A stretch of DNA of 64,000 bases from a virus. The stretch is from IMG/VR virus record IMGVR_UViG_3300045988_160012; one strand, given 5' to 3'. Numbering within the stretch: the stretch's first letter is position 1; the number at the start of each line of letters is the position of its first letter. The translations under genes and the position numbers were made by a program. The notes under the pieces were generated by a model. That model was not told the DNA's origin. It made no database searches and worked only from the letters and a program-made list of their open reading frames with translations. Shown here piece after piece: positions 1-64,000 of this stretch.

Positions 1-204
1 GTTATTCTTTATCAGAATGTGCTTATCAGAGTTTTTGTTCCTCATAAAATTCGTATTTTATGTGTAAATCAAGACCCTTGAAAGCCCTTAAAACAAGGTA
101 TTTCTCCAATTATCAAAAACTGCTGCCAATAGCCCTTTTAAGCCTGTAATAGCCTATAATAGCCTGTTTTAAGCCTATATTAACAAAAAAGACCCTGTAA
201 CCAT

Positions 205-248
205 TTATCAGTTCCTCTTTTTTCTACTATTCTCGTATAATAATATTG
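205..248 (+). promoter_or_regulatory. sigma70-like promoter (GTTCCT-N18-tcgTATAATaat), copy 1 of a conserved ~40-bp early-promoter element
   Basis: TATAAT with upstream TCG and a GTTCCT -35-like box. Near-identical elements occur at 15587-15625 and 32430-32472 on the minus strand. Lies upstream of plus ORF 325..540. Confidence 0.45.
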
Positions 249-324
249 TGGTCTGTTAGTACCAATAACAGGCTGCAACACTTATATAACAGATTAATAC
301 TGTGCAGAGGAAAGAGGTGATATT

Positions 325-540
325 ATGAATATTCTTACAAGTCCAGTTCACACAAGCCCGAACCCAACACTAATTCAGGCAATAAACTGGGAAAGCAACT
401 CTCTAACTATTACCTGTCAATCAGGTAAGGTTATTGAATTTTGTCCTGTTTCATTTTTTGAGTATATGGAAATTTCCAAAGCCATAACTCTTAATGAAAT
501 TTTGATGTATAATCCTTTACTTATTAACAGGATAAAATAA
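325..540 (+). CDS. hypothetical small protein (71 aa)
   Basis: ORF with a GAGG-type RBS (gaggaaagaggtgatattATG) downstream of promoter copy 1. Confidence 0.3.
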   Translation: MNILTSPVHTSPNPTLIQAINWESNSLTITCQSGKVIEFCPVSFFEYMEISKAITLNEILMYNPLLINRIK

Positions 541-998
541 TACTTTTTCAATGATGGGAGCTTCCTATTCGCAGTAGGATGTTCCCATTTTTTGTTGGTT
601 GTAAGAAATTCATTATAGGTTACAAGGTCATTCTTTTGACCGTACAAGCAAATTGTGTAACAAATATAATTTGATGTAACAAAAAAGACCTTGTAAGTCT
701 GATGAGCATATACTATGAGAAGTTATCTCTTTATTGAGAAGTTATTCTTGAAGTATTATCTCTATCAGACCAACAAGGTCAATTCTTATGCTTGGACACT
801 TTCACGCTTTTTTACGTGAATTTAGATTTTTCACTGGCTGAAACTTTCTATCTAGTTGAGCATCTAGCGAAGCTAGTTAAACAATCAAACTGGATAGCTT
901 TTTTGCCCTAAAACTGGATAATCGGGTTTGCCCTGTGACATGGAGATAACCTTGTTGTTTTATATTATAAGGTCATCTCTTGTAGTTGTCAAGTAGTT

Positions 999-1523
999 TT
1001 ATGATAGATGAGATAGTACAATTTTTGACATTTGCTCAATAGTTTTACTATAAGCTTTATTGTCAATAATGTAATCTACCTCATCGGCAATACCATCAAA
1101 CTGACCAACATCTGACAAACTTCTGCGATATGCTTCTTCAATATTATCACCTCTTTGAAGAATTTTAATCAGTCTATCTCTACGAGGTACATTGATGTAA
1201 AAAGCACGAATATCCAGATTGGGAATCTTTTTAAGTTGACGTAATCCATGTGGTGTTACTACTGCCACTTTATCAGATGTGCAATCATTTTTTGCAGTAC
1301 CATAATGCCATCCATTGTATTCCCCAATCTCTGCAAAAAACTCTTCTTTTTGCAGATTTGAAAATTGAGATTCAGAAATATAATGATAGTCAATACCATC
1401 AACTTCTCCCTGTCTTGGTTGTCTTGTAGTGTATGATACAATTTTTTTATAACCATAATTGTCAACCAAATTTTTTTCAATACTTGATTTACCACTGGCA
1501 CTTTCACCGACTAATACAATCAT
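999..1523 (-). CDS. gmk: guanylate kinase-like nucleoside monophosphate kinase
   Basis: P-loop GESASGKSS; [19 protein letters not shown] matches the guanylate kinase signature (TTRxxRxGExDGxDYxFxS). Confidence 0.7.
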
Positions 1524-1870
1524 TGACTTACCTCCTCTTTTGTATGAAATATTTCAAATCTATACTTCTGTTTAATTTCTGGATATTTATAATGGTCAAC
1601 TTCACTCATAAACATATCGTAAGGTCTTACATATAATCCAAAATTAACACCTGACTTTTCATCTTTATATAATGCCTGATAAACAACTAACTTTTCTTTT
1701 GTTTCTGAATGTTGAGCAAATCCAATGATTTTATAAAGGTATTTGCTGGATGAATCCACCCAGCTACCTTTTAAAAATTCTCTTTTGAAATGTTGAACAA
1801 TATCACCAACTTTTAATCTACTGTTATTATCCATTGTTTTTCTCCTTCTCAAATGCTTGTACTTTGTCAA
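1520..1870 (-). CDS. DUF1653-like hypothetical protein
   Basis: Pattern Y..I....[13 protein letters not shown] resembles the DUF1653 family. Confidence 0.35.
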
Positions 1871-2567
1871 TAAATTTCATAAGATTTTTTTCATTGTGAA
1901 GATATTCCCATGTGTCTGCAAATACATTTACCTTGTTATCTTTATCTACCTGAACAACAACTGTTTTATATCCATTAAAAGCTTTTACTGTTACTACCAA
2001 ATCAAACCCATTTGCAGTATTAGAGTTTTTAGGAGTTTGTGTATTTGTGATTACATAATCGCATCTGTCATAAACACAAAATTGATACTGTATTCCCTTA
2101 TGCTCTTTAATCTCAGATGTTTCTGTTAATTCCCATTCTGGTTTTTCATCAATATTAGGGAAGTATGTATCTGCATCTGATTCTGTAAATACCTTAGTAA
2201 TATATACACGTTCACAAGAATTTAAAAGCTCTGAATAAATCTGTCCACCACCAATAATATAAATACCATTATTGTTATCAATTACATCCTTTTGAGCTAA
2301 CCAAGCTTTGATGCATTTCATATTGGAATGAATTGTACCATCTTTTTGAACCTTTGGATTTTTCTTACATTTTCTAGTGATAATGATGTTGGTTCTATCA
2401 GGAAGTGGTTTCTTAGGTAAAGAATCCCATGTTTTTCTTCCCATAATTACAGCACCGTTAGAAGTAATTTTTTTGAATAATTTCATATCTTCTGGAATAT
2501 TAACTAATAATTCTCCTTTATTACCAATGCCAAAATTTTTATCTACACACACTACTGCTGCTATCAT
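1827..2567 (-). CDS. folA: dihydrofolate reductase with ~80-aa C-terminal extension
   Basis: N-terminus MIAAV..D..IG..G.L....PEDMK.F...T....[10 protein letters not shown] is canonical DHFR. The extra C-terminal domain has unknown function. Confidence 0.75.
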
Positions 2568-2576
2568 AGTATCCTC

Positions 2577-2810
2577 CTATACAATTCTTATTTTTGCCTT
2601 CAGTTGCTCTAAGGCATTATATCTATCAGATTCATATTCGTTTTTAGCAATCATATGTTTGATTTGTTCATTGCAAATCAATTCAATAATTGTTTCTCTT
2701 TCTTCGTCTGATAAACCAGATTTTGCTATTTTATATTTTGCTTTATATTTTTCACATTTTTTCTTGTAATTGTTTACTTTATCACAACGATTACATTTTG
2801 TATTTTTCAA
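2577..2810 (-). CDS. hypothetical protein
   Basis: ORF only; lysine-rich. Confidence 0.25.
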   Translation of the reverse strand: MKNTKCNRCDKVNNYKKKCEKYKAKYKIAKSGLSDEERETIIELICNEQIKHMIAKNEYESDRYNALEQLKAKIRIV

Positions 2811-2834
2811 TGTTATTCCTCTCCTTATATTATC

Positions 2835-3788
2835 CTAAATACCCAAATCAAGTTTTAATTGAGGGCGAATTGGCTCATAATCCAATAAGGTAAAATCTTC
2901 AATGATAAAATCATAAAAATTATTCTTTTCTGGATTAAGTATCAATTCTGGACGAATTATTTCATCCTCTTCATGAACAAGTAATTTTTTAAATCTATTA
3001 AAAATTTCTATTGCCTGTTCTTCATGACGGTCATAAATCTGCTCATTTTGTACAAAATGGCAAAATACACCAGCTTTATATCCTGTATGTCTTGCAATCA
3101 TCATGAGCAATGCTGCATACTGAATTTCATTCATTCCTCCAGCTCCAGATGCAGTAAGCATATCTCCACTTCTTTGAATGAGTGTCATATCAAGATATTC
3201 TCCTCTAACATTCCACATTGTAAGGAAAGCACATGGAGCAAGACCTTCTGTTTCTGCTAAATCTGTTTCTTGCCAAAGAGACATAATTTTTCTTCTGCCA
3301 TAAGGGTCTGTTTTAATATCATTGATAAGTTTATTTACAAGGTCATATCTTTTAACAGTAGCTCCGTATCTTTGACCAATTGTACCATCTCCAATGTTCC
3401 AAGGTGACCACCATGATACTCCCATTTCTTCCATTTCAGAAATAACATTCGTGGGTTTCTGATAGATTGTAAAGATTTCTCTGATAGCTGTTTTCCAAGC
3501 CATCGGTCTGAGAGTGCAAATAGGAAATTCACCTTTTGATAAATCATATTTTCTCATTACCTGATTAATTGAAATTGTATGGGCTGGTGTTCCATCCGCA
3601 TATTTTGGTCTGGGATTAACGTCTTTATATCCCTCTGAAAGAATATCACATATTTCGTGTCCTAAATATCTATCTGCTTTAGTCATTAGTTCGTCCTCCT
3701 GTATATAATGTTGGATTGGTGGTAAATAACATATTCGCCACTTTGAATAATTCTTCTCTAGTGTTATCAACAGTTCCATCAATAACAT
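2835..3788 (-). CDS. thyA: thymidylate synthase (ThyA family)
   Basis: ThyA-like LAPCAF...W (P-C active site) and QRSGDMLTASGAGGMNEIQYAALLMMIA (cf. QRSxDxxLGxPFNIASYALL). The Asn in GMNEIQY is retained, suggesting dUMP specificity. An adjacent DHFR supports a genuine TS. Confidence 0.75.
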   Translation of the reverse strand: MLLMELLITLEKNYSKWRICYLPPIQHYIQEDELMTKADRYLGHEICDILSEGYKDVNPRPKYADGTPAHTISINQVMRKYDLSKGEFPICTLRPMAWKTAIREIFTIYQKPTNVISEMEEMGVSWWSPWNIGDGTIGQRYGATVKRYDLVNKLINDIKTDPYGRRKIMSLWQETDLAETEGLAPCAFLTMWNVRGEYLDMTLIQRSGDMLTASGAGGMNEIQYAALLMMIARHTGYKAGVFCHFVQNEQIYDRHEEQAIEIFNRFKKLLVHEEDEIIRPELILNPEKNNFYDFIIEDFTLLDYEPIRPQLKLDLGI

Positions 3789-5154
3789 ATGCCAAACAAA
3801 GATTCAGTATTTTACCTATTAGCTTCCCTTCTGGAATACCGATTTCTATTAAATCTCTGCCATTGATAGCAAGGTCTTTTAATTGAAAACATTCTGATTG
3901 TTCAACTATCCAGTCTAAAATTTCTGATACTTTATATACCTTTTCAAGTCTCAATTCTATATCTTTGGATGATTGACCTTTAATATCATGTGTTCTTAAA
4001 ACAAGCAATCTTCTTAATTGCTTTTCGCCCAATTTATTCAACAGTCTTTTTACTGCTGCTTTAGTCGGAGTTAAAGTAACATCATGACAATCAATTAATT
4101 GTGATACTGATTCAACAATATCATTGCTATAGCGAAGTCTTTTTAAAACTTCTTGAGCAATAGCATATGATGAATGTGCATGACCATAAAAATGACCAAT
4201 GCCATTTTCATCTTCAACATAATTGTTTGGCTTTCCTATGTCATGAAGGAAAATAGCCAATCTGGTAATTAAATCTGTATCTGAAGTAACATCATCCATG
4301 CAATGTAATGTATGTTCCCAGACATCATATAAATGATATGGATTATTTTGTTTAAAGCCAATCATAGGCTTAATCTCAGGAATTATCTGATAAATTACAT
4401 CCGCATATTCTCTTAATACTTCATTGCCACAATTCTCACTCATAAGAATTTTTGACAATTCCTGTGAAATACGTTCCTGAGAGATATTATCAAGTAATTC
4501 CCTTTCACTATGTATTGCCTGAGATGTATTTTCTTCAATTATAAATTTTAATTGAGCTGCAAATCTTATAGCTCTAAGTATTCTCAAACCATCTTCTTTA
4601 AATCTCTCTTGGGGATTTCCAACACAACAAATTATTTTATTTCTTATATCTTTTATTCCATCATAAAAATCCTGAAATCCGATATATTGGTTGTATGTAA
4701 TTGTATTGATTGTAAAGTCTCTTCTGGATAAATCTTCAAGAAGATTGTTTGTAAATGTTACTTTGTCTGGTCTACGATTATCGGAATATTTACCATCATT
4801 TCTAAAGGTTGTTATTTCATATCCTTCACCATCAAGTACAAAAGTAACTGTTCCATGTTTTAGTCCTGTTAGAACAATCTGAATATTTCTCTCATCTCTT
4901 TTACAAATAGTTTCTATAATAGAAATCATTTCGTTTGGTGTAGCATTTGTGGTAATATCCCAGTCATGAGGGATACGATTCATACACATATCCCTCACAC
5001 AACCACCAACCAAATAAGCCTGAAATCTTCCGTATTTTGTAAGAATATAGATGAGGTATTTTGCTCCTTCAGGAATCATGGCATTATTAAATGTCATATA
5101 CCCTCTATCACTTGCAATCATCTGTTTTCTCCTCTTTTTCAACAATATCCTCAA
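3679..5154 (-). CDS. cca: CCA-adding tRNA nucleotidyltransferase with HD domain
   Basis: LVGGCVRDMCMNRIPHDWDITT (GGxVRD polbeta-NTase head) plus an HD motif FLHDIGK. Confidence 0.8.
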   Translation of the reverse strand: MRILLKKRRKQMIASDRGYMTFNNAMIPEGAKYLIYILTKYGRFQAYLVGGCVRDMCMNRIPHDWDITTNATPNEMISIIETICKRDERNIQIVLTGLKHGTVTFVLDGEGYEITTFRNDGKYSDNRRPDKVTFTNNLLEDLSRRDFTINTITYNQYIGFQDFYDGIKDIRNKIICCVGNPQERFKEDGLRILRAIRFAAQLKFIIEENTSQAIHSERELLDNISQERISQELSKILMSENCGNEVLREYADVIYQIIPEIKPMIGFKQNNPYHLYDVWEHTLHCMDDVTSDTDLITRLAIFLHDIGKPNNYVEDENGIGHFYGHAHSSYAIAQEVLKRLRYSNDIVESVSQLIDCHDVTLTPTKAAVKRLLNKLGEKQLRRLLVLRTHDIKGQSSKDIELRLEKVYKVSEILDWIVEQSECFQLKDLAINGRDLIEIGIPEGKLIGKILNLCLAYVIDGTVDNTREELFKVANMLFTTNPTLYTGGRTND

Positions 5155-5926
5155 TACATTTGTATAAATATGGTGGTAAATATGTTTTGAGGATTTTCTT
5201 ATTATCTAATCCTGTTGTTTTATAATAGGCTTCTGCAATACCTCCTGATATGCAACACATAGTATCCATATCACAATGTAAACTTAGACAATTTCTCATA
5301 CAGCTCTCATAATCATGACTTTCAATAAAACACTGGATTGCTACTGGTACAGTTAATTCACATCTGTCACTCCAAACATATGATTTTTGAAGTTCTTCCA
5401 TTGTTTGTGTACCATCATATAATTTACCTTTGTAGGTCAGTTGACAAATATTTAGAATATCATTTTTACTATATCCTGAATTTGCCATTGCAATAGCAGA
5501 TGCAGTCATACAAGCTCCTGTAATACCACCTTCTGTATTATGTGTGCATATTGCAGAACTCTTGGACAATGCTATGACAGAATTAATGTCGTGTACTATA
5601 TCTCCTATATATGCAACTCTCATAGCTGAACCATTTCCAGTTGATTTATAATCAGTGATTTTATTGTTCAACCATTTAAAGAACATATCACCATATCCCA
5701 CATCTGGGAATTTTCTGCCAAACTCTTTATAGGCTTTTCCAAAATTACCTTTATAATGGTCAATTGCATATTTAGTCGCAATAGCCAATACAGTATCATC
5801 GGTAAATTCATTCAAGTAACCATTGAAAAGTGGACAATGTTCCCAATCTAATGTTTCTGGTCTTTGGTCTGGAAATTCAAATCGACTTCCAATAATATCT
5901 CCAATAATTGCTCCTATTAGTGCCAT
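5108..5926 (-). CDS. ADP-ribosylglycohydrolase (ARH/DraG family)
   Basis: N-terminus MALIGAIIGDIIGSRFEF and overall ARH-like composition. Confidence 0.65.
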   Translation of the reverse strand: MALIGAIIGDIIGSRFEFPDQRPETLDWEHCPLFNGYLNEFTDDTVLAIATKYAIDHYKGNFGKAYKEFGRKFPDVGYGDMFFKWLNNKITDYKSTGNGSAMRVAYIGDIVHDINSVIALSKSSAICTHNTEGGITGACMTASAIAMANSGYSKNDILNICQLTYKGKLYDGTQTMEELQKSYVWSDRCELTVPVAIQCFIESHDYESCMRNCLSLHCDMDTMCCISGGIAEAYYKTTGLDNKKILKTYLPPYLYKCIEDIVEKEEKTDDCK

Positions 5927-6954
5927 TAAATTTCACCTCTTACTACTCTTTCATTTACACTTGCCATAAATTCATTGATACGTTTATAATCAGGATTGTC
6001 TGGTAAATCCGTATTTTGTTTTGCATATTCGAATCGTTTCTGAAGATTTTCTACAATAGAAAAGAACTCTTCGGTAGGCTGACGGTTGACATCAAGATAT
6101 TTACCATTTCTGATTTCCATTAAAAAGTCATGGTCGTTTTCTCTATAAGTAATAATTTCTTTCTTCTCAAGAATATCTATTACCATAAGATAAAGCCTGA
6201 TTAAATGCATCATGTGTTTTGCCAATTTACCATGCTCAATAGCATTTTTATTTCGTTTTCCTATTTTGGCATAGTCTTTTACAATGTTATTCATTTCGCT
6301 CCACATTGATTTATAATCTCTAAGTGGATAATGAGAAAGTGTTACATCCATATAAATCTCAGTATCCATTTCTTCTTGATGAGATTTATCAATATAAAGT
6401 TTTATTGAATCTTCATCAAATGGAAAATACTTATTTTTAAAGTCATATGAAGCATTTCGAATACTGTTAAGGATATGCTTCTCTCTCTCAGACTGTCCTA
6501 CAAGTCTTGCTGCTTTGTTGTCCAATCTTCGTAATTGACTATATGCATAACCACCAAATGATTGAATTGCTCTTTTGGATAGGAACAAATCTTTATTATC
6601 CAAAAGTTCCTGACCAATTGGAGAAACATATAAATAATGTTCGGGTTTAAGTCCAAGTAATTCAATTGTATTTGGGTTGCAATTACTCAATAAATGAATG
6701 AGTTTATTGAGTGAATAAATAGTTGTATCTGTAGCTTCGTTGCAACACTGTTCAAAATTCACATTTGTTAAAATTTCAATTTTGCTATTTATTGCACAAC
6801 CACGAACATCTAAGTCGGATGTTTCAATATTCGTACCATAGGCATGAAAACCGCCTAATCCTAACAGGATAATATTATTTCCTAAATGTGGGTCTGTTCT
6901 AAGGAAATCATATTCTTCTGATTTCAATTTTTCTTTAATCTGTTCAATATTCAT
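5926..6954 (-). CDS. nucleotidyltransferase-fold protein (polbeta superfamily) of unknown specificity
   Basis: LLGLGGFHAYGTNIETSDLDVRG matches hG[GS]x9-13DhD. Large alpha-helical C-terminal region. Confidence 0.45.
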   Translation of the reverse strand: MNIEQIKEKLKSEEYDFLRTDPHLGNNIILLGLGGFHAYGTNIETSDLDVRGCAINSKIEILTNVNFEQCCNEATDTTIYSLNKLIHLLSNCNPNTIELLGLKPEHYLYVSPIGQELLDNKDLFLSKRAIQSFGGYAYSQLRRLDNKAARLVGQSEREKHILNSIRNASYDFKNKYFPFDEDSIKLYIDKSHQEEMDTEIYMDVTLSHYPLRDYKSMWSEMNNIVKDYAKIGKRNKNAIEHGKLAKHMMHLIRLYLMVIDILEKKEIITYRENDHDFLMEIRNGKYLDVNRQPTEEFFSIVENLQKRFEYAKQNTDLPDNPDYKRINEFMASVNERVVRGEI

Positions 6955-6995
6955 ATTTAATCCTCTCTAGCATATAACCTTAATAGTTTGCTGTT

Positions 6996-7403
6996 TTACT
7001 CTAACATAGCTGCCAGACTATCAATCTGAAGTTCTGTCTGCTTATCGTCAGATAATAAAGCTGTAAGCTGCTTTTCTAACATATCCAGTTTTTTCTTTTC
7101 AGATTTATAGCTTTTAACTTCAAGATAAGCTTTTACGTCTACAATCCAATCATCTAAAGAGCTTCCAGAAATCTCTAATGTAGCAGTAGAAATTCCTAAA
7201 TCCTTTGCGGATAATGCAATACTATTCAGTTTAATCAATAACATTTCATCGGAATCTACGTGCAAATTATAAGTAACTTTATCCAATACCAATAAACAGT
7301 TAGTTACTGGATTGAATCTTGTTGGTTTAGATGCAAGTTCTTTTCTTTTGTTCTCGATAGTTTTCTTCAGTTCCATAATTCTTTCATCATTTTTCTGTGC
7401 CAT
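6996..7403 (-). CDS. hypothetical coiled-coil protein
   Basis: ORF; heptad-like composition. Confidence 0.3.
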   Translation of the reverse strand: MAQKNDERIMELKKTIENKRKELASKPTRFNPVTNCLLVLDKVTYNLHVDSDEMLLIKLNSIALSAKDLGISTATLEISGSSLDDWIVDVKAYLEVKSYKSEKKKLDMLEKQLTALLSDDKQTELQIDSLAAMLE

Positions 7404-8667
7404 AATAATACCTCTTTTCTAAATATCCATTTTTTAAATAATGCTCTCCATATACAGGATGCACATATTTATAACACTCTTCGATAGTATCAAAATATTT
7501 TTTAACTGTTTTTTCTCTTGTCTTTGTTACTGTTTCATTTGAATACCATTTTTTCTCTTCATAAGATTCATAAACGGTTTCGTAAATGTACCATTTCTTA
7601 TTTTCTCTTGAATATAAGATTTCTTTACTACTAAGTAATTCATCTTTTTCTATTCCTACTTTAAAAGAATAGTTATAATTTCTTTCAAAAGATTTAACTA
7701 TTGTTGCATCTGCCATAGCAATAAATTTGTCATATGGTAAATCAATAAGCTTATCTGCTTCAAAATCTTCTTGACAATATTCAGCATTGCTATATAACAG
7801 ATTAACCATATCTGGATAATCTGGTCTTTTTTCAAGAACCATATGGGTGAACTTTCTTGTGATTGCTTTCATATGTGTTACTCTATTTTCTCTATACCAA
7901 CTATATTCAGCATTAGGATTTCCAAGAAGAATAAAGAAAAATTCATTCTTTTCTTCTTGAATACTTCTATAGTAAGTAAGATTTTTATTATAATAACTAC
8001 TTCGACATTTACTGATTAACCATGTATCATCAAGTGGATATTCATATCCTTCTTTTCTGTTGTTACTATAATAGTAACTATGACTTTCATGATAATAATA
8101 ATTTGACTGATTTTTCCAAGGTTTTGATTTCCCCATATATACATATTGATTACCATTCAAATCTTCATATGTAGCACCAATTATCAAATCTCTTGCTTTA
8201 ATAAATGTATTGTTATGAATGACTTTGTTCTTTTCCTGAATTTCTTTATAGTCCGAAGATTCTACAGGTACAAGAACTAATTCTTTGCCATCCCAACCAT
8301 AAACAAATTCACCTTCAAGTCCTTTACCTTTGATACAGTTGCAATTTTCTAAAATCCACAACAGATTTGGAATTGTAATTTCAAACTCAAATCCTCTAGG
8401 GTCATATACTCTGGTGTATGTCTGTCTAGGATTCCAACCATATCTATCTCCACCAACCTTCTTATTTAATACAAATCCTTCCATTGGCTCATTATCATAG
8501 ATTTCATTTGGAATATTTTCATCTCTCCAGCCTTGCCATGAAGTCTCTTTTCGTAATTTACCTTTTTCATCAAAGTAAATTACATATGCCAACTTTCCTG
8601 TATAGGTATCTTCACGTTCCTGAAACCCTACATTAATTTTAGTTGGTACAAAAATATTTGTGTTCAT
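7387..8667 (-). CDS. hypothetical Tyr-rich protein (426 aa)
   Basis: ORF; no recognisable motif. Confidence 0.3.
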   Translation of the reverse strand: MNTNIFVPTKINVGFQEREDTYTGKLAYVIYFDEKGKLRKETSWQGWRDENIPNEIYDNEPMEGFVLNKKVGGDRYGWNPRQTYTRVYDPRGFEFEITIPNLLWILENCNCIKGKGLEGEFVYGWDGKELVLVPVESSDYKEIQEKNKVIHNNTFIKARDLIIGATYEDLNGNQYVYMGKSKPWKNQSNYYYHESHSYYYSNNRKEGYEYPLDDTWLISKCRSSYYNKNLTYYRSIQEEKNEFFFILLGNPNAEYSWYRENRVTHMKAITRKFTHMVLEKRPDYPDMVNLLYSNAEYCQEDFEADKLIDLPYDKFIAMADATIVKSFERNYNYSFKVGIEKDELLSSKEILYSRENKKWYIYETVYESYEEKKWYSNETVTKTREKTVKKYFDTIEECYKYVHPVYGEHYLKNGYLEKRYYYGTEK

Positions 8668-8668
8668 T

Positions 8669-8839
8669 ACTTCTCACTTCCTTTCGCAGTATTTTTAATC
8701 AAAATTGCTTTCCATGTTTTACAATTACAAGAAGATGATTCAATAGAATATTCGTGTTCCAAATAATTATTTAGTGTATTCTCAAATACAATTCTGTTCT
8801 CTTCTTTAATTGTTACAACTGATTGTGTATATTTCATTA
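8669..8839 (-). CDS. small hypothetical protein (56 aa, not in ORF track)
   Basis: RBS gaaagaaaggataaataATG lies immediately downstream of promoter motif copy at 8857-8874. Confidence 0.35.
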
Positions 8840-8865
8840 TTTATCCTTTCTTTCAATGTATAACC

Positions 8866-9555
8866 TTAATTACTATAATGCTTTTTAACTTCTTTCTCAA
8901 AATAAGAAAGAAATTCATCCCAGAATCCTTTTGTCCAGATATATTCTTTTATCTGTCTACTCATCAGGCACTTTTTCATATCTGATTTAACATCAAACGA
9001 TTTGTCTTTTTTCTTACACTTCTTTTCAAGCACAGCAGTTAAAAAGGAAGTGGTAATCTTATGGATAATAAGTAAATCAGATTTATCAACCTGAGCTGAA
9101 ATAGCTTTGTATCGTTCAATTTCTTCTGAAGGTATTTCTACATTTTTTGCCTTTGGAAGATTCTTGACACTAAATGGACTTATGTTTGCTCCGCTGGTTT
9201 TTGCCTTTAAAAGAATGGCAATTGTATCAATATCCTTTGCTTTAAATCTAAATTCGACTTCTATATCAGATTCTCTATATTCGATATATTCAATCTGCTG
9301 CTCATCTAACACCTTCTTAATGTTTCTACCTCTACCAATAGAAGGAATATAAGCTGTCAACCAGACTACTTTGGAATTGCCATTCATATGACCGTATGTA
9401 TAAATCTTATTTCCATTCTGGCAAGCAATGTAAATATCATCATATCCCTCCATGATTTCTCCTCTTTTATTTCTAGGAATATCATGTGTGTTTTGGTCTA
9501 ATTCAGGAAGGATTCTGTATGTACCTTTATATTTCATTAAATAATGATTTGCCAT
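8866..9555 (-). CDS. hypothetical protein
   Basis: ORF. Confidence 0.3.
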   Translation of the reverse strand: MANHYLMKYKGTYRILPELDQNTHDIPRNKRGEIMEGYDDIYIACQNGNKIYTYGHMNGNSKVVWLTAYIPSIGRGRNIKKVLDEQQIEYIEYRESDIEVEFRFKAKDIDTIAILLKAKTSGANISPFSVKNLPKAKNVEIPSEEIERYKAISAQVDKSDLLIIHKITTSFLTAVLEKKCKKKDKSFDVKSDMKKCLMSRQIKEYIWTKGFWDEFLSYFEKEVKKHYSN

Positions 9556-9905
9556 TATACTCTCCTTCTAATACTGTCCATTTCCTTTATTTTATCTGAT
9601 AAAGTAACTGCTACTACATGAGTACCCATATAAGCATCAAGAGCTTCACCGATTAAATCATAACCTTCGTCAATAAGAATATGGTTTTCACGGATTCTTC
9701 CTCTGGCTTTATAATCATCTACTGTCATAGGTGTAGGAATAACTACTCCAAGCTCATTTGCCAAATCCATCAAATGCATAATTGAGGTTCTGCGTTGTAC
9801 AATAATCGGATACTGTGTTACTGCACTGGTATAGACCAACTGTGTGCTTTTCCCTGTTCCTCTGTCTTTAATGACAAGAACAGATGATTTGTTCTCTGTG
9901 TTCAT
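9555..9905 (-). CDS. small P-loop NTPase-like protein
   Basis: Walker A DRGTGKST; Walker B-like ILIDEG. Confidence 0.35.
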   Translation of the reverse strand: MNTENKSSVLVIKDRGTGKSTQLVYTSAVTQYPIIVQRRTSIMHLMDLANELGVVIPTPMTVDDYKARGRIRENHILIDEGYDLIGEALDAYMGTHVVAVTLSDKIKEMDSIRRRV

Positions 9906-10912
9906 AAAATGATACCTCCTTATTCTTCAAACTTTATTGTTATAGGTTTATCTTTTGGTTCTGGCATAATATATAACATATCTACATCTGGTAAAGGTTC
10001 TGATATTTCTTTTGTTTTAGGGTTATATCTTATATTATGTATTTTATTGTCGTAAAAACATATAATAAGCAGTTCGCTATTTTGATATTCTAATGGAAAT
10101 TCTTTGAAACAATTACTTATTAAATTTATTGATTCTTCTTTGGATTTCACAAATATACCTCCTATCCAAAAATCATTTCGGGAGGATAAAATATTGGATA
10201 ATGATTCAATAAATCCATATAATATCCTTCTAATCCAGTTTCTCCCTCGTCAGGATAAAAACAATATAATCCCAAACGTATTCCTTCTATATGAAAATGA
10301 AAATCTTCTTCAGAAAATTCATTAAGAAAAATTCTTTTCTTCAATTCTTTTCTTATTTCAGGAAGTTTATTTATAATTAATCCTTTGTTTTTACTACATT
10401 CACATTGTTTGGCTACAAAACATAAGTGCATTGTGTCCATTTCTCTGATTTTTCGAACAGTTCCATTTATATCTTTCCAAACGCTATTATCATATTGAGC
10501 CATTCTTTTTCCTTCCCTCACAAAAATAATCACTTAACATATGTCTAAATCTTAATGGACTATCAATAATATGTTTTGAATATTGAAAATTCTTTAAGAA
10601 CTCAATAACTGTTCTGGCATCTGAATTATTCAAAGGAATGAATTTTACATATTCAGGTCTACCAGCGATACACACAACCGCCCATGAATGTTCTTCTTTA
10701 AAATTAACATCTACTGCCACATCGGTAATCTCATTGAACATTTTTTGCATCTCTCTATTGTTTTCAAGAGACTCCTCATATAAGCAGCTTGCTCTGTTGT
10801 AACAAGCCTGTGCCTGATTTAATTTTTGAATCTCTTCCTTTAATACTTCTTTTCTTAACCACTGTTTAATCTTTTCTTTTAACCACTTCATTTGTGTTCA
10901 CCTCTTTTCTTT

Positions 10913-11389
10913 TTAAGGGTTAATTCTTATAATCCCTTTACCTGTTTTTTCAGCATATTTCACACAATTAGCAGTTCCACTTTTAGAACCATCCCATACA
11001 GCAATAACTTTGTCAGCTAAATCAACCATATATTCATTTCTTTTTTGCATTAACCAAGGTTTGTACTCTTCATCGGAAACCAACTTCACAATATCTGCTT
11101 TTTCAAGAATGTTATTATATTGGTCAACACTTTCTTTTATCCATTTACAAGAATGATTTTTGCATGGAATTGCACAATGCAACTTAATATCATATCCGTC
11201 AGATTTCAGTTCTAACACAGCTAATGCAAATACTGTATCAACTCCAAGTGCCATACCTGTGATTGCTTCTGTACAATCATTCTCCACAAGAATAGTCTTA
11301 AATTGTTCTTTAAGCTTCTGCCATCGTATATCTGACAGATTATATCCATATAGTTTATTTGGTCTATGACCAGTTACACATATCTTCAT
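10913..11389 (-). CDS. SLOG-superfamily YpsA-like protein (DUF1273)
   Basis: N-terminus MKICVTGHRP and overall YpsA-like pattern (predicted nucleotide/ADP-ribose-derivative binding fold). Confidence 0.5.
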   Translation of the reverse strand: MKICVTGHRPNKLYGYNLSDIRWQKLKEQFKTILVENDCTEAITGMALGVDTVFALAVLELKSDGYDIKLHCAIPCKNHSCKWIKESVDQYNNILEKADIVKLVSDEEYKPWLMQKRNEYMVDLADKVIAVWDGSKSGTANCVKYAEKTGKGIIRINP

Positions 11390-11399
11390 TTATTTCACC

Positions 11400-11663
11400 T
11401 TACTCATCATATTTGTATTTGAACTCGTTTTTATCTTTAGAAGTTTTAAATTCCTTACATAGAGCCAATGTCATAATATTTTGACAACTAGAGTTTGGAC
11501 ATCTAACTGTGCATTGACTAGGGCTTGGATTAGGACATCTTGGAATACAAGCTTCAGACCTTTTAAAAATAAATACTGTACCACATTTATTACAAACACA
11601 ACCATATTCTCTTTCTGGTTTTGATTTTTTGATATGGTCATTATGTATTGCTAATATTTTCAT
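11400..11663 (-). CDS. Cys-rich zinc-binding small protein
   Basis: Multiple CxxC/CP motifs. Confidence 0.3.
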   Translation of the reverse strand: MKILAIHNDHIKKSKPEREYGCVCNKCGTVFIFKRSEACIPRCPNPSPSQCTVRCPNSSCQNIMTLALCKEFKTSKDKNEFKYKYDE

Positions 11664-11858
11664 ATGTTTACCCTCACATCTTCTGAAATATTTTCATATA
11701 CTCTATCAATAATTTCATATACCTCATCCACATCGAAAGTTTCTATATTGGGATATTCTCTTCCATTACAAGTTCCACCATGATACCGATTGGCATTTTG
11801 ATTCAATCGTTTTATTAATTCATTCCTAAATTCTAATGTTGTCATTTTTATTTTATCC

Positions 11859-12011
11859 TTTGCAAGTTATTTCTGGATAATAGTCAATACATGTATCTGG
11901 ATGAAGATATAAAGATGTATCGTGATTAATAATTTTATATCCTTCATCATTACCGAAACAATGATATAAGTATTCGCAAGTTTCACAACAACTATAATAA
12001 ATATCCATGTT
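11859..12011 (-). CDS. small Cys-rich protein (50 aa, not in ORF track)
   Basis: RBS TGAGGTGAAAACATG; ORF MDIYYSCCETCEYLYHCFG... Confidence 0.3.
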
Positions 12012-12039
12012 TTCACCTCATAAAATCTGGATTTTATGT

Positions 12040-12096
12040 GCAAATAGGCACAACATATAGAATATATTGTTTGATGTAATACTATATATTGTGCCT
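12040..12096. repeat. 15-bp imperfect inverted repeat (aggcacaaCatatag / ctatatattgtgcct) forming a stem-loop downstream of dut
   Basis: Read directly; lies between the dut stop (12119) and the next small gene. Possible terminator or operator. Confidence 0.5.
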
Positions 12097-12118
12097 AAAT
12101 TATCAGTAACTTTTTGTT

Positions 12119-12679
12119 TTACTTACTTGTACTTCCAAATCCACCATTTCGAACTGCTGTAGCTTCATCATCTACTGTAATTCCATATTCTGAGAAGATT
12201 CCCTGACAAAAAGCTGTTCCTTCTTTTAATTCAATTGGTTTAGATAATACAGGGTCACTATTGACAAGTTTCATAAACATATGTCCTTCATTATCTGAAT
12301 AATAATAATCAGAATCAATAATGCCGACTGTATTAGCCAGACGAACTCCAAACTTAAATCCATGACCGCTGCGAGGATAAGCCTTTAATACCCATCCATC
12401 ATCCATTTTGCAACGAATACCTGTAGGAACTTTGATAGTATCATTTGGAAATAATGTTGCACTATAAGGCATAAAGAAATCATATCCAGCACTACCGCTT
12501 GTAGCTCTTTTAGGAAGAACAATATCGTCATATACTCTTCTGATATAATTTTCATCCCAATCAGGATAAATGTCCTCAATGGCTTTCATAAATTCCTCAA
12601 AAGATACCTTTTCAAATTTCGCAATTCTCTTCATTCTTATTTTTCCTTTCCATATATTCACAAGGAATATATTGACCAT
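12119..12679 (-). CDS. dut: dUTP diphosphatase (trimeric dUTPase)
   Basis: SGSAGYDFF and RSGHGFKFGVRLANTVGIIDSDY motifs. Confidence 0.85.
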   Translation of the reverse strand: MVNIFLVNIWKGKIRMKRIAKFEKVSFEEFMKAIEDIYPDWDENYIRRVYDDIVLPKRATSGSAGYDFFMPYSATLFPNDTIKVPTGIRCKMDDGWVLKAYPRSGHGFKFGVRLANTVGIIDSDYYYSDNEGHMFMKLVNSDPVLSKPIELKEGTAFCQGIFSEYGITVDDEATAVRNGGFGSTSK

Positions 12680-12777
12680 AATAGTATTTTTTGTTTTTGA
12701 TTTTGCATATTACCATGACTCTTGCTTTATTAGAATCATCTATAGTTCCATGCTTACATTTCTCACATTCATCTGTG

Positions 12778-13272
12778 TTAATCATCTTTCCCATATTGTT
12801 TCACCCATATATTATTTTCTTTCTTCCAAACATTTTGATTACTACTTCCTCTGAAATTTAGCGTTATATCTCTTTTGTCAATTTCAAACTGACCATCCAC
12901 TAAATGTGTACACAGATTCAGCAATGCAGCCATATCAGGATTAGATTGAATTTCTTTGAGCGTGAATCCTGAATAACACCAAATATTATTGTTTGGTATA
13001 TGGATTTTTGAAAGAATGGGTATTAATTCTTTTGCAGAATACATTGGGTCACCACCAGATAACACTAATGCACTTAGGAAGGGTCTTTTGTCAATTTCGG
13101 AATTTATATGCTCAATTACTTTATCAGTAATTTCTATTCCATATTTGAAATCATGTGTTTGAGGTGAGTGGCAACCTTCACAATTATGAAGGCAACCACT
13201 AATAAACAATACACATGAAACCCCTTCTGCATCTGCAAAAGATTCCCAGTCAAAACCAGCAAGTCTTACCAT
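12778..13272 (-). CDS. nrdG: anaerobic ribonucleotide reductase activating protein (radical SAM)
   Basis: CLHNCEGCHSP cluster; immediately downstream of nrdD. Confidence 0.8.
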   Translation of the reverse strand: MVRLAGFDWESFADAEGVSCVLFISGCLHNCEGCHSPQTHDFKYGIEITDKVIEHINSEIDKRPFLSALVLSGGDPMYSAKELIPILSKIHIPNNNIWCYSGFTLKEIQSNPDMAALLNLCTHLVDGQFEIDKRDITLNFRGSSNQNVWKKENNIWVKQYGKDD

Positions 13273-15512
13273 TCAACAATATCCTTTGAATCCTGATAAG
13301 CACTATTCTTCACACGCTCTTGAACTTCTGCTTGTTTTCCATCATTGAAATTGTGCCAATCTGTTGTTAAATACCCTGTAACTCTTCTAAGTTGTTGAAT
13401 ATGTTTGCTATGACACATCGGGCAACAGTCATTAAATTCACCCTGATAACCGCAATCAAGACAACTATCAATTGGGAAATTAAATGCTAAGTATGGAATA
13501 TCTAACACTTTAAAAGCATAATCAATAATATCTTCGACTGCTTTTAAGTTTTTTACAAATGTACTATCAAGCTCTACATAAGTAATACATCCTCCTGTTG
13601 GATATTTACAAAATGGAGCTTCAACACGCAACTTATCATAAATAGATATTTCCTGATATACAGGAACGTGATGTGAATTTGTAAGAAACTCATGAGATGT
13701 TACATTTTTAATAACACCATATTGCTCTCTTAATGCTTTTAATGCTGTTCGACACAAGCCTTCGGCTGGAGTGGCATAACAACTGAAATTAAGGTCATTT
13801 CTTTCTGATGCTTCTGCTGCAAATTCATTGATTCGTTTTACAACAGACAATGCAAATTCATGTACCTTTTTATCTTCTGCATGATTTTTACCAAATAAAG
13901 CAACACACATTTCGGCTATACCAATATATCCGATAGCAAGTGTATTATGTTTTAATGCATTATAAACACTCTCTTTACACTCTTTTGCATCCTGAATAGT
14001 ATTATTCTGATACATAAAAGGTGCAGCTTTAGGCGATTGTTCAATCATGATTTCAAATCTTTCAAGTAACCCCTTTTCACAAAGTTTAAGAGTTTCTTCA
14101 AAAGCATCCCAAAATCCTTTAAGGTCTGGTTCTGTACGTTTTCCTAAACAAGTACCAAACTCAATTCCAAGTTTCGGAAGAATTATTGTATTTGGTACAT
14201 TGTTCCCTCTTCCTTGTCTGATATAACCAAGTCCATGTCTATCATAACCAACGAGTGTTCTGCATCCCATCGTACTAAAATAGGTATCTGGGTTATCTTC
14301 ATCTTCATGGGCTTGCGACCAATCACAATTACACCAGTTTGGATAGATTCTTTTACTCATAGATTCTAATGCAAGTTGTTTTAAATCATAATTGGCATCT
14401 TCTTTATTTGCATTACAACCAACTTTATACTGAAAAATAGAAATTGGGAAAATACTTGTTAAATGGAATTTGCCAATACCATCAATACTTGCTTCTAACA
14501 TCCATCTTGTTACCATTCTACCTTCAGGTGTTGTATCTCTTCCAAGATTGATAGATGTAAATGGAACTTGTGAACCCTGTCGTGATTCCAATGTATTGAG
14601 ATTATGATATAAACCCTGAGCTGATTGAGAACCTTCCTTTTCTAGCATTTCCATAGCATATTTATATGCTTCCGTATGATACTTAGCTTCTTCGTCCTCA
14701 ATTCCAATTGAATCTGGTACATGATTAATATATTCTTCTGATTCATGCTCAACCCACTTTAAACCTTCTTTAAAATGTTTCGAAAAACTCATTCTTACGA
14801 AAGGTGCTAAATCATAATCGAGATGAATCGTTCCAACACCGCCAAACTGTACCTGACTTTGACATTGGAAAGCAACTGCAACAAGTTGACAAGCTGTACT
14901 AAATGATTTAGGAGGTCTTACATCACCATTTCTGGTTTTAAATCCATGTTTAAAAATATATTGAAAATATAAATTCAAACAATTGTGTACCCCATAAATT
15001 GCTTTTTCAAGGTCATGTTGATAAATCAACATAATCTTATGAGCTTCTGCTACTTCTTTAGACAGCCCCTCATATTCAAGTGCGATAGTTTTTCCAATAT
15101 CCGCAGATGCTTCTTTCTCTCTTCCAGAAAAACTCTCTTCGTCAACATTTGCATTTGAATGTTCATTGATTTGAGATTTAGCTCTTATCATTACTTTTTG
15201 AACTAATTTGTTTTTTCTGTCACGAACCACTGTTCGCTTATCCCTATAGAGAATATAATCTTTTGCAACTTCTGGTCTGGAACTTTTCATTAACTTGGTT
15301 TCTACAATGTCCTGAATCTCTTCGACAGTCATTTTATCTTTTGACGATTCAGAAATCTCTTTAGCAATTCGTTTTGCAATATCCTCTTTTTCAGAAATTA
15401 CATTGCCATCTTTTTTTTCTCTTTCGTTAAAAGCCTTCATAACTGCTACATAGATTTTTTCGGAATTGAAAGGGTTTTCTCTTCCGTCACGTTTAATTAC
15501 TGCTCTAACCAT
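13266..15512 (-). CDS. nrdD: anaerobic ribonucleoside-triphosphate reductase (class III RNR)
   Basis: N-terminal ATP cone (VIKRDGRENPF). C-terminal Zn site CCPMCHS followed by the glycyl-radical motif RVTGYLT. Confidence 0.9.
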   Translation of the reverse strand: MVRAVIKRDGRENPFNSEKIYVAVMKAFNEREKKDGNVISEKEDIAKRIAKEISESSKDKMTVEEIQDIVETKLMKSSRPEVAKDYILYRDKRTVVRDRKNKLVQKVMIRAKSQINEHSNANVDEESFSGREKEASADIGKTIALEYEGLSKEVAEAHKIMLIYQHDLEKAIYGVHNCLNLYFQYIFKHGFKTRNGDVRPPKSFSTACQLVAVAFQCQSQVQFGGVGTIHLDYDLAPFVRMSFSKHFKEGLKWVEHESEEYINHVPDSIGIEDEEAKYHTEAYKYAMEMLEKEGSQSAQGLYHNLNTLESRQGSQVPFTSINLGRDTTPEGRMVTRWMLEASIDGIGKFHLTSIFPISIFQYKVGCNANKEDANYDLKQLALESMSKRIYPNWCNCDWSQAHEDEDNPDTYFSTMGCRTLVGYDRHGLGYIRQGRGNNVPNTIILPKLGIEFGTCLGKRTEPDLKGFWDAFEETLKLCEKGLLERFEIMIEQSPKAAPFMYQNNTIQDAKECKESVYNALKHNTLAIGYIGIAEMCVALFGKNHAEDKKVHEFALSVVKRINEFAAEASERNDLNFSCYATPAEGLCRTALKALREQYGVIKNVTSHEFLTNSHHVPVYQEISIYDKLRVEAPFCKYPTGGCITYVELDSTFVKNLKAVEDIIDYAFKVLDIPYLAFNFPIDSCLDCGYQGEFNDCCPMCHSKHIQQLRRVTGYLTTDWHNFNDGKQAEVQERVKNSAYQDSKDIVEW

Positions 15513-15548
15513 ACATTTGTTGTCCTCACTTTCTGGCTTTGCATTTTG

Positions 15549-15624
15549 TGTATAACCTTAATAGTTATATATAAAAATAATTTCGCCCACTATTATTATA
15601 CGAGAATTACCTTAATTTTAGGAA

Positions 15625-15625
<1 letters not shown>
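15549..15625 (-). promoter_or_regulatory. tandem promoter region: sigma70-like element copy 2 (15587-15625) followed by phage 18-bp motif (15549-15566) upstream of nrdD
   Basis: Same ~40-bp element as at 205-248 and 32430-32472; motif TGTATAACCTTAATAGTT. Confidence 0.45.
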
Positions 15626-18223
<2,598 letters not shown>

Positions 18224-18227
<4 letters not shown>

Positions 18228-19144
18228 ACATACCTCGCTTTCTTTATAAAATTATTTTTCTTATAATAAAAGGCATACTGTTGAAGGATTCCAGCTTTAT
18301 CACTAATCATCCATTCAGGCATAATCCCTTTATATACATTGTCAATTATTTGTTGCATATGTGTGTCAATAGGACAAGCTTCTAATTGATGCAAAGCAAA
18401 TAAGCATACACAGTTCACAATCTTGTTTCCAACACCTGTAATCTGTGTAAAAATGGTTTTTGCATAAGGATATACAGACAAATATGTAATATCGTTTTTA
18501 TATGCATATTTCTTATCATTTGTAAGACTCATATTTTTTACAAACCATTTAGCAGCTTCAGACACATAAACATCTCTATATCCCAATCCACAATCTCTCA
18601 GCTCCTCTATTGATACGGTGCTAAGTCTTTCTGCTGTAGGAAAAGCATATTCATTTATAGGTTTATCAGTAAAACCTTCGCCAGAAATCGGATTCCCATA
18701 TCTATAACATAAAGTTTCAACACATTTTTTAATGTTAGGAATACTTTTTCTTTGTGAGATAATAAAGGTTATAAGCATTTCCCATAAATCCTGTTTCAAA
18801 ATTCGGATACCACTACCATATTGAATTGCAGCAGACAAAAATTCATCTGATTTTGCATCCTCTTTTATTTTTGAATAATCAGTATCTATATCAAAATACT
18901 CTTTCCAAATCTCCTCATACTCTTCTTTATCACACGAAAAAATGACAGTGCTTAGATGTTGTGATACTTCAACATATCGCCCAAAAGCTACTATTGAGTA
19001 TGCTCCTTGACCAATATAATTCATTCTAAAACACTGTCCTGATTCTGCGATTTGACCTAAATCCATATCTTTTACTTCGATAGAATACATAATAATCACC
19101 TCCTTATTTTGATGTATAACCTTAATAGTATGGTAAGAAAACAA
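18224..19144 (-). CDS. HhH-GPD DNA glycosylase (Ogg/8-oxoguanine glycosylase-like)
   Basis: GVGNKIVNCVCLFALHQLEACPIDTH matches the HhH-GPD motif with its Lys and Asp. Confidence 0.55.
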
Positions 19145-19211
19145 ACACTTTTCGTGTTTTGCCTATATCTTACCATACTATTATATAGATGTCAAGTAGT
19201 TTTATGTAGTT

Positions 19212-21593
19212 TTAAATCCAAGGTAATTCTTCTGTATCTTCCTCTGTACCGTCTATCTCTGGTTTTTTCTTTTCACTTTTTTCTAATGCCATATATTCTT
19301 CTTCTGGCATTGTAAGCAACAACTCTTGCATATGAGTATGTCTTGTTAAATTTGCTTTCTTTTTGACCGCCTGATTGATGCTGTTTAAAGCTCCTAAATG
19401 ATAACAACCTTCTTTCATTCGTGTTAATCCCACATAGAGCAAATTACTATTTAGCATATAAATATGGCTCTGAGGTGTACATAAAATCACGATTTTAATG
19501 GACGAACCCTGACTCTTATGGATTGTAATTGAGTATCCCAGACTTATCATCTGCATATCTGCACGATAATATTTTACGAATACACCATCAAATTCAATGA
19601 TACAGTAAGATTTATAAATTTCTCTTACAATACCAGTTTCGCCATTGGCAATAAAAGCAGTTGGTACATCTTCTGAAGCAGAATACATATCCTTTTCCCA
19701 TTCGCTAAGATGTTGTAAATCAAGTTCTGCTTTATAGTTGTTGACTTTCTGAATTACCAAATCGCCTTCAAAATAAGTAGTGTCACCAACTTTCATAAAT
19801 ACTTCGCTTCCATAATTCGGATTTGCTACTTTCTGAATCATATTATTAAGAACTATAGTACCACAATCACCTACATTTTTTGCAGTCAACACCTGTATAT
19901 CATCAATACTATATCCTTTTTCTAAAAGCTTTTTATACAACCCTACAACATTTTGGGGAATAACTTCAGATGGAAGGTCAACAAATGTATAGTCTTTGTT
20001 ATCTCCAAAAGTAGTCATTTTAGACTTCATAGAACTTGTTAAATATGGCTCACAAAATCTAACATCTGTAGCCACTTTCATTAAGCCCCCTTCACCATAT
20101 CTAAATACCTTTGTTAATGTGGTTGTTGGAATTAATTTAGTTTCCATAAAGTCATGCAGTAAGTTACCACATGATACTGAAGGCAACTGAGCATTATCGC
20201 CAATAAGCAATAATTTGGTAGTGTTAAAATCAACCGCATCAATTACTCTTTTAAATAACTGAATATCTACCATTGAAAACTCATCAATAATTACAATATC
20301 GCACATAATCTTATGTTCCTGATTATATCCCCATCCCATTGGAGTATAACCTAAACCTCTATGAATTGTAGTGGCATTTTCTTTTGTATAATCCGCAAGT
20401 ACCTTTGCAGCCTTTCCTGTTGGGGAAAAGAGTCTAAATGTCTTATGATGGTCTTTAAGCATATTTATTACTGCCTGTGTACTAAAACTCTTACCAGTAC
20501 CACCAGCACCATTTAAAATGCTGATTGGGTATTTACATACATTTGCGACAGCTCCCATCTGCTCATCAGAAAGTGTTGAACCATTAACTGTTCTATATTT
20601 TTCAATATCACAATCCCACTCATCTTTCTTTGTATGCAACACATATAATATTGTCTGAGCAATCTTATGTTCAAGATTATATGTTCTACTTAAAGCCACA
20701 TCCATTGTATCTTTGTTATAATGAATTTCATCTGCTTTTACCGCAGTTACAAAATGATTGGCACAAGCTGGTACTAATTTCATCATTTCAGCCCTTAAAT
20801 CTGCCAGATTCATTTTTGTATGACCATTATTCTCATTCTCTTCCAACATATAAAGTAAACATGACAAGCATCGTTCTGGACTGGTTCTAAGGTCACTCTT
20901 AAATTCTATAATAGGCTTTTTACCTTTTTCAATATTGGCTTTTGATGCCTTTTCCATATCCAATAAAATACCATCTGCTGTTTTAAATCCGACACCAGCT
21001 AACCCACACAAACATTTGTATGGGTCTTGTGCCAATTTTTCTTTCAACTTTTCGATAGAAGTATATTTTGCATAAATCTTTTTAATCATTGAAAGGTTGA
21101 GAAATCCCTGAAATTCAACAACCAAATCTGCCAAGCAAAAGTTCTCAATGATTTTTCTTTTAATTACTCCAAATGTATATTCTTTAATACCTTTAAGTTT
21201 ATTAAAATCAATATCATCTAAACGATTTTCTTTTACTCTCTGAACAATATCAGGATAATTCTCATAAAGAACTTTTGCCTGATTTGGTGTTAAAATCTCA
21301 CTAAGAAAAAGGTACATATCCTCTTCAGTAGTTGGAACATCTCTTTTAATATTCAACACCTTGTAACTCATTCCATATTTGCCTAGCTGCTCAACAGCAC
21401 TAATTTCATAGGTAACTCCTACAGTTAATTCATGCAGTTCTCCAAGTATCGTCACATTATTGTACTTATTCTTCTTTATGTCTGGATACTTTTTACTATC
21501 CACATCTAACGCAAAAATACGAAAATCAGGGGTATCATAAGTACATCTAACTACTTTTCCAGAGAACTTATATTCTTTTTCTTCTTTACTCAT
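19212..21593 (-). CDS. RecD-like SF1 DNA helicase
   Basis: Walker A NGAGGTGKSF, Walker B IIDEFSM and a C-terminal SF1 region (LTRMKEG). Confidence 0.75.
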   Translation of the reverse strand: MSKEEKEYKFSGKVVRCTYDTPDFRIFALDVDSKKYPDIKKNKYNNVTILGELHELTVGVTYEISAVEQLGKYGMSYKVLNIKRDVPTTEEDMYLFLSEILTPNQAKVLYENYPDIVQRVKENRLDDIDFNKLKGIKEYTFGVIKRKIIENFCLADLVVEFQGFLNLSMIKKIYAKYTSIEKLKEKLAQDPYKCLCGLAGVGFKTADGILLDMEKASKANIEKGKKPIIEFKSDLRTSPERCLSCLLYMLEENENNGHTKMNLADLRAEMMKLVPACANHFVTAVKADEIHYNKDTMDVALSRTYNLEHKIAQTILYVLHTKKDEWDCDIEKYRTVNGSTLSDEQMGAVANVCKYPISILNGAGGTGKSFSTQAVINMLKDHHKTFRLFSPTGKAAKVLADYTKENATTIHRGLGYTPMGWGYNQEHKIMCDIVIIDEFSMVDIQLFKRVIDAVDFNTTKLLLIGDNAQLPSVSCGNLLHDFMETKLIPTTTLTKVFRYGEGGLMKVATDVRFCEPYLTSSMKSKMTTFGDNKDYTFVDLPSEVIPQNVVGLYKKLLEKGYSIDDIQVLTAKNVGDCGTIVLNNMIQKVANPNYGSEVFMKVGDTTYFEGDLVIQKVNNYKAELDLQHLSEWEKDMYSASEDVPTAFIANGETGIVREIYKSYCIIEFDGVFVKYYRADMQMISLGYSITIHKSQGSSIKIVILCTPQSHIYMLNSNLLYVGLTRMKEGCYHLGALNSINQAVKKKANLTRHTHMQELLLTMPEEEYMALEKSEKKKPEIDGTEEDTEELPWI

Positions 21594-21629
21594 TTACATA
21601 TTTCCCTTCTTGGTGTATAACCTTAATTA

Positions 21630-24600
21630 TTATTGTTTTTTAATTACTTCGTACTCTTCAAGAATTGGCTCTTGTTCATCTGTACTTGTCCACTGTCCGT
21701 TAATCAATTTCTTTTTAAAATCCATTGTGAATCCTTCTATTTTTAAAATTGAAAACTCTCCAAATGGTTGTTGTTTGTATATTTTACTTTGTTTGATTCG
21801 GGTTTTTGTTTCTTCACCTGTTTTTATATTACGCAAAGTCATATATGGTTTGGTTTCATCTTTGTATGTCTTGTAATCCACTACAATATAGTAATAATCT
21901 GCCATTTTAGGATTTACATATGTAACATACTCCAAATATTCTTTTTCAAATCGCACCTGTTCCATAATTGACATTGATTCATCGGCAATTCTATTTGCCA
22001 TTTCATTCAATAGACCTACATTATCAATCTGACTATACTGTTTTGCAGTTTCTTTTCCAGCATATTTTTTCACAAGATATTCTGTTAAACCATATTCAGC
22101 ATAGCTTTCTAACTTATCTTTTTTGATTTGACTGCACGTTCTTAATGATGGCAAAATAGTTTTAGGACTCTTTGCTCCTTCTGGTTTCATTTTAATACCA
22201 TTATAAAGTTTGATAATCTGTAACAGTTTTTTATTTTTACCAAATTCAGAAAAGAAGTCTAAGCCTGTCAGAATATTTAACTGTCTATTATTGACAGAAG
22301 TTTTCGCAATATCATCTAACAAATCAATAAATGACGTATATTTCTTTTGTTTAGAAACCTCTAACAATTCCTTTGCAATAATGGAATTACAATATTTTAT
22401 AGATGCAATACCTTTATAAATAGAGTTTGTTTCTCTCTCAATAGCATATTCATCCATAGATTTGCCAAACTGAATAGGCTTAATTTTGATGTCATTCATT
22501 CTTGCCAATTCAATACCATAATTGGTATCATCTTTATTTTCAGCTCTGTTAAGATACGCAGCAACAAATTCTATTGTATAATAGGTTCTCAACCACACAC
22601 ACTCATAACCATTCATAGAATAAGCGGTAGAATGATTATATCCAAATTGATACTCGGATGAATCCTGTACAATCTGTACAAATTGTTTTGCTTCCGCTTC
22701 TGCTTTAACTCTTGGTTGTGATGAATGACTACAATATCCTTCCAGAATCTTAGGAAGCTGTTGCTTTAACAACTCTTTGTCCTTTTTACCAATAGCTCTT
22801 CGTGTAGTATCTGCTGCCGAACCAGTAAAACCACAAATATCTGTCAAGAATTTAATGGTATCTTCCTGAAAAATAAGATAGCCATTGTTACTTGCAAGTA
22901 AATCATCAATTTCCTTGGAAGGGTTATCATTATGCTCTCCAGCAATCATTCTATCCCTATATGATTTTCCTGAAGGTCTAAGAGCTGCATTAACCATACT
23001 CATATGGTTGATAGTATTTGGTTTGAAATCTTTTAACAATGAGAAAGCATAATCACCCTCAAATTGGAATACTCCCTGTTGAGCTGTAATCATATTATGC
23101 CATACCTTTGGGTCATTCCAATTCAATTCGTATGACTTCGGATATGGAATACCAGCATATTTACAAGCATCTTTGATAATACCTACTGTTTTTAATCCAA
23201 GAATATCAAACTTAACATAGTTCAATGAATCTACTGCCTTCATTGCACAAATGGAAACAGGCATTTCTGAATCTCCATCCTTATAGAAAAGTCCAATATT
23301 ATCTGCCAAAGTAATCGGAGAACCGATAATACCACTTGGATGAGTACCTTTTGCAACGATAGTATCTTTCAGACCATTCAAGTAATAGAATAAATCCTGA
23401 TTTTCTGCAATTAATTTATCATATGATTTTTTGATAACGTCAAGCTGTTTTCTCTGTTTTTCTTGTGCAATATGAAGCATATATACTTTGTGATTATCAA
23501 ATGAAATAGAACCTGTTTCGGTTTCTCCATTTTCTACAAGTTCCTCAGTATTTACTTCTTCCTGTACAATTTTGGAATATCTTGAAAAGTATTCATCAAA
23601 TTTGTTCTTGATTTCCATTACTTTATCAAGGTCTTTATATCCTAAACCGCCAGCAAGCACATCAATACATCCTCTATCCTGTAAAGTTGAAAATGCAGCA
23701 ATATAAGCTGTTTTCTCAGGAGTAAATCGTTTGATAATATATGCATAAACTTTTTCTCTATCCTCACCAGCAAAGTCTACATCAATATCACCAAGAGAAA
23801 TTCTATCTTCATTACAGAATCGTGAAAATACAGTATTCCACACCATAGGGTCTACATCGGTAATATTTGTAATAAAAGCAATCATACTACCACATACAGA
23901 ACCTCTTCCTGTACCACAAGGAATATCATTATCTTTAGCCCATGAAATCAACTCTGACATAAACATCATAAATGATTCCATACCAAGCTTACACATAACC
24001 TTAAATTCCTCAATAATCTTTTTCTTATACTGTTCAATTATTTCTGCATCAGTATGTGTATTCGCCCATTCAAGATTTTCTTTATAGTTCTCATAAATTT
24101 CTCTTTCGGACTCATCTGTAGGTGTAATTGGATGTTCTGAAAAATATTCATTACACTCTTTCAATATTTTGGAAGGTAATTTCAACTTTCCATTTCTACA
24201 CTTTTCATCAAAGTTAGTGTAAATCAACTGTTTCCACTGTTCTCTTACATTATCACCATATAATGTAGGATACTTAAATGCTTTATCTAAAGTAAATTCT
24301 TCTACCATATCTGCAAGCACATTAGTATTTCTAATAGCTTCCATATACACTTCTTCTGGTAAACAATTCTGGGCTTTAAATGCAGCAATCAACTCTTCAT
24401 ATGTTTTCCAAGTTAAATCAAATTCGTCCTCTTCACCATAAAAGCTATCTTTGTATTTCTGTAAAATCTTTCTGCACTCTGCTTTATATGGACTGGATGA
24501 ATGTGTATCTGTACCAGCAATAAGCGGAATACCTGTTTTCTTGCTATAGAAATACATTTTCTTATTGTAAATTTTCTGATTTTCACAATTATGATATTGT

Positions 24601-25211
24601 ACCTCTAAGAAGCATCTATGCTTATTTTTCACCATCCATTTAACCAATGTCTGAAAAGCTTCTCTTCTTTCAGCGGTATCCCATTTATTTAATGGTGATG
24701 CTAAACAGGCAGAGGTAATAATAACATTATCACTTGTACCCATAAGTTCTTTCAAAGAAATTCTTGGATTATGATACATATGTCTATCGCTTTTATCTTC
24801 AAGTTTACCTTTTAAGGTAGATACTGAAAGTAATTTATTGATTTCAAGAACTCCATCCCAGTTCCTTGCATACAATCCAATATGACCACCTCTATCATCG
24901 TCCTGTAGCTCAGTACACAAATACATTTCAACACCATGAATATATTTGATACCAGCTTTATCACATTCCTGTTTTTTCTTTATCCAGTCGTAGCAATTTC
25001 CATGTTCTGAAAAGGCTAATGCCTTCATGTTTTGCTTCTTTGCAAGTTTGATATATTCTTTAAACTTAGAACAGGAATCTGCATATCCATTTGCATTAGA
25101 ATAATCACTGTGTAGATGATAAACTGTGTAATTGTCATAGTTGAGAACATTGTATGGAATTGTTTTTTGTGTTACATTATCCATTACATTTCCTCCACTC
25201 AAAATGCACAT
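21630..25211 (-). CDS. dnaE: DNA polymerase III alpha subunit (PHP + polymerase core)
   Basis: PHP-domain motifs YHLHSDYSNA and FSEHGN; the palm GTGRGSVCGSMIAFITNITDVDP (cf. DnaE GxGRGSxxGS); ~1190 aa uninterrupted. Confidence 0.9.
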   Translation of the reverse strand: MCILSGGNVMDNVTQKTIPYNVLNYDNYTVYHLHSDYSNANGYADSCSKFKEYIKLAKKQNMKALAFSEHGNCYDWIKKKQECDKAGIKYIHGVEMYLCTELQDDDRGGHIGLYARNWDGVLEINKLLSVSTLKGKLEDKSDRHMYHNPRISLKELMGTSDNVIITSACLASPLNKWDTAERREAFQTLVKWMVKNKHRCFLEVQYHNCENQKIYNKKMYFYSKKTGIPLIAGTDTHSSSPYKAECRKILQKYKDSFYGEEDEFDLTWKTYEELIAAFKAQNCLPEEVYMEAIRNTNVLADMVEEFTLDKAFKYPTLYGDNVREQWKQLIYTNFDEKCRNGKLKLPSKILKECNEYFSEHPITPTDESEREIYENYKENLEWANTHTDAEIIEQYKKKIIEEFKVMCKLGMESFMMFMSELISWAKDNDIPCGTGRGSVCGSMIAFITNITDVDPMVWNTVFSRFCNEDRISLGDIDVDFAGEDREKVYAYIIKRFTPEKTAYIAAFSTLQDRGCIDVLAGGLGYKDLDKVMEIKNKFDEYFSRYSKIVQEEVNTEELVENGETETGSISFDNHKVYMLHIAQEKQRKQLDVIKKSYDKLIAENQDLFYYLNGLKDTIVAKGTHPSGIIGSPITLADNIGLFYKDGDSEMPVSICAMKAVDSLNYVKFDILGLKTVGIIKDACKYAGIPYPKSYELNWNDPKVWHNMITAQQGVFQFEGDYAFSLLKDFKPNTINHMSMVNAALRPSGKSYRDRMIAGEHNDNPSKEIDDLLASNNGYLIFQEDTIKFLTDICGFTGSAADTTRRAIGKKDKELLKQQLPKILEGYCSHSSQPRVKAEAEAKQFVQIVQDSSEYQFGYNHSTAYSMNGYECVWLRTYYTIEFVAAYLNRAENKDDTNYGIELARMNDIKIKPIQFGKSMDEYAIERETNSIYKGIASIKYCNSIIAKELLEVSKQKKYTSFIDLLDDIAKTSVNNRQLNILTGLDFFSEFGKNKKLLQIIKLYNGIKMKPEGAKSPKTILPSLRTCSQIKKDKLESYAEYGLTEYLVKKYAGKETAKQYSQIDNVGLLNEMANRIADESMSIMEQVRFEKEYLEYVTYVNPKMADYYYIVVDYKTYKDETKPYMTLRNIKTGEETKTRIKQSKIYKQQPFGEFSILKIEGFTMDFKKKLINGQWTSTDEQEPILEEYEVIKKQ

Positions 25212-25277
25212 AAAATTTGGTTTTTATGGGGAAATGAGAGCCTTAATTTAAAGCTTTTTACATCTCCCCATTTTGCA

Positions 25278-26486
25278 TCAAATATTATCAAGCCATGATA
25301 AATCCACGTTTTCAGTGTCTTTATGATGTATAACCTTATTAGTTTGTGCTACTGGACTACTTTCTACAGTAGAACTACCAACACCAGAAAATACATCTCC
25401 GTCTTTAGCTTTTTCTGTTCTTTCAAGATATGCTTTATATGGTAAATGTAAATTTGGAGAATAGCCACAAAGCGTAGAAAAATAATAACTCTGAGCTTCA
25501 ACAGATTCATCTGTATCCCAAAATGCTTTATCGCTATGAGTCTCCTCATAATCCTTTTCTCTTAATTCAATATCATTAATAGTGGAAATAATAGTTTCTT
25601 TCCATCTATTGATAAGTTCGTCTGTCAGTGGTACATATACATAACAATCAGAAATAATATATTTCTCCTGTACTTCTTTCGGCAAACATTTAATATCATT
25701 TGTATCTAAAAGCAGTTTAAGATAATCGTCTACTTGGTCAGTATATCCTAATTTCTTTAACCACATCTTTGCATTTGTTTGAAGGCTTTCACCAATTTTA
25801 CATCTCTCAACCTCTCTGGTTTTTACTGCACCATTCGCCTGTTCATATTGAATAGAAACATATTTAAGGAAATTCCAGCAAATATGAATCTTATCCATTG
25901 GAACTCCCTGTTGGTTTAAACCAATTGCATATACAACTAACTGACCGCACTCATTCTCAGCCTTTTTGCCTTTATATATGCTGCTTGTTTTCCAATCCAA
26001 AATATTGAAATTTCCTTCATCATCCTTAAAACAAACATCAATATACCCCTGAAATAAATTATCACCGATTTTGGCTTTCACAAATTGTTCAATAACAGGT
26101 TTATATTTTAATGGAGTATGATTCATAAAGAAATGTTTCAGATTTTCATAATACTTCTGAGAAATCTTATCATTTTTTTCAGGTGAATTTCTATCGAATT
26201 TCATTTCCGCAATATTAAATGCGGTAACCCAACCATCTTCAAAATCGTCTATCATTTGCTCATATGGTAATTTGCCAGTATATCTTCTTTCCATAATATC
26301 ATGTGCAATACCACCTGTTGTTGTATAAATACAGTCAGTTCTATCTTCTTTTTTATGAAGAATATACTTCAAAAAATACTCATATGGACTTGTATGAAAG
26401 CAATTCCATTTTGACCAAGACCATATTCTACTGACTCCCTCATTTTTCATAAGAGTTTGCAGTTCTTCACTTGTTAATCTTGCCAT
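25278..26486 (-). CDS. PD-(D/E)XK family nuclease (RecB/Cas4-like exonuclease)
   Basis: GYIDV...ILDWKTS arrangement (D...D-x-K core). Confidence 0.45.
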   Translation of the reverse strand: MARLTSEELQTLMKNEGVSRIWSWSKWNCFHTSPYEYFLKYILHKKEDRTDCIYTTTGGIAHDIMERRYTGKLPYEQMIDDFEDGWVTAFNIAEMKFDRNSPEKNDKISQKYYENLKHFFMNHTPLKYKPVIEQFVKAKIGDNLFQGYIDVCFKDDEGNFNILDWKTSSIYKGKKAENECGQLVVYAIGLNQQGVPMDKIHICWNFLKYVSIQYEQANGAVKTREVERCKIGESLQTNAKMWLKKLGYTDQVDDYLKLLLDTNDIKCLPKEVQEKYIISDCYVYVPLTDELINRWKETIISTINDIELREKDYEETHSDKAFWDTDESVEAQSYYFSTLCGYSPNLHLPYKAYLERTEKAKDGDVFSGVGSSTVESSPVAQTNKVIHHKDTENVDLSWLDNI

Positions 26487-26495
26487 ATGTACCTC

Positions 26496-27569
26496 CTACT
26501 TTTGCAAACTTTTAAGGTATTTTCTATGATGCTCCGCATCATATTTAACCTTATATTTCATCAGAAAATCGTATATTTTATTCTTAGCATCTGCTGGACT
26601 ATCTTTTTCTTTCAATAAATCCCATTTGTCTTGAATGTAATATACGTTTCTCTTGTTATAAAATTTCTCACATATATCCCAAACTTCTTCAATCGGCACA
26701 TCTTTGTCTAATGCGATTACAATATCAACATTTAGACCAATTAAAATAGCTGCCTGTTCCTCTGACATTGTATGTCCACTTAAAGCAACCAATGTTGAAT
26801 CATTTAAGCTATCTCTTTTCAATACAGATTTCTCAGCTTCAACAACTGTAACCTGTTTTGCTTTTTGAATTGAATCATAATTTTCATATAATCCAAACAG
26901 ATTTAAGCTTTTTTGATATGATGGAGTAATGAAGAATTTTTTTATTCCCAACTCTTCATAATTTTCTACAGTTGTTCTACTGTTGATACCAAGTAGTTCC
27001 CCTGTAATCCAATATCTCATTGGAATAATTACCCTTTTTCGTTTATATGAATATGCCAATCCAAACTTTTTCGCTGTCCAAGGCATTACACCCTCTCTTA
27101 GCCATCCTATATATAAAAGTGGAATATAATCATTTAACAAATCTTCGTCTATTGTCTGAATATTTGATACATCTACTCGCTTTCTACTTCTGTGTTTTGC
27201 TAAAAAACTTAATGCAACATTTTGTTCGGAAACTTTTTGAGTTTTTATAGGTTTGGAATATTTGAAATCCAAACCAAGTATCTTATGCAAATATTTAACA
27301 GCTTCCAAAAAAGAAATGTTTTTATTATATTCCACTAATGTAATAATATCGGAGTTATCATCAAACTCTTTTTGTCTTGTCCAGTTGACAACATTTAGAT
27401 ATTGATTATTTTTTACATTTACAGCACCTACATTATCTCCATTATAGTTTGAACACGAATAAAACTCTTTATTATCATGATATTTGATGTTTTTACATCC
27501 AATCTCATCTAATACAAATTCAATTTTTTGATTATCATAGATATATTTTTTCAATGAAATAGTATCCAT
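26496..27569 (-). CDS. DNA primase (TOPRIM domain)
   Basis: VVEAEKSVL ... IVIALDKD resembles TOPRIM Glu and DxD motifs. Adjacent to the replicative helicase. Confidence 0.55.
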   Translation of the reverse strand: MDTISLKKYIYDNQKIEFVLDEIGCKNIKYHDNKEFYSCSNYNGDNVGAVNVKNNQYLNVVNWTRQKEFDDNSDIITLVEYNKNISFLEAVKYLHKILGLDFKYSKPIKTQKVSEQNVALSFLAKHRSRKRVDVSNIQTIDEDLLNDYIPLLYIGWLREGVMPWTAKKFGLAYSYKRKRVIIPMRYWITGELLGINSRTTVENYEELGIKKFFITPSYQKSLNLFGLYENYDSIQKAKQVTVVEAEKSVLKRDSLNDSTLVALSGHTMSEEQAAILIGLNVDIVIALDKDVPIEEVWDICEKFYNKRNVYYIQDKWDLLKEKDSPADAKNKIYDFLMKYKVKYDAEHHRKYLKSLQK

Positions 27570-27583
27570 TACACACCTCCGTA

Positions 27584-29083
27584 TTAGAATCCATCGGGTG
27601 AAATATTTGTAATACCAACCTCATTGATAATATTCCTTGATTTATCATGTTCTGCAACTATCTGAAATTGGTTTGCTGCTCCTTCCTGATTCTTCACAAT
27701 AAAAAATACTTGGTATCGTTTATTTTTATCCAGTTTGACAGGTATTTTAGATTTCCCATTTTTACCTTCCAATCTGTAAACTTTTAACGCTCTCTTTTCA
27801 TCTGTATATTCATCTTCAAAAACATCTCGAATCATAATACAGGTAGATGCTACATCGACAATATTCTTTGCAAGTCCAATATTATTTTGTGTATAATACC
27901 TCATTACTGAACTTCCCTTTTCCAACTGGAAAGTAATTAAGATATGTACATTTAAAGCTTCCTGTTTTACAGTATCTTTAATGTCTACCATAGCCTGTTG
28001 CATTTCCAACCATGAATTTCCGCTTACTTTTCCAGCATCCATTTTGAAAGTATCAAGAACAAAATATTTGACACCCATTGCTACATATTTTCTGATTTCT
28101 TTAATTGCTTTTGCTGTTTGATATTGAACAAATGGAATAACAGTAATCATATGATTCTGAGTTTTTTCTTCAAGCCAATCTGCTGCCTTATGAAGCATTG
28201 CTTTAACATCAGGTGCATACTTACCATCTCTAACAACGTGCTTCTGAATGTCATATTTGAAAATATTATTACAAATCCAAACCAACATTTCTCTTTGCCA
28301 TTTTGCAAGAGAATCCTCATTAACCATAATTACTATTTTTTCATTTAATTCAATGATACTTGGAATTGTAGTAGAACGTGCTACTGTTGATTTACCAGCA
28401 TTAGATACACCACCCAACAAAGTAATTGACCCCATATATTGACCGCCTGTTTCTTTACTCAAAATCGGCATATCATGATATGGTAAACCAATGGCAATTC
28501 CAGCATCTAATTTTTCAATTAAATCATGAATTTTATAACAAATATCATATGATTTTACATCACTATCAATATTGGCAAAAGTATGATTCAAATAAGCAGA
28601 ATACTCATTGTAAATATCTTCGGCAGTCATATCTGCATAATCAGAAAGTCTTTCTTTTACTGGAAATCCCTTTTTGCATAACTGAATAACTGCCTTCCAT
28701 TTTCTAAGCTCCTGAATATATCCCTGTAGGTTTTCTACCTTTATGTATTCCATAGCAGACCTTATGGTGTCATACTCTCCATATTCAGTATATTTTGCCT
28801 TCAATTTGGGATGTTTCTCTAGGTAAACTCCAATAGTAATATCATCAAGGGCATTTTTCTTTTCTGTCAAAATAATCTCATGAGCTATTTCAAAGTAAAC
28901 TCTCCAGACATTATTTGAGAAATCATCAATAGTAAGATTTGTATTATAAATTTCATCAGGACTTTTATATAAAATACTCACAACATTCGCTTCTGAAGCA
29001 ATCTTATATTCCAAAACCTTTTTGGCAGCATCAATTGTTTCCTGTTCAAATGCGGTAAGTTTTACTTGATTCTTCTCTGCCAT
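27584..29083 (-). CDS. dnaB: DnaB-like replicative DNA helicase
   Basis: Walker A LLGGVSNAGKST and a RecA-like C-terminal domain with N-terminal helical domain. Confidence 0.8.
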   Translation of the reverse strand: MAEKNQVKLTAFEQETIDAAKKVLEYKIASEANVVSILYKSPDEIYNTNLTIDDFSNNVWRVYFEIAHEIILTEKKNALDDITIGVYLEKHPKLKAKYTEYGEYDTIRSAMEYIKVENLQGYIQELRKWKAVIQLCKKGFPVKERLSDYADMTAEDIYNEYSAYLNHTFANIDSDVKSYDICYKIHDLIEKLDAGIAIGLPYHDMPILSKETGGQYMGSITLLGGVSNAGKSTVARSTTIPSIIELNEKIVIMVNEDSLAKWQREMLVWICNNIFKYDIQKHVVRDGKYAPDVKAMLHKAADWLEEKTQNHMITVIPFVQYQTAKAIKEIRKYVAMGVKYFVLDTFKMDAGKVSGNSWLEMQQAMVDIKDTVKQEALNVHILITFQLEKGSSVMRYYTQNNIGLAKNIVDVASTCIMIRDVFEDEYTDEKRALKVYRLEGKNGKSKIPVKLDKNKRYQVFFIVKNQEGAANQFQIVAEHDKSRNIINEVGITNISPDGF

Positions 29084-29093
29084 AACTTACCTC

Positions 29094-29594
29094 CTACCAT
29101 AACTCTTCTAAATTACTTGAAGTTTCTTTAGTTTTACGTTGGTAGGAAGCACCTGTATGTGTCGCAGTTTTAACATCCATTGTCTGAGTCTTTTCCTCTG
29201 CTTTAACCGCATTTTTCATTCGTGTATAAACTGTATTGAGATTAGACTCCACAATCTTTAGCACATAATTGAATCGATGTCTTTCATCTCTAAATGAATT
29301 ACTACTCAATCCCCTCTGAATATCTAATGAGCAATACTTAAATGTATTCAATACTGTTTTATAGGAGTAACTTGCAGTATCCTGAATGTGATTGTTCTCC
29401 ATAAATTTATTACTCAGTAGTCCTTTTAATCTCAATACCATTTCTGACGAAAGAGATTGATTCTGGTCATATCCCATAACCTCTGTTCTGACATATTCAT
29501 ACAGTTCATCCCAGTCAGCTTTTTCTTGTTTTGACATATGTTTTCGTGTTGTTCTTGCCATAATTATTACTCCTATTTTTGAAATTTCCCCCAC
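29094..29594 (-). CDS. hypothetical protein
   Basis: ORF. Confidence 0.3.
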   Translation of the reverse strand: MGEISKIGVIIMARTTRKHMSKQEKADWDELYEYVRTEVMGYDQNQSLSSEMVLRLKGLLSNKFMENNHIQDTASYSYKTVLNTFKYCSLDIQRGLSSNSFRDERHRFNYVLKIVESNLNTVYTRMKNAVKAEEKTQTMDVKTATHTGASYQRKTKETSSNLEELW

Positions 29595-29628
29595 GTAAAA
29601 CGTGAGGGATTTATATTAATTGCAAATC

Positions 29629-30831
29629 TTATTTAAGGGTAAAAGCAAGAATCTTCTTAGCATCTTCAACAGAAGTAATTTCTTTCGGATTTGCATATCC
29701 CATTGATTTAACCTCATCCATAATAGGTTTAATCACTGTAAGGTCAGATTTGTGAGCTGTAAAGAAATCAACAATCTCAGCAATAATTTCATCAAGCTCC
29801 TTTTCTGTTTTATGTTGCTCTTCCATAGCTGCAACCTTTTCCTCTTTTTTACTTTCAATGGCTGCCTGTTCAGCCTTTGTTTCCTCAAGAGACTTACCAG
29901 ATTTAGACTGTTCAGCTAAAATAGCATCTGTAATTGCCTTGATAAACTCATCTGGGTCAAGATTAATCTCTGGTACAATATCAGCAAAACGAGAACCAGA
30001 ATCTACTGCATAGTTATCATCTCTAAATTTAATCTTTCTCTTTTCATCTTTGACAACATTCTTGACCTCTTCCTTGTTGGTAACAATATTTTTCTTACCT
30101 GTTTTCTCTTTTGCAATTGTTCTGTCAATATATGCAAGACCAAGGAAATGAAGGTTTTTCTTGAGAGCATTGAAATAATTCTGCTGCTGGTCAGATGTAA
30201 GTGTCTGATAAGTTTCTCCTGAAACAACATCTGTTACATCTTTCGTCTTTACGTGACCAATAACAAATGTCTCAACTCCTACTTTCTTTAATTCGGCTTT
30301 CATATTGAACATAAGCTCAATAGCCTTCTTTTCTCCTTTACCAAAGCCACCCCAAGCAGCATTGATACTCTTTGTACACTTTTCAGGATGCTGATTTTCT
30401 CTACATTCTTTATTCCAAAGACGAATAGCTTCCTGTTCTGCAATAGTGATAAGCTGGTCATATGTATCCCAAACAACTACTTTAAGAGCTGCATATTCTG
30501 TTGATTTGTTTTCAATAATATCTTCACATACATCTGCAAAACCAGCAGAGTTTGTAAGCTCATCAAATTCCATATTCCATTCAGGGCAGTTTACATGGTT
30601 AATACCTTCAATTGCATCTGCACCTCTCTCCTGTCCTAACTCTAAGAACATATATCCATCTTCACCTACAAGCTTTTCACATACCTGTCTTACCAGAGTT
30701 GTTTTTCCAACTTTCGCTTCACCTAACAGGCAGCTAGAATATGATAAAGGGTCTAAGTTTACATGATTTTTTCTTCCGAATTTAGCCATTTCGAATCCTC
30801 CAATTTTATTTAATATAAGAGGAGAGAGCAT
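29629..30831 (-). CDS. P-loop ATPase (RecA-like/AAA) with C-terminal coiled-coil
   Basis: Walker A GEAKVGKTTL; Walker B VVVWDTYDQL. Confidence 0.45.
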   Translation of the reverse strand: MLSPLILNKIGGFEMAKFGRKNHVNLDPLSYSSCLLGEAKVGKTTLVRQVCEKLVGEDGYMFLELGQERGADAIEGINHVNCPEWNMEFDELTNSAGFADVCEDIIENKSTEYAALKVVVWDTYDQLITIAEQEAIRLWNKECRENQHPEKCTKSINAAWGGFGKGEKKAIELMFNMKAELKKVGVETFVIGHVKTKDVTDVVSGETYQTLTSDQQQNYFNALKKNLHFLGLAYIDRTIAKEKTGKKNIVTNKEEVKNVVKDEKRKIKFRDDNYAVDSGSRFADIVPEINLDPDEFIKAITDAILAEQSKSGKSLEETKAEQAAIESKKEEKVAAMEEQHKTEKELDEIIAEIVDFFTAHKSDLTVIKPIMDEVKSMGYANPKEITSVEDAKKILAFTLK

Positions 30832-30849
30832 ATATCTCTCCTCTGTTAA

Positions 30850-30867
30850 TGTATAACCTTAATAGTT
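30850..30867 (-). promoter_or_regulatory. representative copy of phage 18-bp promoter-like motif TGTATAACCTTAATAGTT (gene strand: AACTATTAAGGTTATACA)
   Basis: At least 16 intergenic copies, each within ~15-20 nt of a minus-strand RBS/ATG. Approximate plus-strand starts: 6971, 8857, 15549, 19113, 21614, 25327, 30850, 32409, 36513, 42864, 47134, 48035, 49184, 56723, 59279, 62687. Confidence 0.55.
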
Positions 30868-30877
30868 ATACTGTATT

Positions 30878-32071
30878 TTAAAGATTGTTAAGCCAATCCA
30901 TATCTGCTGAAGAACCACCATCTGTTGTTGCAGATGTATCTGCTTCAGGTGCGTTCATAGCATTTTCTACATTCTGCTCTACTGTTTCATTAAGATAATC
31001 AAGAATTAAATCATCTTCCTGATATTTCTCTTCAAATTTCTGTACAACTGGAATCTTATCATCACCAGTCAGTTTAACCATTGGTCTACGAAGAATCATT
31101 CTCTGTTCTCTACCGCCATTAGATGAACACTTTGCAAGAGCTTCCTCTTCAGTGAATACCCCACAAGCAATTAGGTCTTTAATATCTTCTGGAATATCGT
31201 CCAGAGTAGCCTTCACTGTAGCACCACCTTCAATAAATTCGCCTTCAAATGTAACCTGATTAATTCCTTTCTTAACCTTAAACAGCTTTTCCATAATTGT
31301 TGTACACTGTTTCTGATTGGTAATATCAGGGAACTCATATTCAAACTGCTTATTATAAGGATACTGACCTTTAATTTCAACCCCATTAAGCTCTTTCAGA
31401 TAATCAAGTACGATGCCATCCACATACATAACACCCTTATCCTTATCGTAATTATCTTTCAGATTTGCAGAATCCTTATTAAGCAGTACAGACTGTGTAA
31501 ATCTTGCTGCATACTTGGAAACATCATCAGCTTTGCTAAGTACAATACTTGTTACATTTTTTCTGACCTGAACCTTATCCTGATAGCTTGAATATTTAAG
31601 AGTACCCTTAACATTTACTACCATACCATCTTCCAGATGCTCTTTGATATATGCGATTGCATCATAAGGGGCAAGGAATTTCTTATAGAATGTACTTCCT
31701 TTATCAGTCTTTTCAAGTCCTACAGTTAAAAATGATAAATCACCAACTGTCTCAAGAATCTCATCATTAAATCTATCTTCCCAAGCAACCTGAATCTGTG
31801 TCTCAAAATCATCAGAACCATCTTCTTTTTTGCCATGAGCATAAATTAATCCAGCCTGTTCCTCAGAATAACCGCCCATCATTTCACAAAATACTGTTCC
31901 AAACTTCTCACCACAATCAATACCAAGATTTAACAAATTGTAAATCCAAGAAGATTTCTCACTCTTCTCATCAATCTTGAAAGTATGCTCAGTAATTTTG
32001 GCAGCTCCAATCAGATTAAAACTTGATACCCAGTCACTTTTTTTGATAACTTTCTTTGTAGTATTTGACAT
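30878..32071 (-). CDS. hypothetical protein (397 aa)
   Basis: ORF; acidic C-terminal tail (possible ssDNA-binding-type tail). Confidence 0.3.
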   Translation of the reverse strand: MSNTTKKVIKKSDWVSSFNLIGAAKITEHTFKIDEKSEKSSWIYNLLNLGIDCGEKFGTVFCEMMGGYSEEQAGLIYAHGKKEDGSDDFETQIQVAWEDRFNDEILETVGDLSFLTVGLEKTDKGSTFYKKFLAPYDAIAYIKEHLEDGMVVNVKGTLKYSSYQDKVQVRKNVTSIVLSKADDVSKYAARFTQSVLLNKDSANLKDNYDKDKGVMYVDGIVLDYLKELNGVEIKGQYPYNKQFEYEFPDITNQKQCTTIMEKLFKVKKGINQVTFEGEFIEGGATVKATLDDIPEDIKDLIACGVFTEEEALAKCSSNGGREQRMILRRPMVKLTGDDKIPVVQKFEEKYQEDDLILDYLNETVEQNVENAMNAPEADTSATTDGGSSADMDWLNNL

Positions 32072-32094
32072 TGTATGTCCTCCTTTAAATTGAT

Positions 32095-32379
32095 TTATTC
32101 TGTAACTGCATTATCAGTCTGAGCCTTCTTTTCTTTAAGCCCTGTTAAAAATGCCTTCATTGCTCTTAACTGACGTACAATTAACTTGCCATTGTCATTG
32201 TGACGCTTTTTCTTATTAGATACTTTTCTGGTAACAACTGTATTACCCTTCGCATCTACAGTTTCAACTCTTTTTGAGTGAACCTTATCCCACTCTGCTT
32301 TAAAATTCTTTGTGTTTCCATTCTTGCGATAACACTGGTTACGAATTACTTCTCTCTGAAGTTTTCTAAGACTACTCAT
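32095..32379 (-). CDS. small basic protein
   Basis: ORF; K/R-rich. Confidence 0.3.
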   Translation of the reverse strand: MSSLRKLQREVIRNQCYRKNGNTKNFKAEWDKVHSKRVETVDAKGNTVVTRKVSNKKKRHNDNGKLIVRQLRAMKAFLTGLKEKKAQTDNAVTE

Positions 32380-32408
32380 ATTGTCTTACCTCTCTTTCTT
32401 TTATTTGA

Positions 32409-32472
32409 TGTATAACTTTAATAGCTTACAATATTATTATACGAGAATTACTTTATTTTTAGGAACTACTTT
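32409..32472 (-). promoter_or_regulatory. tandem promoter region: sigma70-like element copy 3 (32430-32472) plus phage 18-bp motif (32409-32426)
   Basis: Same architecture as 15549-15625. Confidence 0.45.
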
Positions 32473-32488
32473 TTCAAGAAATTTTCAT

Positions 32489-32914
32489 TTATTTTAAATA
32501 AAAATTTGCTACGTGTTCTACCAATTCTCGCATTGAATCACATATACGTGTACTACACTCTACCAACCAAGGATGTAATTTATTACCGTCCTTATTTAAT
32601 GCAATAACAGGTATATGATATTCTTTGGCTATCATCAACTCCATAGCAGTACCAATACTTTTAGGGTTATTAAAATTAACCACCACTAAATCTGCTTTTC
32701 TAAGCCATGCCAATTCAAACTCCATAGCTTCTCTTTCAGATTTATGTTCTGTTGTTGCTGGAGAATAATATTCTGGTGGGCTAAAAAATATTGGCTTTTT
32801 GATAATATCATAATCACCATATAATAATGCATCTTTAACTTGATTTCTCCATTTTAGCTGTTCTTCTAATGTATAGCCAGACATTCCACCAGCCATATAA
32901 ATACGCACATCCAT
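32489..32914 (-). CDS. nucleoside 2-deoxyribosyltransferase-like (Rossmann) protein
   Basis: IYMAGGMSG ... E..W...ADLVVV pattern. Confidence 0.4.
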   Translation of the reverse strand: MDVRIYMAGGMSGYTLEEQLKWRNQVKDALLYGDYDIIKKPIFFSPPEYYSPATTEHKSEREAMEFELAWLRKADLVVVNFNNPKSIGTAMELMIAKEYHIPVIALNKDGNKLHPWLVECSTRICDSMRELVEHVANFYLK

Positions 32915-33510
32915 TACATATCACCTCTCATTTGTTGATAAAATGGTACTGTCATAAGCTCTGCACGAATTTCATCATACATTTTATGAAGTCTAGGATT
33001 TACCCAACGCATCCACTCTTTACGATTATCCTTAACCATATATTCTCTAACCTGAGTAGCGGAAATTGGGATTCTTCCTCTATTAACAATTAACTGAGAC
33101 ATATCTATAATGTCCTCTGCTGCAAACCATCTGGTTCTTTCTTCATCATTTCCAGAAATCATTAATTCTGGAACTTTATAAATATATCTATCAGCATTTC
33201 CGAGAAGATATTTACCCCAATCTGGTGTAATATCATTTTCATTTGTCAAATCTGCTAATCCATATATCATAATATTTGAATTGTCACCATAGATTTCTTT
33301 GAGCATTTTGGTTCTGGTATTGATATTCAAAGGATTTCGTTCTGTGCCACATTCTTGAGCAGAACCAATCAAAATCAATACTCTATCACAAAGTTCTAAT
33401 CCTGTTTTAACCAATGATTCATGTCCTTTGTGAAAAGTCTGAAATCTACCACAAATCATTCCAACATCATATGGTTTCATATTTCCTCCTTTAGATAACA
33501 TATTATCCAA
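32914..33510 (-). CDS. nadM: nicotinamide/nicotinate mononucleotide adenylyltransferase (NadM/NMNAT-like)
   Basis: GMICGRFQTFHKGH matches the (H/T)xGH cytidylyltransferase motif as found in NadR/NadM NMNATs. Confidence 0.7.
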   Translation of the reverse strand: MDNMLSKGGNMKPYDVGMICGRFQTFHKGHESLVKTGLELCDRVLILIGSAQECGTERNPLNINTRTKMLKEIYGDNSNIMIYGLADLTNENDITPDWGKYLLGNADRYIYKVPELMISGNDEERTRWFAAEDIIDMSQLIVNRGRIPISATQVREYMVKDNRKEWMRWVNPRLHKMYDEIRAELMTVPFYQQMRGDM

Positions 33511-33553
33511 AATACGTTAAAATAGGCATTTTTAGACAATATGTTATCCATTA

Positions 33554-33865
33554 TTATTTTCTATTATATCCTAAATCTTGATGCCATTGGCACAAATCAA
33601 GTAACCATTTAGGAGCTTCTTTTCCTGAATCTTTATAGTAACGCTCTATTTGTTGCGGTCTGGCAATTAATTTAGTGATAAGTTTTCCAGTATGATAATT
33701 ATGTATTAGAATCAATCCTGTATCTGTAATCGAATGTACTTCTAACCCATCCTTATGTCCTTTATCAACTATAAATCCATCAATCATATAGCCATCACCA
33801 TTGATAAATTTATTTATTAAGCGTTCTCTTTTATATCTTTGCTTATCATAATGTTTGCTGACCAT
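33554..33865 (-). CDS. hypothetical protein
   Basis: ORF. Confidence 0.3.
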   Translation of the reverse strand: MVSKHYDKQRYKRERLINKFINGDGYMIDGFIVDKGHKDGLEVHSITDTGLILIHNYHTGKLITKLIARPQQIERYYKDSGKEAPKWLLDLCQWHQDLGYNRK

Positions 33866-34322
33866 CCTCTTTATCCTCCTGTGAATCAGGAATCAACTCA
33901 GGATTGTCAAAAATATTACCTACAACTTCTATATTATTCAGACAAATTTCTTTACCTAAAGGATACCATTTATGCTCTGTATAATCCAAAAATACATATG
34001 CACCATAGTCTGAAGAATATGAAATTAAACCAACCATGCCCGATTGAATTGCTTTACATATATCTCCCTCAAATATCAACTGTTTATTTTTATCCAACAA
34101 ACCTGTGTCAATTTGATATACATATCTATTATCTGATATAAGAGATAAAGTCATATTACCTAAAAGGTTCTTTTTTGCTAAATATAAATCATTGTTAGGA
34201 GCAAGATAAATATTCTCTTTTACCCATGTAGTTTCCTTTTTGTCATATACTCTATACATTTGCTTCCTCCTGTTCTGCTTTCCATAAGTAAAATTTCTTT
34301 CGGAGATTACAAATATCGGCAT
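33846..34322 (-). CDS. YopX-family phage protein
   Basis: C-terminus VVGNIFDNPELI is typical of YopX. Confidence 0.55.
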   Translation of the reverse strand: MPIFVISERNFTYGKQNRRKQMYRVYDKKETTWVKENIYLAPNNDLYLAKKNLLGNMTLSLISDNRYVYQIDTGLLDKNKQLIFEGDICKAIQSGMVGLISYSSDYGAYVFLDYTEHKWYPLGKEICLNNIEVVGNIFDNPELIPDSQEDKEDGQQTL

Positions 34323-36495
34323 ATGATTTTGCAGCTTCTTTTTCTTCTGGAGTCATATTTAAGAAAGTTGATTTACACCATCCTAAAAATTCATTTTCTT
34401 CTCTAGTTAATAAACTGCCTGTCCATTTGTAATTACCATATCGTAAAACAGATTGTGCTACTCCTCTTAACTTCTTCCAATATTTATAATAAAAGAGTTT
34501 AAGCTTTGTCATATATCCCACAGAATCTTCTATTACAAATCCCTCTATATCATTACCTTTGTATTTATATCCTTCTGCTGTTACTTCATTGTACCAAGCA
34601 TAAAAATCTTCCCATGATTCAATTACAAATGCCTTTTCTTTTACCTTGATACCTAATTTAGTTGCTAATTGGAATAATTCATCATAAGGCAATTTCTCAA
34701 ACTTCATTTGATTTTTCACTACATCCAATAAAACAACTTTACTTTCTGGATATTCAATAATATGTGGGTCATTTTCCATATCACAACATTCAAAAACAAA
34801 TGATACATTATTCTCTTTGATATAATCTTTAATTTTATTCATGGTATCAGTTCCATAAAAGCGATATAAAGCCTGTCTTAAATATTCAGAAAAGCAGCCT
34901 GTAGGTGTTGATTTACTTGTAATCAGCAAATCATCTGATTCTGGATTCCAACCAACAATACCCAAAAATCCATTCTCTTTTACATAAGCTGTAACTGGAA
35001 AATGTAATTTATATTTAAGATTTCCAATTCTAGTTTCAGGTCTTTCATTAATATTAAAGAACTTATCGTATGCTCTGGCTACGATTTTATAATCCTGTGT
35101 ATCAATATAAAGTCCTCTAGCTTTATTCGTAATGGAATCCCATACACCATTTTCAAAAGCCTGTCTTGTGAAATTAAAAGAAGATACTCTACCAAATTCT
35201 TTTTCAAAAATATATTTGTTCTGTCTTAATTCTGAAACAAAAGAATATACATCAACATCTACATTTTCTGCCATTTCTGATTCTTCAATCTGTTTTGTTG
35301 GTTCTTTAAAAACAGTATTCTGGATTTCAATAGGATGTAATTTATCTTCAGTAATCTGAAGAACCCTTAGACATCCACCAAATTCAATTTCACCTTCTAA
35401 GTTAAAAGTTCTTTCGGTTGTCTGCATAGGTGATTTAACAATATTTCTATGACCATGAATCTGATACATATTATGCGGTGTATTGTCAACAAACGATTTA
35501 TCTACAATATCAGCATCCGCATATCTGCCAACACCTTTTATCATCTGTTCTGTTGCAACTTTTAACAAATTATCGTCAGGGAAATTGCTAATACCACCAT
35601 GCGTTACAATAAAAGTTTTTCCTCGATATATAAAATAGCAACACTGATTTAATCTTCGATAAAATTCTCGTACTCTTTTCTGAGATACACCAGCCTTTAC
35701 TAACTGTGGCTTTGTCACAAATTCAAATTCTTTTGAACGAGAAATCAGATTATTCGCCCACATCCATAACCATCTTTCATGATTACCTTCAAGAAAAATA
35801 ACATTTGGTAATTTACTTAACTCACACAGATAGTTTATTGTTTCTGCATTTTCAATACCTCTATCAATGTAATCTCCACAGAATATATAAAATTCATCTT
35901 CCTTAATATTTCCATTAGAATCCATATATTCTTTAAGAGCTGTATAACATCCATGAATATCACCAAAAACATGAATTTTGTTATACTGGGATAAATCCAT
36001 TGGACGATACCAGATTCTATCTAATTCCTCTGGTTTTAATACAGTAATGCCAGATGGAATCTGCTGGGTTTCAAAACGTGAATACATTTTATCAATAACT
36101 TCTTTAGGAACTCGTTTAAGTGTCTCTCTCTCTGCGTTTCTTCGCTTAGTTTCCTCAATTGGAATATCAGTCATATCAATACAGTAAATTCTATAACGAT
36201 AATTTTCAGCTAAATCTTTATACTGATTCATTTCAGATGTCTTTGAATTTGTAGCATCAATCACTGTAAATTCACCATTCTGCATACGTGTTTCCAATAT
36301 ACGAAACAATGTGTTCCATACAGTTTTTTCATTGTTTCCAGAGATAACACATTCTCCATTTATGTCTAATACTGGACTCTGACAAAGCAAACGAATATCA
36401 TCTGCTGATAAAGCATAAGGTTTTAATCCATGCTTTTCAATAAATGTACTTTTGCCACATCCAGCACTACCACGCATAAGCAACAATGCTCTCAT
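34252..36495 (-). CDS. pnkp: trifunctional polynucleotide kinase-phosphatase-ligase (bacterial Pnkp-like RNA repair enzyme)
   Basis: N-terminal P-loop kinase GSAGCGKST. Central calcineurin-like phosphoesterase (GDIHG, GDYIDRG, GNHE). C-terminal NTase/ligase-like domain with a lysine motif VKENG (KxDG/KxNG). Confidence 0.7.
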   Translation of the reverse strand: MRALLLMRGSAGCGKSTFIEKHGLKPYALSADDIRLLCQSPVLDINGECVISGNNEKTVWNTLFRILETRMQNGEFTVIDATNSKTSEMNQYKDLAENYRYRIYCIDMTDIPIEETKRRNAERETLKRVPKEVIDKMYSRFETQQIPSGITVLKPEELDRIWYRPMDLSQYNKIHVFGDIHGCYTALKEYMDSNGNIKEDEFYIFCGDYIDRGIENAETINYLCELSKLPNVIFLEGNHERWLWMWANNLISRSKEFEFVTKPQLVKAGVSQKRVREFYRRLNQCCYFIYRGKTFIVTHGGISNFPDDNLLKVATEQMIKGVGRYADADIVDKSFVDNTPHNMYQIHGHRNIVKSPMQTTERTFNLEGEIEFGGCLRVLQITEDKLHPIEIQNTVFKEPTKQIEESEMAENVDVDVYSFVSELRQNKYIFEKEFGRVSSFNFTRQAFENGVWDSITNKARGLYIDTQDYKIVARAYDKFFNINERPETRIGNLKYKLHFPVTAYVKENGFLGIVGWNPESDDLLITSKSTPTGCFSEYLRQALYRFYGTDTMNKIKDYIKENNVSFVFECCDMENDPHIIEYPESKVVLLDVVKNQMKFEKLPYDELFQLATKLGIKVKEKAFVIESWEDFYAWYNEVTAEGYKYKGNDIEGFVIEDSVGYMTKLKLFYYKYWKKLRGVAQSVLRYGNYKWTGSLLTREENEFLGWCKSTFLNMTPEEKEAAKSYADICNLRKKFYLWKAEQEEANV

Positions 36496-36521
36496 ATATA
36501 ACCTCCTTGTGATGTATAACC

Positions 36522-36992
36522 TTAATTGTTAAGTAATCTATCAACAACCTGATTGATTAATTTGCTGTCTGCCTTTCCTTTTAATTTCGGCATAATATTT
36601 TTCATAACCATCCCTTTAATCTTTGGACTGATTTTTACATTGACTCCTGTAAGCTCAATAAGTTCACTCTCAATATACTTTTCAAGCTCATTTTCAGTCA
36701 TTTGAGTAGGTAAATATTCACTTAAAATTCCAATTTTAAGTGTAGTAGAAGCATACAAATCAGTATTTTCCTTACCCTTTAAAGCGTCCTTCGTCTGATT
36801 GAGCTGCTTAACTTCTTTTTGAATTGCCTGAAGAATAACATCATTAGGAATATCTTCAGTAACATTGGTCGGATTCTTTTCTTTTACAATAGCTTTCGCT
36901 TTATCAACCACCATCTTTAATACATCTCTCTTTTCTGTATCTTTGTTCTTCATAGCAGTCTTAATCTCTTCTTTAATCTGTAAATATAACAT
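36522..36992 (-). CDS. GatB/YqeY-domain protein
   Basis: Overall YqeY-like pattern (MLYLQIKEEIKTAMKNKD..RD.LK..). Confidence 0.55.
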   Translation of the reverse strand: MLYLQIKEEIKTAMKNKDTEKRDVLKMVVDKAKAIVKEKNPTNVTEDIPNDVILQAIQKEVKQLNQTKDALKGKENTDLYASTTLKIGILSEYLPTQMTENELEKYIESELIELTGVNVKISPKIKGMVMKNIMPKLKGKADSKLINQVVDRLLNN

Positions 36993-37382
36993 TTACTCTC
37001 CTCCTTCAATTAACTTTGTTATCTGAGAAATCAAATTTAATACACCTGATTTATCTCCACTGAATAACTCACCAGTTGTTTTTATCTGGTATTCCCACTC
37101 ATCGGCATCTACTTTTTTAACTGGATAGCCACTATATACAACTGTACCAACTGGAATGATTCCCTCTGCTCTTGAGTTTGAATATTGATATGCTTTTGTT
37201 AATATTTTCAAATGTTTTTGACAACCATTTGCATAGAGTCTTGAATTAGTTTTATTAACAAATACATAAGCATATCTAAATCCTTCAGCATCTACAATAT
37301 ATTTGAATTTATTGACTATCAACAACACACCATCTTTTATTCGATATATGTCTTGATAATCACATTGGCAAACTACTTCCAT
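36993..37382 (-). CDS. hypothetical protein
   Basis: ORF. Confidence 0.3.
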   Translation of the reverse strand: MEVVCQCDYQDIYRIKDGVLLIVNKFKYIVDAEGFRYAYVFVNKTNSRLYANGCQKHLKILTKAYQYSNSRAEGIIPVGTVVYSGYPVKKVDADEWEYQIKTTGELFSGDKSGVLNLISQITKLIEGGE

Positions 37383-37903
37383 GCATCCTCCTTATATTTA
37401 GGGTGTACATAACACATAATATATCTGTTATCTTTTTCATAAATTCTTTTTACTACGCAAGATTTATATTCTGTACCCATCATTGCACTTGCATTTCCCA
37501 TCACAACTCCAATTTGATTGTTGATAACATCAACACTTATTACAATACCAACCTGACTTGGATAGGTATGTTCATATCCATTACTCTGCCAATCAAAATA
37601 AACAATATCTCCAATTTTAGGACGATAATATTTAGAAGAATATATTCTTGCTCCATTTTTCTTAAACAACTGCAATTGATGATAACAAGAACACTCTGTA
37701 GGAATATCTTTTTCTAATCCAGCATATAAAGCCATAACAGATACAAATATACAACCCCATGCATCTCTTCGCATAACCTTATATCCTCTCGGAATATTCT
37801 TTTGCGAATTATATTTATTTATCATTTCTAAATACATTCTGCTATCTTCATACATTCCTATATGCTTTTTAGTAAAATATATTAATCTGTCTACTTTACT
37901 CAT
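37373..37903 (-). CDS. CHAP/NlpC-P60-like cysteine peptidase domain protein
   Basis: Cys (WGCIFVS) then GDIVYFDW...QVGIV (Cys-His papain-like arrangement). Confidence 0.4.
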   Translation of the reverse strand: MSKVDRLIYFTKKHIGMYEDSRMYLEMINKYNSQKNIPRGYKVMRRDAWGCIFVSVMALYAGLEKDIPTECSCYHQLQLFKKNGARIYSSKYYRPKIGDIVYFDWQSNGYEHTYPSQVGIVISVDVINNQIGVVMGNASAMMGTEYKSCVVKRIYEKDNRYIMCYVHPKYKEDAWK

Positions 37904-38535
37904 TATCGTTTTACCTTATCATACACATCAAAATCAAATAGTAAGAACTTTCTACTTGCTAGATAATCACACATATGTACAAACTCTTCGATTCCAAGTT
38001 TGGGCTTTGGAAGAACAATACCTTTTGCATACGGAGCTGTGTTCCATTCACCCATATGCGAAGCGATACAACTGTGAACCAATGGAATAATCGCCTTCAT
38101 ATAATCCATATTCTCATTTGTCACATATTTGGCAGCAGTATTTTTAAACAAAGTTGCTGCTAACAATGGATGGTCAAATCGTGTACCATGCTTCGGAGTA
38201 TCATCAGGCTTCATACAATCATGTAAAATTAAAGCTGCATAAGCTACATCCTTATAAATCATGATTGTTTCGTAATCATCAGCTCCAACACCCAAAGCGA
38301 TATTCTTAAAAATATCAGTTTCAATCATGCTATGAGCGATTCCAACTGCTGCTCTAACGTGTCTAACTAAACCACCATCACCTAATGAATACACTGGATG
38401 ATACTTTCCAGAACTAGATGCTGGAATGGTTTGAATACATTCTGGAGAAGCATCCAATGTATCTACCACAATCTTTTTTAATGTCTCATCAGAAATATAT
38501 CCAATTTCTTTTGTAAATAACTCAGATGTTTTCAT
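37903..38535 (-). CDS. HD-domain phosphohydrolase
   Basis: ALILHDCMKPDD (HD dyad) and additional His/Asp. Confidence 0.5.
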   Translation of the reverse strand: MKTSELFTKEIGYISDETLKKIVVDTLDASPECIQTIPASSSGKYHPVYSLGDGGLVRHVRAAVGIAHSMIETDIFKNIALGVGADDYETIMIYKDVAYAALILHDCMKPDDTPKHGTRFDHPLLAATLFKNTAAKYVTNENMDYMKAIIPLVHSCIASHMGEWNTAPYAKGIVLPKPKLGIEEFVHMCDYLASRKFLLFDFDVYDKVKR

Positions 38536-38996
38536 AAGCTTTCCTTTCTATATCCTTTGTTGTTATCGTGTATAAATCTTAATGTGCCACATTTCGGACA
38601 AATTTTAATTCTCCCATGAATAGATGAGTTGTACCAATCTTTTTCTTCAGTAAGATAACCACAGGCAGCACATTGAATCTCGTTATCAGACTTATCGGCA
38701 ATACCTGAATTTCTTTTCTGTTGTTCTTCAAAGATTCTCGACTCATCTTTTGATAACCACTTAATCCATTTTCCGCAATCTCCACAATATAATCCTATTT
38801 GATTGCCATTTGCTTTTGTGAAAAGGTCTTTACTATTACATTTCGGGCAAACAAATTCTTTCATACCAACACCTCCTTTTGTCAAAATAGCCTTATATAA
38901 AATTGAACGAGAATTGCTTATTTTGAATTTAAAATTTTTAAGCAACTTCTTCTTTGTCAAATAATCAATCTTCCAATTATAACAATCCTCGTTCAA
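38532..38996 (-). CDS. zinc-ribbon protein
   Basis: Four CxxC pairs. Confidence 0.4.
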   Translation of the reverse strand: MNEDCYNWKIDYLTKKKLLKNFKFKISNSRSILYKAILTKGGVGMKEFVCPKCNSKDLFTKANGNQIGLYCGDCGKWIKWLSKDESRIFEEQQKRNSGIADKSDNEIQCAACGYLTEEKDWYNSSIHGRIKICPKCGTLRFIHDNNKGYRKESL

Positions 38997-39020
38997 TTTT
39001 TACTGAGAGTATTTAAGATA

Positions 39021-40169
39021 TTACTCTATTAATAATTGAATCTGCTTCTGCATTTCATGTATAACCTTATCAGTTATATCTGTTGTAATATTGTCTGGTA
39101 GAGTAATTCTTAACGACTTTACTGCTTCTTCATCAGACAATCCTATAGCTTTCAATACATGAGATGGCACTGAGGAATGTGAATTACAAGCTGAACCAGC
39201 GGATACATATATATCACACAAATCCAACAAGTATATCATTGCTTCCCCCATTACATTTTGATTAAAAGTAATATTGATATTATTGGGAAGTCTGTCAGTA
39301 TATTGACCATTAAGCTTGCAACCAATTTTATCTAACAATTCACCAATCATATAGTCTCTTTGTTTTATTGTTGTAAGATATTTTTTCTGTTTCATATCTA
39401 CAGAACATAATTCAACTGCTTTAGCAAATCCCATTATATAAGGAAGGTTCTCTGTTCCACCTCTTAATCCATTCATTTGACTACCGTAAATCAACGGACT
39501 GATTTTTACATCTTCTTTTTTATATAAGATACCAATTCCTTTTGGTGTACCAATCTTATGTCCACTGGCACTCAACATATCAATTTTAGATGCCTTCACA
39601 TCAATTGGAATATGACCAAAAGCTTGTACTGCATCAGTATGAAATATTGCTCCATATTTATGTACAGTTAAAGCAATATCGTGAATATGTTGAATTGTTC
39701 CAATTTCATTATTTGCATATTGAATAGACACTAAAATATCTTCTCCACTTTTCTGTGAAATCACATATTTTAAAGTATCTTCTAAAGCTCTTAAATCAAT
39801 ACAACCGTTTGTATCAACATCTATAAAGTGAACATCAACCCCAATACCATCCACACATGACAATATAGATTTATGTTCGATTACAGAAGTTATAACTGAA
39901 GGTATTCTACCCTTTCTCAAACGATTTTGTACAAAGCCCTGTATCGCCCAACAATTACTTTCGCTTCCACAACTGGTAAAATATACTTCATACATTTCTG
40001 AATTAAGGAAGTGTGCTACTGTTTCTTTTGCAGATTTTAATGCATTAGCAGCTTCTTGAGCTGGACTATATAAAGATGATGGATTATACCACATATCCAT
40101 ATAAGAATAAATTGTATCTAAAACCTCTTTCTTTGGTTTAGTTGTTGCTGCTTCATCCAGATATATCAC
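39021..40169 (-). CDS. cysteine desulfurase (class V aminotransferase, IscS/NifS/DndA-like)
   Basis: MIYLDEAATTKP start; PLP-lysine region SASGHKIGTPKGIGILY; active-site Cys region SAGSACNSH. Confidence 0.8.
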   Translation of the reverse strand: MIYLDEAATTKPKKEVLDTIYSYMDMWYNPSSLYSPAQEAANALKSAKETVAHFLNSEMYEVYFTSCGSESNCWAIQGFVQNRLRKGRIPSVITSVIEHKSILSCVDGIGVDVHFIDVDTNGCIDLRALEDTLKYVISQKSGEDILVSIQYANNEIGTIQHIHDIALTVHKYGAIFHTDAVQAFGHIPIDVKASKIDMLSASGHKIGTPKGIGILYKKEDVKISPLIYGSQMNGLRGGTENLPYIMGFAKAVELCSVDMKQKKYLTTIKQRDYMIGELLDKIGCKLNGQYTDRLPNNINITFNQNVMGEAMIYLLDLCDIYVSAGSACNSHSSVPSHVLKAIGLSDEEAVKSLRITLPDNITTDITDKVIHEMQKQIQLLIE

Positions 40170-40178
40170 AATATCACC

Positions 40179-40670
40179 TCACTTAAAATTAATGTATTCT
40201 GTTGAACCATAACTGTTATCAATTTTTTTATATAAAACCAACTCCATTCCTTGTCTTGAAACATCGTCAGTTATAATACCTTCAAAATCATAACTGGTTA
40301 TACCATCTACATTATATAATTCATCCAATACAACTTCATGTATTGTATTTGGATAATTTTCATCCAACATTCTATTCAAAGTTACCAAAATAGTGTACGC
40401 TCTTTGTTCAGCAGAACCACCTTTATATGTAGCAATCTTCAATAAAAATTCATGGTCTATAAAATCCCAATCCATTGACATTCTATCTTGAAATTTGGTG
40501 TACCCATTATCATAATGTGTAACACTACTTTCATTATCATTTATAATAAGTGGTTCTGGTTCGAACTCTTTTACATTGGATTCCTTTAAATTTGAATGTG
40601 TTGTGCCACAAGAAGCCATAACCAACATCATAGATATTACTATGATACTGCTGACAAACCTTTTAATCAT
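40179..40670 (-). CDS. lipoprotein
   Basis: Signal peptide with lipobox MASCG. Confidence 0.4.
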   Translation of the reverse strand: MIKRFVSSIIVISMMLVMASCGTTHSNLKESNVKEFEPEPLIINDNESSVTHYDNGYTKFQDRMSMDWDFIDHEFLLKIATYKGGSAEQRAYTILVTLNRMLDENYPNTIHEVVLDELYNVDGITSYDFEGIITDDVSRQGMELVLYKKIDNSYGSTEYINFK

Positions 40671-40992
40671 CGACTACAAATCTCCAATCTTTAAAGAAAG
40701 TTGTTTTATCAGGATAGCTTACAAAAAATTTCTCATTCTGAGTTAATTGAATTTCATTTTTGTTTTCAAATATACGCACCCAACAATATTTGTCTTTCTG
40801 TATATTTGTAACAGGTTTATCCGTAATGCAAATTAACAAGACCTTTTCATGAGTAGTAACACTTCTTTCAAACCATCTATTTTGAAGAATCTGTCCATCA
40901 ACCTCTTTACTTCTTGTGCCAGATGCATACATAAATATCACAAATCCTATTTCTATAATGATAAAAACAACTATTCCAATCAATACCTTCAT
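40663..40992 (-). CDS. small membrane protein
   Basis: N-terminal TM helix. Confidence 0.3.
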   Translation of the reverse strand: MKVLIGIVVFIIIEIGFVIFMYASGTRSKEVDGQILQNRWFERSVTTHEKVLLICITDKPVTNIQKDKYCWVRIFENKNEIQLTQNEKFFVSYPDKTTFFKDWRFVVDD

Positions 40993-41002
40993 TTTTGCTC
41001 CT

Positions 41003-41491
41003 TTACTTTTCTAAAGACTCCATCATCTTTTTAATTGTTCTGGAAACATCTTTCTTCGCACCAGTAACCTTATTTAATTCATTCTGAAGGAACTGCTCAT
41101 TACTATTCAGATATTTCTGCTGACAACGGAGATATGCAAGTCTAATACCAAAGAAAAGATTAAATGTATCTCCATGACAAGACGCTTCAGAGCGAACATT
41201 ATTGACAGTTCTTACCTGTACCTTTCGTCCATTGGTTCTATAAAAACCAACTACTCCACCATTCTCACCAGCAATCTGTGTCCAAGGCAACCATCCCTTT
41301 ACCTTTTCAGGCTTCTCAAAGTATTCACTTACGACATCAATCGGAAGTGCTGCTACTGCAATTTTTGTTCTTGCATCTCTCATAACTACAGATGTCTCTG
41401 TAATGTTCGCTACCTCATATGTCATTCCAACCATTTTCATTTTATCGTACTCTTTTGTTAAAATAAGTCTGTCTCCTCTTAAAATATCCAT
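41003..41491 (-). CDS. hypothetical protein
   Basis: ORF. Confidence 0.3.
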   Translation of the reverse strand: MDILRGDRLILTKEYDKMKMVGMTYEVANITETSVVMRDARTKIAVAALPIDVVSEYFEKPEKVKGWLPWTQIAGENGGVVGFYRTNGRKVQVRTVNNVRSEASCHGDTFNLFFGIRLAYLRCQQKYLNSNEQFLQNELNKVTGAKKDVSRTIKKMMESLEK

Positions 41492-41509
41492 ATCATTACC
41501 TCTTCTTTC

Positions 41510-42283
41510 TTATTTTTTATCTTCAAGCCACTTGTTATCCAGATAATAGAATCCTATTACTACTGCAATTATTACAATAATCCAAACAATCCAGAATATC
41601 ACAAGTTCAACGCTTGATTCTAAATGGTCAATAGTTTCATCTATATTCAAACCATTATAAAATGGTGTATTGTTTGAAATTGTATTATCAGTCAGAACAG
41701 TATATATTGTTCCTGTATATTCTGTTCCAATACCATAATACTTATATCTTATATGACTTGATGTTTTTATTGTATCTATATAATCATCGTCTGGTAATTC
41801 TATTTTGCTACTGTCAAATACTACACCACAAAATGATACTTCATTACATTTTATATCTTCGCTACCAACTCTATCCCAAGTCCAATAAGTTTCTGTTCTA
41901 GTGTGAGTCTGCCTTGTTTTACCGCTTCCTGTTGTATAAGTTACTGTTCTGGTATGCATTGTGTATTTTTCTTTGATTTTTTCAACATACATATACGCTC
42001 CACCGATTTCAGGATAGGTAACTGTATCAACAGCTTTCAAATCACCATGAACAAATGCATTTCCTATATCAGTTCTCATACCATATGAGAACATTTCAGA
42101 ATTATTATCAATCTGTAATGCGGTATTGTATTTTTGATACTCATTCATCAAGTTATCACTTATTTTTCCATGAATCACAAAGCCAATAAGGGTCATTACA
42201 GCTATAATCGCAATGCTGAATAATACCTCTCTCTTTGTAATTTCAAAATCATGCCTTATTTTTCTATAACCGTAATAACCCAT
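41510..42283 (-). CDS. membrane protein (N- and C-terminal TM helices) partnered with LemA
   Basis: Hydrophobic termini; downstream of the LemA gene. Confidence 0.35.
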   Translation of the reverse strand: MGYYGYRKIRHDFEITKREVLFSIAIIAVMTLIGFVIHGKISDNLMNEYQKYNTALQIDNNSEMFSYGMRTDIGNAFVHGDLKAVDTVTYPEIGGAYMYVEKIKEKYTMHTRTVTYTTGSGKTRQTHTRTETYWTWDRVGSEDIKCNEVSFCGVVFDSSKIELPDDDYIDTIKTSSHIRYKYYGIGTEYTGTIYTVLTDNTISNNTPFYNGLNIDETIDHLESSVELVIFWIVWIIVIIAVVIGFYYLDNKWLEDKK

Positions 42284-42298
42284 TTTTGTCTACCTCAT

Positions 42299-42850
42299 TT
42301 AATCAAACAAATTTGTTGGTGCATCATCTGAAACATCAAAATCCAATTTCTGATAATCTCCTTTTTCATATCCCATTAGTCCAAGAATCTGCTTATTAGG
42401 AGAATGTTTTACATACGCATTATACTTCGTAACCCATGTATTATAATTTGTTCTCACATTGGCAATTTTATTTTCTGTTGTAGACAATTCATTCATAAGT
42501 TCCTTATAATTACTTGAACTCTGTAATTCTGGATATGCTTCAGCAACCGCTTTAATCTGAGTGGTAATCTCTGCTACTGCTGCATCACTCTTTGTTCCTC
42601 TGGAATCAACTACTGCCATCAAGGTGTCATATTCATGTTTATCGTAAGCCTTTACGCAATCTACCAGATTAGGAATCAAATCGGCTCTTCTCTTTTCCTG
42701 AATCTTGATTTCAGATTTAGCAGTTGTAATCTGTTCCTCATAAGAAATTGCTTTGTTCTGTACTCCCCAGAACCCAAATGTAAATGTTCCGATAATTGCT
42801 ACAATAATCGCCATAATAATCAATGGCAGCTTCCATGATTTAGTTTTCAT
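42299..42850 (-). CDS. lemA: LemA-family membrane protein
   Basis: N-terminal TM then KSEIKIQEKRRADLIPNLV...YDKHE, typical of LemA. Confidence 0.6.
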   Translation of the reverse strand: MKTKSWKLPLIIMAIIVAIIGTFTFGFWGVQNKAISYEEQITTAKSEIKIQEKRRADLIPNLVDCVKAYDKHEYDTLMAVVDSRGTKSDAAVAEITTQIKAVAEAYPELQSSSNYKELMNELSTTENKIANVRTNYNTWVTKYNAYVKHSPNKQILGLMGYEKGDYQKLDFDVSDDAPTNLFD

Positions 42851-42882
42851 ATAATCCTCCTTCGGTATATAACCTTATCAAT

Positions 42883-43176
42883 TTATTCTTCTTTATCTGT
42901 AAGTGGTTGGAATCCATCATGTGAATCACTTGCAAAGAATATTTCATAGCCATCTTTTTCTTTTCGGAATATAATTGCATCTATGCTTAATCCGTCATAT
43001 TCTGAGCAATTCAACAATGTAAATGATTCTAACCAACCCATAATAATTGGTTGTGCTTTTCTGTAATCTGGATAAATACCAGACATAGCATCTTCGCAAG
43101 GTACAACAACTATATCGTCCTTATATTTAGTAATTGCTATTACATTTTCATCTTTGAATCCGAACTTCTCAAACAT
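42883..43176 (-). CDS. hypothetical protein
   Basis: ORF. Confidence 0.3.
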   Translation of the reverse strand: MFEKFGFKDENVIAITKYKDDIVVVPCEDAMSGIYPDYRKAQPIIMGWLESFTLLNCSEYDGLSIDAIIFRKEKDGYEIFFASDSHDGFQPLTDKEE

Positions 43177-43190
43177 TGTCCTTCTCTTTC

Positions 43191-44090
43191 CTATTCAATC
43201 TTTACACCAATAAACTCAAGCACTTCTTTTAACCCCAACCCACCTTCTGACATAGGCTTCATACAATATTGCCATAATTTTGGATGAGTGATTTTTAGGC
43301 TTTGAAATCTATTCGGTTCTTTTTCAAGGTGACATCCATACATACAAAAGACGCATCCTGTTCTGTTACACTTTGTTGTCTGCCATTTTCCTTTATCATC
43401 CTGTATAATCTCTCCATATACAGGAGCATAAGGTAAATTATATTTCTTAATATATTCAAGAATATCTTGCTCTGTCCAAAATGATAGTGGTTGAGAAGTT
43501 GGTCGTTTTGTATCAAAAGCATTACATCCATGTACTTTCCATGCAGTTTTTCTTGCCTGACTCTCACAAGCCATAGTGCCGATTATTGGATGATTACCTG
43601 TTTCTTTTTCATATTTCTTTGCTGGCTTCTTTTTCATAACATTGCAACATTTATTACTAATAAGAAATGGAGCTTCTAATAAGAATTTCCATTTTTCACA
43701 ATTATAAATGCTTTTATTTCCATTCTTATCCAGCAATTCTCCATTTAATCTTTTTATCCGATATGTATATTTTCCTGTTGTTTCATGCCTTCTAGCTTCC
43801 TCAATAACCTGAGAGATTTCTTTACTTACAATCGGATAACCATATGTTTGAATTACTGTTTTGAAATTCATTTCAGGTCTTACCCATGTAACATTTTCAA
43901 CCGATTTTACAAACTCTCTCAACTCTGGATATTCAAGTCCTGTATCAACAAACACCGCTGGTGTATCTGGATAAAGCTTTCTAACCAAATGCAATAAAAC
44001 TGTGCTGTCCTTTCCTCCCGAAAAGGAAACATAAATTTGATTGTAAAAAGGAGTAAAGTTAATGGGTAAACAACCTAAAAGTAAGTTCAC
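43191..44090 (-). CDS. PAPS-reductase/DndC-like PP-loop ATP pyrophosphatase (body of gene; native 5' end currently inverted)
   Basis: YVSFSGGKDSTVLLHL (SGGxDS PP-loop) and a C-terminal Cys cluster CNRTGCVFCMYGC. The annotated start is a GTG with no RBS. Confidence 0.65.
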   Translation of the reverse strand: MNLLLGCLPINFTPFYNQIYVSFSGGKDSTVLLHLVRKLYPDTPAVFVDTGLEYPELREFVKSVENVTWVRPEMNFKTVIQTYGYPIVSKEISQVIEEARRHETTGKYTYRIKRLNGELLDKNGNKSIYNCEKWKFLLEAPFLISNKCCNVMKKKPAKKYEKETGNHPIIGTMACESQARKTAWKVHGCNAFDTKRPTSQPLSFWTEQDILEYIKKYNLPYAPVYGEIIQDDKGKWQTTKCNRTGCVFCMYGCHLEKEPNRFQSLKITHPKLWQYCMKPMSEGGLGLKEVLEFIGVKIE

Positions 44091-44200
44091 AAATGATGAT
44101 TTAAAAGTTATGCAAAGCTGGGATTTAGACCGTAAAATTGCAACTTCTCTTACAAGAATCGCTGAATTTTATGCCAAATATCCGCATAAAATTTATGTTT
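44027..44200. other. invertible DNA segment (12-bp perfect IRs aaacataaattt / aaatttatgttt) carrying RBS+ATG+45 N-terminal codons of the PP-loop gene in reverse orientation
   Basis: Plus-strand ORF AAAGGAG-N8-ATG (44062) encodes MGKQPKSKFTNDDLKVMQSWDLDRKIATSLTRIAEFYAKYPHKIYV. Inverting 44039-44188 joins it in frame to ...SFSGGKDSTVLL on the minus strand. Confidence 0.6.
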
Positions 44201-44264
44201 TAAGTGTTGTTAGATACAATATATAGTGTATTTATTTATATACTTATCCATATATTGTATTGCT

Positions 44265-45020
44265 TTATTCCTCGCAACAATGTTCACAATCGCCCTGACA
44301 ACACTCTCCACAACATTCCTCAGAACAACACTCTTCAGAGCCAACCATAACCGCATTTGCTAATACTTCCTGTAAGAAATATGCTTCCAGTTCAAAGATT
44401 TTTTCCTTAATCTTTCTCTTACAAATCTCGACCCCAATATCCTGACTGTAATTATCAGGAGATACTGATGCTGAAGATTCAGTAATAACAAATCCATTAG
44501 GCAGCTTGCAAGCAACTACTGTACATTTGCCAAATACTGTAGAAATATTAAACTCTGAAGCTTCCATGATTTCATTAACAGCTTCCTCAGAAACACTTAA
44601 CATACCTTCGTCAATTCCAACCGCTACTTCGGTTACTTCTGCAAAGCACTCATGAAGAATCTCTTCTGATATATAAAATGTTCTGTCTGTTACCTCTGAT
44701 ATGATTGTTGCAACTCCAAGTGAAATACCGTCAAGTTTAAAAATCTCACCAAGATTTAATCCCTCAAGACCTTCTCTCTCTTTAATCAGAACATATTTAC
44801 CATCTGAGTTTTTACTATAGTGTATAACCTTATCAGTTATAACCTTCTCAAAATATTTATCAGCTTCATCAGCCGACATTGTTCCCATATGGCAACCACC
44901 AAATCTAAAAGAGATTTCGCCATCTGGTTTTACCTCTGTAACTTCGCACTCCTCACCAATATTAGTGAAAGCTCCCATTGCCTTGATTAATCTGATTTTC
45001 TCTCCTACCTTAACTTGCAT
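44265..45020 (-). CDS. hypothetical protein with Cys/Glu-rich C-terminal tail (ECCSEECCGECCQGDCEHCCEE)
   Basis: ORF; unusual C-terminus. Confidence 0.3.
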   Translation of the reverse strand: MQVKVGEKIRLIKAMGAFTNIGEECEVTEVKPDGEISFRFGGCHMGTMSADEADKYFEKVITDKVIHYSKNSDGKYVLIKEREGLEGLNLGEIFKLDGISLGVATIISEVTDRTFYISEEILHECFAEVTEVAVGIDEGMLSVSEEAVNEIMEASEFNISTVFGKCTVVACKLPNGFVITESSASVSPDNYSQDIGVEICKRKIKEKIFELEAYFLQEVLANAVMVGSEECCSEECCGECCQGDCEHCCEE

Positions 45021-46164
45021 CCTTTAGTTCCTCTCTTTCTTCATATTTTTTAGAATACCAAGTATTCCACTTGTCAATAACCTCTTGCTGCTCATCAGAT
45101 ACAGGGTCATTGAATTTTTGTCTTGCCTGAACAATCTTACCTTTTCTTACCTCAATGGTAACAAGTGATTTATCAGGTGAATCTTTATATCTCAGGAAAA
45201 GTATATGACAATTTCCTTCAATAACATTTTTGATATATGAAGCTACACAATTGTTCTGACTTACCGCTTCATCTTTTATGGCTTCTGTTGATTCAGGATA
45301 AATAAAAGTATAATCTCCAAAAGTCTTTTCCATTCCTTTGTTTATTCTTGCTTTAAATTTATCCTCCTCAAACTGTTGAGACAACCTTGAATAGTTTCTA
45401 CTTGCAATCTTATGAGTTGTAAGAAAATGCCTTGGATATTTGTCAAACTTATTACTAATTTGTCTCATCATATTGGCATAGTCATAAACTTCTTCAACTG
45501 CAAAACCAGTATCTTCTATTGCTTCAAAAGTCTTTAGATAATCCAGATAATTGAATAATCCTTTAGCAGTATAACCATACTCATTCAACAAGGTATTTAA
45601 TATACCTATTTCTTTCCAATTATATTGCCATCTATTCTCTCCATAATATTCTTTTACACTTTTTAATTTGGTAAGGATACGGTGTATATCTTTATCATCT
45701 AATGATATAAACTCCATTTGATACGGAAGATTATAAGCATTTGGATTTTCTTTATAAAATAAAACCAGTTCGTCACTCAATGTTATTTTATGGTCTTTGC
45801 AGATTTTAATTAAACCTTTTGGTATTTCTTTGATTGTTCCTGAAAAGCTACCACATATATCTTCAAATCCAGCAGAAAAAATTTGCTCATATCGTTGATA
45901 ATATGGAATTTTTGAAAGAATTGTACCAATATTATATATTGGATAATCCCATTTTCTTTGCACAAATTCAAGGAATTTTGCATACTGCTTATCCTCACAA
46001 GCTTCAATCAATTCATTCATTGAAATACCACTTAACTGTGAACATAAATTTTTTACTATTTTTCCTTTCTTTCCGATACAGGTTTTAGTAGCAAAATCAT
46101 ATTTTACAGTTTTACCATCCTGAAAATCGAATATGAGGAACTGCTTTTCTTTGTAAACTAACAT
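45010..46164 (-). CDS. hypothetical protein (possibly PcfJ-like)
   Basis: ORF; weak resemblance only. Confidence 0.25.
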   Translation of the reverse strand: MLVYKEKQFLIFDFQDGKTVKYDFATKTCIGKKGKIVKNLCSQLSGISMNELIEACEDKQYAKFLEFVQRKWDYPIYNIGTILSKIPYYQRYEQIFSAGFEDICGSFSGTIKEIPKGLIKICKDHKITLSDELVLFYKENPNAYNLPYQMEFISLDDKDIHRILTKLKSVKEYYGENRWQYNWKEIGILNTLLNEYGYTAKGLFNYLDYLKTFEAIEDTGFAVEEVYDYANMMRQISNKFDKYPRHFLTTHKIASRNYSRLSQQFEEDKFKARINKGMEKTFGDYTFIYPESTEAIKDEAVSQNNCVASYIKNVIEGNCHILFLRYKDSPDKSLVTIEVRKGKIVQARQKFNDPVSDEQQEVIDKWNTWYSKKYEEREELKDAS

Positions 46165-46175
46165 AAGCAGTTACC

Positions 46176-46193
46176 TCTCTCTCTCTCTCTCTG
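46176..46193. repeat. (TC)9 / (GA)9 dinucleotide microsatellite in the 5' leader of the gene at 45010..46164
   Basis: cctctctctctctctctctctgg read directly; lies 12 nt upstream of the ATG. Confidence 0.9.
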
Positions 46194-46230
46194 GAGAATT
46201 TCATCAATCTAAAAATCATATTCTCACCTC

Positions 46231-46473
46231 CTAGAACATTGCTGCAATATCCACACCTGTTAATACACAAAGGCAATAAACAATGCCAAGCATTGAAAGC
46301 ACACTCAAATATACCCCAAATTTTGTCAGTGCTTTAGTCTTACTAAGTAAAATAATCAATGTGTACATGAAAACTGCCAAAGAATAAAACAACAACCAAC
46401 CAACTCTAATCTTCTGAAAAATTGTTAATAAAAACAATACAATATGCAATACTGCTATTCCAAATCCCAACAT
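46231..46473 (-). CDS. small membrane protein (2-3 TM; holin-like topology)
   Basis: Hydrophobic 80-aa ORF. Confidence 0.3.
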   Translation of the reverse strand: MLGFGIAVLHIVLFLLTIFQKIRVGWLLFYSLAVFMYTLIILLSKTKALTKFGVYLSVLSMLGIVYCLCVLTGVDIAAMF

Positions 46474-46482
46474 AACTCCTCC

Positions 46483-47121
46483 TTATTCAACTTTTAAATC
46501 TTCATATCTTTTGTATAAGTGATTCTCGGCATAATACAAATTGTAATCACATTGTTCAATATACCACCAATCTTTTTTATGACCAGCTTTTAATTCGTCA
46601 TGTAAATGAGAAGATGTATTATAGTTGGAATCTACCATTTGACGAAAACTAAGTTCATCAATTTCGTTGCTGTTTTTTACAAATTCAGCAATCTCCAAGA
46701 TGTCTTGCATAGTCATATCATCTGTAACAACATAAACGACTCTAACAATTTCATTTTCCTGTCTGAAAATTTTTGATAATTGTTCTTTATTCCTTAAATG
46801 GTAAACAACCCTTCTGCACATTTTCATTGGAAAATTACTGTCAATATAGCTGGTGTGCATTTCTAAAGGAATACCCATCTCTTCAAGAATATCAAACAAC
46901 TTTTCATACCAATCTGTATGCTTTTCATATTCGTGCAATGGGTCACCACCACCAGATACAGATACAATATTGCAGCTATTCCCAATTAACATTTGTTTCA
47001 GATTATTTAATCCTGTTATTGTCGTTTTGGGAACTTTGATATTATTGTTTTTTACAATGCAATATGGACAACTATAGTGACATCCAAAATTTGTGATAAT
47101 ACTCAAATATTTTTCAATCAT
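46483..47121 (-). CDS. radical SAM protein, QueE-like (7-carboxy-7-deazaguanine synthase-like)
   Basis: GCHYSCPYC (cf. QueE CxYSCxWC) and SVSGGGDPL (cf. ISGGNPAL); RBS AAAGGAG. Confidence 0.5.
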   Translation of the reverse strand: MIEKYLSIITNFGCHYSCPYCIVKNNNIKVPKTTITGLNNLKQMLIGNSCNIVSVSGGGDPLHEYEKHTDWYEKLFDILEEMGIPLEMHTSYIDSNFPMKMCRRVVYHLRNKEQLSKIFRQENEIVRVVYVVTDDMTMQDILEIAEFVKNSNEIDELSFRQMVDSNYNTSSHLHDELKAGHKKDWWYIEQCDYNLYYAENHLYKRYEDLKVE

Positions 47122-47144
47122 ATTACTCCTTTCAGTATATAACC

Positions 47145-47816
47145 TTAATTGTTATCACTTTCATCATCATCTTCGACTTCTTCCATCTCCATAACAACAT
47201 CACAGTTGCCACATTTAATAGCAATATCTTTCTTTCCTTTTGCAATTTGCTTACATTCAGGACAAGTATATTTGAATAAAGTTTTCTTTCGCTTAATTTT
47301 AGGCTTAACAGTAATTCCAGCTCTAAAATATTCAAATGCATTTTCGTCTGGTTTAATGTTGGTCTGAATATATTCTTTTAACTCATCTGACAAAGAGGTA
47401 TATCCCCAACCAACACTCTTTCCTTTTTCTACAACAAATCCTACCGCTTCAGCAAGGGTCTTGAATTTTTTGTTGTGGACATTTCCGCTGCAATCTTTAA
47501 TTTCATTTACTTTATTACAATAATGAACCATTTCATGTAACAAAGTTTCTACAATTTCTTCTGCTGAACGATTGCCAAACCAACGTGGGTCAATATTGAT
47601 TTCATAATATGCTTCAGGTTCTTCTGTCGTACTCTCATTTGTTTCCAGAACTTTTTTATCTTTCCATACTTTATCTACAGTAAAGTGTCCAAGCGTTGTT
47701 CCCTTGGTTTTCTGGATGGTAATAACTGGTTCTGGAAGGTTTTCATCGAACTTATCTTTATTTAAAATATTGAAAATTCGATACAACTCATCTAATGCAA
47801 TACCGATTACATTCAT
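47145..47816 (-). CDS. SprT-like zinc metallopeptidase with C-terminal zinc ribbon
   Basis: LLHEMVHY (HExxH) and CPECK...CGNCD. Confidence 0.6.
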   Translation of the reverse strand: MNVIGIALDELYRIFNILNKDKFDENLPEPVITIQKTKGTTLGHFTVDKVWKDKKVLETNESTTEEPEAYYEINIDPRWFGNRSAEEIVETLLHEMVHYCNKVNEIKDCSGNVHNKKFKTLAEAVGFVVEKGKSVGWGYTSLSDELKEYIQTNIKPDENAFEYFRAGITVKPKIKRKKTLFKYTCPECKQIAKGKKDIAIKCGNCDVVMEMEEVEDDDESDNN

Positions 47817-48013
47817 TTATCAGTTTCCTCCGTTTTCTTTAATATCAAATCAGGTTCTTTATCTTTCAGACGAGTTATAACAGCTCTTACTCCTTCAAGA
47901 TATAGTGGATTAGCGTTTATTGAATTAGCTTCTGTCTCAAACTCAACCAATTCAGCAATCATATTTTCTTTATGAAAATATTCTCCTGATTTATTTACTT
48001 TTAAATCGTTCAA
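47813..48013 (-). CDS. hypothetical small protein
   Basis: ORF. Confidence 0.25.
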   Translation of the reverse strand: MNDLKVNKSGEYFHKENMIAELVEFETEANSINANPLYLEGVRAVITRLKDKEPDLILKKTEETDK

Positions 48014-48108
48014 GGTGTCCTCCTTTCGATATGATGTATAACCTTAATTGTTACTATACATAAGATACCACACATCTATGTTGTTGTCAAGTAGTTATTT
48101 GATATAAA

Positions 48109-49022
48109 TTACATAGATTTAAGGTTTTTTAGAATCCATGCTATAACATCTACCGTCCAACCATTTCCACACAATTCCACTCTTTTTGAAGCAGATTTTA
48201 CACATTCAGTAAAACCATCTGGTAGTGTCTGCAATCTTTCAGCTTCAATAGGGTGTATTTTTCTAAATGAATATTCACCAAGATAAATATTATTTTTGTC
48301 ATTACCAGAAGAAGGCAGCGTATTCATCTTGATAGTATTATATCTGGCTCTATTTTGTTGTGAATAATTTCCTTTTCCGCTTGTATCCCAACTAACAATA
48401 GTGTTATTCCTATTGAATCTAATTGTATCTTTGTATTTCTCAAAGCTTTTAATATCATGTTTACATGAATACTCAATATCTTTAATAACTTTATCAGAAT
48501 GTGGATACTCTTTTGAAAATGGTATATTAGTCCAATACAACCTTTTTCGCATTTGAGCAGAAAACTCCATTGAATTTATTTCAACAGGTTCGACCTGTAA
48601 TCTTTTGGAAATTTCATTTTGAATATCTTTAGATATTGAAGAGTTGTTTTCATACAAAAAATACTTGCAATGACTTTCATTCAATGCCCTTACAAACTGC
48701 ATAAACAACTTGAATCCCATGCCATCACAAGTAACCTCTCTATCTGCTCCTCCTCTTGCAATACTCCAGTATGTACATGGACTTCCACCAATCAGCAAAT
48801 CAAATCCCTGATATTGCGTGAAATCACCTTCAAATACATCTCCTAAATATTCATCAGATGGATAATTATATTTCGCTACAGCATTGGCAGCTTCTTCTAT
48901 TTCATACGACACGTATCTCTCTACTGGAATACCAGCTCTTTCTAAAGCAACTCTTCCGCATGATATTCCGTTGAATAAACTTAATACTGTAATCCCTTTA
49001 TCTGGAATTACTCTTTTATGTT
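48109..49022 (-). CDS. dcm: C5-cytosine DNA methyltransferase lacking its start codon in the current orientation
   Basis: Motif IV GGSPCTYWS and ENN motif inside the annotated 48109..48912 ORF (GTG start). The frame stays open upstream to 49022, encoding motif I VLSLFNGISCGRVALERAGI, with no start codon before a TAG. Confidence 0.8.
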
Positions 49023-49145
49023 GGGTGGCTACCTTATTTTAAATACTTTGTAGTATTCATTTATTCAGCCACCCAACATTTTTACATTATTCTCAAACGA
49101 AAGGAGCTTATTTTTATGCTTTTTGAACCTCATAAAAGAGTAATT
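49006..49145. other. invertible DNA segment (15-bp perfect IRs aattactcttttatg / cataaaagagtaatt) carrying RBS+ATG+first codons (MLFEP-HKRVI) of the C5-MTase in reverse orientation; contains nested 11-bp IR gttgggtggct/agccacccaac
   Basis: Plus-strand AAAGGAG (49100) -N9- ATG (49116) CTT TTT GAA CCT CAT AAA AGA GTA ATT. Inverting 49021-49130 yields MLFEPHKRVIPDKGITVLSLFNGISCG... in frame on the minus strand. Confidence 0.65.
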
Positions 49146-49192
49146 TTATGTGTACTCAAAGTCCTTATTTTAAAGCTTTAAAAGGTATAACC

Positions 49193-49714
49193 TTAATAGT
49201 TTACATAGCAACTAAGTTTTTTTTGTACCTTTTTCTTTAATTGTCTTTCATATCGTTCTGACACATTCATCAGAACTGCAATTTCTCTACCTTTCAGTCC
49301 TTTTAAAAGATAATGAACTAATGTTTGTTCCTGTTCGTTTAAAACACTAAGAAGGTATTCGCAATGCATATTTCCTATCACATCATCAATGACAGATTTA
49401 GAGTCAGCAAATGTCTCAGCGAAACTTTCCTCTCCCTCACTATCTGTTGATGCATCGTAAGATAGTATGCTTTCCTCTGGAATACTCCTTTTTAAACTAA
49501 TAGCTCTCCAATAATCATTAATTACATTCTGCATACAGGAATACGCATATGTTGAAAATGTATTCTCATTCTCTGAAGAATAAGAAGTTGCTGCATTACA
49601 TAACCCTATCGCAAGTAATCCATAATAATCTTCAACTACTAAATTTCTCTTTTTTGCAAAATCATAAATAAGATTATGATTTTCCTCTGCTAATTTTTGC
49701 TCTTTTTCTGTCAT
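49193..49714 (-). CDS. sigma-70 family sigma factor (small, ECF/phage-late-like)
   Basis: Region 2-like N-terminal segment. Region 4 HTH LLKGLKGREIAVLMNVSERYERQLKKKV. Confidence 0.65.
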   Translation of the reverse strand: MTEKEQKLAEENHNLIYDFAKKRNLVVEDYYGLLAIGLCNAATSYSSENENTFSTYAYSCMQNVINDYWRAISLKRSIPEESILSYDASTDSEGEESFAETFADSKSVIDDVIGNMHCEYLLSVLNEQEQTLVHYLLKGLKGREIAVLMNVSERYERQLKKKVQKKLSCYVNY

Positions 49715-49733
49715 TGATATTCTACCTTTCTTG

Positions 49734-50015
49734 CTATTTTATTGTATACACCGCAACATTCCTTAAACTGATTTCATCAAATCGCTTTCCGATAATAACA
49801 ACTCTTCCATCGTCAACCAGTTCTGTCAATCGAGGTGCTGTAGCTTGTCTTTCGTTGCTTCTTAACAAGCCTTGATTATAAAGAATAACCGCTACTTCTC
49901 TTGCTGTCAGCCCATTTTCTTTATTATCATGTAAAGTTGACAGAATTAAATTATACAATCCATTTCTATCCAATTTTTCAAGACTTTCAAATCTTGTATC
50001 AGTTGTAATTGACAA
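49734..50015 (-). CDS. small winged-helix DNA-binding protein
   Basis: LTAREVAVILY...RLTELVDDGRV pattern. Confidence 0.35.
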   Translation of the reverse strand: MSITTDTRFESLEKLDRNGLYNLILSTLHDNKENGLTAREVAVILYNQGLLRSNERQATAPRLTELVDDGRVVIIGKRFDEISLRNVAVYTIK

Positions 50016-50027
50016 CTTTATACCTCC

Positions 50028-50786
50028 TTAAATTGCAACAGGTAAATCATTCGGTGTATAGACTGGCATTGGTTTCAGCTTAAAAATATTCTTCTTATGC
50101 ATAGAGTCAATCTTATGTTTGATATTTTCATCTTCACATTCACCTGTTCTGATATATCTGTTAAGTGTTGCATATGAAAATCCCAGATTATCTTCATCTG
50201 TAAGTCCACACAAACCATCAATCGGAACTTTTCTTGTCAACTCTTTAGGTAATCCAAGATACTCTCCAATAGCAATTACTTCATCGGTTGTAAGCAGAGA
50301 TAACGGACTAAAATCACCAGCTCCATCACCGTAACGTGTAGCGTATCCCACCCAATCTTCACTAAGATTACAAGTATTTGCCACTCTGCCATTTAAAGTC
50401 TGTGCAATAGCATATAATGTAGCCATTCTAATTCTTGCTGGAAGATTGGTACTTGTCTGCATACTCCAATGGTCGCACAACTGAGGTTTGATTTCATGTT
50501 TCAATGATTTAATTGCTCCATGAATGTCTACCGTATAGTTTTCAATACCAAGATGGTCAACAAGTTTGTATGCCATATCAATATCTGACTGTTCACCATT
50601 TGGCATAAGAACACCAATCACTCTATCTTTTCCCAGAGCTGCTACACATAATGCAGCAACTACGCTTGAATCTTTGCCACCTGAAATACCTACTACAGCA
50701 TCACAACCATTTCCATTAAGTGAAAACCAGTCCTGAATCCATGCGATAATTTCTTTTGTTGTCTTTTCTACATTAAACTTATACAT
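50028..50786 (-). CDS. nadE: NH3-dependent NAD+ synthetase
   Basis: PP-loop VVGISGGKDSSVVAAL and NadE-like length and pattern. Confidence 0.8.
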   Translation of the reverse strand: MYKFNVEKTTKEIIAWIQDWFSLNGNGCDAVVGISGGKDSSVVAALCVAALGKDRVIGVLMPNGEQSDIDMAYKLVDHLGIENYTVDIHGAIKSLKHEIKPQLCDHWSMQTSTNLPARIRMATLYAIAQTLNGRVANTCNLSEDWVGYATRYGDGAGDFSPLSLLTTDEVIAIGEYLGLPKELTRKVPIDGLCGLTDEDNLGFSYATLNRYIRTGECEDENIKHKIDSMHKKNIFKLKPMPVYTPNDLPVAI

Positions 50787-50846
50787 TCTGTACTTTCCTT
50801 TCTATTCAATTTGAGGTGGACTTTCATCCACCTCACCAACAATTGC

Positions 50847-51374
50847 TTAACCTAAATCATATCTCCAAATTTCTACATCTACAGAAGATTTACCAAACAC
50901 ATCCTGAATAATTTTATACACATCATTCCAATCTGCACCACCTCTATAGCTTCCAATTCGATATGGCATAGCAACTGTCGCTCCAATCTTCTCAGCTTTC
51001 TCACGAACATCCAAGAAAGCCATTTTCATTGCAGTTAAATCAGTCTGCTGCTCATCCATACCAAAATTCTTCTGACCAAAAAGATTAACAATATACTGAT
51101 ACTTAGAATCATATGCTTCAACATTTTCATTCTTCATAGTATCAACCATTACCATAGCCCATGTATCAACTGGAACATACTGAACTGTTCCAAGCATTTC
51201 AATTTTATTTTTATTGCAATGCTTCACATATTTAACATATGCCTTTTCAACATGAGGGTATCTGTCAGCTACCTGTGCTGCTACACCGCTTCCCATAACA
51301 CCTAAACAATTTGTCTGGTGTACAATAAAATTTGCATCTGAATCAAAAAGATTTCCATTGATGTTCTTAATCAT
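50847..51374 (-). CDS. macrodomain protein (ADP-ribose binding/processing)
   Basis: MIKNINGNLFD...FIVHQTNCLGVMGSGVAAQV matches the macro-domain signature. The start is probably the internal Met at 51374, not the annotated 51431. Confidence 0.7.
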   Translation of the reverse strand: MIKNINGNLFDSDANFIVHQTNCLGVMGSGVAAQVADRYPHVEKAYVKYVKHCNKNKIEMLGTVQYVPVDTWAMVMVDTMKNENVEAYDSKYQYIVNLFGQKNFGMDEQQTDLTAMKMAFLDVREKAEKIGATVAMPYRIGSYRGGADWNDVYKIIQDVFGKSSVDVEIWRYDLG

Positions 51375-51387
51375 CTTTATCCCTTTC

Positions 51388-51638
51388 TTAGAATCCTTTA
51401 CTTTCTGCATGGATGCTATTTCTGATTTCATTTAATGTCTGGTTACGAACAACCTTACCATTAAGGAATACAGTCTCAAGCATATTAATATCAGACTCTT
51501 TCACATCATCTGTTACAACCTGACCCTTTTGGATTCCATCAATATATTTGATTTCTCCATCTTTGTTACGATATACTCTGACCATACCCTTCTGAGATTT
51601 CTTAACACCATCACCTGTTTTCGGGTCTTTTTGAACAA
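51388..51638 (-). pseudogene. nadV: 3' fragment (~83 codons) of the NAMPT/NadV-like gene, separated from its body by the IS insertion
   Basis: The frame is open from the IS boundary: VVQKDPKTGDGVKKSQKGMVRV...NMLETVFLNGKVVRNQTLNEIRNS. This matches the conserved NAMPT C-terminus (..VFKDP...KKG..L.HTVFKNGKV...DEIRKNA). Confidence 0.7.
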
Positions 51639-51920
51639 CCCCGCCCGACGGGTCGGACGAGGATTCCGTTGCAGCCGTCAGGATTTCTCACATTGGGATG
51701 CATTGGAACCGCGATTTAGTCCAGAGTTACGCTTTTCCTAACTTCGCCGACATCTTGCGGTGCTTTGTAAGTCAGGAACAGGATTGCCCTAGTGCCGTCC
51801 GTCCACCCCCACATTGTATCATACGATTGATACACATCCAGAAAGTGGTGACAAAAGGGCAAGATTTACAGTTACAATTCTATATTGTTTTCGGGTTACC
51901 TTGATTAAAAAGTTTATAGA
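51639..51920 (-). ncRNA. putative omegaRNA/reRNA scaffold of TnpB (3' end of tnpB through right-end hairpin)
   Basis: GC-rich, structure-rich non-coding stretch between the tnpB stop and the IS end. Its position matches the established location of TnpB guide RNAs. Confidence 0.35.
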
Positions 51921-53666
51921 TTACTCAAATACTGGCATATACCGTATTTTCATTTCAGCGGCTAAAGTTCTTAAACTTGGTCGCTTTCTTTCTTCTAGCA
52001 CCTCATACGGAATGCTTCGGTAGAAGAAATGTTTTCGAATACCTGAAAATGTATTTGTGATCCTTGCCCAGATATTCTTGTAGGTTTCTTGTGAAAACTC
52101 TGGTACAGTACCTTCTTTTGTTTTCAGAAGATTTAGCATCCGCGAGTCTGGTACCAGTTTCTCATACAAACCGAGACCTACCAGACCAATCGTATATGCC
52201 GCAGCTTGATGAATGGAAATTCCATACTTTCGCATGAACAGAAACTTTCCCATTTGACTGGTATAGGCCGGATCAATCTTGCAAAAGGCAATTTCTCGTT
52301 TTAAGCTCTGATTTTCGATGCTTGATGCAATCCTCTGATAAGCAAATAAGGTCATATGATGATTTCCTTTTCGATTTCCGTATTTTCTGGATGCCAGTTT
52401 GATCGTCAAATCAATGTCTTCCACAATGAGACGTTTATCCTTTTCTGCACACCAATCAAATATATCCTTCACTGCTGCTCCCAAAATATTTGTAACCTGA
52501 CCAGTAGATTTGTTCATAAGGTCAAATCGAATTAACTTCTGGTCAAGCAGTTTTCCGGTTTCATCCAGTTCTGCCAATGCAAAATGATCATAATTAATAT
52601 CCATAGAAATTGCACCATTTCCGTAATAACTGTTTTCATATGCTTTTAGCTTCATAGTAACGGAGATGATCAGATACTGCTTATTTTCCTTATCACGCTT
52701 CAAAATGAAATTGTAGCAAAGTGACTGTCGATCTTCTGGCTTGCAGGTAAAGTTTTTCTGAAAACTTTCTTCGTTTCTTGGAAGCTTAAAATCATGAAAG
52801 ATCGTAACAGAACCATCTATGCAGGTAACAGACAGATCTTTCCCATCATATTTACACAGGAAGTTTCCATACTTTGACGTATGTCTGCCCGGAAGTGACA
52901 TACTCTGGTGGCGCTTTTCAAAAAACTCTTGTCTCCATTTATTAGATGCCTTTTTCGAAGTTTTCTGGTCCTTATCATTTGATGAATCATCGGATTTTGT
53001 AACTTCAACTACATCTTTCTCAGAATACAACTTCTTTCCACCAAACACAATCCGCTCTGGTGGAAGTTTTTCAAGGTTCTCCAGTTTCTTCGCTTTGCGT
53101 TTTCTTGCTTCTGTTACCAAAGCCAAACGTGTCTTTAACTTACGAATATCAGCTTCAACCTTACGCTCATACTCATCCAGATTCACCATCATCTTATTAA
53201 ACAAAATGATCTTAAATCCTCTAACCTTCGACTGGCATTTCGGATATGGTTTAATCCATTTTTTTGTTTTTATATAGAGACGAATGGAGTTTTTAATTGC
53301 TCTCTTTTTATCCAACTCTTCTTTCACAGACTGAATCTTTTCATCACGATTCTTTAAATCTGCAGCGATTGTCGTTTTATAATACTTTTTTAGTTCCTTT
53401 TGTGAAGAAATCTGTCCAGAAGCTGCTGTATAGATTGCTGCATTATAATAATCATTGGTTTTGTATTTTTCTTTCAAAAAGACAGGATAGGCATGGTCAA
53501 GTAACGGCCCTGCATTTAAATATTTCTGATCATAGAGTGCATTGTACAGATCCATTTTGGCATCATTAAATACACGCATCGTCTCTAGAAGCGATGCGGC
53601 ATTTTCAATGGTTTTCTTATCTAAATAGTAACGCTTATCCGAATTGATTGTCCTTGATAGTTCCAT
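51921..53666 (-). CDS. tnpB: TnpB-like RuvC nuclease (OrfB_IS605 family), atypical long form
   Basis: RuvC-I ISMDINYDHFA, RuvC-II RLIVEDIDL, and the hallmark IDPAYTSQ. Probable ATG start at 53666 with RBS CCGAGGT (the track start at 53705 is a TTG). No CxxC...CxxC zinc finger after PAYTSQ. Confidence 0.6.
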   Translation of the reverse strand: MELSRTINSDKRYYLDKKTIENAASLLETMRVFNDAKMDLYNALYDQKYLNAGPLLDHAYPVFLKEKYKTNDYYNAAIYTAASGQISSQKELKKYYKTTIAADLKNRDEKIQSVKEELDKKRAIKNSIRLYIKTKKWIKPYPKCQSKVRGFKIILFNKMMVNLDEYERKVEADIRKLKTRLALVTEARKRKAKKLENLEKLPPERIVFGGKKLYSEKDVVEVTKSDDSSNDKDQKTSKKASNKWRQEFFEKRHQSMSLPGRHTSKYGNFLCKYDGKDLSVTCIDGSVTIFHDFKLPRNEESFQKNFTCKPEDRQSLCYNFILKRDKENKQYLIISVTMKLKAYENSYYGNGAISMDINYDHFALAELDETGKLLDQKLIRFDLMNKSTGQVTNILGAAVKDIFDWCAEKDKRLIVEDIDLTIKLASRKYGNRKGNHHMTLFAYQRIASSIENQSLKREIAFCKIDPAYTSQMGKFLFMRKYGISIHQAAAYTIGLVGLGLYEKLVPDSRMLNLLKTKEGTVPEFSQETYKNIWARITNTFSGIRKHFFYRSIPYEVLEERKRPSLRTLAAEMKIRYMPVFE

Positions 53667-53699
53667 GCAAATTACCTCGGTTGAAAAATAGGTTAACTG

Positions 53700-53755
53700 T
53701 TGCAATATCTCTTTAAATATGCTATTATTATAGCATATTTAAAGAGATATTGCAA
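53700..53755. promoter_or_regulatory. perfect 26-bp-arm palindrome (TTGCAATATCTCTTTAAATATGCTAT tatt ATAGCATATTTAAAGAGATATTGCAA) between divergent tnpB and tnpA
   Basis: Read directly; sits in the divergent promoter/operator position. Confidence 0.7.
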
Positions 53756-53786
53756 GTATCGATTGTAAAATGAACGGAGGTTTCTT

Positions 53787-54236
53787 ATGGACGATTTAAA
53801 CAGAAAACGACATGCCGTTTACAAACTCACTTATCATGCAGTGTTTGTTATTAAATATCGCAGAAGGGTAATGACAGAACCCATCATTACACACATGAGA
53901 CAGTATGCTACTCATCTGATTGAACAGTGTTATCAGGGAAAGCTTCTCGAACTAAATGGAGAACCCGATCACATCCATATCCTGTTTGAACTTCCTGCAA
54001 CAGCAGCTCCATCCGTTGTTGTGTGCAGTCTTAAGACCCAACTTTCAAAAGAAGTTCGAGCAAAATTTTGGGATAAGATCAAAGATAAGCTCTGGAAGGA
54101 TAGCTTCTGGTCAGACAGTTATTTCATTACCACTACCGGAGGCGCAAACATTGAAACACTAGAAAGATATATCCAAGACCAAGGGATTGAAAAACCAAAA
54201 CGAAAATATACCAAAAGACAAGCAAAGAAAATGTGA
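53787..54236 (+). CDS. tnpA: IS200-type HuH Y1 transposase
   Basis: HuH motif DHIHILF; catalytic Tyr region FWSDSYFITTTGG; RBS GGAGG. Confidence 0.85.
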   Translation: MDDLNRKRHAVYKLTYHAVFVIKYRRRVMTEPIITHMRQYATHLIEQCYQGKLLELNGEPDHIHILFELPATAAPSVVVCSLKTQLSKEVRAKFWDKIKDKLWKDSFWSDSYFITTTGGANIETLERYIQDQGIEKPKRKYTKRQAKKM

Positions 54237-54293
54237 AAATACCATTGCACTTGATATTGATTTATTTTTTATGCCGCATTCATCCCCGCCCGA

Positions 54294-55838
54294 CTATGTC
54301 GGACGAGGTTTTCTGCGGAGAACTGGATAAACCAAAATAGGTTTACCATTGATTTCAGCATATGTAGCTTTATAAGCCCAGCCCTGTGTATCTCTTGTGT
54401 TATACTGGAAACTGTAAGAACCAGCACCAAATACTACATTTTCAACTGCATAGCCAAGGTTAGTCATATGATTACAAATGCTTTCACATCTTTCAAGTGT
54501 AATAGCATCTCCGTACACCATTCCAATATGAGAGTCTAATACTTTATACCCCTTAGAGTTTATAGTTCCACCGAAAATCTCCCAAAGAATATCCAGTGTT
54601 CCTCTCTCTTCAATAGTGGCATCACGATATGTGAATGTGTCGTTCTCACCATCATTAGACCATGTAGCAATATATTTCTTATTTCCAATCTCAAGGTAAA
54701 TTGGAACAAGCTGTCCAGACGTATCTGTTTCATTGCAATAAAGTGACTGCATCATCGGACTTCTGGTATAGTAAGATTCAAATGCTTCTTTACTTTCATG
54801 GGCTTTCCACATTGGGGCAATACCACAAATAATCTCTTCTGGGTCACCGCTGTCAGGTCTAATATTGATTCTGCCTGTATGATTAAGAATTACATCCTTA
54901 TTTTTTCTAACAATATTGTCAACAAAATTCCAGTAATCATAACTGTCTGCCACAAAGCTGAAAGGTTTATTTGGATAAAGCTCTTTACACATTCTTACAA
55001 AAAATGTTTCTTCATCTCCATCTACTGCATAATTGCTTGTAGTACAAGAATGTTCAACAGATGCAGACCAGCTTCCAACATCCTCATTTTCAACATCAGC
55101 TCCATAGTAATCACAAAGATACTGAATTGAAGGGATTGTAGATGTTTTATCGAAGCTTGTTAAAAATGCAGCTCCGCTTGTAATAGCAGCATCAAGACTA
55201 GCCATACCTCTAAAAGAAAAATCGCCACAACCAACTCTCTTCCAATTCGGATTGTCAGATGTTAAAACAATATATTTTTCAATAATCTTTCTGTAAATAT
55301 AAGCTCTTGTTGCTGTTGTTGTAGGTAACCATAAATTACAAGAAAATAATGTCTCAAGATAATTTGTTACCCATGCAAAATCAGGATGTGTATTTTCGAC
55401 TGTACAACAAGGTACTCTATATGGTACTTTTGTACCTTCTGGCAAAGCCTTAATCTCAATCGGGAGATAGCCAAGTTTATGAAGTGCTTCAATATGTTCT
55501 GTATGAGCATTTTCATCAAATGTATTATGGATATACAACTTATACTCATTAAGCACTTCGTCTAACGGTCTATCAAAGAAATATTCATTAAACTGTTTTA
55601 CCAAATATTCCTTAATAAATCCCTGTAATCCAAACCAGATTACAAATTTGCTCTGAGGAAAGAATTTGTTACTACGTGGTGTCCAAGTGGAATACATCAT
55701 TGTCATTCCATCTGGATACATAGCCCGATGTGCAATTTTATAAAAATCGCATAATAACATCATATTCTTCATTTTACTTATCCTCCTTACAATGGCATCC
55801 ACAACCGCAATCACATACGTTCTCAGCATAATCAACAT
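54294..55838 (-). CDS. nadV: nicotinamide phosphoribosyltransferase-like (NAMPT/NadV or Namat) body; C-terminus truncated by IS (last ~7 codons read into IS hairpin)
   Basis: NAMPT-like length and architecture. The C-terminus ...GKPILVYPVLRRKPRPT* ends inside the IS end. Its native continuation is found at 51638-51388. Confidence 0.7.
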   Translation of the reverse strand: MLIMLRTYVIAVVDAIVRRISKMKNMMLLCDFYKIAHRAMYPDGMTMMYSTWTPRSNKFFPQSKFVIWFGLQGFIKEYLVKQFNEYFFDRPLDEVLNEYKLYIHNTFDENAHTEHIEALHKLGYLPIEIKALPEGTKVPYRVPCCTVENTHPDFAWVTNYLETLFSCNLWLPTTTATRAYIYRKIIEKYIVLTSDNPNWKRVGCGDFSFRGMASLDAAITSGAAFLTSFDKTSTIPSIQYLCDYYGADVENEDVGSWSASVEHSCTTSNYAVDGDEETFFVRMCKELYPNKPFSFVADSYDYWNFVDNIVRKNKDVILNHTGRINIRPDSGDPEEIICGIAPMWKAHESKEAFESYYTRSPMMQSLYCNETDTSGQLVPIYLEIGNKKYIATWSNDGENDTFTYRDATIEERGTLDILWEIFGGTINSKGYKVLDSHIGMVYGDAITLERCESICNHMTNLGYAVENVVFGAGSYSFQYNTRDTQGWAYKATYAEINGKPILVYPVLRRKPRPT

Positions 55839-56709
55839 TCATAGCAAACACAGTTACATTTTCATCACTTTTAAAAGGATAAATGCTATCTGTTGTGAAT
55901 ACATGGTCAATCAGCTTTCTGTGCTGAGTTGTTCCGAAAATACTTTTCTTTTCATAGTCCACTGTAAGAAGATTCATTTTATCGTCACCAAACTGACCAT
56001 CATAAATACTCTTTTCACAATGAGAAACAAACAGATAAATGTTTCTTGCCCCCATCTCTTTCAATTTCTTTGCTGCATAATAGAAAGTTCCACCCTTACT
56101 ACAAATATCATCACGAATAAGAATATCTTTTCCTTTAATATCTTCAGGTTTAATTCCCATGACATCTAATCCAAGAATCCGACCTGTTCCCCATTCTCTT
56201 TTCTTAACACCAAATGCATACGGAATCTTAATCCCTTTAGAATATCTCTTCATAGCCCCCTCATCAGGGAAAAACATAATCGGTGCAATACCATCGTGAA
56301 TCAACATATCAAGCACGTTGCTCACAAAAATATTAGTATTGATTACATTGCAATTCTTGATAGTTGCTGCTACAACACTTGAATGTGGGTCAACTACAAA
56401 TACTCTGTCAAAATTCAGAGAATTAATCATTTCTGCAAAATACTTCATAGCAAAAATATCATTTGGCTCTTCGATTCTGTCCATTCTTGCGTTAGGTACA
56501 TATGGAAGGAAAAGAGATACATTCATTCCATGTGCCTGATAGAATTTTGTTAAGAATGAAACTGCTACAAACTCAGCATCATCCTCATAATTCCAAGTAA
56601 TAACAACTGTTTCTCCCTGTAAGCTAACATCACCTTTTACATTTGCTGTTCCATCAGGAAATCTCTTTACTTCAACTTCTTTTCCATTTACTCTAATCAT
56701 AATCTTCAC
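55774..56709 (-). CDS. prs: ribose-phosphate pyrophosphokinase-like (Prs; or ADPR-PP synthetase Adps of NARP1-type pathways)
   Basis: VKRFPDGTANV...; LPYVPNARMDR; PRPP-binding loop LIRDDICSKGGT. Confidence 0.7.
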   Translation of the reverse strand: MKIMIRVNGKEVEVKRFPDGTANVKGDVSLQGETVVITWNYEDDAEFVAVSFLTKFYQAHGMNVSLFLPYVPNARMDRIEEPNDIFAMKYFAEMINSLNFDRVFVVDPHSSVVAATIKNCNVINTNIFVSNVLDMLIHDGIAPIMFFPDEGAMKRYSKGIKIPYAFGVKKREWGTGRILGLDVMGIKPEDIKGKDILIRDDICSKGGTFYYAAKKLKEMGARNIYLFVSHCEKSIYDGQFGDDKMNLLTVDYEKKSIFGTTQHRKLIDHVFTTDSIYPFKSDENVTVFAMNVDYAENVCDCGCGCHCKEDK

Positions 56710-56751
56710 CTTTCTTTTTAGATGTATAACCTTAATAATTATAACCGTTAT

Positions 56752-57387
56752 TTAGTTTTCATTTGCCTGTGTGGATTCATCTGTATCTGCCTTTGCTTCC
56801 GTTGTTTCTGTAGATTCTGAATTTTCTCCATAATGTCTACCAATTACATCAACCTGACAACTTGCCATTGTTCTGAGAGCTGCATTATGAGCTTTAATAC
56901 TTGTACCAGCACAACAATGACTATCAACCTTAATTACCGTATTTGGCATAGCAGTTCTTAAACCAATGGCATTTGCTACAACACAAATATCTGTGCATAC
57001 TCCGCAAAGTTCGATTTCATCACTACTACTACACACCTGAGAAAGAATTGCAATCAAATCCTTGCTTGCAAATGTATTTTTATCAACTACACCTACATAC
57101 TTTTTCTGTTTGCGAAGCATCTGAACAGCTTCCCAAACATCCTTGTTGATACTTTCTCCACCAGATTTTTTAATACAATGCGGTACAGGAAGTTTCTTGC
57201 CTTCAAGAGTATCCAGATAATTGTCATAATGAATATCTCTTGTCAGATAAATAGAATCATAATCCTTTCCGTATTTCTTCAGCTTTTTTACAAGCTTTGG
57301 CACAATGGCTTTTGTCTCGTCATTTCCTAACGCACCATCAATAAAGTCATTCTGCACATCCACTACAACCAAAATCTTTTTGTTCAT
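56752..57387 (-). CDS. pncA: isochorismatase-family hydrolase, nicotinamidase (PncA)-like
   Basis: VVDVQNDF N-terminal motif; catalytic Cys region ELCGVCTDICVVANAIG. Confidence 0.6.
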   Translation of the reverse strand: MNKKILVVVDVQNDFIDGALGNDETKAIVPKLVKKLKKYGKDYDSIYLTRDIHYDNYLDTLEGKKLPVPHCIKKSGGESINKDVWEAVQMLRKQKKYVGVVDKNTFASKDLIAILSQVCSSSDEIELCGVCTDICVVANAIGLRTAMPNTVIKVDSHCCAGTSIKAHNAALRTMASCQVDVIGRHYGENSESTETTEAKADTDESTQANEN

Positions 57388-57438
57388 AGTTTTAACTCCT
57401 TTACATTCATATTATCGTTGATTATGATTAACCAACAG

Positions 57439-57522
57439 TGCTGGTGATGGGATTCGAACCCACACGTTGTTTCCAACAATAGATTTTGAGTCTACCTTGT
57501 CTGCCAGTTCCAACACACCAGC
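57439..57522 (-). tRNA. tRNA-Leu (anticodon CAA), type II with long variable arm; no encoded CCA
   Basis: Manual cloverleaf with acceptor GCTGGTG/CACCAGC+A, anticodon loop CTCAAAA and T-loop GGTTCGAATCC. Confidence 0.8.
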
Positions 57523-57526
57523 TTAG

Positions 57527-57599
57527 TGTGCCATATGGGATTCGAACCCATGACCCTTTGATTAAAAGTCAAATGCTCTACCAACTGAGCTAATGGCAC
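57527..57599 (-). tRNA. tRNA-Lys (anticodon UUU); no encoded CCA
   Basis: Acceptor GTGCCAT/ATGGCAC+A; anticodon loop CTTTTAA; T-arm GGGTTCGAATCCC. Confidence 0.8.
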
Positions 57600-57889
57600 A
57601 TATCCATAATGACCTTTCATAACATTATGGCGATTTGAGCGATTTCCATTTCTGTTTCATAAGAATTTTCAGATATTCTCTTATCTTACTTTTTTACTTG
57701 AATTATATATCATTTCAAATTCTAAGCTATCTTATAACGGTACTGTGTCTGGGGCTACTCCAGAGCTGCTAATTTAATAGCTGTCTAATTATCAGTGACA
57801 CTCCTTTGGTTTTACGTTTCGTTCGGGCTTTTGCTCCAATTCTTAATAATGCACACCATATAGGCGAAACGACAGGTTTTGATATTTAA

Positions 57890-57961
57890 CTGGGGTAATC
57901 GGATTCGAACCGATGTATGCAGCAGTCAAAGTGCTGTGCCTTACCGCTTGGCGATACCCCA
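57890..57961 (-). tRNA. tRNA-Gln (anticodon UUG), U1:A72; no encoded CCA
   Basis: Acceptor TGGGGTA/TACCCCA+G; anticodon loop CTTTGAC; T-arm ATCGGTTCGAATCCGAT. Confidence 0.7.
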
Positions 57962-58299
57962 ATGGGTAGATGCGGTTTTACCTATAATTAGTAGCTAATC
58001 TAATTATGTTCTCCTACCGCCTAAAGGATGCACATTTTCATTTCAACCCACGCATTGTCTGCATTTACAACACTTGAACACTGACGCAGTTCCCTACGCT
58101 ATCTTCAATATAGCTGTTTATGTTTCTCCAGTGGCGAACTGGCAATGGTTAGCCAACCCATATATAATGAAAATAGTCTAAGCGTTAGATAGATTGCTCT
58201 ATCCGCTGGAATCGTACCAGCCCATCAACTATTGTTGAATCGAACCTCGCTTTTATTTTGCTACTTATTAGCCTTGTGTAAAATCTTCAGTCAGGAACA

Positions 58300-58420
58300 A
58301 TCATACTTTAAACAATATCCAAGGATTTTATAAAACCTTATTGTTTATTATTTACTCATTGACCTTTGATTCGTTTTAACCTTTGAACTTTTACCTTTGC
58401 TCTGTGAACTTTAAGAATTA
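58300..58420. repeat. clustered ACCTTTG direct repeats (gACCTTTGattcgttttaACCTTTGaacttttACCTTTGctc) in 1.2-kb non-coding region
   Basis: Read directly; iteron-like spacing. Confidence 0.5.
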
Positions 58421-58601
58421 AGCTTTACAGCATATTCTTCAAATATCTGTACTCTCTATGCGAGAATCATTTTTTATATTTTTATTCATAAGCATTGAAT
58501 AATTGTTAAGGTGTTATTTCTTATTTATTTTTATATGAATCGAAACAACAAAAGTATTCATAGATTGTCGTTTAAGATTTTCAATAAGCAGCAAATATAT
58601 C

Positions 58602-59243
58602 TTAATACTCTACAGTAATCTCTGTAAGAGCATTGGAAACAGAAAGTGCGGAATCGACTTCCGTTGTGAAATCAGCAATTTCAACTTCAAGAGCTTCAAT
58701 CTTCTCCAGAATATTAACTGGGTCAATCAATTCCATTGTATTTGCTTCAATGTAGCTCTTTCTTGCTTTTTCATACTCTTCATTCGCTGTTTTGCTTTCC
58801 TTCTGTCCAAACAATCCAACGACATATTCTGTAGCTTTATCATCAACTACACTATTTTTTGAAATGATTGCAGTCATAGCTGAATCATACTGCTTTTTCA
58901 TTGCATTTTTTAACTGAAGCTTCAAATCAATTCCATGATTATTCATCTCTATTGCTTCTGCAACTGTATATTCCTTTCCACCAATTTTAACAATCGTTTT
59001 TGCGTTTGAAAGGACAACTGCTCTTTTGATTGCTTCTCTTCGTCTGATAAGGTCAGATGCTTTATTGTAAGAAGCTTTCATTGTTTCCTGATACTCCTCT
59101 ACAGTAACCCCATTGACCTTTTCATTTGAATGTTTGTTTGCCAAACAAAATCTTGCTGAAGAAATTGCATTATTAATTCTGCTGTCAAGAATCTTCAGCT
59201 CGCATAATGCTTTATGAATTGTCATTTTTTCTACTGTTGCCAT
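58602..59243 (-). CDS. hypothetical protein
   Basis: ORF. Confidence 0.3.
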   Translation of the reverse strand: MATVEKMTIHKALCELKILDSRINNAISSARFCLANKHSNEKVNGVTVEEYQETMKASYNKASDLIRRREAIKRAVVLSNAKTIVKIGGKEYTVAEAIEMNNHGIDLKLQLKNAMKKQYDSAMTAIISKNSVVDDKATEYVVGLFGQKESKTANEEYEKARKSYIEANTMELIDPVNILEKIEALEVEIADFTTEVDSALSVSNALTEITVEY

Positions 59244-59612
59244 TTTGATTCCTCCTTATTATTTAACCTTTAATATAATGTATAACCTTAACAGTTATAT
59301 CTTTAAAAGAAAGCTTTTTGAATCTCTCTTAACTTGTATTCAGTATAGCACATTGCTTACTACTTGTCAACAACTATTTTAAAGTTTTTATCACTTATTT
59401 ATGTTGTTGTTACCGTCTTTCAATACATCATAGCACACAGAAATACGGAATTTTTACACATAAAACTAATATTTTATGTGTTAGTGAATATGAAATGCCA
59501 CCTGATTTTAAGTGTGTTTGGGAAAAGCAAGTAACATCCAGCTTAAAAGTTCATGAGCATATAGCCCGAACAGAAAAGCTTTTTATGTTGCATCCAGATA
59601 AATTACATACAT

Positions 59613-60248
59613 TTAAAGGGTGTTAATAGATACGTTGAAGCATAAAATATTAGTTTCTGCCACTTTTCTACACCAATCATAGAACTGTTCATAGTCAAAT
59701 TCACCTGTAGAATACTTTGTAACCCCTTTATATGGTGGGTCACAATAGATTAAAGTACCAGATAATGTATTCATATCAATATCCAGATAATTTTTACTGG
59801 TCAATTTAACATCTTGAATAAGCGGAACTTGTCTCATAATATTCCTTATTGCTTCATTTGGAATATCTCTAGGGGTTACACCATCTGCTTTAAATCCTCT
59901 GGCATAACCACCAAAGTATTTTGAACCAAATGTACTACAGAATCCAACCAATCCAACATAATAATCAGGATAATTCTCTTTGTTTAATCTGACAGAATTA
60001 TATTCATCTTCTGATATTGTTGATGGTGGTATCCAGCCTTCCTGAAGTTTTTTCAATAAAGCAATCAGTTCTTTATGAATGTCATTACCCACACGAACCT
60101 TACAATGAATTTTATCCATCATGTTCAATCCACCGCAGAATGGTTCGTAGTAGATACTGACATTATTATCATCAATTAGTGATTGTAATATTGGTGCAAT
60201 TTGTTTTGATACCTTATTTTTGCTTCCAACGTACTTAATAACAATCAC
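59613..60248 (-). CDS. dam: DNA N6-adenine methyltransferase (Dam family)
   Basis: KYVGSKNK (cf. KWAGGK), motif I YYEPFCGGLNMM and motif IV CDPPY. Start codon uncertain (GTG/ATT adjacent to AAGGAG). Confidence 0.7.
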   Translation of the reverse strand: MIVIKYVGSKNKVSKQIAPILQSLIDDNNVSIYYEPFCGGLNMMDKIHCKVRVGNDIHKELIALLKKLQEGWIPPSTISEDEYNSVRLNKENYPDYYVGLVGFCSTFGSKYFGGYARGFKADGVTPRDIPNEAIRNIMRQVPLIQDVKLTSKNYLDIDMNTLSGTLIYCDPPYKGVTKYSTGEFDYEQFYDWCRKVAETNILCFNVSINTL

Positions 60249-60251
60249 TCC

Positions 60252-60551
60252 TTATGCTGCTTTTACCTTCTTTTTCTTGTTCTTCACAACTACCTTACCA
60301 TCATCTTTATCCTTACCCCAGAATACATTGCCACTTACAGGGTCAACATAAGGCTTAGTCTGTACAGTATTACGAATAAGTGTATCCCACTTCATATCAG
60401 ATGTCTTAGGTGTCTTACGAGACTTAATCTTCTTACCAGCAACAATTTTCTTTGCCTTTTCCTGTTTGTTGATGATATGTCTACCTTCTGCCTTATATTT
60501 TGCACAAGCCTTTGCTCTTGCAGAATCCTTACCATGTTTAGTTCTTCCCAT
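60252..60551 (-). CDS. small highly basic protein (possible DNA-binding)
   Basis: K/R-rich 99 aa. Confidence 0.3.
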   Translation of the reverse strand: MGRTKHGKDSARAKACAKYKAEGRHIINKQEKAKKIVAGKKIKSRKTPKTSDMKWDTLIRNTVQTKPYVDPVSGNVFWGKDKDDGKVVVKNKKKKVKAA

Positions 60552-60570
60552 TATTGTGTCCTCCTTTTAA

Positions 60571-62178
60571 TTAAAACATTTTATCTTCATCAATGTCTGT
60601 ATCAACATTGGTGTCGGTGCTTTTATCTGTAGAGATACCTACATTCACACTTGGTACAGATGGTGTACTTAATTTTCCACCAAGAAAACCACCCAGTAAT
60701 GCAGTAATATCAATACCTGTAGACTCTTTGATTCCATCTGTAACCTGACTCATAGTTGTCATGATGTTACCAGCTAACTGTGAAGAATCTCCACCGAACA
60801 TTTTAATAGAATCAACATTTGTATAACCCTTACCAACAGCTTCGGCAATCTTCGGTAACTGTTCAAAGTAAACCTTGATAGTATCAAGTTCCATCTGCTG
60901 TCTAGCTGCTTCACCATATTCTTTCATGGCTTCTGCCTTTTTCTGAATACCAGCAGCTTCCGCTTCTGCTTTAGCTCTTGTGGCTTCCGCTTCTGCCTGT
61001 CCTTTTGCTGCAATAGCTTCTGCTTCTGCTTTACCAGCAGCTTTTACTGCTTCTGCTTCCTGTTCCTTAGAGAATCTTTCTGCTTCTGCCTTTGCTTTAC
61101 GTGACTCGGCTTCTTTCTCTGCTTCAAACTTGTCTGCTTCTGCTCTTTTCTGTCTTTCGAAAAGCTCTGCTTCTGCTTCTTTCTGTCTCTCATACTGTTC
61201 TGCATCGGCTTTCTGTTGTGCTGCATATTTATCTGCTTCTGCTTTCTTTTTAATAGATGCTTCCAGAGTCTTTTCCTGAATAGCAACCTCACGTTCTTTC
61301 AACTCAAGTTCTTTTTCCTGTTTTGCAAGATTGGCATTAGCAGTTGTAATTTCTACAGTCTTTCTCTGTTCCTCTTCCTGAATAGTGTAAGCTGCATCCG
61401 CTTCTGCCTTTTTAATATCAGACTCTTTCTTTAATTCAGCTTTCTTAATATCCAGTTCATTCTGTTTAATAGCAATTTCCGCTTCAGACTGTACTCTTGC
61501 ATCATTCGCTTCCTTAGAAGCTTTTGCCTTTGCGATTTCTACCTCTTTATCAGCATTTGCTTTGGCAATAGCAGCATCCTTTTTAATCTGTGAAATGTTA
61601 TCAATTCCCAAATCGTTAATAACATGATTTTCGTCAGAGAAACGCTGTACATTAAATGACACTAATTCCAATCCCATTTTTTTAAGGTCTGGAATTACAT
61701 TTTCAGAAACCTTTTCAACAAATGTTTTTCTATCTCCAATTAGTTCACGAAGTTTCATTGTACAAATAATTTCACGAATATTACCCTCAAGAACCTCTGT
61801 AACAATATCTCCAATTTCCTGAGTAGACTTATTCAAAAAGTTCTGAGCTGCAATTTCTACCATTTCCGATGTAGAACCAACTTTAACATTTACTGCTGAA
61901 TCAACATAAATATTAATGCAATCAGCAGTAGGTACTGCATCTCCTGTCTTAATATCAAGCGGAATAAGTTTTAAAGAAAGTTTATCCATTCTCTCAAAGA
62001 AAGGAACTTTAATACCAGCTTTTCCAATAAGAACCTTTGGTTTCTTTCTCAATCCTGAAATAATCAAAGCTGTATCTGGAGATGCTTTAACATATCCAGA
62101 TGCAAGAACACCAACTCCACCAACACCTACAACAAAAGGTAACGCAACTGTGATTCCATTCATAACTTCATTTAACAT
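60571..62178 (-). CDS. SPFH/band-7 (flotillin-like) membrane protein with long EA/K-rich coiled coil
   Basis: N-terminal TM plus an SPFH-like domain; Ala/Glu/Lys repeat region (KAEAEA...). Confidence 0.7.
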   Translation of the reverse strand: MLNEVMNGITVALPFVVGVGGVGVLASGYVKASPDTALIISGLRKKPKVLIGKAGIKVPFFERMDKLSLKLIPLDIKTGDAVPTADCINIYVDSAVNVKVGSTSEMVEIAAQNFLNKSTQEIGDIVTEVLEGNIREIICTMKLRELIGDRKTFVEKVSENVIPDLKKMGLELVSFNVQRFSDENHVINDLGIDNISQIKKDAAIAKANADKEVEIAKAKASKEANDARVQSEAEIAIKQNELDIKKAELKKESDIKKAEADAAYTIQEEEQRKTVEITTANANLAKQEKELELKEREVAIQEKTLEASIKKKAEADKYAAQQKADAEQYERQKEAEAELFERQKRAEADKFEAEKEAESRKAKAEAERFSKEQEAEAVKAAGKAEAEAIAAKGQAEAEATRAKAEAEAAGIQKKAEAMKEYGEAARQQMELDTIKVYFEQLPKIAEAVGKGYTNVDSIKMFGGDSSQLAGNIMTTMSQVTDGIKESTGIDITALLGGFLGGKLSTPSVPSVNVGISTDKSTDTNVDTDIDEDKMF

Positions 62179-62215
62179 TTATTTTTCCTCCTAAATTAAA
62201 TTCATACTAAGATTG

Positions 62216-62662
62216 TTAAGCTTTTGGCTTACTCATATAACGTAAAGGATTTATAAAATAATCCAATCCAGCCAATCCAGAATTACAATCTGCCAAACGT
62301 ACCCCATGTGGTTTTTCAGAATAAAAGAAATCTCCACATTTGATTACACGTTCTTTAAAATCATTCACTCTGATTTCATTGATACGTTTATACACTTCTG
62401 TAACGTCTTTCCAATTATCATCGTCATATCTTCCTGTGATAGATTTAAAATATACACCGCCTGATTTCGATGTAATTTTCAAAATAGGAACATCCTGAAC
62501 AACTTCTATTACTTCAATAGTTGTTTCATCCATATCACAAAAATTATAATTTGGAATTTTAACCACCTCGTCACTTAATGCTGCATAATTTTTAATGACC
62601 TTCTTTTCCTCAATCGGTTTAGTTCTAATTACTTTCTTTCCGATTAAACTTCTAAGATTCAT
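62216..62662 (-). CDS. hypothetical protein
   Basis: ORF. Confidence 0.3.
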   Translation of the reverse strand: MNLRSLIGKKVIRTKPIEEKKVIKNYAALSDEVVKIPNYNFCDMDETTIEVIEVVQDVPILKITSKSGGVYFKSITGRYDDDNWKDVTEVYKRINEIRVNDFKERVIKCGDFFYSEKPHGVRLADCNSGLAGLDYFINPLRYMSKPKA

Positions 62663-62703
62663 ATATAATATCCTCCTTATTATAAGTGTATAACTTTAAT
62701 AGT

Positions 62704-63303
62704 TTAAATATTTGATAAGCTCTCATATTCTTTAAGCATATCTGCCATTTCTGGATTTGTTTCTGCCAACATCTTATAAAGTACAATCTCCTGATTGTCT
62801 TTAATCATAGAGTCCATTCGCTTCTTCAGAGCATCTTTCTTCTTACGATTTTCCTTGCGTTTCTCAAAATCTGCAAAGTCAACCTTACACACAACTTCTT
62901 TTGTAACTGTAACACCATCATAGTCAACCTGAGATTTTACTTCAGATACTTTTCCTACTGAAAAACCTCTTGTTGTATCAACCAAGACACAATCATCCTT
63001 TTTGATAGTATCATCGAATAATGCAAATGCATAATCCTTTGTGGTATTAACTCCTTCAAGGAATTTAACCATTGCTACTTTGTAATTACCCTTAACTGCT
63101 GCCATATTATCTTCATACCTTTCTAAATATATTTCTTTAATCGCTAATTCTTTTCTTCCCAGTCCATTCCAATTATCAAAACAGATTTTACAACTGGTCG
63201 GAGAATAGTAATTTAAAATTGTTCCTATTTGTTCATATGATTGAATATGCTCGGCAGTAACAATTATTCTGTCACCAGATTTAAACTTTTTCATCTGTAT
63301 CAC
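62704..63303 (-). CDS. hypothetical protein
   Basis: ORF. Confidence 0.3.
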   Translation of the reverse strand: MIQMKKFKSGDRIIVTAEHIQSYEQIGTILNYYSPTSCKICFDNWNGLGRKELAIKEIYLERYEDNMAAVKGNYKVAMVKFLEGVNTTKDYAFALFDDTIKKDDCVLVDTTRGFSVGKVSEVKSQVDYDGVTVTKEVVCKVDFADFEKRKENRKKKDALKKRMDSMIKDNQEIVLYKMLAETNPEMADMLKEYESLSNI

Positions 63304-63486
63304 CTATCCAATCTTTCTCAAAGATTCTTCTCTATATTGATTAATCCTTCCACTATCCAATTTTACTTGCACATACTTTCTATTGTATTTTGGTGGATAA
63401 TCAATATATCGAATTACTTCTCCAGTGCCTTTTGTAGTTCCACAACTACTTTGTATTTCAACTCTATTACCTTTACAGAATCGCAT
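63304..63486 (-). CDS. hypothetical small protein (start probably at internal Met, TAATG overlap with upstream stop)
   Basis: The track ORF 63304..63540 overlaps the pentapeptide-protein frame. The ATG at 63486 overlaps the TAA of the upstream gene. Confidence 0.3.
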   Translation of the reverse strand: MRFCKGNRVEIQSSCGTTKGTGEVIRYIDYPPKYNRKYVQVKLDSGRINQYREESLRKIG

Positions 63487-64000
63487 TAATACTGTACAGC
63501 TTCCTGTCTGGTGATAAAGAAATGGATTCCAGCAGCACATTCATCCCATCTGTCTGTCTCAAAATCCTCTACTTCAACCGTTGTTCCTACACGATAAATA
63601 AAATTACTATCGTAATTACTCGGAATTGAAGTTAATCCATCATCCTCACCATCTAAAGTTGTAATAGAAAGAACTTCTGCTTTAGAACAACGACACTTAC
63701 GACTTGTGGCACTGGAACGTAAAGCATCTTCCGTTATTCTAAGTTTTACAATATGACCATTTGCTTTCTTATAACCAATGAATGAACCCTCTTCAGGGCA
63801 TACAAGAGCAAAGAACCCTGTACACTCATCATATCTAACATTCAGGAGGTCAGCACTTCTGAGGTCAGCACCACTGAGGTCAGCACCACTGAGGTCAGCA
63901 CTTCTGAGGTCAGCACTTCTGAGGTTAGCACCACTGAGGTTAGCACCACTGAGGTCAGCACTTCTGAGGTTAGCACCACTGAGGTCAGCACTTCTGAGGT
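63487..64000 (-). CDS. pentapeptide-repeat protein (partial; N-terminus beyond window)
   Basis: The frame is open to the window edge. 15-bp tandem repeats encode [20 protein letters not shown] ... (A[DN]LXX consensus). Ends ...[22 protein letters not shown] at 63487. Confidence 0.65.
63846..64000. repeat. 15-bp tandem repeats (gaggtcagcac[tc][ta]ct), >=10 units, coding
   Basis: Read directly. Confidence 0.9.

Follow-up and report, generated by a model that had tools for sequence, protein, structure and literature searches.

The minus-strand gene array of an uncultured SPβ-like temperate gut phage carries a contiguous block of 21 nt, W-AACTATTAAGGTTATACA-YY, which we consider, with a probability of roughly 0.7, to be a phage-specific promoter of some kind at which transcription would be initiated. 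Eighteen copies, all 18 on the gene strand, have been found in the window (the whole stretch of 64,000 nt analyzed here, part of a genome of ~130 kb), and the block most likely represents a third promoter class of the phage, beside the host-type classes A and B. The preliminary description of this DNA had read the motif as a phage promoter that a sigma factor encoded in the window could recognize, an interpretation that is partly supported. The repeated motif in front of genes, its promoter-like, gene-linked, strand-specific, single-block behaviour and its separation from the host-type promoters are all borne out. As the reader we tentatively propose an RNA polymerase of the YonO type encoded just outside the window.

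When the 18-mer TGTATAACCTTAATAGTT was searched for with up to three mismatches, it gave 17 matches in the window, all on the plus strand as written, which corresponds to the gene strand of the minus-strand array, against 0.19 expected (maximum 2) in shuffled sequence. A weight-matrix scan, as the preliminary description had proposed, added one copy (42864-42884) and returned a bimodal distribution, with 18 sites scoring at least 21.6 and everything else on both strands at most 11.7; genome-wide there are ~28 copies. Coordinates given earlier were correct within 1-2 nt. The column profile of 17 copies delimits the conserved block to 21 nt (positions 0-20), with an information content of ~24.6 bits. 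Positions 7-17 (TAAGGTTATAC) are nearly invariant, the exceptions among the profiled copies being A at position 10 and T at position 17 (two copies each). Upstream of the block the profile contains no conserved element and no -35, just a weak T-richness at -14 to -9. It had been argued that there is no room for a -35 box; space does exist inside the preceding gene, and it is the sequence there that is not conserved. In three copies the extended -10 position is occupied by TG. The motif includes a short dyad, TAAC-N7-GTTA, the flanks of the copies are unrelated to each other, and no conserved secondary structure has been found around them.

Table 1 Motif copies, host-type promoters and the sigma factor gene in the window (distances to start codons are counted from the end of the 18-mer)
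Feature	Position	Strand	Remarks
Motif AAACTATTAAAGTTATACACT	62685..62705	-	24 nt from ATG at 62662
Motif TAACTGTTAAGGTTATACATT	59277..59297	-	35 nt to ATG at 59243; class A host-type promoter 45 nt upstream
Motif	56721..56741	-	Heads operon of PRPP-synthetase-like, NAMPT, Macro, NAD synthase, 93-aa and sigma genes
Motif	49182..49202	-	Overlaps sigma stop codon (motif TAA); then ~280-nt structured leader and C5-methyltransferase gene
Motif	48033..48053	-	21 nt to TTG at 48013; class A promoter ends 9 nt upstream
Motif, TATATA variant	47134..47154	-	14 nt to ATG at 47121, the shortest spacing
Motif	44819..44839	-	Deep in gp49_66-like gene (peptide EKVITDKVIH); lineage-specific motif drift in relatives
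Motif AAATTGATAAGGTTATATACC	42864..42884	-	15 nt to LemA ATG at 42850; absent from earlier set of copies
Motif	39056..39076	-	Within last 46 nt of aminotransferase gene (46 nt before stop); next gene (38996) downstream
Motif	36511..36531	-	17 nt to Pnkp/RNA-ligase ATG at 36495
Motif	32407..32427	-	29 nt to ATG at 32379; class B element directly upstream
Motif	30848..30868	-	Followed by hairpin over first RBS/ATG (30831); second RBS/ATG ~42 nt on
Motif	25325..25345	-	In 3′ end of exonuclease gene (58 nt before stop); DnaE-type polymerase start 115 nt downstream
Motif	21612..21632	-	Overlaps DnaE stop; 20 nt to RecD2-like helicase ATG at 21593
Motif	19111..19131	-	22 nt to ATG at 19090; class A promoter and hairpin with T-run upstream
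Motif	15547..15567	-	36 nt to nrdD ATG at 15512; class B element 25 nt upstream
Motif	8855..8875	-	Overlaps upstream stop codon; 19 nt to ATG at 8837
Motif, TATATG variant	6969..6989	-	16 nt to ATG at 6954
Class A canonical promoter, AACTACTTGACAACTACA-N-TATAAT	964..998	-	12/12 consensus match; no motif after it; downstream ORF-poor
Class A promoter, TTGACA-17-TG-extended TAAGAT	19167..19201	-	
Class A promoter, TTGACA-17-TG-extended TATCTT	48062..48096	-	
Class A-like promoter, TTGACA-17-TG-extended TATACT	59342..59370	-	
Class B element GTTCCTAAAATTAAGGTAATTCTCGTATAATAAT	15592..15625	-	Sigma-A-like -10, conserved spacer
Class B element, second copy	32433..32466	-	
Class B element, third copy	211..244 (about)	+	Opposite strand, points away from array
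Sigma-70-family protein, 173 aa	49193..49714	-	Regions 2 and 4; Sigma70_r2 28 bits; TIGR02937 55 bits, residues 4-167

Fifteen of the 18 copies in the window are intergenic or overlap the upstream stop codon by no more than 10 nt, and in five the TAA of the motif (positions 7-9) doubles as that stop codon. The intergenic share of the window is ~8.6% by our own gene model. Truly coding-embedded copies number three (44819, 39056 and 25325), one more than described before. In 13 of the 18 copies a start codon with an RBS follows 14-36 nt beyond the end of the 18-mer, and the remaining five have a leader of 62 to ~280 nt or no start codon nearby; the earlier figure of 15-20 nt from the RBS was a loose one.

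Genome-wide, the copies are co-oriented with the local genes apart from one antisense copy within the plus arm, and 23 of the ~28 lie in the early/middle arm. The late (structural) arm holds four, on the minus strand (54279, 51381, 40387 and 15288, full-genome coordinates), and from 57731 onward (same coordinates) the copies are on the plus strand, the motif strand switching with the gene strand. The copies change strand where the two arms diverge, at an ORF-free, repeat-rich region of ~1.7 kb (a possible origin). Downstream of the antisense copy, ~80 nt lead to a terminator hairpin and no ORF is present, so that the motif does not depend on an RBS after it. A Pistol ribozyme (62.6 bits) starts 3 nt after another copy.

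Strand-specific placement directly upstream of RBSs might also be expected of an element acting in RNA, i.e. a site in the 5′ untranslated regions of polycistronic mRNAs where the RNA is processed or a translational regulator binds. At five genes the motif stands in tandem with an upstream host-type promoter of class A or B, so it would be transcribed there. This reading is very improbable given the variable distance to the start codon (14 to ~280 nt), the copy lacking a downstream ORF, the copy preceding the ribozyme and the lack of conserved structure; an RNA site of 21 nt that is unstructured, nearly invariant and repeated 28 times is without precedent to our knowledge.

A site of recombination or module shuffling, a mobile miniature repeat or a replication-strand signal has also been considered. 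Relatives differ by deletions of 4.9 kb and 9 kb that start just past the copy at the end of the sigma gene, and the flip of orientation by the possible origin would suit a replication signal. The breakpoints, however, map 40-75 nt downstream of the motif, outside the motif itself, and the unrelated flanks mean that it is not a mobile unit. A replication signal would neither avoid coding sequence nor hold a fixed distance to start codons, and one copy is antisense within its arm. We regard these readings as scarcely credible; breakpoint mapping and intergenic placement largely refute them.

In relatives whose sigma factors are 81%, 70% and 40% identical, the motif is retained at orthologous sites while the flanks have diverged. 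The newly found copy at 42864-42884 is conserved in the relatives of 81% and 40% sigma identity, also with diverging flanks. In two lineages all copies, the coding-embedded one included, have exchanged C for T at position 17, which points to co-evolution with one trans-acting reader. T7, A8, A9 and T12 of the motif are invariant, position 10 is free in relatives, and GTTATA forms an invariant core in every lineage examined.

Two classes of host-type promoters have been distinguished. Class A has the consensus AACTACTTGACAAC-17-TGnTAnnAT with a TG-extended -10. Class B has the form GTTCCT-N18-TCGTATAATAAT (also given as AGTTCCTAAAATTAAGG-AATT-CGTATAATAAT), with a perfect TATAAT and five known copies; one of these directly precedes an MrpR-like gene and another precedes the yonO operon, an arrangement also seen in SPβ, and the class is probably repressor-controlled. 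The preliminary description had recognized the host early promoters in part: its GTTCCT element is real, with two of its three copies on the gene strand and the third on the opposite one, and its two tandem arrangements of host-type and phage-type elements are confirmed, whereas the canonical class A promoter had been missed.

In SPβ, MrpR binds the SPβ repeated element (SPBRE) at 10 promoters, as determined by ChAP-seq (PMC10516654). SPBRE (ACAAATACAAATAATATGTATAWAA, as derived here) is co-oriented with genes and immediately precedes the RBS at yonP, yonX and yonT. Like our motif, it is a repeated element abutting the RBS in an SPβ-like phage, and the motif might be its counterpart, a master-repressor operator that would silence operon starts in the prophage and would not direct initiation itself. 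Its short dyad and a 317-aa protein encoded upstream of the window, with weak matches to both MrpR domains, would fit such a role. We find it unlikely nevertheless. SPBRE spans -35 to -10 of complete sigma-A promoters, and the motif has neither a -35 nor a -10 of sigma-A quality; the ~10 SPβ sites belong to early promoters with none in the late cluster (PMC10516654), unlike the ~28 sites here, four of them in the late arm. Class B, which SPBRE matches, fits the role better by its TATAAT, its five known copies and its position ahead of both the MrpR-like gene and the yonO operon. The 317-aa protein scores under the Pfam threshold for MrpR, tblastn does not support this assignment either, and the dyad arms are not conserved past 4 bp.

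Somewhat less probable still is a weak host sigma-A core (-10-like TATACA or TAAGGT) combined with an activator site, like T4 MotA middle promoters, where the enzyme would be the host RNA polymerase, with no need for YonO or the phage sigma. The upstream half of the motif (TAACTATTAA) is conserved where sigma domains normally read no sequence, the tandems with strong host promoters at five genes recall the early-plus-middle tandems of T4, and a 93-aa gene (phrog_1123) with no domain match adjoins the sigma gene. No candidate activator has been found, however, TATACA lacks the key T at -7, and the phage already has two dedicated transcription proteins without assigned promoters.

One of these is an intact YonO orthologue of 949 aa, a single-chain two-barrel RNA polymerase (PF05183, 36.7 bits with a cutoff of 23.8), with 43% identity over 97% of SPβ YonO and an intact catalytic motif QFDVDGDK. 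One motif copy lies 24 nt before the yonO ATG in the standard geometry, another directly after the yonO stop stands in front of the HU, tRNA, packaging and head genes, which have no other conserved element at their head, and a class B promoter is found 1.3 kb upstream of yonO. This enzyme, left out of view by attributing the motif to the sigma only, is at least an equally good candidate reader. That it reads the motif, given a phage-specific promoter, we would put somewhat short of even odds. It is favoured over the window sigma with host core polymerase because the sigma has region 4 and the sites are without a -35.

The sigma-70-family protein is real, as claimed; no link between it and the motif has been found. 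It fits the generic sigma-70/ECF superfamily model, its closest named relatives being, weakly, the sporulation factors SigK and SigE, and no TcdR-family model was among the matches listed. The alternative that the motif is a promoter for host core RNA polymerase with this sigma is possible, though rather doubtful. Such a scheme would have three tiers: host sigma-A promoters, then the sigma-dependent motif with yonO as a middle gene (as the copy before its ATG would allow), then YonO acting at a separate late promoter. The motif would be an element of the extended -10 type, with TAAGGT or GTTATA as the -10 and a start site 5-8 nt downstream. A sigma with regions 2 and 4 is encoded in every genome seen to carry the motif, and in LIBA6276 neither a sigma homologue nor the motif was found. 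The invariant T7, A8, A9 and T12 with the free position 10 follow the TAnnnT logic of -10 recognition, to which the TG of three copies adds. On the other side, region 4 leads one to expect a conserved -35, and none exists at the motif. The block is far longer than the 8-9 nt of known single-element sigma promoters, and the sigma gene is not positioned like an early gene, lying deep within operons headed by the motif, behind two copies of it and with no host-type promoter closer than 9.6 kb. Phage copies of sporulation sigmas are thought to target host genes. The motif was not found in Enterocloster phages that carry a ~32% identical sigma.

Several observations weigh against YonO as the reader. 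SPβ YonO uses one promoter and transcribes late genes alone, starting the late operon downstream of yonO/yonN (PMC5467207), whereas most copies here are in the early/middle arm. The SPβ P_YonO region (L222 9303-9500, placed from published primers) shows no resemblance to the motif, and a 14.4-kb stretch of SPβ around yonO contains no match to it. No homologue of the window sigma was found in SPβ, so the motif regulon may follow the acquisition of the sigma just as closely as it follows YonO. Clostridium botulinum phage D-1873 encodes a YonO 47% identical and has a single weak motif-like site (score 12.4), with no sigma match; a score of 12.5 occurs once in ~330 kb of unrelated phage DNA. The inner T-A-A-n-G-T, its fourth position free in relatives, with the upstream T-R-n resembles a sigma-70-family extended -10. 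Promoters of BotR/TetR (TcdR family, group 5 sigma) have TTTACA at -35 and GTTATA at -10 (PMC3610760, PMC4031146); the latter is the motif core and the clostridial host range agrees, but the motif sites have no TTTACA.

The contiguous ~24.6-bit block without a -35 has, by analogy, the architecture of promoters of single-polypeptide phage polymerases. Promoters of the T7, T3 and SP6 class are contiguous, ~17-23 nt long and present in many near-identical copies. Shared with them are the ~21-nt length, dozens of gene-co-oriented copies, the missing -35, few terminators in between and an excess of information (~13 bits would be needed for 28 sites in 130 kb), as well as the proposed path from a host promoter through the polymerase gene to a genome-wide set of phage promoters. 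Unlike T7, the candidate enzyme is of the YonO two-barrel type, its gene carries a motif copy of its own and the start site is a predicted one. T4 gp55 (TATAAATA) and phiEco32 gp36 (TAATGTATA) also read one -10-proximal element of 8-9 nt with no -35, by a phage-encoded sigma-like factor; the block here is 21 nt, and gp55, unlike the window sigma, lacks region 4.

Two-barrel single-chain phage polymerases also use motifs of at least 15 nt (10.1101/2022.12.01.518664). In Thermus phage P23-45 each such polymerase is associated with a conserved motif that directly precedes the mapped start sites, and relatives without the enzyme also lack its motif (PMC10770324 / 10.1101/2022.12.01.518664); that polymerase lineage and its motifs are different, and starts and occupancy have been measured there. 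With SPβ the phage shares the orthologous polymerase (DxDGD intact), the order of yonO and an HU-like gene, and late genes downstream on the same strand, here headed by a motif copy right after yonO. In SPβ the single YonO start site is ~0.8-1 kb downstream of yonO, after yonN, in a sequence unlike the motif (PMC5467207), and most motif copies here precede replication and metabolism genes.

With the YonO orthologue as the reader, host RNA polymerase with sigma-A would fire the few canonical promoters of classes A and B, and the class B promoter upstream of yonO would drive the polymerase gene. YonO would then initiate at the ~28 motif copies, no more than a few bases from the motif 3′ end, giving short RBS-bearing leaders. 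Its units would cover the arm for replication and nucleotide metabolism, yonO itself and the late genes (HU, tRNA array, head, tail and tail fibres). The window sigma would be a product of the motif regulon and not its reader; its target might be a different set of promoters or the host. The 21-nt block may be a promoter of a YonO-type RNA polymerase, an enzyme for which none has so far been defined, SPβ included.

The promoter-like motif noticed in the preliminary description was confirmed and extended in the window. Searching with the pattern TGTATAACCTTAATAGTT and up to three mismatches gave 17 matches, all of them on the plus strand, where shuffled sequences would give 0.19; since the array of ~80 window genes lies wholly on the minus strand, the gene-strand reading of the motif is AACTATTAAGGTTATACA. 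A weight matrix built from these 17 copies added a single copy (42864-42884) and no others in the window, and the scan, which that description had proposed, clearly separated 18 sites scoring 21.6-31.6 from every other position on either strand (11.7 at best). The column profile of the 17 copies defines the conserved unit as a contiguous 21-nt block, W-AACTATTAAGGTTATACA-YY (positions 0-20), with a total information content of ~24.6 bits, the 18-mer as its core and positions 7-17 near-invariant (A at position 10 in two copies, T at position 17 in two). Upstream of the block the columns from -59 to -1 reached ~0.5 bit at most, with weak T-richness at -14 to -9, so the motif has no conserved -35 element. 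A degenerate copy with a 1-nt insertion, TAAGTAAAGGATTATACATC, lies at window ~504-524.

The motif is not equally frequent inside genes: 15 of the 18 copies either lie between genes or run over the upstream stop codon by no more than 10 nt, in a window whose intergenic fraction is ~8.6% on the gene model used here. In five copies the motif's own TAA (within ATTAAGG) serves as the stop of the upstream gene, the stops at 8866, 36522, 47145 and 49193 being among them, and the resulting overlap of up to 10 nt between a promoter-like block and upstream coding sequence points to very tight packing. Copy 44819 sits within a gene. A start codon with a Shine-Dalgarno sequence follows the 18-mer at 14-36 nt in 13 of 18 copies, the shortest leader being 14 nt to the ATG; long leaders follow copies 49182 (~280 nt), 25325 (115 nt) and 39056 (62 nt). 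The flanks are unrelated from one copy to another, which argues against a mobile repeat. Folding of the flanks revealed no common structure, and a hairpin with a T-rich tract just upstream was found at two copies only (19111 and 59277).

Two leaders deserve a description of their own. At 30789-30848 a perfect 10-bp hairpin (GAGGAGAGAT...GCTCTCTCCTC) directly past the motif covers the first RBS and ATG (30831), and a second, better RBS and ATG lie ~42 nt downstream; the hairpin may be an attenuator, or the start may be mis-called. The 280-nt leader between the sigma gene and a C5 DNA methyltransferase gene (48912-49202) carries a 12-bp stem (TGTTGGGTGGCT...AGCCACCCAACA), and in the methyltransferase frame (..KGITVLSLFNGISCG..) none of ATG, GTG and TTG occurs ahead of motif I. 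At this leader relatives carry 4.9- and 9-kb deletions or an extra methylase gene; deletions starting in the motif were considered and rejected, as these breakpoints lie 40-75 nt downstream of it, which makes a recombination site or mobile element very improbable.

Megablast of GenBank phages with 12 kb of the window gave no match, and the phage was therefore placed through protein similarity. The window proteins form a replication, nucleotide and NAD-metabolism module (DnaE-type polymerase, RecD2-like helicase, primase, NrdD, NAD-dependent ligase, Pnkp/RNA ligase, NAMPT and NAD synthase), and the nearest cultured DnaE is that of C. difficile phage LIBA6276 (50% identity). Contigs of 123-139 kb from many human-gut assemblies represent the same phage. 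Overlapping loci, with zero mismatches in the overlaps, allowed most of one 130,268-bp IMG/VR contig to be rebuilt, the last gap being filled with metagenome contigs of 93-98% identity. The genome has two divergent arms, an early/middle arm of ~73 kb that includes the window and a late arm of ~55 kb with an HU-like gene, tRNA array, packaging/head genes, a 3100-aa tape-measure protein, a minor tail protein, an endolysin and a 2551-aa fibre-like protein. Features with coordinates are collected in the table.

Motif copies and associated features of the phage genome
Feature	Location	Strand	Context
Late-arm motif copy	contig 54279		24 nt before yonO ATG
Late-arm motif copy	contig 51381		directly past yonO stop; heads HU gene, tRNA array and 11 kb of packaging/head genes
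Late-arm motif copy	contig 40387		follows 344-aa head-module gene
Late-arm motif copy	contig 15288		between endolysin and fibre genes
Antisense motif copy	contig 64840; L196:6590-6689	minus on L196	followed by ~80 nt and a bidirectional terminator hairpin, no ORF
YonO orthologue, 949 aa	L207:2786-5635; IMGVR_UViG_3300045988_142724 51407-54256	minus	head of late arm, outside window
tRNA array, 18 genes	L207:693-2198	minus	after HU-like gene, head of late arm
Class A promoters in window	998-964, 19201-19167, 48096-48062; looser 59370-59342	minus	

Several other regions of the genome are of interest. Three further tRNA genes (Leu-CAA, Lys-TTT and Gln-TTG) lie in the window at 57438-57962 (minus strand). 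Between the arms, an ORF-free stretch of ~1.7 kb (L207:7040-8720, contig ~55.7-57.3 kb) is G/T-rich and then C/A-rich, with abundant short repeats (TTATATCCC, TATACAACC, CCTTTAAAG); this sequence at the strand-switch point is a possible replication origin or iteron field, and two tandem class A promoters (host-type, described below) come after it. A 2.7-kb insertion of higher G+C at window 51636-54327, missing from all close relatives, truncates the NAMPT gene at its 3' end (514 aa here versus 562 aa in relatives); it encodes an IS200-like Y1 transposase (53787-54236, plus strand; PF01797 at 114 bits) and, on the strand opposite to the transposase, a 594-aa ORF with no family match. Tn7-like transposition genes (TnsB-like Mu transposase, TniB and TniQ) lie within the phage genome at L131:15063-19503, ~5-9.5 kb beyond the window's low end, flanked on one side by the end of the early arm and on the other by a block of opposite orientation that contains SSB and reverse transcriptase genes.

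Across the genome ~28 motif copies are known. The early/middle arm holds 23 of them, about one per 3 kb, and the four of the late arm are all oriented as the late genes are; the copy directly following yonO is the only one ahead of the HU gene, the tRNA array and the 11 kb of packaging/head genes. This distribution indicates that the motif tracks transcription units and not replication strands. The antisense copy could drive transcription of a small RNA that converges on an 87-aa gene of the opposite strand (no Pfam match). At the copy at contig 58217, a Pistol ribozyme (RF02679, 62.6 bits; L207:9620-9687, plus strand) begins ~3-4 nt past the motif and lies ~40 nt ahead of the next gene. Copies with a terminator or a ribozyme downstream show that an RBS is not required after the motif. 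An element acting at the RNA level stands very little chance, given the variable spacing, the copies without a downstream ORF and the lack of a common structure.

Relatives were found through the sigma protein, at 81%, 70% and 40% identity. In these the motif is kept at orthologous sites while the intergenic surroundings diverge, the common core being TAAnTAWTAAnGTTATA. All copies of the 70% and 40% lineages have T at position 17, where the lineage of the window has C; the change extends to the coding-embedded copy, at the cost of a His-to-Tyr replacement, and such a concerted change points to one trans-acting reader. In a control of ~330 kb from other AT-rich phage loci a single match scored at least 12 (12.5). 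For this reason a site with ATTAAGGTTATA before the late genes of C. botulinum phage D-1873 (YonO 47% identical), scoring 12.4, was not counted. The motif was not found in 43 kb of LIBA6276, a phage that figures in none of the sigma or YonO matches, nor in 40 kb of Enterocloster phage CB473P1 (sigma 32% and YonO-like protein 26% identical), where only canonical sigma-A promoter repeats were seen. A search of 80 genomes for this or any shared motif 3' of yonO yielded diverged copies in one metagenome-assembled genome only and no universal k-mer. The exact 14-mer ATTAAGGTTATACA gave, among the IMG/VR matches listed, mostly single chance matches in unrelated contigs, and a literature search for the motif sequence itself returned nothing relevant.

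The strand and position rules tied to transcription units, the RNA genes right past the block and the conservation with concerted drift together make a promoter the best reading of the motif, with a probability of roughly 70% as judged from the sequence. To this extent the interpretation in the preliminary description stands; its link to the sigma protein is unproven, and a better-placed candidate reader, YonO, was missed because its gene lies outside the window.

Two classes of host-type promoter accompany the motif. Class A, AACTACTTGACAAC-17-TG-extended -10, is a strong sigma-A promoter of canonical type with conservation in its upstream part, and has two further copies at the head of the early arm. 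Scans with consensus sigma-70 matrices showed no enrichment over shuffles and helped only in picking out the few perfect -35 sites. The perfect class A promoter at 998-964, past the last gene of the array, leads into ~350 nt with no convincing ORF, which may specify a non-coding RNA. Class B corresponds to the GTTCCT...TCGTATAATAAT element described earlier in three copies; all three exist, two of them on the gene strand and the third (211-244) on the opposite strand, pointing the other way. The tandem arrangement of host-type and phage-type elements described at the same time is real, since a class A or B promoter lies 6-45 nt upstream of five motif copies. That host sigma-A would itself use the motif with the help of an activator is highly improbable.

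The motif might alternatively be a repressor operator. In SPβ, MrpR binds a repeated element, SPBRE, in about ten early sigma-A promoters, including those of the repressor operon and yonP-yonO (PMC10516654); we recovered SPBRE in the SPβ locus, where it covers a sigma-A promoter immediately ahead of the RBS. SPBRE and class B both overlap a complete sigma-A promoter, whereas the motif has neither a -35 nor a -10 of TATAAT quality; SPBRE occurs in about ten copies at early promoters only, in contrast to the ~28 motif copies, four of them in the late arm. Class B precedes the MrpR-like gene and the yonO operon, an arrangement like that of SPBRE in SPβ, with one copy directly upstream of the 317-aa MrpR-like gene and another upstream of the 294-aa gene preceding yonO. 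The 317-aa protein scored 20.1 bits with the MrpR C domain and 18.0 bits with the N domain, both below the cutoff of 27, and had no tblastn match in the phage collection. By analogy, class B fits the role of an MrpR operator and the 21-nt motif does not, which renders an operator function of the motif improbable.

The protein encoded at the head of the late arm matches the Pfam RdRP family (PF05183) at 36.7 bits (cutoff 23.8) and is 43% identical to SPBc2 (SPβ) yonO over 97% of its length, with the catalytic DxDGD intact (QFDVDGDK at residue 591, QFDNDGDK in SPβ). Two-barrel homology, full-length similarity and the catalytic motif, the features by which the YonO family is recognized, are thus all present in the 949-aa protein. 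This intact orthologue marks the phage as SPβ-like and, next to the window sigma, gives it a second dedicated transcription protein. In SPβ, YonO, a DNA-dependent RNA polymerase with two barrels in a single chain, transcribes the late operon from one start site; the work of 2017 left its promoter and its need for helper factors undefined (PMC5467207), and our literature search found no later work settling either point.

We tentatively assign the motif to this YonO-type single-chain two-barrel RNA polymerase, a possible reading drawn from gene position and motif architecture. The architecture would be that of promoters of single-polypeptide polymerases: the motif follows the logic of T7-type promoters in its length (21 nt), information content (~24.6 bits), copy number (18 in the window, ~28 in the genome) and co-orientation with the local genes. 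The likeness concerns the way of working and not membership, as the YonO-type enzyme is two-barrel and not of the T7 family; related two-barrel phage polymerases use motifs of at least 15 nt (10.1101/2022.12.01.518664). A motif copy heads the late genes right past yonO, and yonO's own host-type promoter is probably repressor-controlled. P_YonO of SPβ likewise heads the late genes on the downstream side of yonO, and an HU-like gene follows yonO in this phage as in SPβ and D-1873. Against YonO, the SPβ enzyme has one promoter, of unrelated sequence, which serves late genes only. The SPβ start-site region bears no resemblance to the motif, the gene strand of the SPβ yonO region (L222), including the start-site interval 9303-9500 bounded by published primers, giving no weight-matrix match; this region aligns only with relatives of ~83-85% identity, too few for a consensus. 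The non-coding gap between yonO/HU and the late genes holds known orphan RNA motifs in relatives, a DUF3800-VIII RNA in SPβ (L222:10381-10446, 47.5 bits) and a drum RNA in D-1873 (L223:26650-26757, 47.7 bits).

Recognition by the sigma protein with host core polymerase, the link made in the preliminary description, is a somewhat less likely alternative. The 173-aa protein matches PF04542 (28.3 bits) and TIGR02937 (55 bits over residues 4-167) and is present wherever the motif is; SPβ has no such sigma, and the SPβ stretch scanned has no motif match. The motif offers three -10-like candidates, TAAGGT (7-12), GTTATA (11-16) and TATACA (13-18), position 10 being free in relatives, and the combination of T-A-A-n-G-T and an upstream T-R-n looks like an extended -10. 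GTTATA also serves BotR/TetR as a -10 box; in the TcdR/BotR group 5 promoters, however, it is joined by a -35 TTTACA (PMC3610760, PMC4031146), while the motif has an invariant GTTATA and no TTTACA upstream. The sigma possesses region 4, yet no -35 is conserved at the motif, the block greatly exceeds known single-element sigma promoters in length, and 9.6 kb separate the sigma gene from the nearest host-type promoter. No sigma homologue was found within 10 kb of yonO in other genomes.

Phage-specific promoter sets are a known phenomenon, and the motif as such is unsurprising. Its value lies in its company, since an intact YonO orthologue in the same genome turns it into a testable candidate promoter for the YonO family. 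SPβ gives one start site; this phage family gives ~28 near-identical sites, natural variants and, in the sigma, a second candidate reader. If YonO reads the motif, the ~28 copies and the lineage variants would provide the first promoter consensus for this polymerase family, as well as a polymerase-promoter pair, compact and orthogonal, based on a two-barrel enzyme. It would also mean that transcription by YonO covers most of the genome in some SPβ-like phages, beyond the late genes, and would give a handle on promoter finding by a minimal relative of cellular RNA polymerases without sigma-binding domains. The map of three promoter classes, A, B and the motif as class C, is a testable regulatory outline for a widespread group of uncultured human-gut phages.

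Follow-up and report, generated by a model that had tools for sequence, protein, structure and literature searches.

RNA repair by healing and then sealing broken ends is known from several systems that are built along different lines. In bacterial Pnkp, as represented by the Clostridium thermocellum enzyme (CthPnkp), an N-terminal P-loop 5'-kinase and a central lambda-phosphatase-like binuclear metallophosphoesterase are linked to a ligase of the Rnl4 type, and the protein works with Hen1. The anti-PrrC pathway of phage T4 is made up of two proteins, Pnkp and Rnl1, and the 3'-phosphatase of T4 Pnkp is a DxDxT/HAD enzyme (PMC3592404). Fungal Trl1, an enzyme of eukaryotic tRNA splicing, places its ligase at the N-terminus (LIG-KIN-CPD), ahead of a GTP-dependent kinase and a 2H cyclic phosphodiesterase. 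Trl1-LIG and T4 Rnl1 are autonomous ligases, whereas the Rnl4 ligase of Pnkp needs Hen1 (PMC4411300, PMC6379707); an all-helical C-domain defines the Trl1-LIG/Rnl6 clade (PMC6379707). This clade has so far been described from eukaryotes only, and the literature regards the Trl1-LIG C-domain, with its 2'-phosphate triad, as a feature of the fungal clade alone; both are sought after as antifungal targets. The large family of prokaryotic viruses considered here, which shares this domain and has a triad nearly identical to the fungal one, alters that view and bears on the origin of the eukaryotic tRNA ligase.

The window analyzed, a 64,000-nucleotide stretch of the virus record IMGVR_UViG_3300045988_160012, contains a minus-strand gene (34252..36495) that encodes a protein of 747 aa plus stop from an ATG, with an AAGGAGG ribosome-binding site 6 nt before it, and starts 26 nt past the stop of the preceding gene. 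A first-pass annotation made from the letters alone had read the product as a trifunctional kinase, metallophosphoesterase and ligase. This architecture is borne out by three Pfam matches far beyond chance, namely AAA_33 (aa 4-142, E=1.5e-19), Metallophos (aa 173-316, E=8.9e-16) and RNA_lig_T4_1 (PF09511; aa 458-672, E=1.4e-42), and by the presence of every motif it had quoted (GSAGCGKST at 9-17, GDIHG at 178-182, GDYIDRG at 207-213, GNHE at 237-240, and KENG at 506-509). The P-loop polynucleotide 5'-kinase module (aa 1-160; 36016..36495, minus strand, as are all segments of the gene) displays the P-loop G14-K15-S16-T17, the putative general base D32, R35, D80, and R119/R123. The binuclear metallophosphoesterase, or 2',3'-end-healing module (aa 161-395; 35311..36015), contains D179, H181, D208, R212, N238, H239, H299, and H349. 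A linker between healing and sealing (aa 396-430; 35206..35310) is helical in the AF2 model (helices 399-410 and 414-425), with pLDDT falling to 56 around aa 401-410. The ATP-dependent RNA ligase adenylyltransferase domain with its Rnl1/Trl1-type N-subdomain (aa 431-667; 34495..35205), supported by Pfam, profile alignment and conservation, has R460, K478-F479, motif I K506-E-N508-G509, K528-S529, motif III E569, H578, motif IV E651-G652, and motif V K664/K666. The KENG motif thus offers a predicted adenylylatable lysine in K506, as the first-pass annotation had supposed. The C-terminal segment (34255..34494) holds K674, R677, and R732, the counterparts of CthLIG Arg334, Arg337, and Arg389. The AF2 model of the whole protein has a mean pLDDT of 87.2 and a pTM of 0.54, so that the geometry between the domains is uncertain.

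These catalytic residues are invariant in 34/34 close relatives, and also in nine sequences with identity down to 27%, which include Staphylococcus phages Twort and Clo6, Lactobacillus phage Semele, Fusobacterium phage FNU3, and Alicyclobacillus phage KKP_3916. Across a broader set of 150 representatives, clustered at 50% identity, R460, K478, F479, K506, E569, E651-G652, and K664/K666 are each kept in at least 145. At the position equivalent to His189 of CthPnkp in the phosphoesterase, 29 of 102 representatives form a natural subclade with Gln, the other catalytic residues being intact.

The sealing module is of the Trl1-LIG/Rnl6 type rather than the Hen1-dependent Rnl4 type. Its profile alignment matches the Trl1-LIG structures 9qw7, 6n0v, and 6n67, with motif I KENG set against the KENG/KANG of Trl1 and the ligase residues listed for the 150 representatives set against those of CthLIG. 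It combines an Rnl1-like N-subdomain (equivalents of Arg99, Lys120, and Phe121) and motifs I, III, IV, and V with the all-helical C-domain that is the signature of this clade. The putative counterparts of the fungal His-Arg-Arg triad of the 2'-PO4 pocket are H578, K674, and R677, with Lys in place of the first Arg; H578 lies 9 residues past the motif III Glu, exactly as in fungi. H578 is kept in 149/150 representatives, the K674 position in 149/150 (K or R, with Arg in 4/150) and R677 in 147/150, and all three are retained in 89/89 loci examined. Sequence identity to Trl1 LIG (Chaetomium 6n0t/6n67/8rbj, Candida glabrata 9qw7) is about 21-23%. The relationship is confined to this module: the ligase is C-terminal in the phage protein, the order thus being inverted relative to Trl1, the protein has neither a Trl1-type kinase nor a 2H cyclic phosphodiesterase, its Pnkp-type kinase and binuclear metallophosphoesterase are unrelated to those healing domains, and its setting is viral or prophage. 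T4 Rnl1 is likewise only a partial counterpart, since the match to its equivalog TIGR02308 ends at model position 248/373 and just 247 residues align, without the tRNA-specifying C-domain; moreover, one protein here corresponds to two in T4, and the 3' end is addressed by a metallophosphoesterase rather than a HAD enzyme. In assembling RNA repair from modules of mixed lineages, the fusion resembles the Capnocytophaga Pnkp1-Rnl-Hen1 complex (PMC4411300).

The best structural matches of all three domains are RNA repair enzymes, and the kinase and phosphatase are structurally closest to CthPnkp. These healing domains, with the CthPnkp catalytic set in the metallophosphoesterase, and the shared domain order are the part that stands of the first-pass claim that the protein has the architecture of bacterial Pnkp, the partner of Hen1. 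The ligase clade does not fit, and against TIGR04075, the equivalog for Pnkp, the protein reaches 73 bits (cutoff 750), over aa 3-411 only; on these two grounds we reject membership in bacterial Pnkp. A genuine Pnkp whose Hen1 partner lies beyond the 64-kb window could also draw on the ~79 kb of a ~143-kb phage genome that falls outside it; with the clade assignment contradicting it, we regard this explanation as highly improbable. Hen1 is not expected as a partner, because the ligase is of the Trl1-LIG/Rnl6 and not the Rnl4 type. As the first-pass annotation had noted, no Hen1-like RNA methyltransferase is present in the window: a Pfam scan of all minus-strand ORFs of at least 90 aa recovers DNA C5 and N6 methylases only. 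Hen1 was also not found in eight annotated or Pfam-marked neighborhoods of relatives (L001-L008). The autonomy of Trl1-LIG and T4 Rnl1 fits its absence from the window and from all neighborhoods examined, and methylation of the junction at the 2'-O position, as in the Pnkp-Hen1 system, is not predicted for the phage enzyme.

Such fusions had been taken to be unusual for phages, a view that does not survive comparison with the databases. The protein matches PHROG 8238 over its full length (E=4e-226, aa 1-737 on profile positions 1-731/737), about 100 phage records contain a full-length copy and metagenomic homologs number in the thousands; the family is thus large and already catalogued. Its members in Staphylococcus phages K, Twort, Clo6, phiIBB-SEP1, and others share the same full-length architecture at 37-44% identity, and it extends to Lactobacillus and Fusobacterium phages and many gut Lachnospiraceae prophages. 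Bacteria whose genomes contain such prophages include Acetatifactor muris DSM 23669, Flintibacter muris DSM 110149, and Coprococcus aceti. The window protein itself comes from an unsequenced phage lineage: phage records contain no near-identical DNA, sharing at most ~170 similar bases with the 12-kb region around the gene, and the sequences most closely related to it come from metagenomic contigs of about 143-160 kb. The literature searched offers neither biochemical nor genetic evidence on members of the family, and describes no characterized phage kinase-MPE-ligase fusion or phage Rnl6; an earlier in-silico description may exist. Existing annotations conflict, ranging over "RNA ligase," "polynucleotide kinase," "Ser/Thr phosphatase," and "hypothetical." Carriers of the family include well-known phages used in therapy or as models (Staphylococcus K/Twort-like, Lactobacillus, and Fusobacterium). 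Its description as an enzyme with Pnkp-type healing and Trl1-type sealing, independent of Hen1, would mend these contradictions and predicts resistance to tRNA-cleaving defenses.

What was observed for the fusion is the identity of its domains, the intactness of its catalytic residues, its fold relationships, and its distribution; from these we infer its enzymatic steps, substrate, and biological role. It is likely, in our judgment, to be a heal-and-seal enzyme of RNA repair that works by itself, independently of Hen1, and unites bacterial Pnkp-type healing with fungal Trl1-LIG (Rnl6)-type sealing for phage counterdefense. The kinase (K15/S16, D32, R35) would move a phosphate from NTP onto the 5'-OH, and the Mn2+/Ni2+-type binuclear phosphoesterase (D179, H181, D208, R212, N238, H239, H299, H349) would open the cyclic phosphate, yielding by analogy with CthPnkp a 2'-phosphate intermediate that may or may not afterwards be removed. 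The ligase, adenylylated at K506, would then pass AMP to the 5'-phosphate and join the ends, with the helical C-domain, together with the H578/K674/R677 pocket, presumably positioning the 3' end. Given the three RNA-repair domains and their intact catalytic residues, repair of RNA, and of tRNA in particular, is the most likely reading of its role, in line with the earlier proposal of a tRNA-repair strategy; the substrates are most likely tRNAs cut by bacterial defense nucleases, so that translation might be kept running. The same genome encodes other genes for tRNA-end repair or maturation, namely a CCA-adding enzyme and RlaP, and Thg1 is present in a 65%-identity relative. Specificity for tRNA is nonetheless an assumption, because Trl1-type ligases read RNA ends and not tRNA shape (PMC11404444).

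Two further explanations would take the fusion away from RNA altogether. T4 Pnkp and related kinases also use DNA ends in vitro, and the gene is surrounded by replication and nucleotide-metabolism genes (SSB-like, AAA_24, PolIII alpha, RecD2, NrdD), as might be expected if the protein processed DNA ends as a 3'-phosphatase and 5'-kinase with nick sealing for phage replication or recombination. Against this stand the RNA repair enzymes that are the best structural matches of all three domains and the nature of Rnl1/Rnl6 ligases as joiners of single-strand RNA ends (PMC6379707). Further, with an NAD-dependent DNA ligase also encoded by the phage (15625-17604), the sealing of DNA is left to another gene, and we judge a role in DNA repair very unlikely. 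Alternatively, the central domain might be a lambda-like Ser/Thr protein phosphatase acting on host proteins, with the fusion incidental. Its lambda/NinI-like similarity (PHROG 246, E=8e-36; 1g5b, E=7e-10) and the label "serine/threonine protein phosphatase" in some GenBank records point this way. There seems to be scarcely any chance that this explanation is correct.

A different question concerns the 3'-end step of the repair pathway, because a simple T4-style (2'-OH) pathway leaves the strictly conserved 2'-phosphate-type pocket unexplained. In a yeast-type version of this step, the phosphoesterase would act essentially as a cyclic phosphodiesterase (CPD) that leaves 3'-OH,2'-PO4 ends, and the ligase would require or strongly prefer the 2'-PO4 (H578/K674/R677, N508). 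The junction would keep its 2'-PO4, which would be removed by host Tpt1/KptA with NAD+ or would persist and block recleavage, much as Hen1 2'-O-methylation does. We hold this to be a possibility, though a doubtful one. In its favor are the conservation of the triad across the representatives and loci, the fungal spacing of H578 from the motif III Glu, the natural Gln subclade at the His189-equivalent position, and the phage's NAD+/ADP-ribose toolkit with a Macro domain. Further, in wild-type CthPnkp the opening of the cyclic phosphate yields an intermediate with a 2'-phosphomonoester, and CthPnkp lacking His189 retains CPD activity only, giving products that yeast ligase seals but T4 Rnl1 does not (PMC1920235, PMC2190708). 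However, the phage enzyme retains H181, R212, and H239, the equivalents of the CthPnkp residues for the monoesterase step, and H189Q reduced CthPnkp's cyclic phosphodiesterase activity (PMC2190708). The first triad Arg is a Lys. Plant Trl1 needs 2'-PO4 without these arginines (PMC12440814), so that the triad is neither necessary nor proven sufficient for 2'-PO4 specificity. Tpt1/KptA is also absent, a tblastn search with E. coli KptA finding nothing significant in the window and 88 related loci. The same query over 50,697 phage records gave 98 matches in other phage groups, none of them in Staphylococcus or Lactobacillus phages, and the kptA gene of phiCD211 has no RNA ligase beside it; a phage-encoded Tpt1/KptA partner was therefore rejected.

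A broader proposal is that a yeast-type pathway operates in bacteria throughout this phage and prophage family: the phosphoesterase would go no further than the 2'-phosphate intermediate, or would pass it on, the H-K-R pocket of the ligase would seal 3'-OH,2'-PO4 ends, and the mark would either immunize the tRNA against recleavage without Hen1 or feed bacterial Tpt1/KptA. Its corollary would be a specific common origin with the eukaryotic Trl1 ligase module. We offer this as speculation and think it rather unlikely to hold. Tpt1/KptA is widespread in bacteria without a known yeast-like ligase (PMC6097658); if the fusion enzymes make 2'-PO4 junctions, they would be a candidate answer to this puzzle and supply the long-missing natural substrate.

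The genomic context of the preferred repair enzyme offers several genes of tRNA metabolism at varying distances. The CCA-adding tRNA nucleotidyltransferase with an HD domain (3679..5154, minus strand) has the Pfam PolyA_pol head, RNA-binding, HD, and tRNA_NucTran2_2 matches and scores 275.7 bits against NF009814, slightly below the cutoff of 290; its true start is probably an internal Met. ARAGORN and Rfam place three tRNA genes on the minus strand, tRNA-Leu(CAA) at 57438-57522, tRNA-Lys(UUU) at 57526-57599 and tRNA-Gln(UUG) at 57889-57962. In none of the three is CCA encoded after the discriminator base (G-tta, A-cta, and A-ctg, respectively). These genes are thus as first described. The functional link drawn from them to the fusion is weakly supported: all are present, but they lie ~29 kb (CCA enzyme) and ~21 kb (tRNAs) away. 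As tRNA genes without an encoded CCA are common, its absence here is no evidence for 3'-end-trimming toxins. An RlaP-family (PF10127) nucleotidyltransferase (5926..6954, minus strand; PHROG 388) provides further context, members of this family extending damaged RNA 3' ends by 1-2 nucleotides (PMC12776372).

No partner gene or defense-related neighbor is conserved across 88 related loci, where YqeY is adjacent in 2, RlaP in 5, Thg1 in 4 and the CCA enzyme in 1. Thus, a conserved gene neighborhood was rejected on these counts, and context gives no pointer to the physiological substrate. Adjacency to tRNA genes is at most a loose trait: such genes directly abut the fusion gene in the relatives L019, L022, and FNU3 and occur within the flanks at 21/60 loci, many of these being a lone tRNA-Pro(CGG) on the opposite strand, with the look of a prophage attachment site.

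Immediately upstream of the fusion gene in the window is the gene for a YqeY-family protein of 156 aa (36522..36992, minus strand; Pfam YqeY, E=1.1e-24; PDB 1ng6 YqeY, E=3e-12). The 26-nt gap between the two has no terminator, and they are probably cotranscribed. YqeY/GatB-tail domains bind tRNA (PMC1865053, PMC2811023), which makes this protein, found in this lineage only, a candidate tRNA-binding accessory that may help to steer the enzyme to tRNA. The phage also has a large NAD+/ADP-ribose toolkit, a Macro domain among it. An HD-like neighbor had no matches in a PDB sequence search, and its one match in a fold search, of weak to moderate strength, was to YhaM.

The fusion enzyme is a hybrid in which a Pnkp-type healing half is joined to a sealing half of the Trl1-LIG type, i.e., the “Rnl6” clade, which was defined via the fungal-ligase C-domain by Banerjee et al. 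(PMC6379707). The first-pass annotation had described the architecture as that of bacterial Pnkp, which holds for the healing half but not for the ligase. Three lines of evidence place the sealing half: the ranking of structural matches in Foldseek agrees with a Trl1-LIG type ligase; the family profile aligns with fungal ligases over aa 434-743 (E=2.8e-24 to 1e-17), with the alignment extending across their C-domain; and the T4 RnlA model TIGR02308 is matched only in part (positions 65-248 of 373; 31.6 bits versus a cutoff of 242), such that the resemblance to T4 RnlA is confined to its adenylyltransferase portion. The gene itself (34252..36495, minus strand) opens with ATG 6 nt downstream of an AAGGAGG ribosome-binding site and encodes 747 aa, with Pfam matches to AAA_33 (aa 4-142, E=1.5e-19), Metallophos (aa 173-316, E=8.9e-16), and RNA_lig_T4_1 (aa 458-672, E=1.4e-42). 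The translation and these domains bear out the reading frame and every motif originally quoted, namely GSAGCGKST (9-17), GDIHG (178-182), GDYIDRG (207-213), GNHE (237-240), and KENG (506-509).

The predicted catalytic residues of all three domains are invariant both in an alignment of 34 sequences with 58-98% identity and in one of 9 sequences reaching down to 27% identity, which takes in Twort, Clo6, Semele, FNU3, and KKP_3916. In the kinase these are K15, S16, D32, R35, D80, and R119; in the phosphoesterase they are D179, H181, D208, R212, N238, H239, H299, and H349, the same set that is essential in the Pnkp of Clostridium thermocellum (CthPnkp; PMC3675462); and in the ligase they are R460, K478, F479, K506, G509, E569, E651, G652, K664, and K666. 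Counting residues in the profile alignment against the LIG domain of Chaetomium Trl1 (CthLIG; native numbering of 6n0v), the adenylylatable lysine on which the original proposal hinged is present, with K506 corresponding to Lys148 of motif I. N508 likewise corresponds to Asn150, E569 to Glu218, E651 to Glu300, K664/K666 to Lys323/Lys325, R460 to Arg99, K478/F479 to Lys120/Phe121, and R732 to Arg389.

These features make it likely that the fusion enzyme is an autonomous heal-and-seal RNA repair enzyme deployed as a counter-defense against host ribotoxins. By homology, the kinase would phosphorylate the 5'-OH, the metallophosphoesterase would resolve the 2',3'-cyclic phosphate, and the Trl1-type ligase, adenylylated on K506, would join the ends. 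Trl1-type ligases recognize ends rather than tRNA shape (PMC11404444); hence, by analogy, the enzyme may accept substrates beyond tRNA.

In fungi, LIG shows a requirement or strong preference for a 3'-OH,2'-PO4 end, which its His227, Arg334, and Arg337 enforce by binding sulfate/2'-PO4. In the profile alignment, this triad corresponds to H578, K674, and R677 of the fusion ligase, with H578 lying exactly nine residues past the motif III Glu, the spacing reported for fungi. Among 150 representatives at 50% identity, His is retained in 149, the second position is Lys in 145 and Arg in 4, and the final Arg is retained in 147; across 89 loci, the triad is invariant save for one K-to-R change. Conservation of this strictness implies that the triad is functional. 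Wild-type CthPnkp opens the 2',3'-cyclic phosphate to a 2'-phosphomonoester, which it then removes; its His189, Arg237, and His264 are needed for this monoesterase step and not for the Mn-dependent diesterase step, and its H189D mutant is CPD-only, yielding products that yeast ligase seals but T4 Rnl1 does not (PMC1920235, PMC2190708). All three monoesterase-step residues are kept in the window enzyme, as H181, R212, and H239. In 29 of 102 representatives, forming a coherent subclade (including P0148, P0164, and P0171), the His189 equivalent, i.e., the metal-ligand His of GDxHG, is replaced by Gln, with the remaining catalytic residues of all three domains intact. That repair should end in a 2'-PO4 in the yeast style, rather than in a 2'-OH in the T4 style, nevertheless strikes us as rather unlikely: no Tpt1/KptA was found in a search of the window and 88 related loci, nor in the Staphylococcus or Lactobacillus phages bearing the fusion, and the first arginine position of the triad is occupied by Lys.

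The family is far from unusual for phages, contrary to the initial impression. PHROG 8238 is matched over the full length of the fusion protein (E=4e-226), and tblastn against 50,697 phage records picked up 256, of which 100 cover at least 80% of the protein. Full-length relatives are seen in Alicyclobacillus phage KKP_3916 (44% identity), Staphylococcus Twort/K-like Herelleviridae (about 38%), Fusobacterium phages (33%), and Lactobacillus phages (about 28%), under names such as “RNA ligase,” “tRNA ligase,” “polynucleotide kinase,” “serine/threonine protein phosphatase,” and “hypothetical protein.” A word-indexed search recovered 3,858 proteins at E<=1e-10, with the three-domain architecture in all of the best 120, and an exhaustive search with the ligase module (aa 426-747) recovered 2,071 clusters (50% identity) at E<=1e-3 and 619 at E<=1e-30; among the best 150 of the 2,071, 97 have a length of 650 aa or more and a C-terminal ligase. 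At least 219 species-level bacterial assemblies, for the most part from gut Lachnospiraceae and Oscillospiraceae, contain relatives at 49-58% identity; Acetatifactor muris, Flintibacter muris, Coprococcus aceti, and Flavonifractor are cultured examples. Contigs of about 145-160 kb carry some of these relatives, and others are embedded in larger ones of 250-650 kb. Because the family has been catalogued before and a specialist could guess its general role, the surprise is limited. Still, the union of bacterial Pnkp-type healing with a “fungal-only” ligase type bearing a 2'-phosphate pocket, together with the huge distribution of this uncharacterized family, makes the enzyme a worthwhile and cheap experimental target. 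Some homologs (P0044, P0072, and P0078) reach about 1,000-1,030 aa and carry HNH/NUMOD or LAGLIDADG homing-endonuclease domains, suggesting intein or intron-type insertions, and in some Staphylococcus phage records (tblastn matches H22, H26, and H28) the gene is in two pieces.

A stand-alone YqeY-family protein (36522-36992, minus) is encoded 26 nt upstream of the fusion gene with no intervening terminator, and the two are probably cotranscribed. YqeY has a fold related to the GatB tail domain, and both serve as tRNA-binding modules (PMC1865053, PMC2811023); YqeY is possibly a tRNA-targeting accessory of the fusion enzyme; it adjoins the fusion gene in only two of 88 related loci and is a lineage-specific add-on. 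Upstream of YqeY lies the gene for a conserved HD-like protein of 210 aa (37903-38535, minus), which belongs to no Pfam family, has over 3,200 homologs, and accompanies YqeY and the fusion gene in loci L006 and L007. It shows invariant H46, H59, H105-D106, H116, H122, H160, H187, and D190, and its AF2 model (pLDDT 87.9) has a single significant fold match, YhaM (9h3f, E=3.9e-4, TM 0.56), an HD-family 3'-exoribonuclease. The order HD-like/YqeY/fusion/YopX/NMNAT-like is kept in relatives with 98% and 65% identity, but those with 58% identity and every other group lack it; thus, the fusion enzyme is a self-contained module with no obligate partner. In L007, the locus of the 65%-identity relative, a Thg1-family 3'-5' nucleotidyltransferase of tRNA 5'-end repair (3739-4626) is encoded about 5 kb upstream of the fusion gene; Thg1 relatives are present in four of the 88 loci. 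In two Lachnospiraceae/Eubacteriales assemblies (L019, 7471-7805; L022, 7336-7670), the fusion gene is directly preceded by tRNA-Gln(UUG) and tRNA-Leu(CAA), species also present in the window. Many other loci, L020, L021, L028, L032, and L033 among them, have a single tRNA-Pro(CGG) on the opposite strand 1-7 kb downstream, which may mark a prophage attachment site.

The CCA-adding enzyme and the three tRNA genes first reported are indeed present, with the 3' CCA encoded in none of the latter. Encoded CCA is commonly missing from tRNA genes of phages and Firmicutes, so its absence alone does not implicate 3'-trimming toxins, as had been proposed. The ORF of the HD-containing CCA-adding enzyme, as delimited here (3679-5154), opens with a TTG and overlaps the upstream gene, its true start probably being an internal Met. 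It adjoins the gene for an ADP-ribosylglycohydrolase (5108-5926), itself next to that for an RlaP nucleotidyltransferase (5926-6954), all on the minus strand, and the trio looks like a second, separate cluster for RNA 3'-end repair or maturation. A distance of 21-29 kb separates this cluster and the tRNA genes from the fusion gene, with no conservation of the linkage. RlaP enzymes extend damaged RNA 3' ends by 1-2 nucleotides (PMC12776372), and the CCA-adding enzyme, RlaP, and tRNA genes fit a general “protect the translation apparatus” theme known from large phages (PMC7824862, PMC9503650). Two full-length but subthreshold Rfam matches lie a short way upstream of the tRNA cluster on the minus strand, to RAGATH-36 (58073-58224; 61.1 bits versus a gathering score of 70, E=1.8e-11) and RAGATH-27 (58511-58595; 48.8 versus 76.1 bits, E=3e-5), which are candidate structured noncoding RNAs; the 290-nt ORF-free spacer between tRNA-Gln and tRNA-Lys (57600-57888, minus) matches no Rfam family, even with the threshold at E<=1. 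The tRNA genes are directly upstream of an NAD+/ADP-ribose cluster, part of a toolkit (50028-57387, 32914-33510, 10913-11389, and 15625-17604, all minus) comprising NAMPT, PRPP-synthetase-like, isochorismatase/nicotinamidase-like, NAD synthase, DarG-like Macro, NMNAT-like, YpsA SLOG, and NAD-dependent DNA ligase proteins, which probably serves NAD+ reconstitution and counter-defense against ADP-ribosylation. A NifS/DndA-like cysteine desulfurase (39021-40169, minus) and a PAPS-reductase/PP-loop protein (43191-44090, minus), 3 kb apart, could act in DNA phosphorothioation or in nucleobase/tRNA thiolation; tRNA-Lys(UUU) and tRNA-Gln(UUG) normally carry s2U34.

The source is a large phage of low-GC Firmicutes. 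The window has a GC content of 30-37%, with nearly every gene on the minus strand, and encodes PolIII alpha, RecD2 helicase, NrdD/NrdG, NAD-dependent DNA ligase, thymidylate synthase, DHFR, dUTPase, a sigma factor, and endolysin-like proteins. Sequenced phages share at most about 170 bases of similar DNA with the 12-kb region around the fusion gene, and a 142,689-bp metagenomic contig that shares the gene order carries a copy with 98% protein identity. The sole clear plus-strand gene encodes an IS200-type Y1 transposase (53787-54236) beside a 594-aa ORF with no family match (51921-53705, minus); this stretch has a GC fraction of 0.36-0.38 versus about 0.32, suggesting an insertion-sequence insertion in the phage genome. 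Elsewhere are encoded two membrane-associated proteins, an SPFH/flotillin-like protein of 535 aa (60571-62178, minus) and a LemA-family protein (42299-42850, minus).

Follow-up and report, generated by a model that had tools for sequence, protein, structure and literature searches.

The invertible G segment of phage Mu and C segment of phage P1 are inverted by the serine invertases Gin and Cin, respectively, which have a Resolvase domain and act at 26-bp sites with a Fis enhancer. These segments switch the C-termini of tail fibres and, with them, the host range. The fimS element, inverted by FimB and FimE, carries a promoter and not a coding end, and Xer recombinases resolve dimers at directly repeated single sites. 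Phasevarions are systems of phase-variable DNA methyltransferases in bacterial pathogens, mostly driven by simple sequence repeats, that regulate the expression of host genes. The restriction systems that a phage meets place opposite demands on its DNA: classical restriction demands that modification be ON, and modification-dependent restriction demands that it be OFF. A further class, the gene-altering 'partial intergenic invertons', is known from bacterial chromosomes and consists mostly of shufflon-like swaps of specificity domains in hsdS, Type II restriction-modification genes, tail fibres, and SusC (Milman et al. 2023, PMC9881135; Chanin et al., 10.1101/2023.03.11.532203).

The DNA analyzed here, referred to as the window, is a stretch of 64,000 nucleotides from the IMG/VR record IMGVR_UViG_3300045988_160012. 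It belongs to an uncultured gut phage with a genome of about 138 kb and, probably, a Clostridia-type host. A Megablast comparison of the region with deposited phage genomes found no match; the nearest annotated homologues, at no more than 55% identity, come from Clostridia phages and all have normal N-termini. The segment at 44027-44200 is very probably a programmed invertible segment that shares its site type with two further independent switches and is acted on by a phage recombinase, the latter being an inference.

The PAPS-reductase-like locus and its two orientations

The elements of the locus are as follows.
44185..44204, complete core site CATAAAA-TTTATG-TTTTAAG of the PAPS switch, located upstream on the non-coding side and holding the repeat arm 44189-44200
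44039..44188, plus strand, invertible cassette of 150 bp, OFF in the window, with an RBS, the ATG at 44062, and 42 codons
44023..44042, partner core site within the PAPS-like coding sequence, AAGGAAA-CATAAA-TTTGATT, holding the repeat arm 44027-44038
43191..44026, minus strand, gene body of the PAPS-reductase-like PP-loop protein starting with SFSGGKDS, with an invariant CC...CxxC motif

The original prediction, made without database searches, had described most of this architecture, and its coordinates were confirmed. The 12-bp inverted repeats are perfect: 44027-44038 reads AAACATAAATTT, and 44189-44200 reads AAATTTATGTTT, its exact reverse complement. Between them, the plus strand carries AAAGGAG (about 44046-44052), followed after approximately 9 nt by the ATG at 44062, while the minus-strand open reading frame 43191..44090 starts at a GTG without a Shine-Dalgarno sequence and has as residues 1-18 the antisense of the cassette. 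The arm at 44027-44038 spans the codons K-I-Y-V-S, and the site that holds it (44023..44042) has the same spacer as the site at 44185-44204 in the inverted orientation. In silico inversion of 44039-44188 yielded, as anticipated, an in-frame fusion: a single 324-amino acid open reading frame, MGKQPKSKF...YPHKIYVSFSGGKDS..., that matches PF01507 (E=1e-24) and whose N-terminus is the conserved N-terminus of the family. The length of the plus-strand cassette open reading frame had to be corrected, from 57 to 54 amino acids, and a second correction concerns the rarity of such repeats.

Perfect inverted-repeat pairs of at least 12 bp, spaced 30-800 bp apart, number 12 in the window against about 6 expected. 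The significance of the PAPS repeats therefore does not lie in the 12-bp repeat itself; it rests on the reading frame that inversion restores, on the comparison with relatives, and on the motif common to the sites. Since no promoter or terminator consensus was found in or beside the cassette, control is exerted at the level of translation and of the protein. In the ON orientation, the cassette provides the RBS and the start of the gene with its first 42 codons, which are predicted to form two N-terminal helices joined in frame to the beta1/PP-loop of a PAPS-reductase-like enzyme of the Fe-S type. In the OFF orientation, the state of the window, the gene is left without an RBS or a proper start, with antisense nonsense in place of the helices.

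Both orientations were found in related phages. In an alignment of seven near-identical contigs the flanks were collinear, and the 150 bp between the repeats were reverse-complemented in three of them; the cassette is reverse-complemented in L041, L042, and L043, as blastn confirmed. The breakpoint in the relatives is located exactly at the core site 44185..44204. Metagenome 3300029795 contains a 123-kb contig with the ON junction and a 17.5-kb contig with the OFF junction, which share 97 bp of flank and carry the same strain-specific cassette, each the exact reverse complement of the other. Contigs often terminate at the PAPS switch. Exact-pattern scans of IMG/VR and the JGI metagenomes matched only 4+1 contigs, so the orientation census was based on protein clusters. 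The database clusters of this lineage include 4 ON and 25 OFF forms, and both protein forms also occur in a second lineage that is about 76% identical. The evidence on orientation consists of assembled contigs and protein clusters, and no read data bear on clonal switching or its rate. Two of the features expected of an inverton are present, namely flanking inverted repeats and natural populations with both orientations and breakpoints at the repeats. The PAPS switch is of the gene-altering ('partial intergenic') type, as are the two switches described below: one of its arms lies within the coding sequence and the other does not, and inversion alters the encoded protein. As a separate observation, the sequence of relatives was identical to the window for 10-28 kb.

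The product of the gene is, as far as its sequence motifs and a predicted structure can tell, a protein of the APS/PAPS-reductase fold with a CC...CxxC motif. It has the features of the superfamily, i.e., the SGGKDS PP-loop and an alpha/beta fold of the ATP-pyrophosphatase kind, and also the CC...CxxC Fe-S motif of the APS-reductase type, with C173, C174, C271, and C274 invariant. The AlphaFold2 model (pLDDT 93) has CysH/APS reductases as its top PDB matches, with a TM-score to the target of 0.6. In the model, the segment encoded by the cassette forms two helices, residues 11-18 and 22-39 (pLDDT 97-98), that pack on the PP-loop domain and align with the N-terminal helix of CysD/CysH. The protein reaches no NCBIfam equivalog cut-off, and its substrate consequently remains unidentified. 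The gene had been called DndC-like, a likeness that holds at the level of the PP-loop only. The PADLOC DndC model matches just 39 residues (23-61, E=4e-4) and the SspD model just 64 (46-109, E=8e-9), and Pfam and PADLOC scans of the neighbour genes detected no dndD/E or sspB/C. Membership in DndC/SspD, which calls for a full-length match and the partner genes dndBDE or sspBC, is therefore not supported; BrxP membership was also tested, with a negative outcome. With regard to the neighbourhood, the cysteine desulfurase at 39021-40169 is indeed of the IscS/NifS/DndA type by profile matches (also DndA/SspA/IscS-type). The proposed QueE-like radical SAM protein remains unproven, with a weak radical-SAM match (E=4e-4) and, among NCBIfam models, only a weak NrdG-like one. 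The suggested phase-variable thiolation is not supported and is still speculation despite the desulfurase nearby.

Methyltransferase switches and the common core site

A methyltransferase gene of the same switch design had been pointed out together with the PAPS-like gene, and this claim was upheld, including both orientations in relatives. The switch occupies 49006-49145, with 15-bp repeats.
49131..49150, complete core site CATAAAA-GAGTAA-TTTTATG of the C5-methyltransferase switch, with the repeat arm 49131-49145
49021..49130, plus strand, invertible cassette of 110 bp, OFF in the window, with an RBS, an ATG, and 5 codons (MLFEP)
49001..49020, partner core site TCTGGAA-TTACTC-TTTTATG within the sequence that codes for the C5 methyltransferase, with the repeat arm 49006-49020
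48109..49005, minus strand, body of the C5 DNA methyltransferase (NCBIfam dcm, E=3e-25)

The cassette also contains an internal 13-bp hairpin repeat. Once flipped, it gives a full-length C5 methyltransferase that includes motif I (LSLFNGISCG). The cassette is inverted in L041, and lineage 2 has the same design in both states, ON in L050 and OFF in L053; the L001 junction has methyltransferase A in the OFF state. A three-site shufflon was considered for the L041 locus and rejected. The second methyltransferase there has no repeat, and the arrangement is thus a simple switch on methyltransferase A.

The suggestion that the genome might hold further inverted-repeat pairs around an antisense RBS and ATG was met in part. 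A third switch exists at 59463-59656, with 16-bp repeats, but its cassette carries a C-terminus instead, that of a Dam-like N6-adenine methyltransferase.
59459..59478, full core site downstream of the Dam-like gene, CATAAAA-CTAATA-TTTTATG, with the repeat arm 59463-59478
59479..59640, plus strand, invertible cassette of 162 bp, OFF in the window, with the antisense C-terminal ~48 codons of a D12-class N6-adenine methyltransferase
59641..59660, partner core site within the Dam-like coding sequence (codons E-T-N-I-L-C), CATAAAA-TATTAG-TTTCTGC, with the repeat arm 59641-59656
59613..60248, minus strand, truncated OFF form (211 amino acids) of the Dam-like (MethyltransfD12) gene

The reconstituted C-terminus fits the family consensus NILCVSEYxMPxDF...RTEKLF, and truncated Dam-like proteins in the databases stop matching right after TNIL(C). 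The cassette is flipped to ON in L064 (98% identity), and L063 is also ON. OFF is by far the commoner state in the assemblies. The count of at least three switches comes from the approximately 100 kb of the ~138-kb genome that is covered.

Comparison of the repeat cores, proposed as a way to find a common recombinase recognition site, identified one in all three switches, CATAAAA-N6-TTTTATG, i.e., a 7-6-7 arrangement with a spacer specific to each switch. Allowing up to one mismatch, the window has 6 matches against 0.12 expected (50-fold), and none of 100 shuffles reached 6. There were no matches in approximately 370 kb from 37 unrelated phage loci with PAPS homologues. In all three switches, the site is paired with a second one that is inverted and has an identical spacer, and the model also fits lineages 2 and 3. 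The sites meet the definition of a tyrosine-recombinase core of the Xer/dif-like type: two inverted arms and, between them, a central region of 6-8 bp that is equal between partners. An alternative core, AATY-N4-TTT, was of low information and was superseded by the 7-6-7 model after the third switch was found. Inversion would proceed by site-specific recombination of the conservative kind, in which two core sites in inverted orientation, each with 7-bp arms CATAAAA/TTTTATG and a 6-bp spacer, recombine; at the PAPS switch, crossover is expected within the partner-identical AAA-CATAAA-TTT. The same type of site, with private spacers, would serve the switches at the 5′ end of the C5 methyltransferase gene and at the 3′ end of the Dam-like N6-adenine methyltransferase gene. 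That the PAPS-like gene shares its site type with two DNA methyltransferases hints at a role in nucleic acid modification, which has not been shown.

Three perfect copies of the core site are solitary.
43..62, CATAAAA-TTCGTA-TTTTATG
12019..12038, CATAAAA-TCTGGA-TTTTATG, immediately preceding the RBS of a small open reading frame on the minus strand
25209..25228, CATAAAA-TTTGGT-TTTTATG, upstream of the start of Pol III alpha

No partner for them was found, inverted or direct, with up to 2 mismatches within 4-6 kb on either side, in the window or in relatives. Degenerate copies of the site occur upstream of RBSs in more distant phages, and inspection of the surroundings of the recombinase gene in distant relatives found no switch sites, only degenerate RBS-proximal copies. 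In view of the unpaired perfect copies and the degenerate copies upstream of RBSs, CATAAAA-N6-TTTTATG may also, or may originally, be a regulatory operator.

Catalyst and alternative explanations

The window encodes no invertase gene, and the catalyst can therefore only be inferred. A gene for a 264-amino acid tyrosine recombinase (Xer/FimB-like) and a recombinase-like gene for a 317-amino acid protein are located about 5-8 kb beyond the end of the window, and both are present in all lineages checked. The 264-amino acid protein matches PF00589 (E=2e-17), with weak matches to Xer and to FimB/E-type invertases; its best NCBIfam matches, XerA/XerC/XerD, are far under the equivalog cut-offs, and it scores 30 bits against a cut-off of 221 with the FimB/E-type 'tyrosine-type DNA invertase' models. 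Lineages 1 and 2 both carry it, and it also occurs in relatives at 59-60% identity. We infer from co-occurrence alone that this protein or its 317-amino acid neighbour catalyzes the inversions. No serine invertase (PF00239) was detected among window open reading frames of at least 70 amino acids or the called genes of the flanking loci, and a system of the Hin/Gin/Cin/Pin kind was rejected since no Resolvase-domain gene was found there and the geometry of the sites differs from the 26-bp sites with a 2-bp crossover that such systems use. The only recombinase-type gene in the window, an IS200-type TnpA at 53787-54236, belongs to a 2.69-kb insertion. IS200/IS605 TnpA, a Y1 HUH transposase that acts on sub-terminal hairpins, was rejected as the invertase because this strain-specific insertion is absent from relatives that keep and flip the switches. 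The earlier claim of a dedicated recombination system, rather than coincidence, thus stands as regards the shared site, the flipping, and the third switch; the recombinase is outside the window and its role is inferred.

It could be argued that a genuine, site-specific inversion is carried out by a host recombinase, e.g., one of the XerC/D type, and that the phage enzyme has another role, such as dimer resolution or integration. The 264-amino acid gene is present in every checkable switch-bearing lineage and in lineage 2 is less than 10 kb from the PAPS switch, but in lineage 1 it is about 25 kb from the switches, no full sites are found beside it in L047, and it belongs to the conserved core genes of phages well beyond this group. 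The sites, with their AT-rich palindromic arms and 6-bp spacer, also resemble Xer cores. Against this, the phage looks to be of the virulent type and has its own replication machinery, so that a role as integrase is not obvious. We consider a host catalyst unlikely, although it is not excluded.

Another possibility is a stable structural polymorphism, in which the short repeats recombined only once or a few times, by a rare illegitimate or homologous event, the result was inherited, and no switch is active. Perfect 12-bp repeats are, as noted, not rare by chance, and OFF is far commoner than ON; the latter could also mean that the PAPS-like gene is often dispensable. However, one sample holds both junctions of one strain, and both states are found in each of two PAPS sub-variants, interspersed among sub-lineages, as well as in the second lineage. 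In that lineage the repeat is at the same codons with a different sequence (AAACGTAGATTCTA/TAGAATCTACGTTT), i.e., both arms changed together, and a statistically unexpected site recurs in three genes. The ON frame of the cassette has a pN/pS of 0.10-0.28 even between genomes that are both OFF, which shows that OFF cassettes stay intact under purifying selection; the antisense frames of the cassette contain stops. A passive polymorphism is very improbable.

We give equally little credit to the idea that OFF is a functional alternative isoform, a recoding in which a GTG- or ATG-initiated protein has another N-terminus. The antisense frame is open for 18-28 codons and begins with ATG in many relatives (MVFKSSFVNLLLG...), but there is no RBS, and the window has lost the ATG and retains only GTG. 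The peptides that the antisense frame would give (VNLLLGCLPINF, MNLFSICCCLVIF, and MLFFTHIFTIF) bear no relation to one another across lineages, and the segment that would be replaced corresponds to the two confidently modelled helices on the PP-loop domain that align with the CysD/CysH helix. An assembly artefact, a bubble mis-oriented between short repeats, can be practically discarded: De Bruijn assemblers do break or mis-join at inverted repeats, and L060 ends in a hairpin-like path, but dozens of independent assemblies (JGI, ENA, Logan) have each orientation in long collinear contigs, and both junctions would still have to be in the reads.

Returning to a programmed switch, the combinations ON/ON, OFF/OFF, OFF/ON, and ON/OFF were all found, and the states combine independently. 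Three independent switches would make the population a mixture of up to 8 states, and the phage population probably does mix different genome-modification states. We infer that the switches let the phage hedge its bets on how virion DNA is modified, since it may meet either hosts that use classical restriction or hosts whose restriction depends on modification. A broader reading, offered tentatively and with slightly more doubt than belief, is that of a virus-encoded 'phasevarion', in which one phage recombinase, acting on dif-like sites with private spacers, independently inverts coding ends of three or more modification genes, up to 8 states of epigenetic or chemical DNA modification arise per burst as counter-defence bet-hedging, and the solitary sites are operators or seeds of new switches.

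Phage DNA modification is usually seen as fixed; here, it is apparently a heritable, reversible, and combinatorial state of a gut-phage population that can be read straight from metagenomes. How phages face hosts with both modification-blocked and modification-dependent nucleases, and what causes the variation of phage methylomes between samples, become testable questions, as does the role of the phage 'PAPS reductase' (phrog_424), which is widespread and functionally obscure. If the inferred recombinase activity is correct, the system also offers a compact recombinase with 20-bp sites whose spacer sets orthogonality.

Relation to known inversion systems

We found no report in the literature of phage inversions that control modification genes, and a term search of two inverton catalogues (PMC9881135; 10.1101/2023.03.11.532203) yielded no phage methyltransferase or PAPS-reductase targets. 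The phage switches resemble the partial intergenic invertons in their short repeats with one arm in the coding sequence and one outside, in a flip that alters the protein, and in having been discovered by comparing related genomes or reads. They differ from the bacterial invertons in that a virus toggles enzymes ON and OFF through an RBS, ATG, and N-terminus or through a C-terminus, at three loci with one type of site.

As in Mu and P1, invertible phage DNA swaps a coding end and leads to a mixed population of virions, and Gin and Cin are also phage-encoded. Unlike in those phages, the sites are of the 7-6-7 type, the targets are of the DNA-modification type, and neither the window nor the part of its flanks that was covered contains a recognizable serine recombinase. 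The short inverted-repeat element is shared with fimS, the PsrA/CreX system of pneumococcal hsdS, and the Rci shufflon, although here the small tyrosine recombinase is a candidate only; in contrast to fimS, the phage cassettes carry coding ends and not a promoter. The AT-rich inverted arms and a 6-bp central region equal between partners are reminiscent of Xer/dif, but the phage sites are paired in inverted orientation, inside or beside genes, and the spacer differs at each locus. Finally, stochastic ON/OFF switching of methyltransferases producing epigenetically distinct subpopulations is a trait shared with phasevarions, whereas in this case the switches are in a phage genome, are driven by inversion, and presumably serve the protection of virion DNA.

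An invertible start cassette on the PAPS-reductase-like gene

The original prediction placed the translation start of a PAPS-reductase-like gene inside a cassette that can invert. The following elements were present as claimed:

44027-44038: inverted repeat, AAACATAAATTT
44189-44200: its exact reverse complement, 150 bp away
44039-44188, plus strand: cassette with AAAGGAG and an ATG at 44062
43191-44090, minus strand: ORF with a GTG start lacking a Shine-Dalgarno sequence; residues 1-18 are the antisense of the cassette

The plus-strand ORF, reported as 57 aa, is 54 aa long. Flipping 44039-44188 in silico produced the expected in-frame fusion, a single 324-aa ORF (MGKQPKSKFTNDDLKVMQSWDLDRKIATSLTRIAEFYAKYPHKIYVSFSGGKDS...) that matches PF01507 (E=1e-24). 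This arrangement is called ON and the opposite one, found in the window, OFF. A perfect 12-bp inverted repeat is by itself not rare, and the window contains 12 perfect pairs of 12 bp or more (spacing 30-800 bp) versus about 6 expected.

The extension had been described as typical of the family, and the wider family (60-75% identity) does have a conserved KYTNEDLKxMQSWxLxRKI... N-terminus. Therefore, the cassette encodes the authentic N-terminus. In an AlphaFold2 model of the ON protein P0001 (pLDDT 93), helices 11-18 and 22-39 immediately precede beta1 (44-47) and the PP-loop, and the cassette-encoded segment can be aligned to the N-terminal helix of CysD/CysH. Neither a promoter nor a terminator consensus was found inside or adjoining the cassette; thus, the flip abolishes the start of translation and the first 42 residues but leaves transcription in place.

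A protein search with the reconstituted query found both forms among near-identical proteins. Four full-length ON proteins (P0001, P0002, P0004 and P0005; 88-96% identity, 100% coverage) were recovered, and the commoner OFF form accounted for 25 clusters (about 367 member sequences) versus 4 ON clusters. The OFF proteins start with the antisense peptide, M[VA]FKSSFVNLLLGCLPINFTPFYNQ-IYVSFSGGKDS. Seven contigs with 95-99% DNA identity were collinear as far as the repeats, the sole difference being that the 150 bp between them were reverse-complemented. Alignment, confirmed by blastn, showed the cassette ON in contigs L041, L042 and L043 and OFF in the window, L001, L002 and L003. The most direct evidence that the inversion is real is a junction pair from metagenome 3300029795, where the ON junction lies on a 123-kb contig and the OFF junction on a 17.5-kb contig. 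The two contigs have 97 bp of identical flank in common and carry the same strain-specific cassette in exact reverse complement; therefore, this one sample contains both junctions. Several contigs terminate at or close to the switch, as expected for a heterogeneous site.

In a second lineage, whose PAPS-like protein is about 76% identical, the switch sits at the same codons with a different repeat (AAACGTAGATTCTA / TAGAATCTACGTTT), and the upstream arm carries the matching counterparts of synonymous changes in the I-Y codons. Contig L053 is ON, and L050-52 and L054-57 are OFF. The ON frame of the cassette had pN/pS values of 0.10-0.28, even between genomes both caught OFF, which indicates that the OFF state is not a decaying pseudogene. 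The antisense frames contain stops and their N-terminal peptides are unrelated from lineage to lineage, so selection does not act on the antisense peptide.

The enzyme had been likened to DndC. The best fold matches were CysH and APS reductases (TM about 0.6 to the target), and the DndC, SspD and BrxP matches were restricted to the P-loop region. Invariant C173, C174, C271 and C274 form the CC...CxxC Fe-S signature of APS reductases, and the protein belongs to phrog_424 'PAPS reductase'; no NCBIfam cut-off was reached. Of the neighbors cited in support of a modification pathway, both conserved, the cysteine desulfurase (39021-40169) is of the IscS/NifS/DndA type, and the small protein at 46483-47121 matches radical-SAM enzymes only weakly. 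There are hints of a nucleic-acid-modification role, because the same type of site also switches two DNA methyltransferase genes here, but the chemistry is unknown.

Two methyltransferase switches and the combinations of states

The claim that a C5 methyltransferase gene has the same design was borne out. Its repeats (49006-49020 / 49131-49145) bound a 110-bp cassette carrying an RBS, ATG and codons MLFEP in antisense, and flipping it restores motif I. A comparison of L041 4072-5019 with window 48913-49192 showed that in L041 and L001 the start cassette is attached to a further C5 methyltransferase of 315 aa, A, which is followed by the window-type enzyme, B, without a repeat. The inverted cassette drives body A in L041, and A is OFF in L001. 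The window lineage lacks A and has the cassette joined to B. In lineage 2 (repeat AATTATCGTTTTA) this switch is ON in L050 and OFF in L053; in a third lineage (L063) it is OFF with yet another spacer. The cassette also contains, at 49018-49079, a 13-bp perfect hairpin repeat (ATGTTGGGTGGCT / AGCCACCCAACAT, 36-nt loop) kept in position in lineages 2 and 3 with a different sequence.

A search for further inverted-repeat pairs yielded a third switch that the original prediction had not included:

59463-59478 and 59641-59656: 16-bp repeat with 162 bp between its arms, at the 3' end of a D12-class N6-adenine methyltransferase (Dam-like) gene

The window protein (OFF) ends in ...TNILC-FNVSINTL*, and flipping the cassette gives ...TNILC-VSEYEMPPDFKCVWEKQVTSSLKVHEHIARTEKLFML..., the conserved family C-terminus. 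The cassette is flipped, ON, in L064 (a 130-kb IMG/VR contig with 98-99% identity to the window), and the switch is also ON in L063. Many database proteins from several lineages break directly after TNIL(C). OFF dominates, with one OFF cluster of 369 members. The observed combinations of states indicate that the switches act independently.

Switch states in individual genomes (PAPS-like; C5 methyltransferase; Dam-like)
Window: OFF; OFF; OFF
L041: ON; ON; not covered
IMG/VR 3300045988_142724 (L002, L059, L064): OFF; OFF; ON
L050: OFF; ON; not covered
L053: ON; OFF; not covered
L063: not covered; OFF; ON

An extra N6_N4 DNA methyltransferase gene in some strains (L044 2064-2690 and L046 2064-2690, versus window about 8850), lacking in the window and L045, is a further layer of strain variation in modification genes.

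A common site and a candidate recombinase

The suspected common recognition site emerged from junction alignment as a single design in which a 6-bp spacer lies between palindromic 7-bp arms (CATAAAA-N6-TTTTATG):

44185-44204, 49131-49150, 59459-59478: near-perfect full sites, non-coding side of each switch
44023-44042, 49001-49020, 59641-59660: partner sites inside coding sequence
43-62, 12019-12038, 25209-25228: solitary perfect sites, no partner found, 13-45 nt upstream of start regions

Partner sites have the identical spacer in inverted orientation and the inner arm; coding constraints act on their outer arm. Each switch has its own spacer: lineage 1 has CATAAA, TTACTC and CTAATA, lineage 2 CGTAGA and TTATCG, and lineage 3 TAATTC. 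At no more than 1 mismatch the motif occurred 6 times in the window versus 0.12 expected (0/100 shuffles reached 6), and was absent from roughly 370 kb of sequence belonging to 37 further phages with 39-59% PAPS homologues. The spacer of the solitary site at 43 differs among strains (TACGAA, TACTAA, TGAGAA), and degenerate copies precede RBSs in distant relatives. The solitary sites may serve as operators, be old switches that have become locked, or be starting points for new ones.

No serine or tyrosine recombinase match was found among window ORFs of at least 70 aa. The only recombinase-type gene, an IS200-like Y1 transposase (53787-54236), was rejected as the invertase since its 2.69-kb insertion is absent from relatives that still flip. 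A recombinase module lies about 5-9 kb past the window end in relatives up to 99.9% identical:

L047 2863-6589 (also in L054, L072 and L075): 264-aa tyrosine recombinase, GmrSD_N/NsnA-like protein and 317-aa MrpR-like recombinase-like protein; in L047 also a 118-aa ORF

The 264-aa protein matches PF00589 (Pfam E=2e-17) and phrog_216, weakly resembles XerA/C/D and FimB/E-type 'tyrosine-type DNA invertase' proteins, and by eye has the R...K...HxxR...H...Y catalytic pattern. The GmrSD_N/NsnA-like protein is DUF262-type and modification-dependent-nuclease-like; the 317-aa protein matches phrog_5830 'integrase' (E=6e-13) and, weakly, MrpR_C_cat. The module is kept across phages with recombinases only 59-60% identical, and in lineage 2 lies less than 10 kb from the PAPS switch. 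Our inference is that the invertase is the 264-aa protein; its catalysis is untested, and an enzyme of the host could instead be responsible. The recombinase gene is flanked by a repeated 52-bp sigma-70-type promoter (TTGACAACTACATGAATATATGGTATCAT; L047 2398-2449 and 3674-3725, also about 607-662), which suggests that a host RNA polymerase of the Firmicutes type transcribes the early genes.

Related features and known systems

The IS200/IS605-type insertion (51637-54326) splits a NAMPT gene (N-terminal part about 54327-55771, C-terminal part about 51391-51636), which is thus disrupted in the window strain, and is absent from L041 and L047-L049. Besides Y1 TnpA (53787-54236, plus strand), it carries an unusually long 594-aa ORF (51921-53705, minus strand) that has no Pfam match and resembles TnpB-type proteins only weakly, over residues 398-485. 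NAMPT belongs to an NAD+ salvage/reconstitution cluster (50028-57387) with isochorismatase/nicotinamidase, Prs-like phosphoribosyltransferase, Macro domain and NAD synthase genes, which we take to resemble phage counter-defence against NAD+-depleting immunity. Beyond the window start, L044 15063-19503 and L045 14940-19380 encode TnsB-like (HTH_TnsB and Mu-transposase C), TniB and TniQ proteins within the phage genome, apparently a virus-borne transposition module of the Tn7/Tn5053 type. A pentapeptide-repeat gene (window about 63846-64000; L047 7953-8693, L048 8088-9158, L049 7833-8693) differs in length among strains (246, 356 and 286 aa) because the copy number of a 15-bp tandem repeat differs.

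Gene-altering programmed inversions are known in bacteria (PMC9881135; 10.1101/2023.03.11.532203). Full-text literature searches and the papers checked gave no description of inversions that toggle DNA-modification genes of phages, or of a phage system in which several loci share one site type but have private spacers. With the switches, phage 'epigenetic bet-hedging' can be tested directly on read sets that already exist. Invertible segments of phages are known for tail fibres (Mu, P1). Conserved arms with a free spacer that matches its partner are the classic logic of tyrosine recombinase core sites, and the closest analogy for the switch sites, drawn from established knowledge and not from a test, would be Xer/dif.

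Follow-up and report, generated by a model that had tools for sequence, protein, structure and literature searches.

An apparent DNA-inversion switch at a C5-cytosine methyltransferase gene of an uncultured gut phage, with similar devices at other DNA-modification genes

A C5-cytosine DNA methyltransferase gene lies in a 64,000-nucleotide stretch of viral DNA (IMG/VR record IMGVR_UViG_3300045988_160012; hereafter, the window) in a form that raises the question of how it could ever be expressed. No start codon precedes motif I in its reading frame, and a ribosome-binding site (RBS), an ATG and a few first codons are found nearby on the wrong strand, between inverted repeats. An earlier note, made from the letters of the DNA alone, had interpreted this arrangement as an inversion switch, denoted S1 below, that is currently OFF. 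Here, we ask whether the segment is inverted in nature, whether the device is confined to this gene, and which enzyme might flip it.

All genes of the window are located on one strand, and its GC content is about 32%. The switch-bearing contigs measure 124–138 kb and come from human gut metagenomes, and their DnaE protein is 50% identical to that of the Clostridioides phages LIBA6276 and LIBA2945, which belong to the "big plasmidial" siphophages. The S1 carrier is an uncultured gut phage of about 130 kb, probably a plasmid-like siphophage of a low-GC Firmicute.

Anatomy of the S1 segment

A repeat search recovered the two arms of S1 as described previously, i.e., as perfect inverted repeats of 15 nt (100% complementary) separated by 110 nt (Table 1). 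The window contains three perfect inverted repeats with arms of 15 nt or more and loops of 20–400 nt, versus 0.07 expected per Markov shuffle. The start signals claimed for the plus strand were also found in place: AAAGGAG is followed after 9 nt by ATG and then by CTT TTT GAA CCT CAT AAA AGA GTA ATT. This stretch, ATGCTTTTTGAACCTCATAAAAGAGTAATT, translates to MLFEPHKRVI, an N-terminus that matches those of proteins P0001 and P0123.

The minus-strand methyltransferase frame translates as ...I*NKVATQHKRVIPDKGITVLSLFNGISCGRVALERAGIPVERYVSYEIEE... and contains both LFNGISCG (motif I) and GGSPC (PC motif). In agreement with the earlier reading, the GTG at 48912 comes after motif I in this frame; the in-frame stop upstream of motif I is a TAA at 49039–49041, rather than the TAG at 49031 that had been reported. 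No ATG, GTG or TTG exists in this frame between that TAA and motif I, and in the window orientation the OFF body therefore lacks a start codon ahead of motif I. The PF00145 match of the OFF ORF (2.3e-22) begins only at profile position 26, and coverage of the C5 methyltransferase PHROG profile extends over positions 202–490 in the ON form versus 234–490 in the OFF form, a gain of 28 bits. Because the RBS, the ATG and five codons meet the gene in one orientation only, the orientation of S1 is predicted, at the sequence level, to decide whether the methyltransferase can be expressed; expression itself is inferred. Scans for sigma-70 promoters and strict scans for terminators around S1, both in the two orientations, found none.

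The segment also holds an inner inverted repeat, which had been described as 11 bp long and as sharing 13 bp with the outer repeat. The inner repeat is real, but it is 13 nt long (49018–30 / 49067–79) and, contrary to the proposed sharing, has only 3 nt (ATG) in common with the outer one. Its stems are GTTGGGTGGCT/AGCCACCCAAC in the window, GCTGGGCGATT/AATCACCCAGC in the related contig L002 and an unrelated 16-bp stem in contig L003, a pattern indicating that the hairpin is kept in relatives through compensatory changes. When S1 is ON, this hairpin and its T-run sit between the upstream gene and the RBS. The suggestion that it forms a terminator in one orientation was not confirmed, as the loop is 36 nt and a simple scan finds none. 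A shufflon with multiple outcomes, also suggested by the nested repeats, found no support: only two arrangements exist in 24 contigs, the inner 13-bp repeat being never inverted alone and behaving as the conserved hairpin just described.

Table 1. Features of the putative inversion switches and dyad sites in the window
Feature	Position	Strand	Details
Solo dyad site	43..62		CATAAAA-TTCGTA-TTTTATG; flank resembles S1 segment end; spacer varies between genomes
Solo dyad site	12019..12038		CATAAAA-TCTGGA-TTTTATG; just upstream of a small minus-strand ORF
Solo dyad site	25209..25228		CATAAAA-TTTGGT-TTTTATG; at 5' end of dnaE
PAPS-reductase-family (PP-loop) gene body	43191..44038	minus	gene as assembled 43191..44090; S5 spans its start
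Switch S5	44027..44204		12-nt perfect repeat, 44027-38 / 44189-200, around 150 bp; OFF in window
S5 segment		plus (wrong strand)	AAGGAG 44048-53, ATG 44062-64, 47 codons of PAPS-reductase-family gene
S5 dyad site	44185-204		1 mismatch
C5-cytosine DNA methyltransferase body	48109..49020	minus	motif I ~48950-48990; PF00145
S1 coding-side arm	49006..49020		AATTACTCTTTTATG; minus strand encodes HKRVI
Inner hairpin	49018..49079		13-bp stem, 36-nt loop, T-run on plus strand
S1 invertible segment	49021..49130		110 bp; OFF orientation in window; reversed in L001, L010, L011, L163-L172
Methyltransferase start signals, wrong strand	49100..49130	plus	RBS AAAGGAG 49100-06, ATG 49116-18, codons MLFEP
S1 non-coding-side arm	49131-49145 in 49131..49150		CATAAAAGAGTAATT; part of full dyad site CATAAAA-GAGTAA-TTTTATG
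S4 dyad site	59459-78		CATAAAA-CTAATA-TTTTATG
Switch S4	59463..59656		16-nt perfect repeat AAACTAATATTTTATG, 59463-78 / 59641-56, around 162 bp; OFF in window
S4 segment	59479-59626	plus	last 48 codons and stop of Dam-type methyltransferase
D12-class N6-adenine methyltransferase body	59641..60248	minus	truncated after ...ETNILC in window orientation; gene as assembled 59613..60248, S4 at its 3' end

Both orientations of S1 in public metagenomes

The protein predicted from inverting positions 49021–49130 (MLFEPHKRVIPDKG..., 308 aa) was built and then used as the query in searches, which located it on 13 fetched contigs. Its best match, P0001 (308 aa; 99% identity across the full length of the query), begins MLFEPHKRVIPDKGITVLSLFNG, as had been predicted for the intact gene. 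In the corresponding contig, L001, the 110-bp segment is reversed, with the RBS, the ATG and MLFEP running directly into HKRVIPDKG. A gapped pattern derived from both S1 arms retrieved 11 more loci from IMG/VR and metagenome collections, and a look-up of one ON protein added 10. The distinct contigs, from different samples, comprise 13 with S1 ON and about 10 with S1 OFF. Furthermore, for the 15 members listed of the 90%-identity cluster of P0001, ON forms of 308 aa account for at least 28 contigs, and the 267-, 278- and 292-aa calls typical of the OFF state for at least 60.

The methyltransferase bodies fall into two sublineages, 6–9 residues apart, and each includes ON and OFF forms. The OFF protein P0122 and the ON protein P0132 are identical over 266 residues, and the window's own P0121 (OFF) differs from the ON protein P0123 by one residue. 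Because both sublineages hold both states with identical or near-identical bodies, flipping of S1 is considered recurrent. Additionally, in contig L003 (81% protein identity), which is OFF, the repeat is changed in both arms (AATTATTGTTTTAT / ATAAAACAATAATT, versus AATTACTCTTTTATG in the window), and inversion would give MDFPHKTIIPVEGITVLSLFNG; the arms were altered together although one is coding and the other is non-coding. The distribution of the two states and this paired change of the repeat bear out the claim of an inversion switch found here in its OFF state.

Contigs L012, L015 and L174 end at the switch borders, which is the only hint of mixed populations, no read-level data being available. 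A megablast search of the S1 locus against GenBank phages and a search of IMG/VR with the exact junction 35-mer gave no match. Methyltransferase homologues of at most 63% identity (L017–L025) have ordinary ATG starts and lack the repeats.

Further switches and their shared dyad site

The count of perfect inverted repeats in the window revealed two further pairs, S4 and S5 (Table 1). At S4, the Dam-type protein ends as assembled in ...ETNILC-FNVSINTL*, and flipping the segment would give ...ETNILC-VSEYEMPPDFKCVWEKQVTSSLKVHEHIARTEKLFMLHPDKLHTFKGC*, a protein of 251 aa. S4 is ON in the IMG/VR contig IMGVR_UViG_3300045988_142724 and OFF in other contigs, the window included. Pfam did not distinguish the ON and OFF forms of the Dam-type protein, and a PDB sequence search with its C-terminus was uninformative; PHROG profile coverage was used instead and reached 64–323 for the ON form versus 64–273 for the OFF form (+13 bits). 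Moreover, four DNA variants of the Dam segment, which is mostly assembled OFF, vary at six bases, five of which occupy third positions of ON-frame codons, a substitution pattern indicating that the inverted coding piece of S4 is under purifying selection on that frame.

S5 was found ON only in L002, a more distant relative, where the protein of the PAPS-reductase-family gene begins MNKQPKNKF.... With the ON reconstruction, PHROG profile coverage rises from 162–367 in the OFF form to 139–367 (+11 bits). The S5 repeat has a single variable position, at which the two arms change in step, and reads ...ATAAATTT in the window, ...ATAGATTT in L011 and ...ATATATTT in L002 (repeat variants AAACATAAATTT, ...GATTT and ...TATTT, respectively). 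Both states of S4 and of S5 are therefore represented in public data, as are those of S1. The window is OFF at all three switches, contig 142724 is C5 OFF, Dam ON and PAPS OFF, and L010 is C5 ON and Dam OFF; because the last two contigs show opposite C5 and Dam states, the switch states appear to combine independently.

A further device, S2, was identified in relatives. Contigs L014 and L016 contain two tandem C5 methyltransferases. S1 precedes the first of them, whereas the second, which is orthologous to the window's methyltransferase (97% identity), stands behind a 14-nt repeat of its own, TAAAATAATTTTTT, with copies 116 nt apart and a sequence unlike that of S1. Flipping S2 would give AGGAGG-N8-TTG and MIANKKIILENGINVLSLFNG; it is OFF in all four contigs found. 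From this tandem arrangement, we infer that the window's methyltransferase gene is a recombinant in which S1 became fused to the second tandem enzyme. P0019 represents another mosaic of the two tandem enzymes.

When the arms are aligned from outside to inside, a stretch of about 24 nt proves common to S1, S4 and S5 on their non-coding sides. The sites read TACACATAAAA-TTACTC-TTTTATG at S1, TACACATAAAA-CTAATA-TTTTATGTGT at S4, which is a perfect 10-6-10 dyad, and ACACTTAAAA-CATAAA-TTTTATG at S5; S2 fits the dyad as CTTAAAA-TAATTT-TTTTATT. The coding-side arms fit the dyad consensus poorly. With at most one mismatch, CATAAAA-N6-TTTTATG occurs six times in the window versus 0.12 expected. The dyad is absent from the unrelated methyltransferase loci L017–L025, and the whole genome of LIBA6276, the closest cultured relative, contains no comparable repeats by methyltransferases and no dyad enrichment. 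A broad scan of IMG/VR with ACATAAAA-N6-TTTTATG was unspecific, with unrelated contigs among the matches listed.

By analogy, dyad arms around a 6-nt spacer have the layout of tyrosine-recombinase core sites. The spacer is the same in both sites of one switch and unlike between switches. Tyrosine recombinases require spacer identity for strand exchange, and as the spacers differ between switches, each switch would flip on its own. The main caveat for this site model comes from the three solo dyads, for which no partner was found within 700 nt or window-wide: because these sites closely precede genes, the dyad could be a transcription signal, either in addition to or in place of a recombination site.

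Candidate recombinase, rival explanations and relation to known systems

Pfam scans of the window's ORFs detected no serine or tyrosine recombinase, as the earlier note had stated. The only candidate enzymes that they identified were an IS200-type TnpA with a TnpB-like gene. This IS200/IS605 pair was rejected as the inverting enzyme, the element being absent from the switch-bearing loci L030 and L163–L172.

In the neighbouring DNA (L029), obtained by look-up of a window-edge protein, a 264-aa PF00589 protein is encoded about 4.6 kb past the right edge (L029 3232–4026), and copies 99% identical to it are encoded in IMG/VR contigs bearing the switches. It matches PF00589 (2.4e-17) and phrog_216 (1.6e-37), and alignment with XerA places its catalytic residues at R103, H203-x-x-R206 and H233...Y242. 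On the strength of profile and catalytic residues, it is assigned as a tyrosine recombinase. Its best NCBIfam matches, all below cut-off, were XerA/XerC/XerD and the FimB/E-type invertase subfamily (XerA 53.8 bits vs a cut-off of 220; XerC 38.8 vs 335; PRK09870 30 vs 221), and because these scores lie far below the family cut-offs, the protein is judged not to be a member of the XerA/C/D or FimB/E-type families. Beside its gene are a 317-aa weakly tyrosine-recombinase-like gene and a gene with a GmrSD_N domain. Searches of GTDB genomes with the recombinase protein and the repeat pattern found nothing, and the host could therefore not be identified. Most likely, the phage's own 264-aa Xer-like tyrosine recombinase flips the switches, an assignment inferred from co-occurrence and site architecture only and weakened by the presence of the 317-aa gene nearby.

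Taken together, we propose, with a probability of roughly 0.8, that S1 is a programmed, reversible DNA-inversion switch and that the same device acts on other modification genes. A site-specific recombinase would swap strands in the 15-bp repeat and thereby invert the 110-bp segment. In the ON state, the RBS, the ATG and MLFEP would be joined to the C5-cytosine methyltransferase body, and in the OFF state this body could not be translated into active enzyme. The same device would exchange the C-terminus of the Dam-type methyltransferase, the N-terminus of the PAPS-reductase-family protein and, in relatives, would act on the second C5 methyltransferase. Each switch is envisaged to carry a full dyad, (ACA)CATAAAA-N6-TTTTATG(TGT), on its non-coding side, with the spacer and one arm repeated inside the gene, and the switch-specific 6-nt spacers would prevent recombination between different switches. 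Bet-hedging is the likely purpose, with progeny or lysogens of unlike DNA modification, which would aid against hosts with classical or modification-dependent restriction. Within this proposal, the anatomy, the existence of both states in nature, the recurrence, the repeat covariation and the ON-frame selection are established, as far as sequence comparison can do so; what is inferred is which enzyme acts, how fast and how reversibly the segments flip in a single population, and what purpose this serves. The odds seem to us about even for the full joint proposition that one phage Xer-like recombinase independently flips at least four spacer-insulated mini-segments (two C5 methyltransferases, one Dam-type enzyme and one PAPS-reductase/Dnd-like gene) and that one lineage, whether phage or phage-plasmid, thus releases progeny in up to 16 DNA-modification states, as a bet-hedge against both kinds of restriction.

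The switch could be real and reversible and yet be flipped by a host-encoded invertase, in the manner of RecV or Mpi, which act on many loci in gut bacteria. The absence of a recombinase from the 64-kb window, the indirect assignment of the 264-aa protein and the fact that the relatives are plasmid-like prophages, long-lived in their host, are compatible with this possibility, which we nevertheless regard as unlikely: the viral contigs themselves encode a small tyrosine recombinase conserved at 99% identity, the phage group is enriched in dyad sites that L017–L025 lack, a RecV-type site is absent from the window, and no host has been identified. It is also conceivable that no dedicated enzyme exists and that the orientations are recurrent accidents of replication template-switching or of phage annealing and recombination proteins. 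The repeats are indeed short (12–16 nt), the S2 repeat differs in sequence from that of S1, and among the phage's own proteins are an AAA_24/Sak4-like ATPase, a PD-(D/E)XK nuclease and one that resembles SSB. However, accidents would not place repeats at the start or C-terminus of three to four modification genes, keep both arms matched, yield common dyad arms with switch-specific 6-nt spacers, or hold inverted coding pieces under purifying selection, and we consider such an origin quite improbable.

That the inversions are one-off events, and the OFF forms dead ends on their way to becoming pseudogenes without any phase variation, might be suspected from the predominance of OFF over ON at S4, S5 and S2 and from the OFF state of all three switches in the window. 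The identical protein bodies in both states, the presence of both states in both sublineages, the still perfect repeats, and the RBS, ATG, reading frames and third-position substitutions retained in the inverted segments make this very unlikely. Finally, several contigs stop at or inside a switch, as might be seen if the orientation were a mis-join at the inverted repeat during assembly. Nonetheless, these two arrangements were recovered repeatedly from ENA, Logan, JGI and IMG/VR assemblies, which different assemblers had produced, and a mixed population would be expected to yield contigs that break at the borders. Typical assembly k-mers are, moreover, longer than a 12–16-nt repeat, and an artefact can practically be dismissed.

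The programmed switch that we favour has partial counterparts in known systems. It resembles the Gin/G segment of phage Mu and the Cin/C segment of P1 in that a phage segment flipped by a phage-encoded recombinase leads to varied progeny. Gin and Cin are serine invertases that work with an enhancer and Fis, and the G and C segments measure kilobases and switch tail-fibre (host-range) genes, whereas the segments described here measure 110–162 bp, involve a candidate tyrosine recombinase and target DNA modification. A loop of 110 bp is short for synapsis, which counts against the explanation preferred here. The E. coli fim switch (FimB/FimE) and Xer/dif likewise combine small tyrosine recombinases lacking an arm-binding domain with short repeats, and in dif, too, dyad arms flank a 6-bp spacer; fimS is 314 bp long and carries a promoter. 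The RecV switches of Clostridioides difficile (cwpV, flgB, cmrRST, pdcB) share the Firmicute setting, the use of one small tyrosine recombinase for several short switches and core sites with a 6-bp spacer; unlike the phage switches, they control transcription from within 5' UTRs. The RecV site consensus, AWAGTWNCCNTTW-N6-WAANGGNWACTWT (PMC12282940), has no match in the window with up to three mismatches. Type I hsdS "epigenetic invertons" (PMC7672463) and phasevarions similarly change methylation stochastically by a genetic switch, but these are chromosomal and alter specificity through hsdS shuffling, or rely on repeat slippage, in contrast to the plain ON/OFF switches on several unrelated viral modification genes proposed here.

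Close parallels are provided by bacterial gene-end invertons, also termed "partial intergenic" invertons or gene-altering programmed inversions, in which short inverted repeats have one arm in coding sequence and the other outside it (Milman et al. 2023, PMC9881135; Chanin et al., bioRxiv 10.1101/2023.03.11.532203) and inversion alters the protein or its expression, as in the present case. Restriction-modification genes are favoured targets of such gene-altering inversions in bacteria (PMC9881135; bioRxiv 10.1101/2023.03.11.532203). The elements described here differ in residing on a phage genome, in targeting orphan C5 and Dam methyltransferases and a PAPS-reductase-family gene, and in that the swap deprives the gene of its start codon and RBS, or of its catalytic C-terminus, rather than trading one specificity domain for another. 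Furthermore, the phage repeats (12–16 nt) are below the threshold of at least 22 nt applied by Milman et al. (PMC9881135), and screens with that requirement would therefore miss such switches. Literature searches turned up no earlier account of phage methyltransferases under an inversion switch. Gene-altering inversions are known in bacteria and are described here on phage DNA-modification genes, with at least three mini-switches in the window and four when relatives are included.

Gene callers annotate the switch genes as truncated, with 267 aa in place of 308 aa and 168 or 211 aa in place of 251 aa. The dyad site and the small recombinase could serve as compact orthogonal inversion modules. 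The methyltransferases of phages are commonly regarded as constitutive tools against restriction. If the proposal is true, heritable and reversible ON/OFF switching on several modification genes would let phage populations diversify their own DNA modification, which bears on how phages cope with hosts that hold restriction-modification and modification-dependent (Type IV) defences.

Switches of the Dam-type methyltransferase and PAPS-reductase-family genes

The window carries two further invertible switches, S4 and S5, whose positions are listed in the table. In the gene for a Dam-type N6-adenine methyltransferase, the final 48 codons are exchanged by inversion of S4; the S5 segment bears the RBS, the ATG and 47 codons belonging to a PAPS-reductase-family gene. 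Both switches are OFF in the window, leaving the genes without their C-terminal end or their start; S4 was found ON in IMGVR_UViG_3300045988_142724, and S5 in the related locus L002. Contigs were also found to terminate at or within switches, namely at the end of L015 (15011–15024), the end of L012 and the start of L174. The terminal bases of L015 (TA), situated at the S5 repeat, match the opposite-orientation junction, as expected if both S5 states were present in that sample. A cysteine desulfurase gene is located at window 39021–40169, and its position 4 kb from the PAPS-reductase-family gene of S5 hints at DNA sulfur modification.

Features of the window and of the adjoining related locus L029
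Feature	Location	Strand	Description
Solo dyad site	window 43–62		full, partnerless
Solo dyad site	window 12019–12038		full, partnerless
Solo dyad site	window 25209–25228		full, partnerless
Switch S5	window 44027–44204		12-nt inverted repeat bracketing 150 bp
Switch S4	window 59463–59656		16-nt perfect inverted repeat bracketing 162 bp
IS200/IS605-type insertion	window 51921–54236		between NAMPT and Macro genes
TnpB-like ORF of the insertion	window 51921–53705	-	594 aa
Y1 TnpA of the insertion	window 53787–54236	+
NAD-related set	window 50028–57387, 32489–33510, 5108–5926		NAMPT, PRPP-synthetase-like, NAD synthase, NMN adenylyltransferase-like, Macro, isochorismatase/nicotinamidase, ADP-ribosylglycohydrolase
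Gene cluster	L029 3232–6953 (~1.7–5.4 kb past window position 64000)		264-aa tyrosine recombinase, GmrSD_N (DUF262) protein, 317-aa weakly recombinase-like protein

Tandem C5-cytosine methyltransferases and their mosaics

The related locus L014 (3511–4709, equal to L004), and also L016, contain two C5 methyltransferases in tandem with one switch each, S1 and S2, the S2 repeat being TAAAATAATTTTTT. The C5 methyltransferase gene of the window is a fusion of S1 with the second enzyme of these relatives, and protein P0019 is a further mosaic of their two enzymes. Within the S2 segment, a TTGACA-N17-TGTAAT sequence (L014 4643–4671) was spotted by eye. When S2 is oriented without RBS and start, this sequence faces the second methyltransferase; the segment may additionally supply a promoter for downstream genes. 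In P0005, encoded on a 9428-bp contig, the C-terminal part of NAD synthase is joined to the methyltransferase from ...RGGADREV onwards, reflecting either a natural deletion of the sigma-factor gene and S1 or a chimeric assembly.

Solo dyad sites and other repeats

The dyad site CATAAAA-N6-TTTTATG, present on the non-coding side of S1, S4 and S5, recurs in three solo copies that could be switch relics, operators or partners of remote sites. The flank of the copy at window 43 is similar to the S1 segment end; the spacer of this copy varies among genomes (TTCGTA, TTAGTA, TTCTCA). A 16-bp perfect stem enclosing a 29-nt loop occupies an intergenic position (window 19123–19183); it probably has no relation to the switches and represents a hairpin of the terminator type. 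An imperfect inverted repeat within a helicase gene (window 21135–21278; 14/16, 112 nt apart, ATG/CAT ends) probably arose by chance.

Insertion element and neighbouring gene content

The IS200/IS605-type insertion is carried by L029 and L031 and missing from L030 and L163–L172; the NAMPT product is shortened in the loci carrying it. Past window position 1, in L035, L036 and L038, the guanylate kinase gene is followed by Tn7-like TnsB/TniB/TniQ genes, an SSB gene and a reverse transcriptase. L035 and L037 contain an additional N6_N4 methyltransferase gene, absent from the window. The NAD-related genes of the window are densely grouped, and the set looks like an NAD-restoring counter-defence module.
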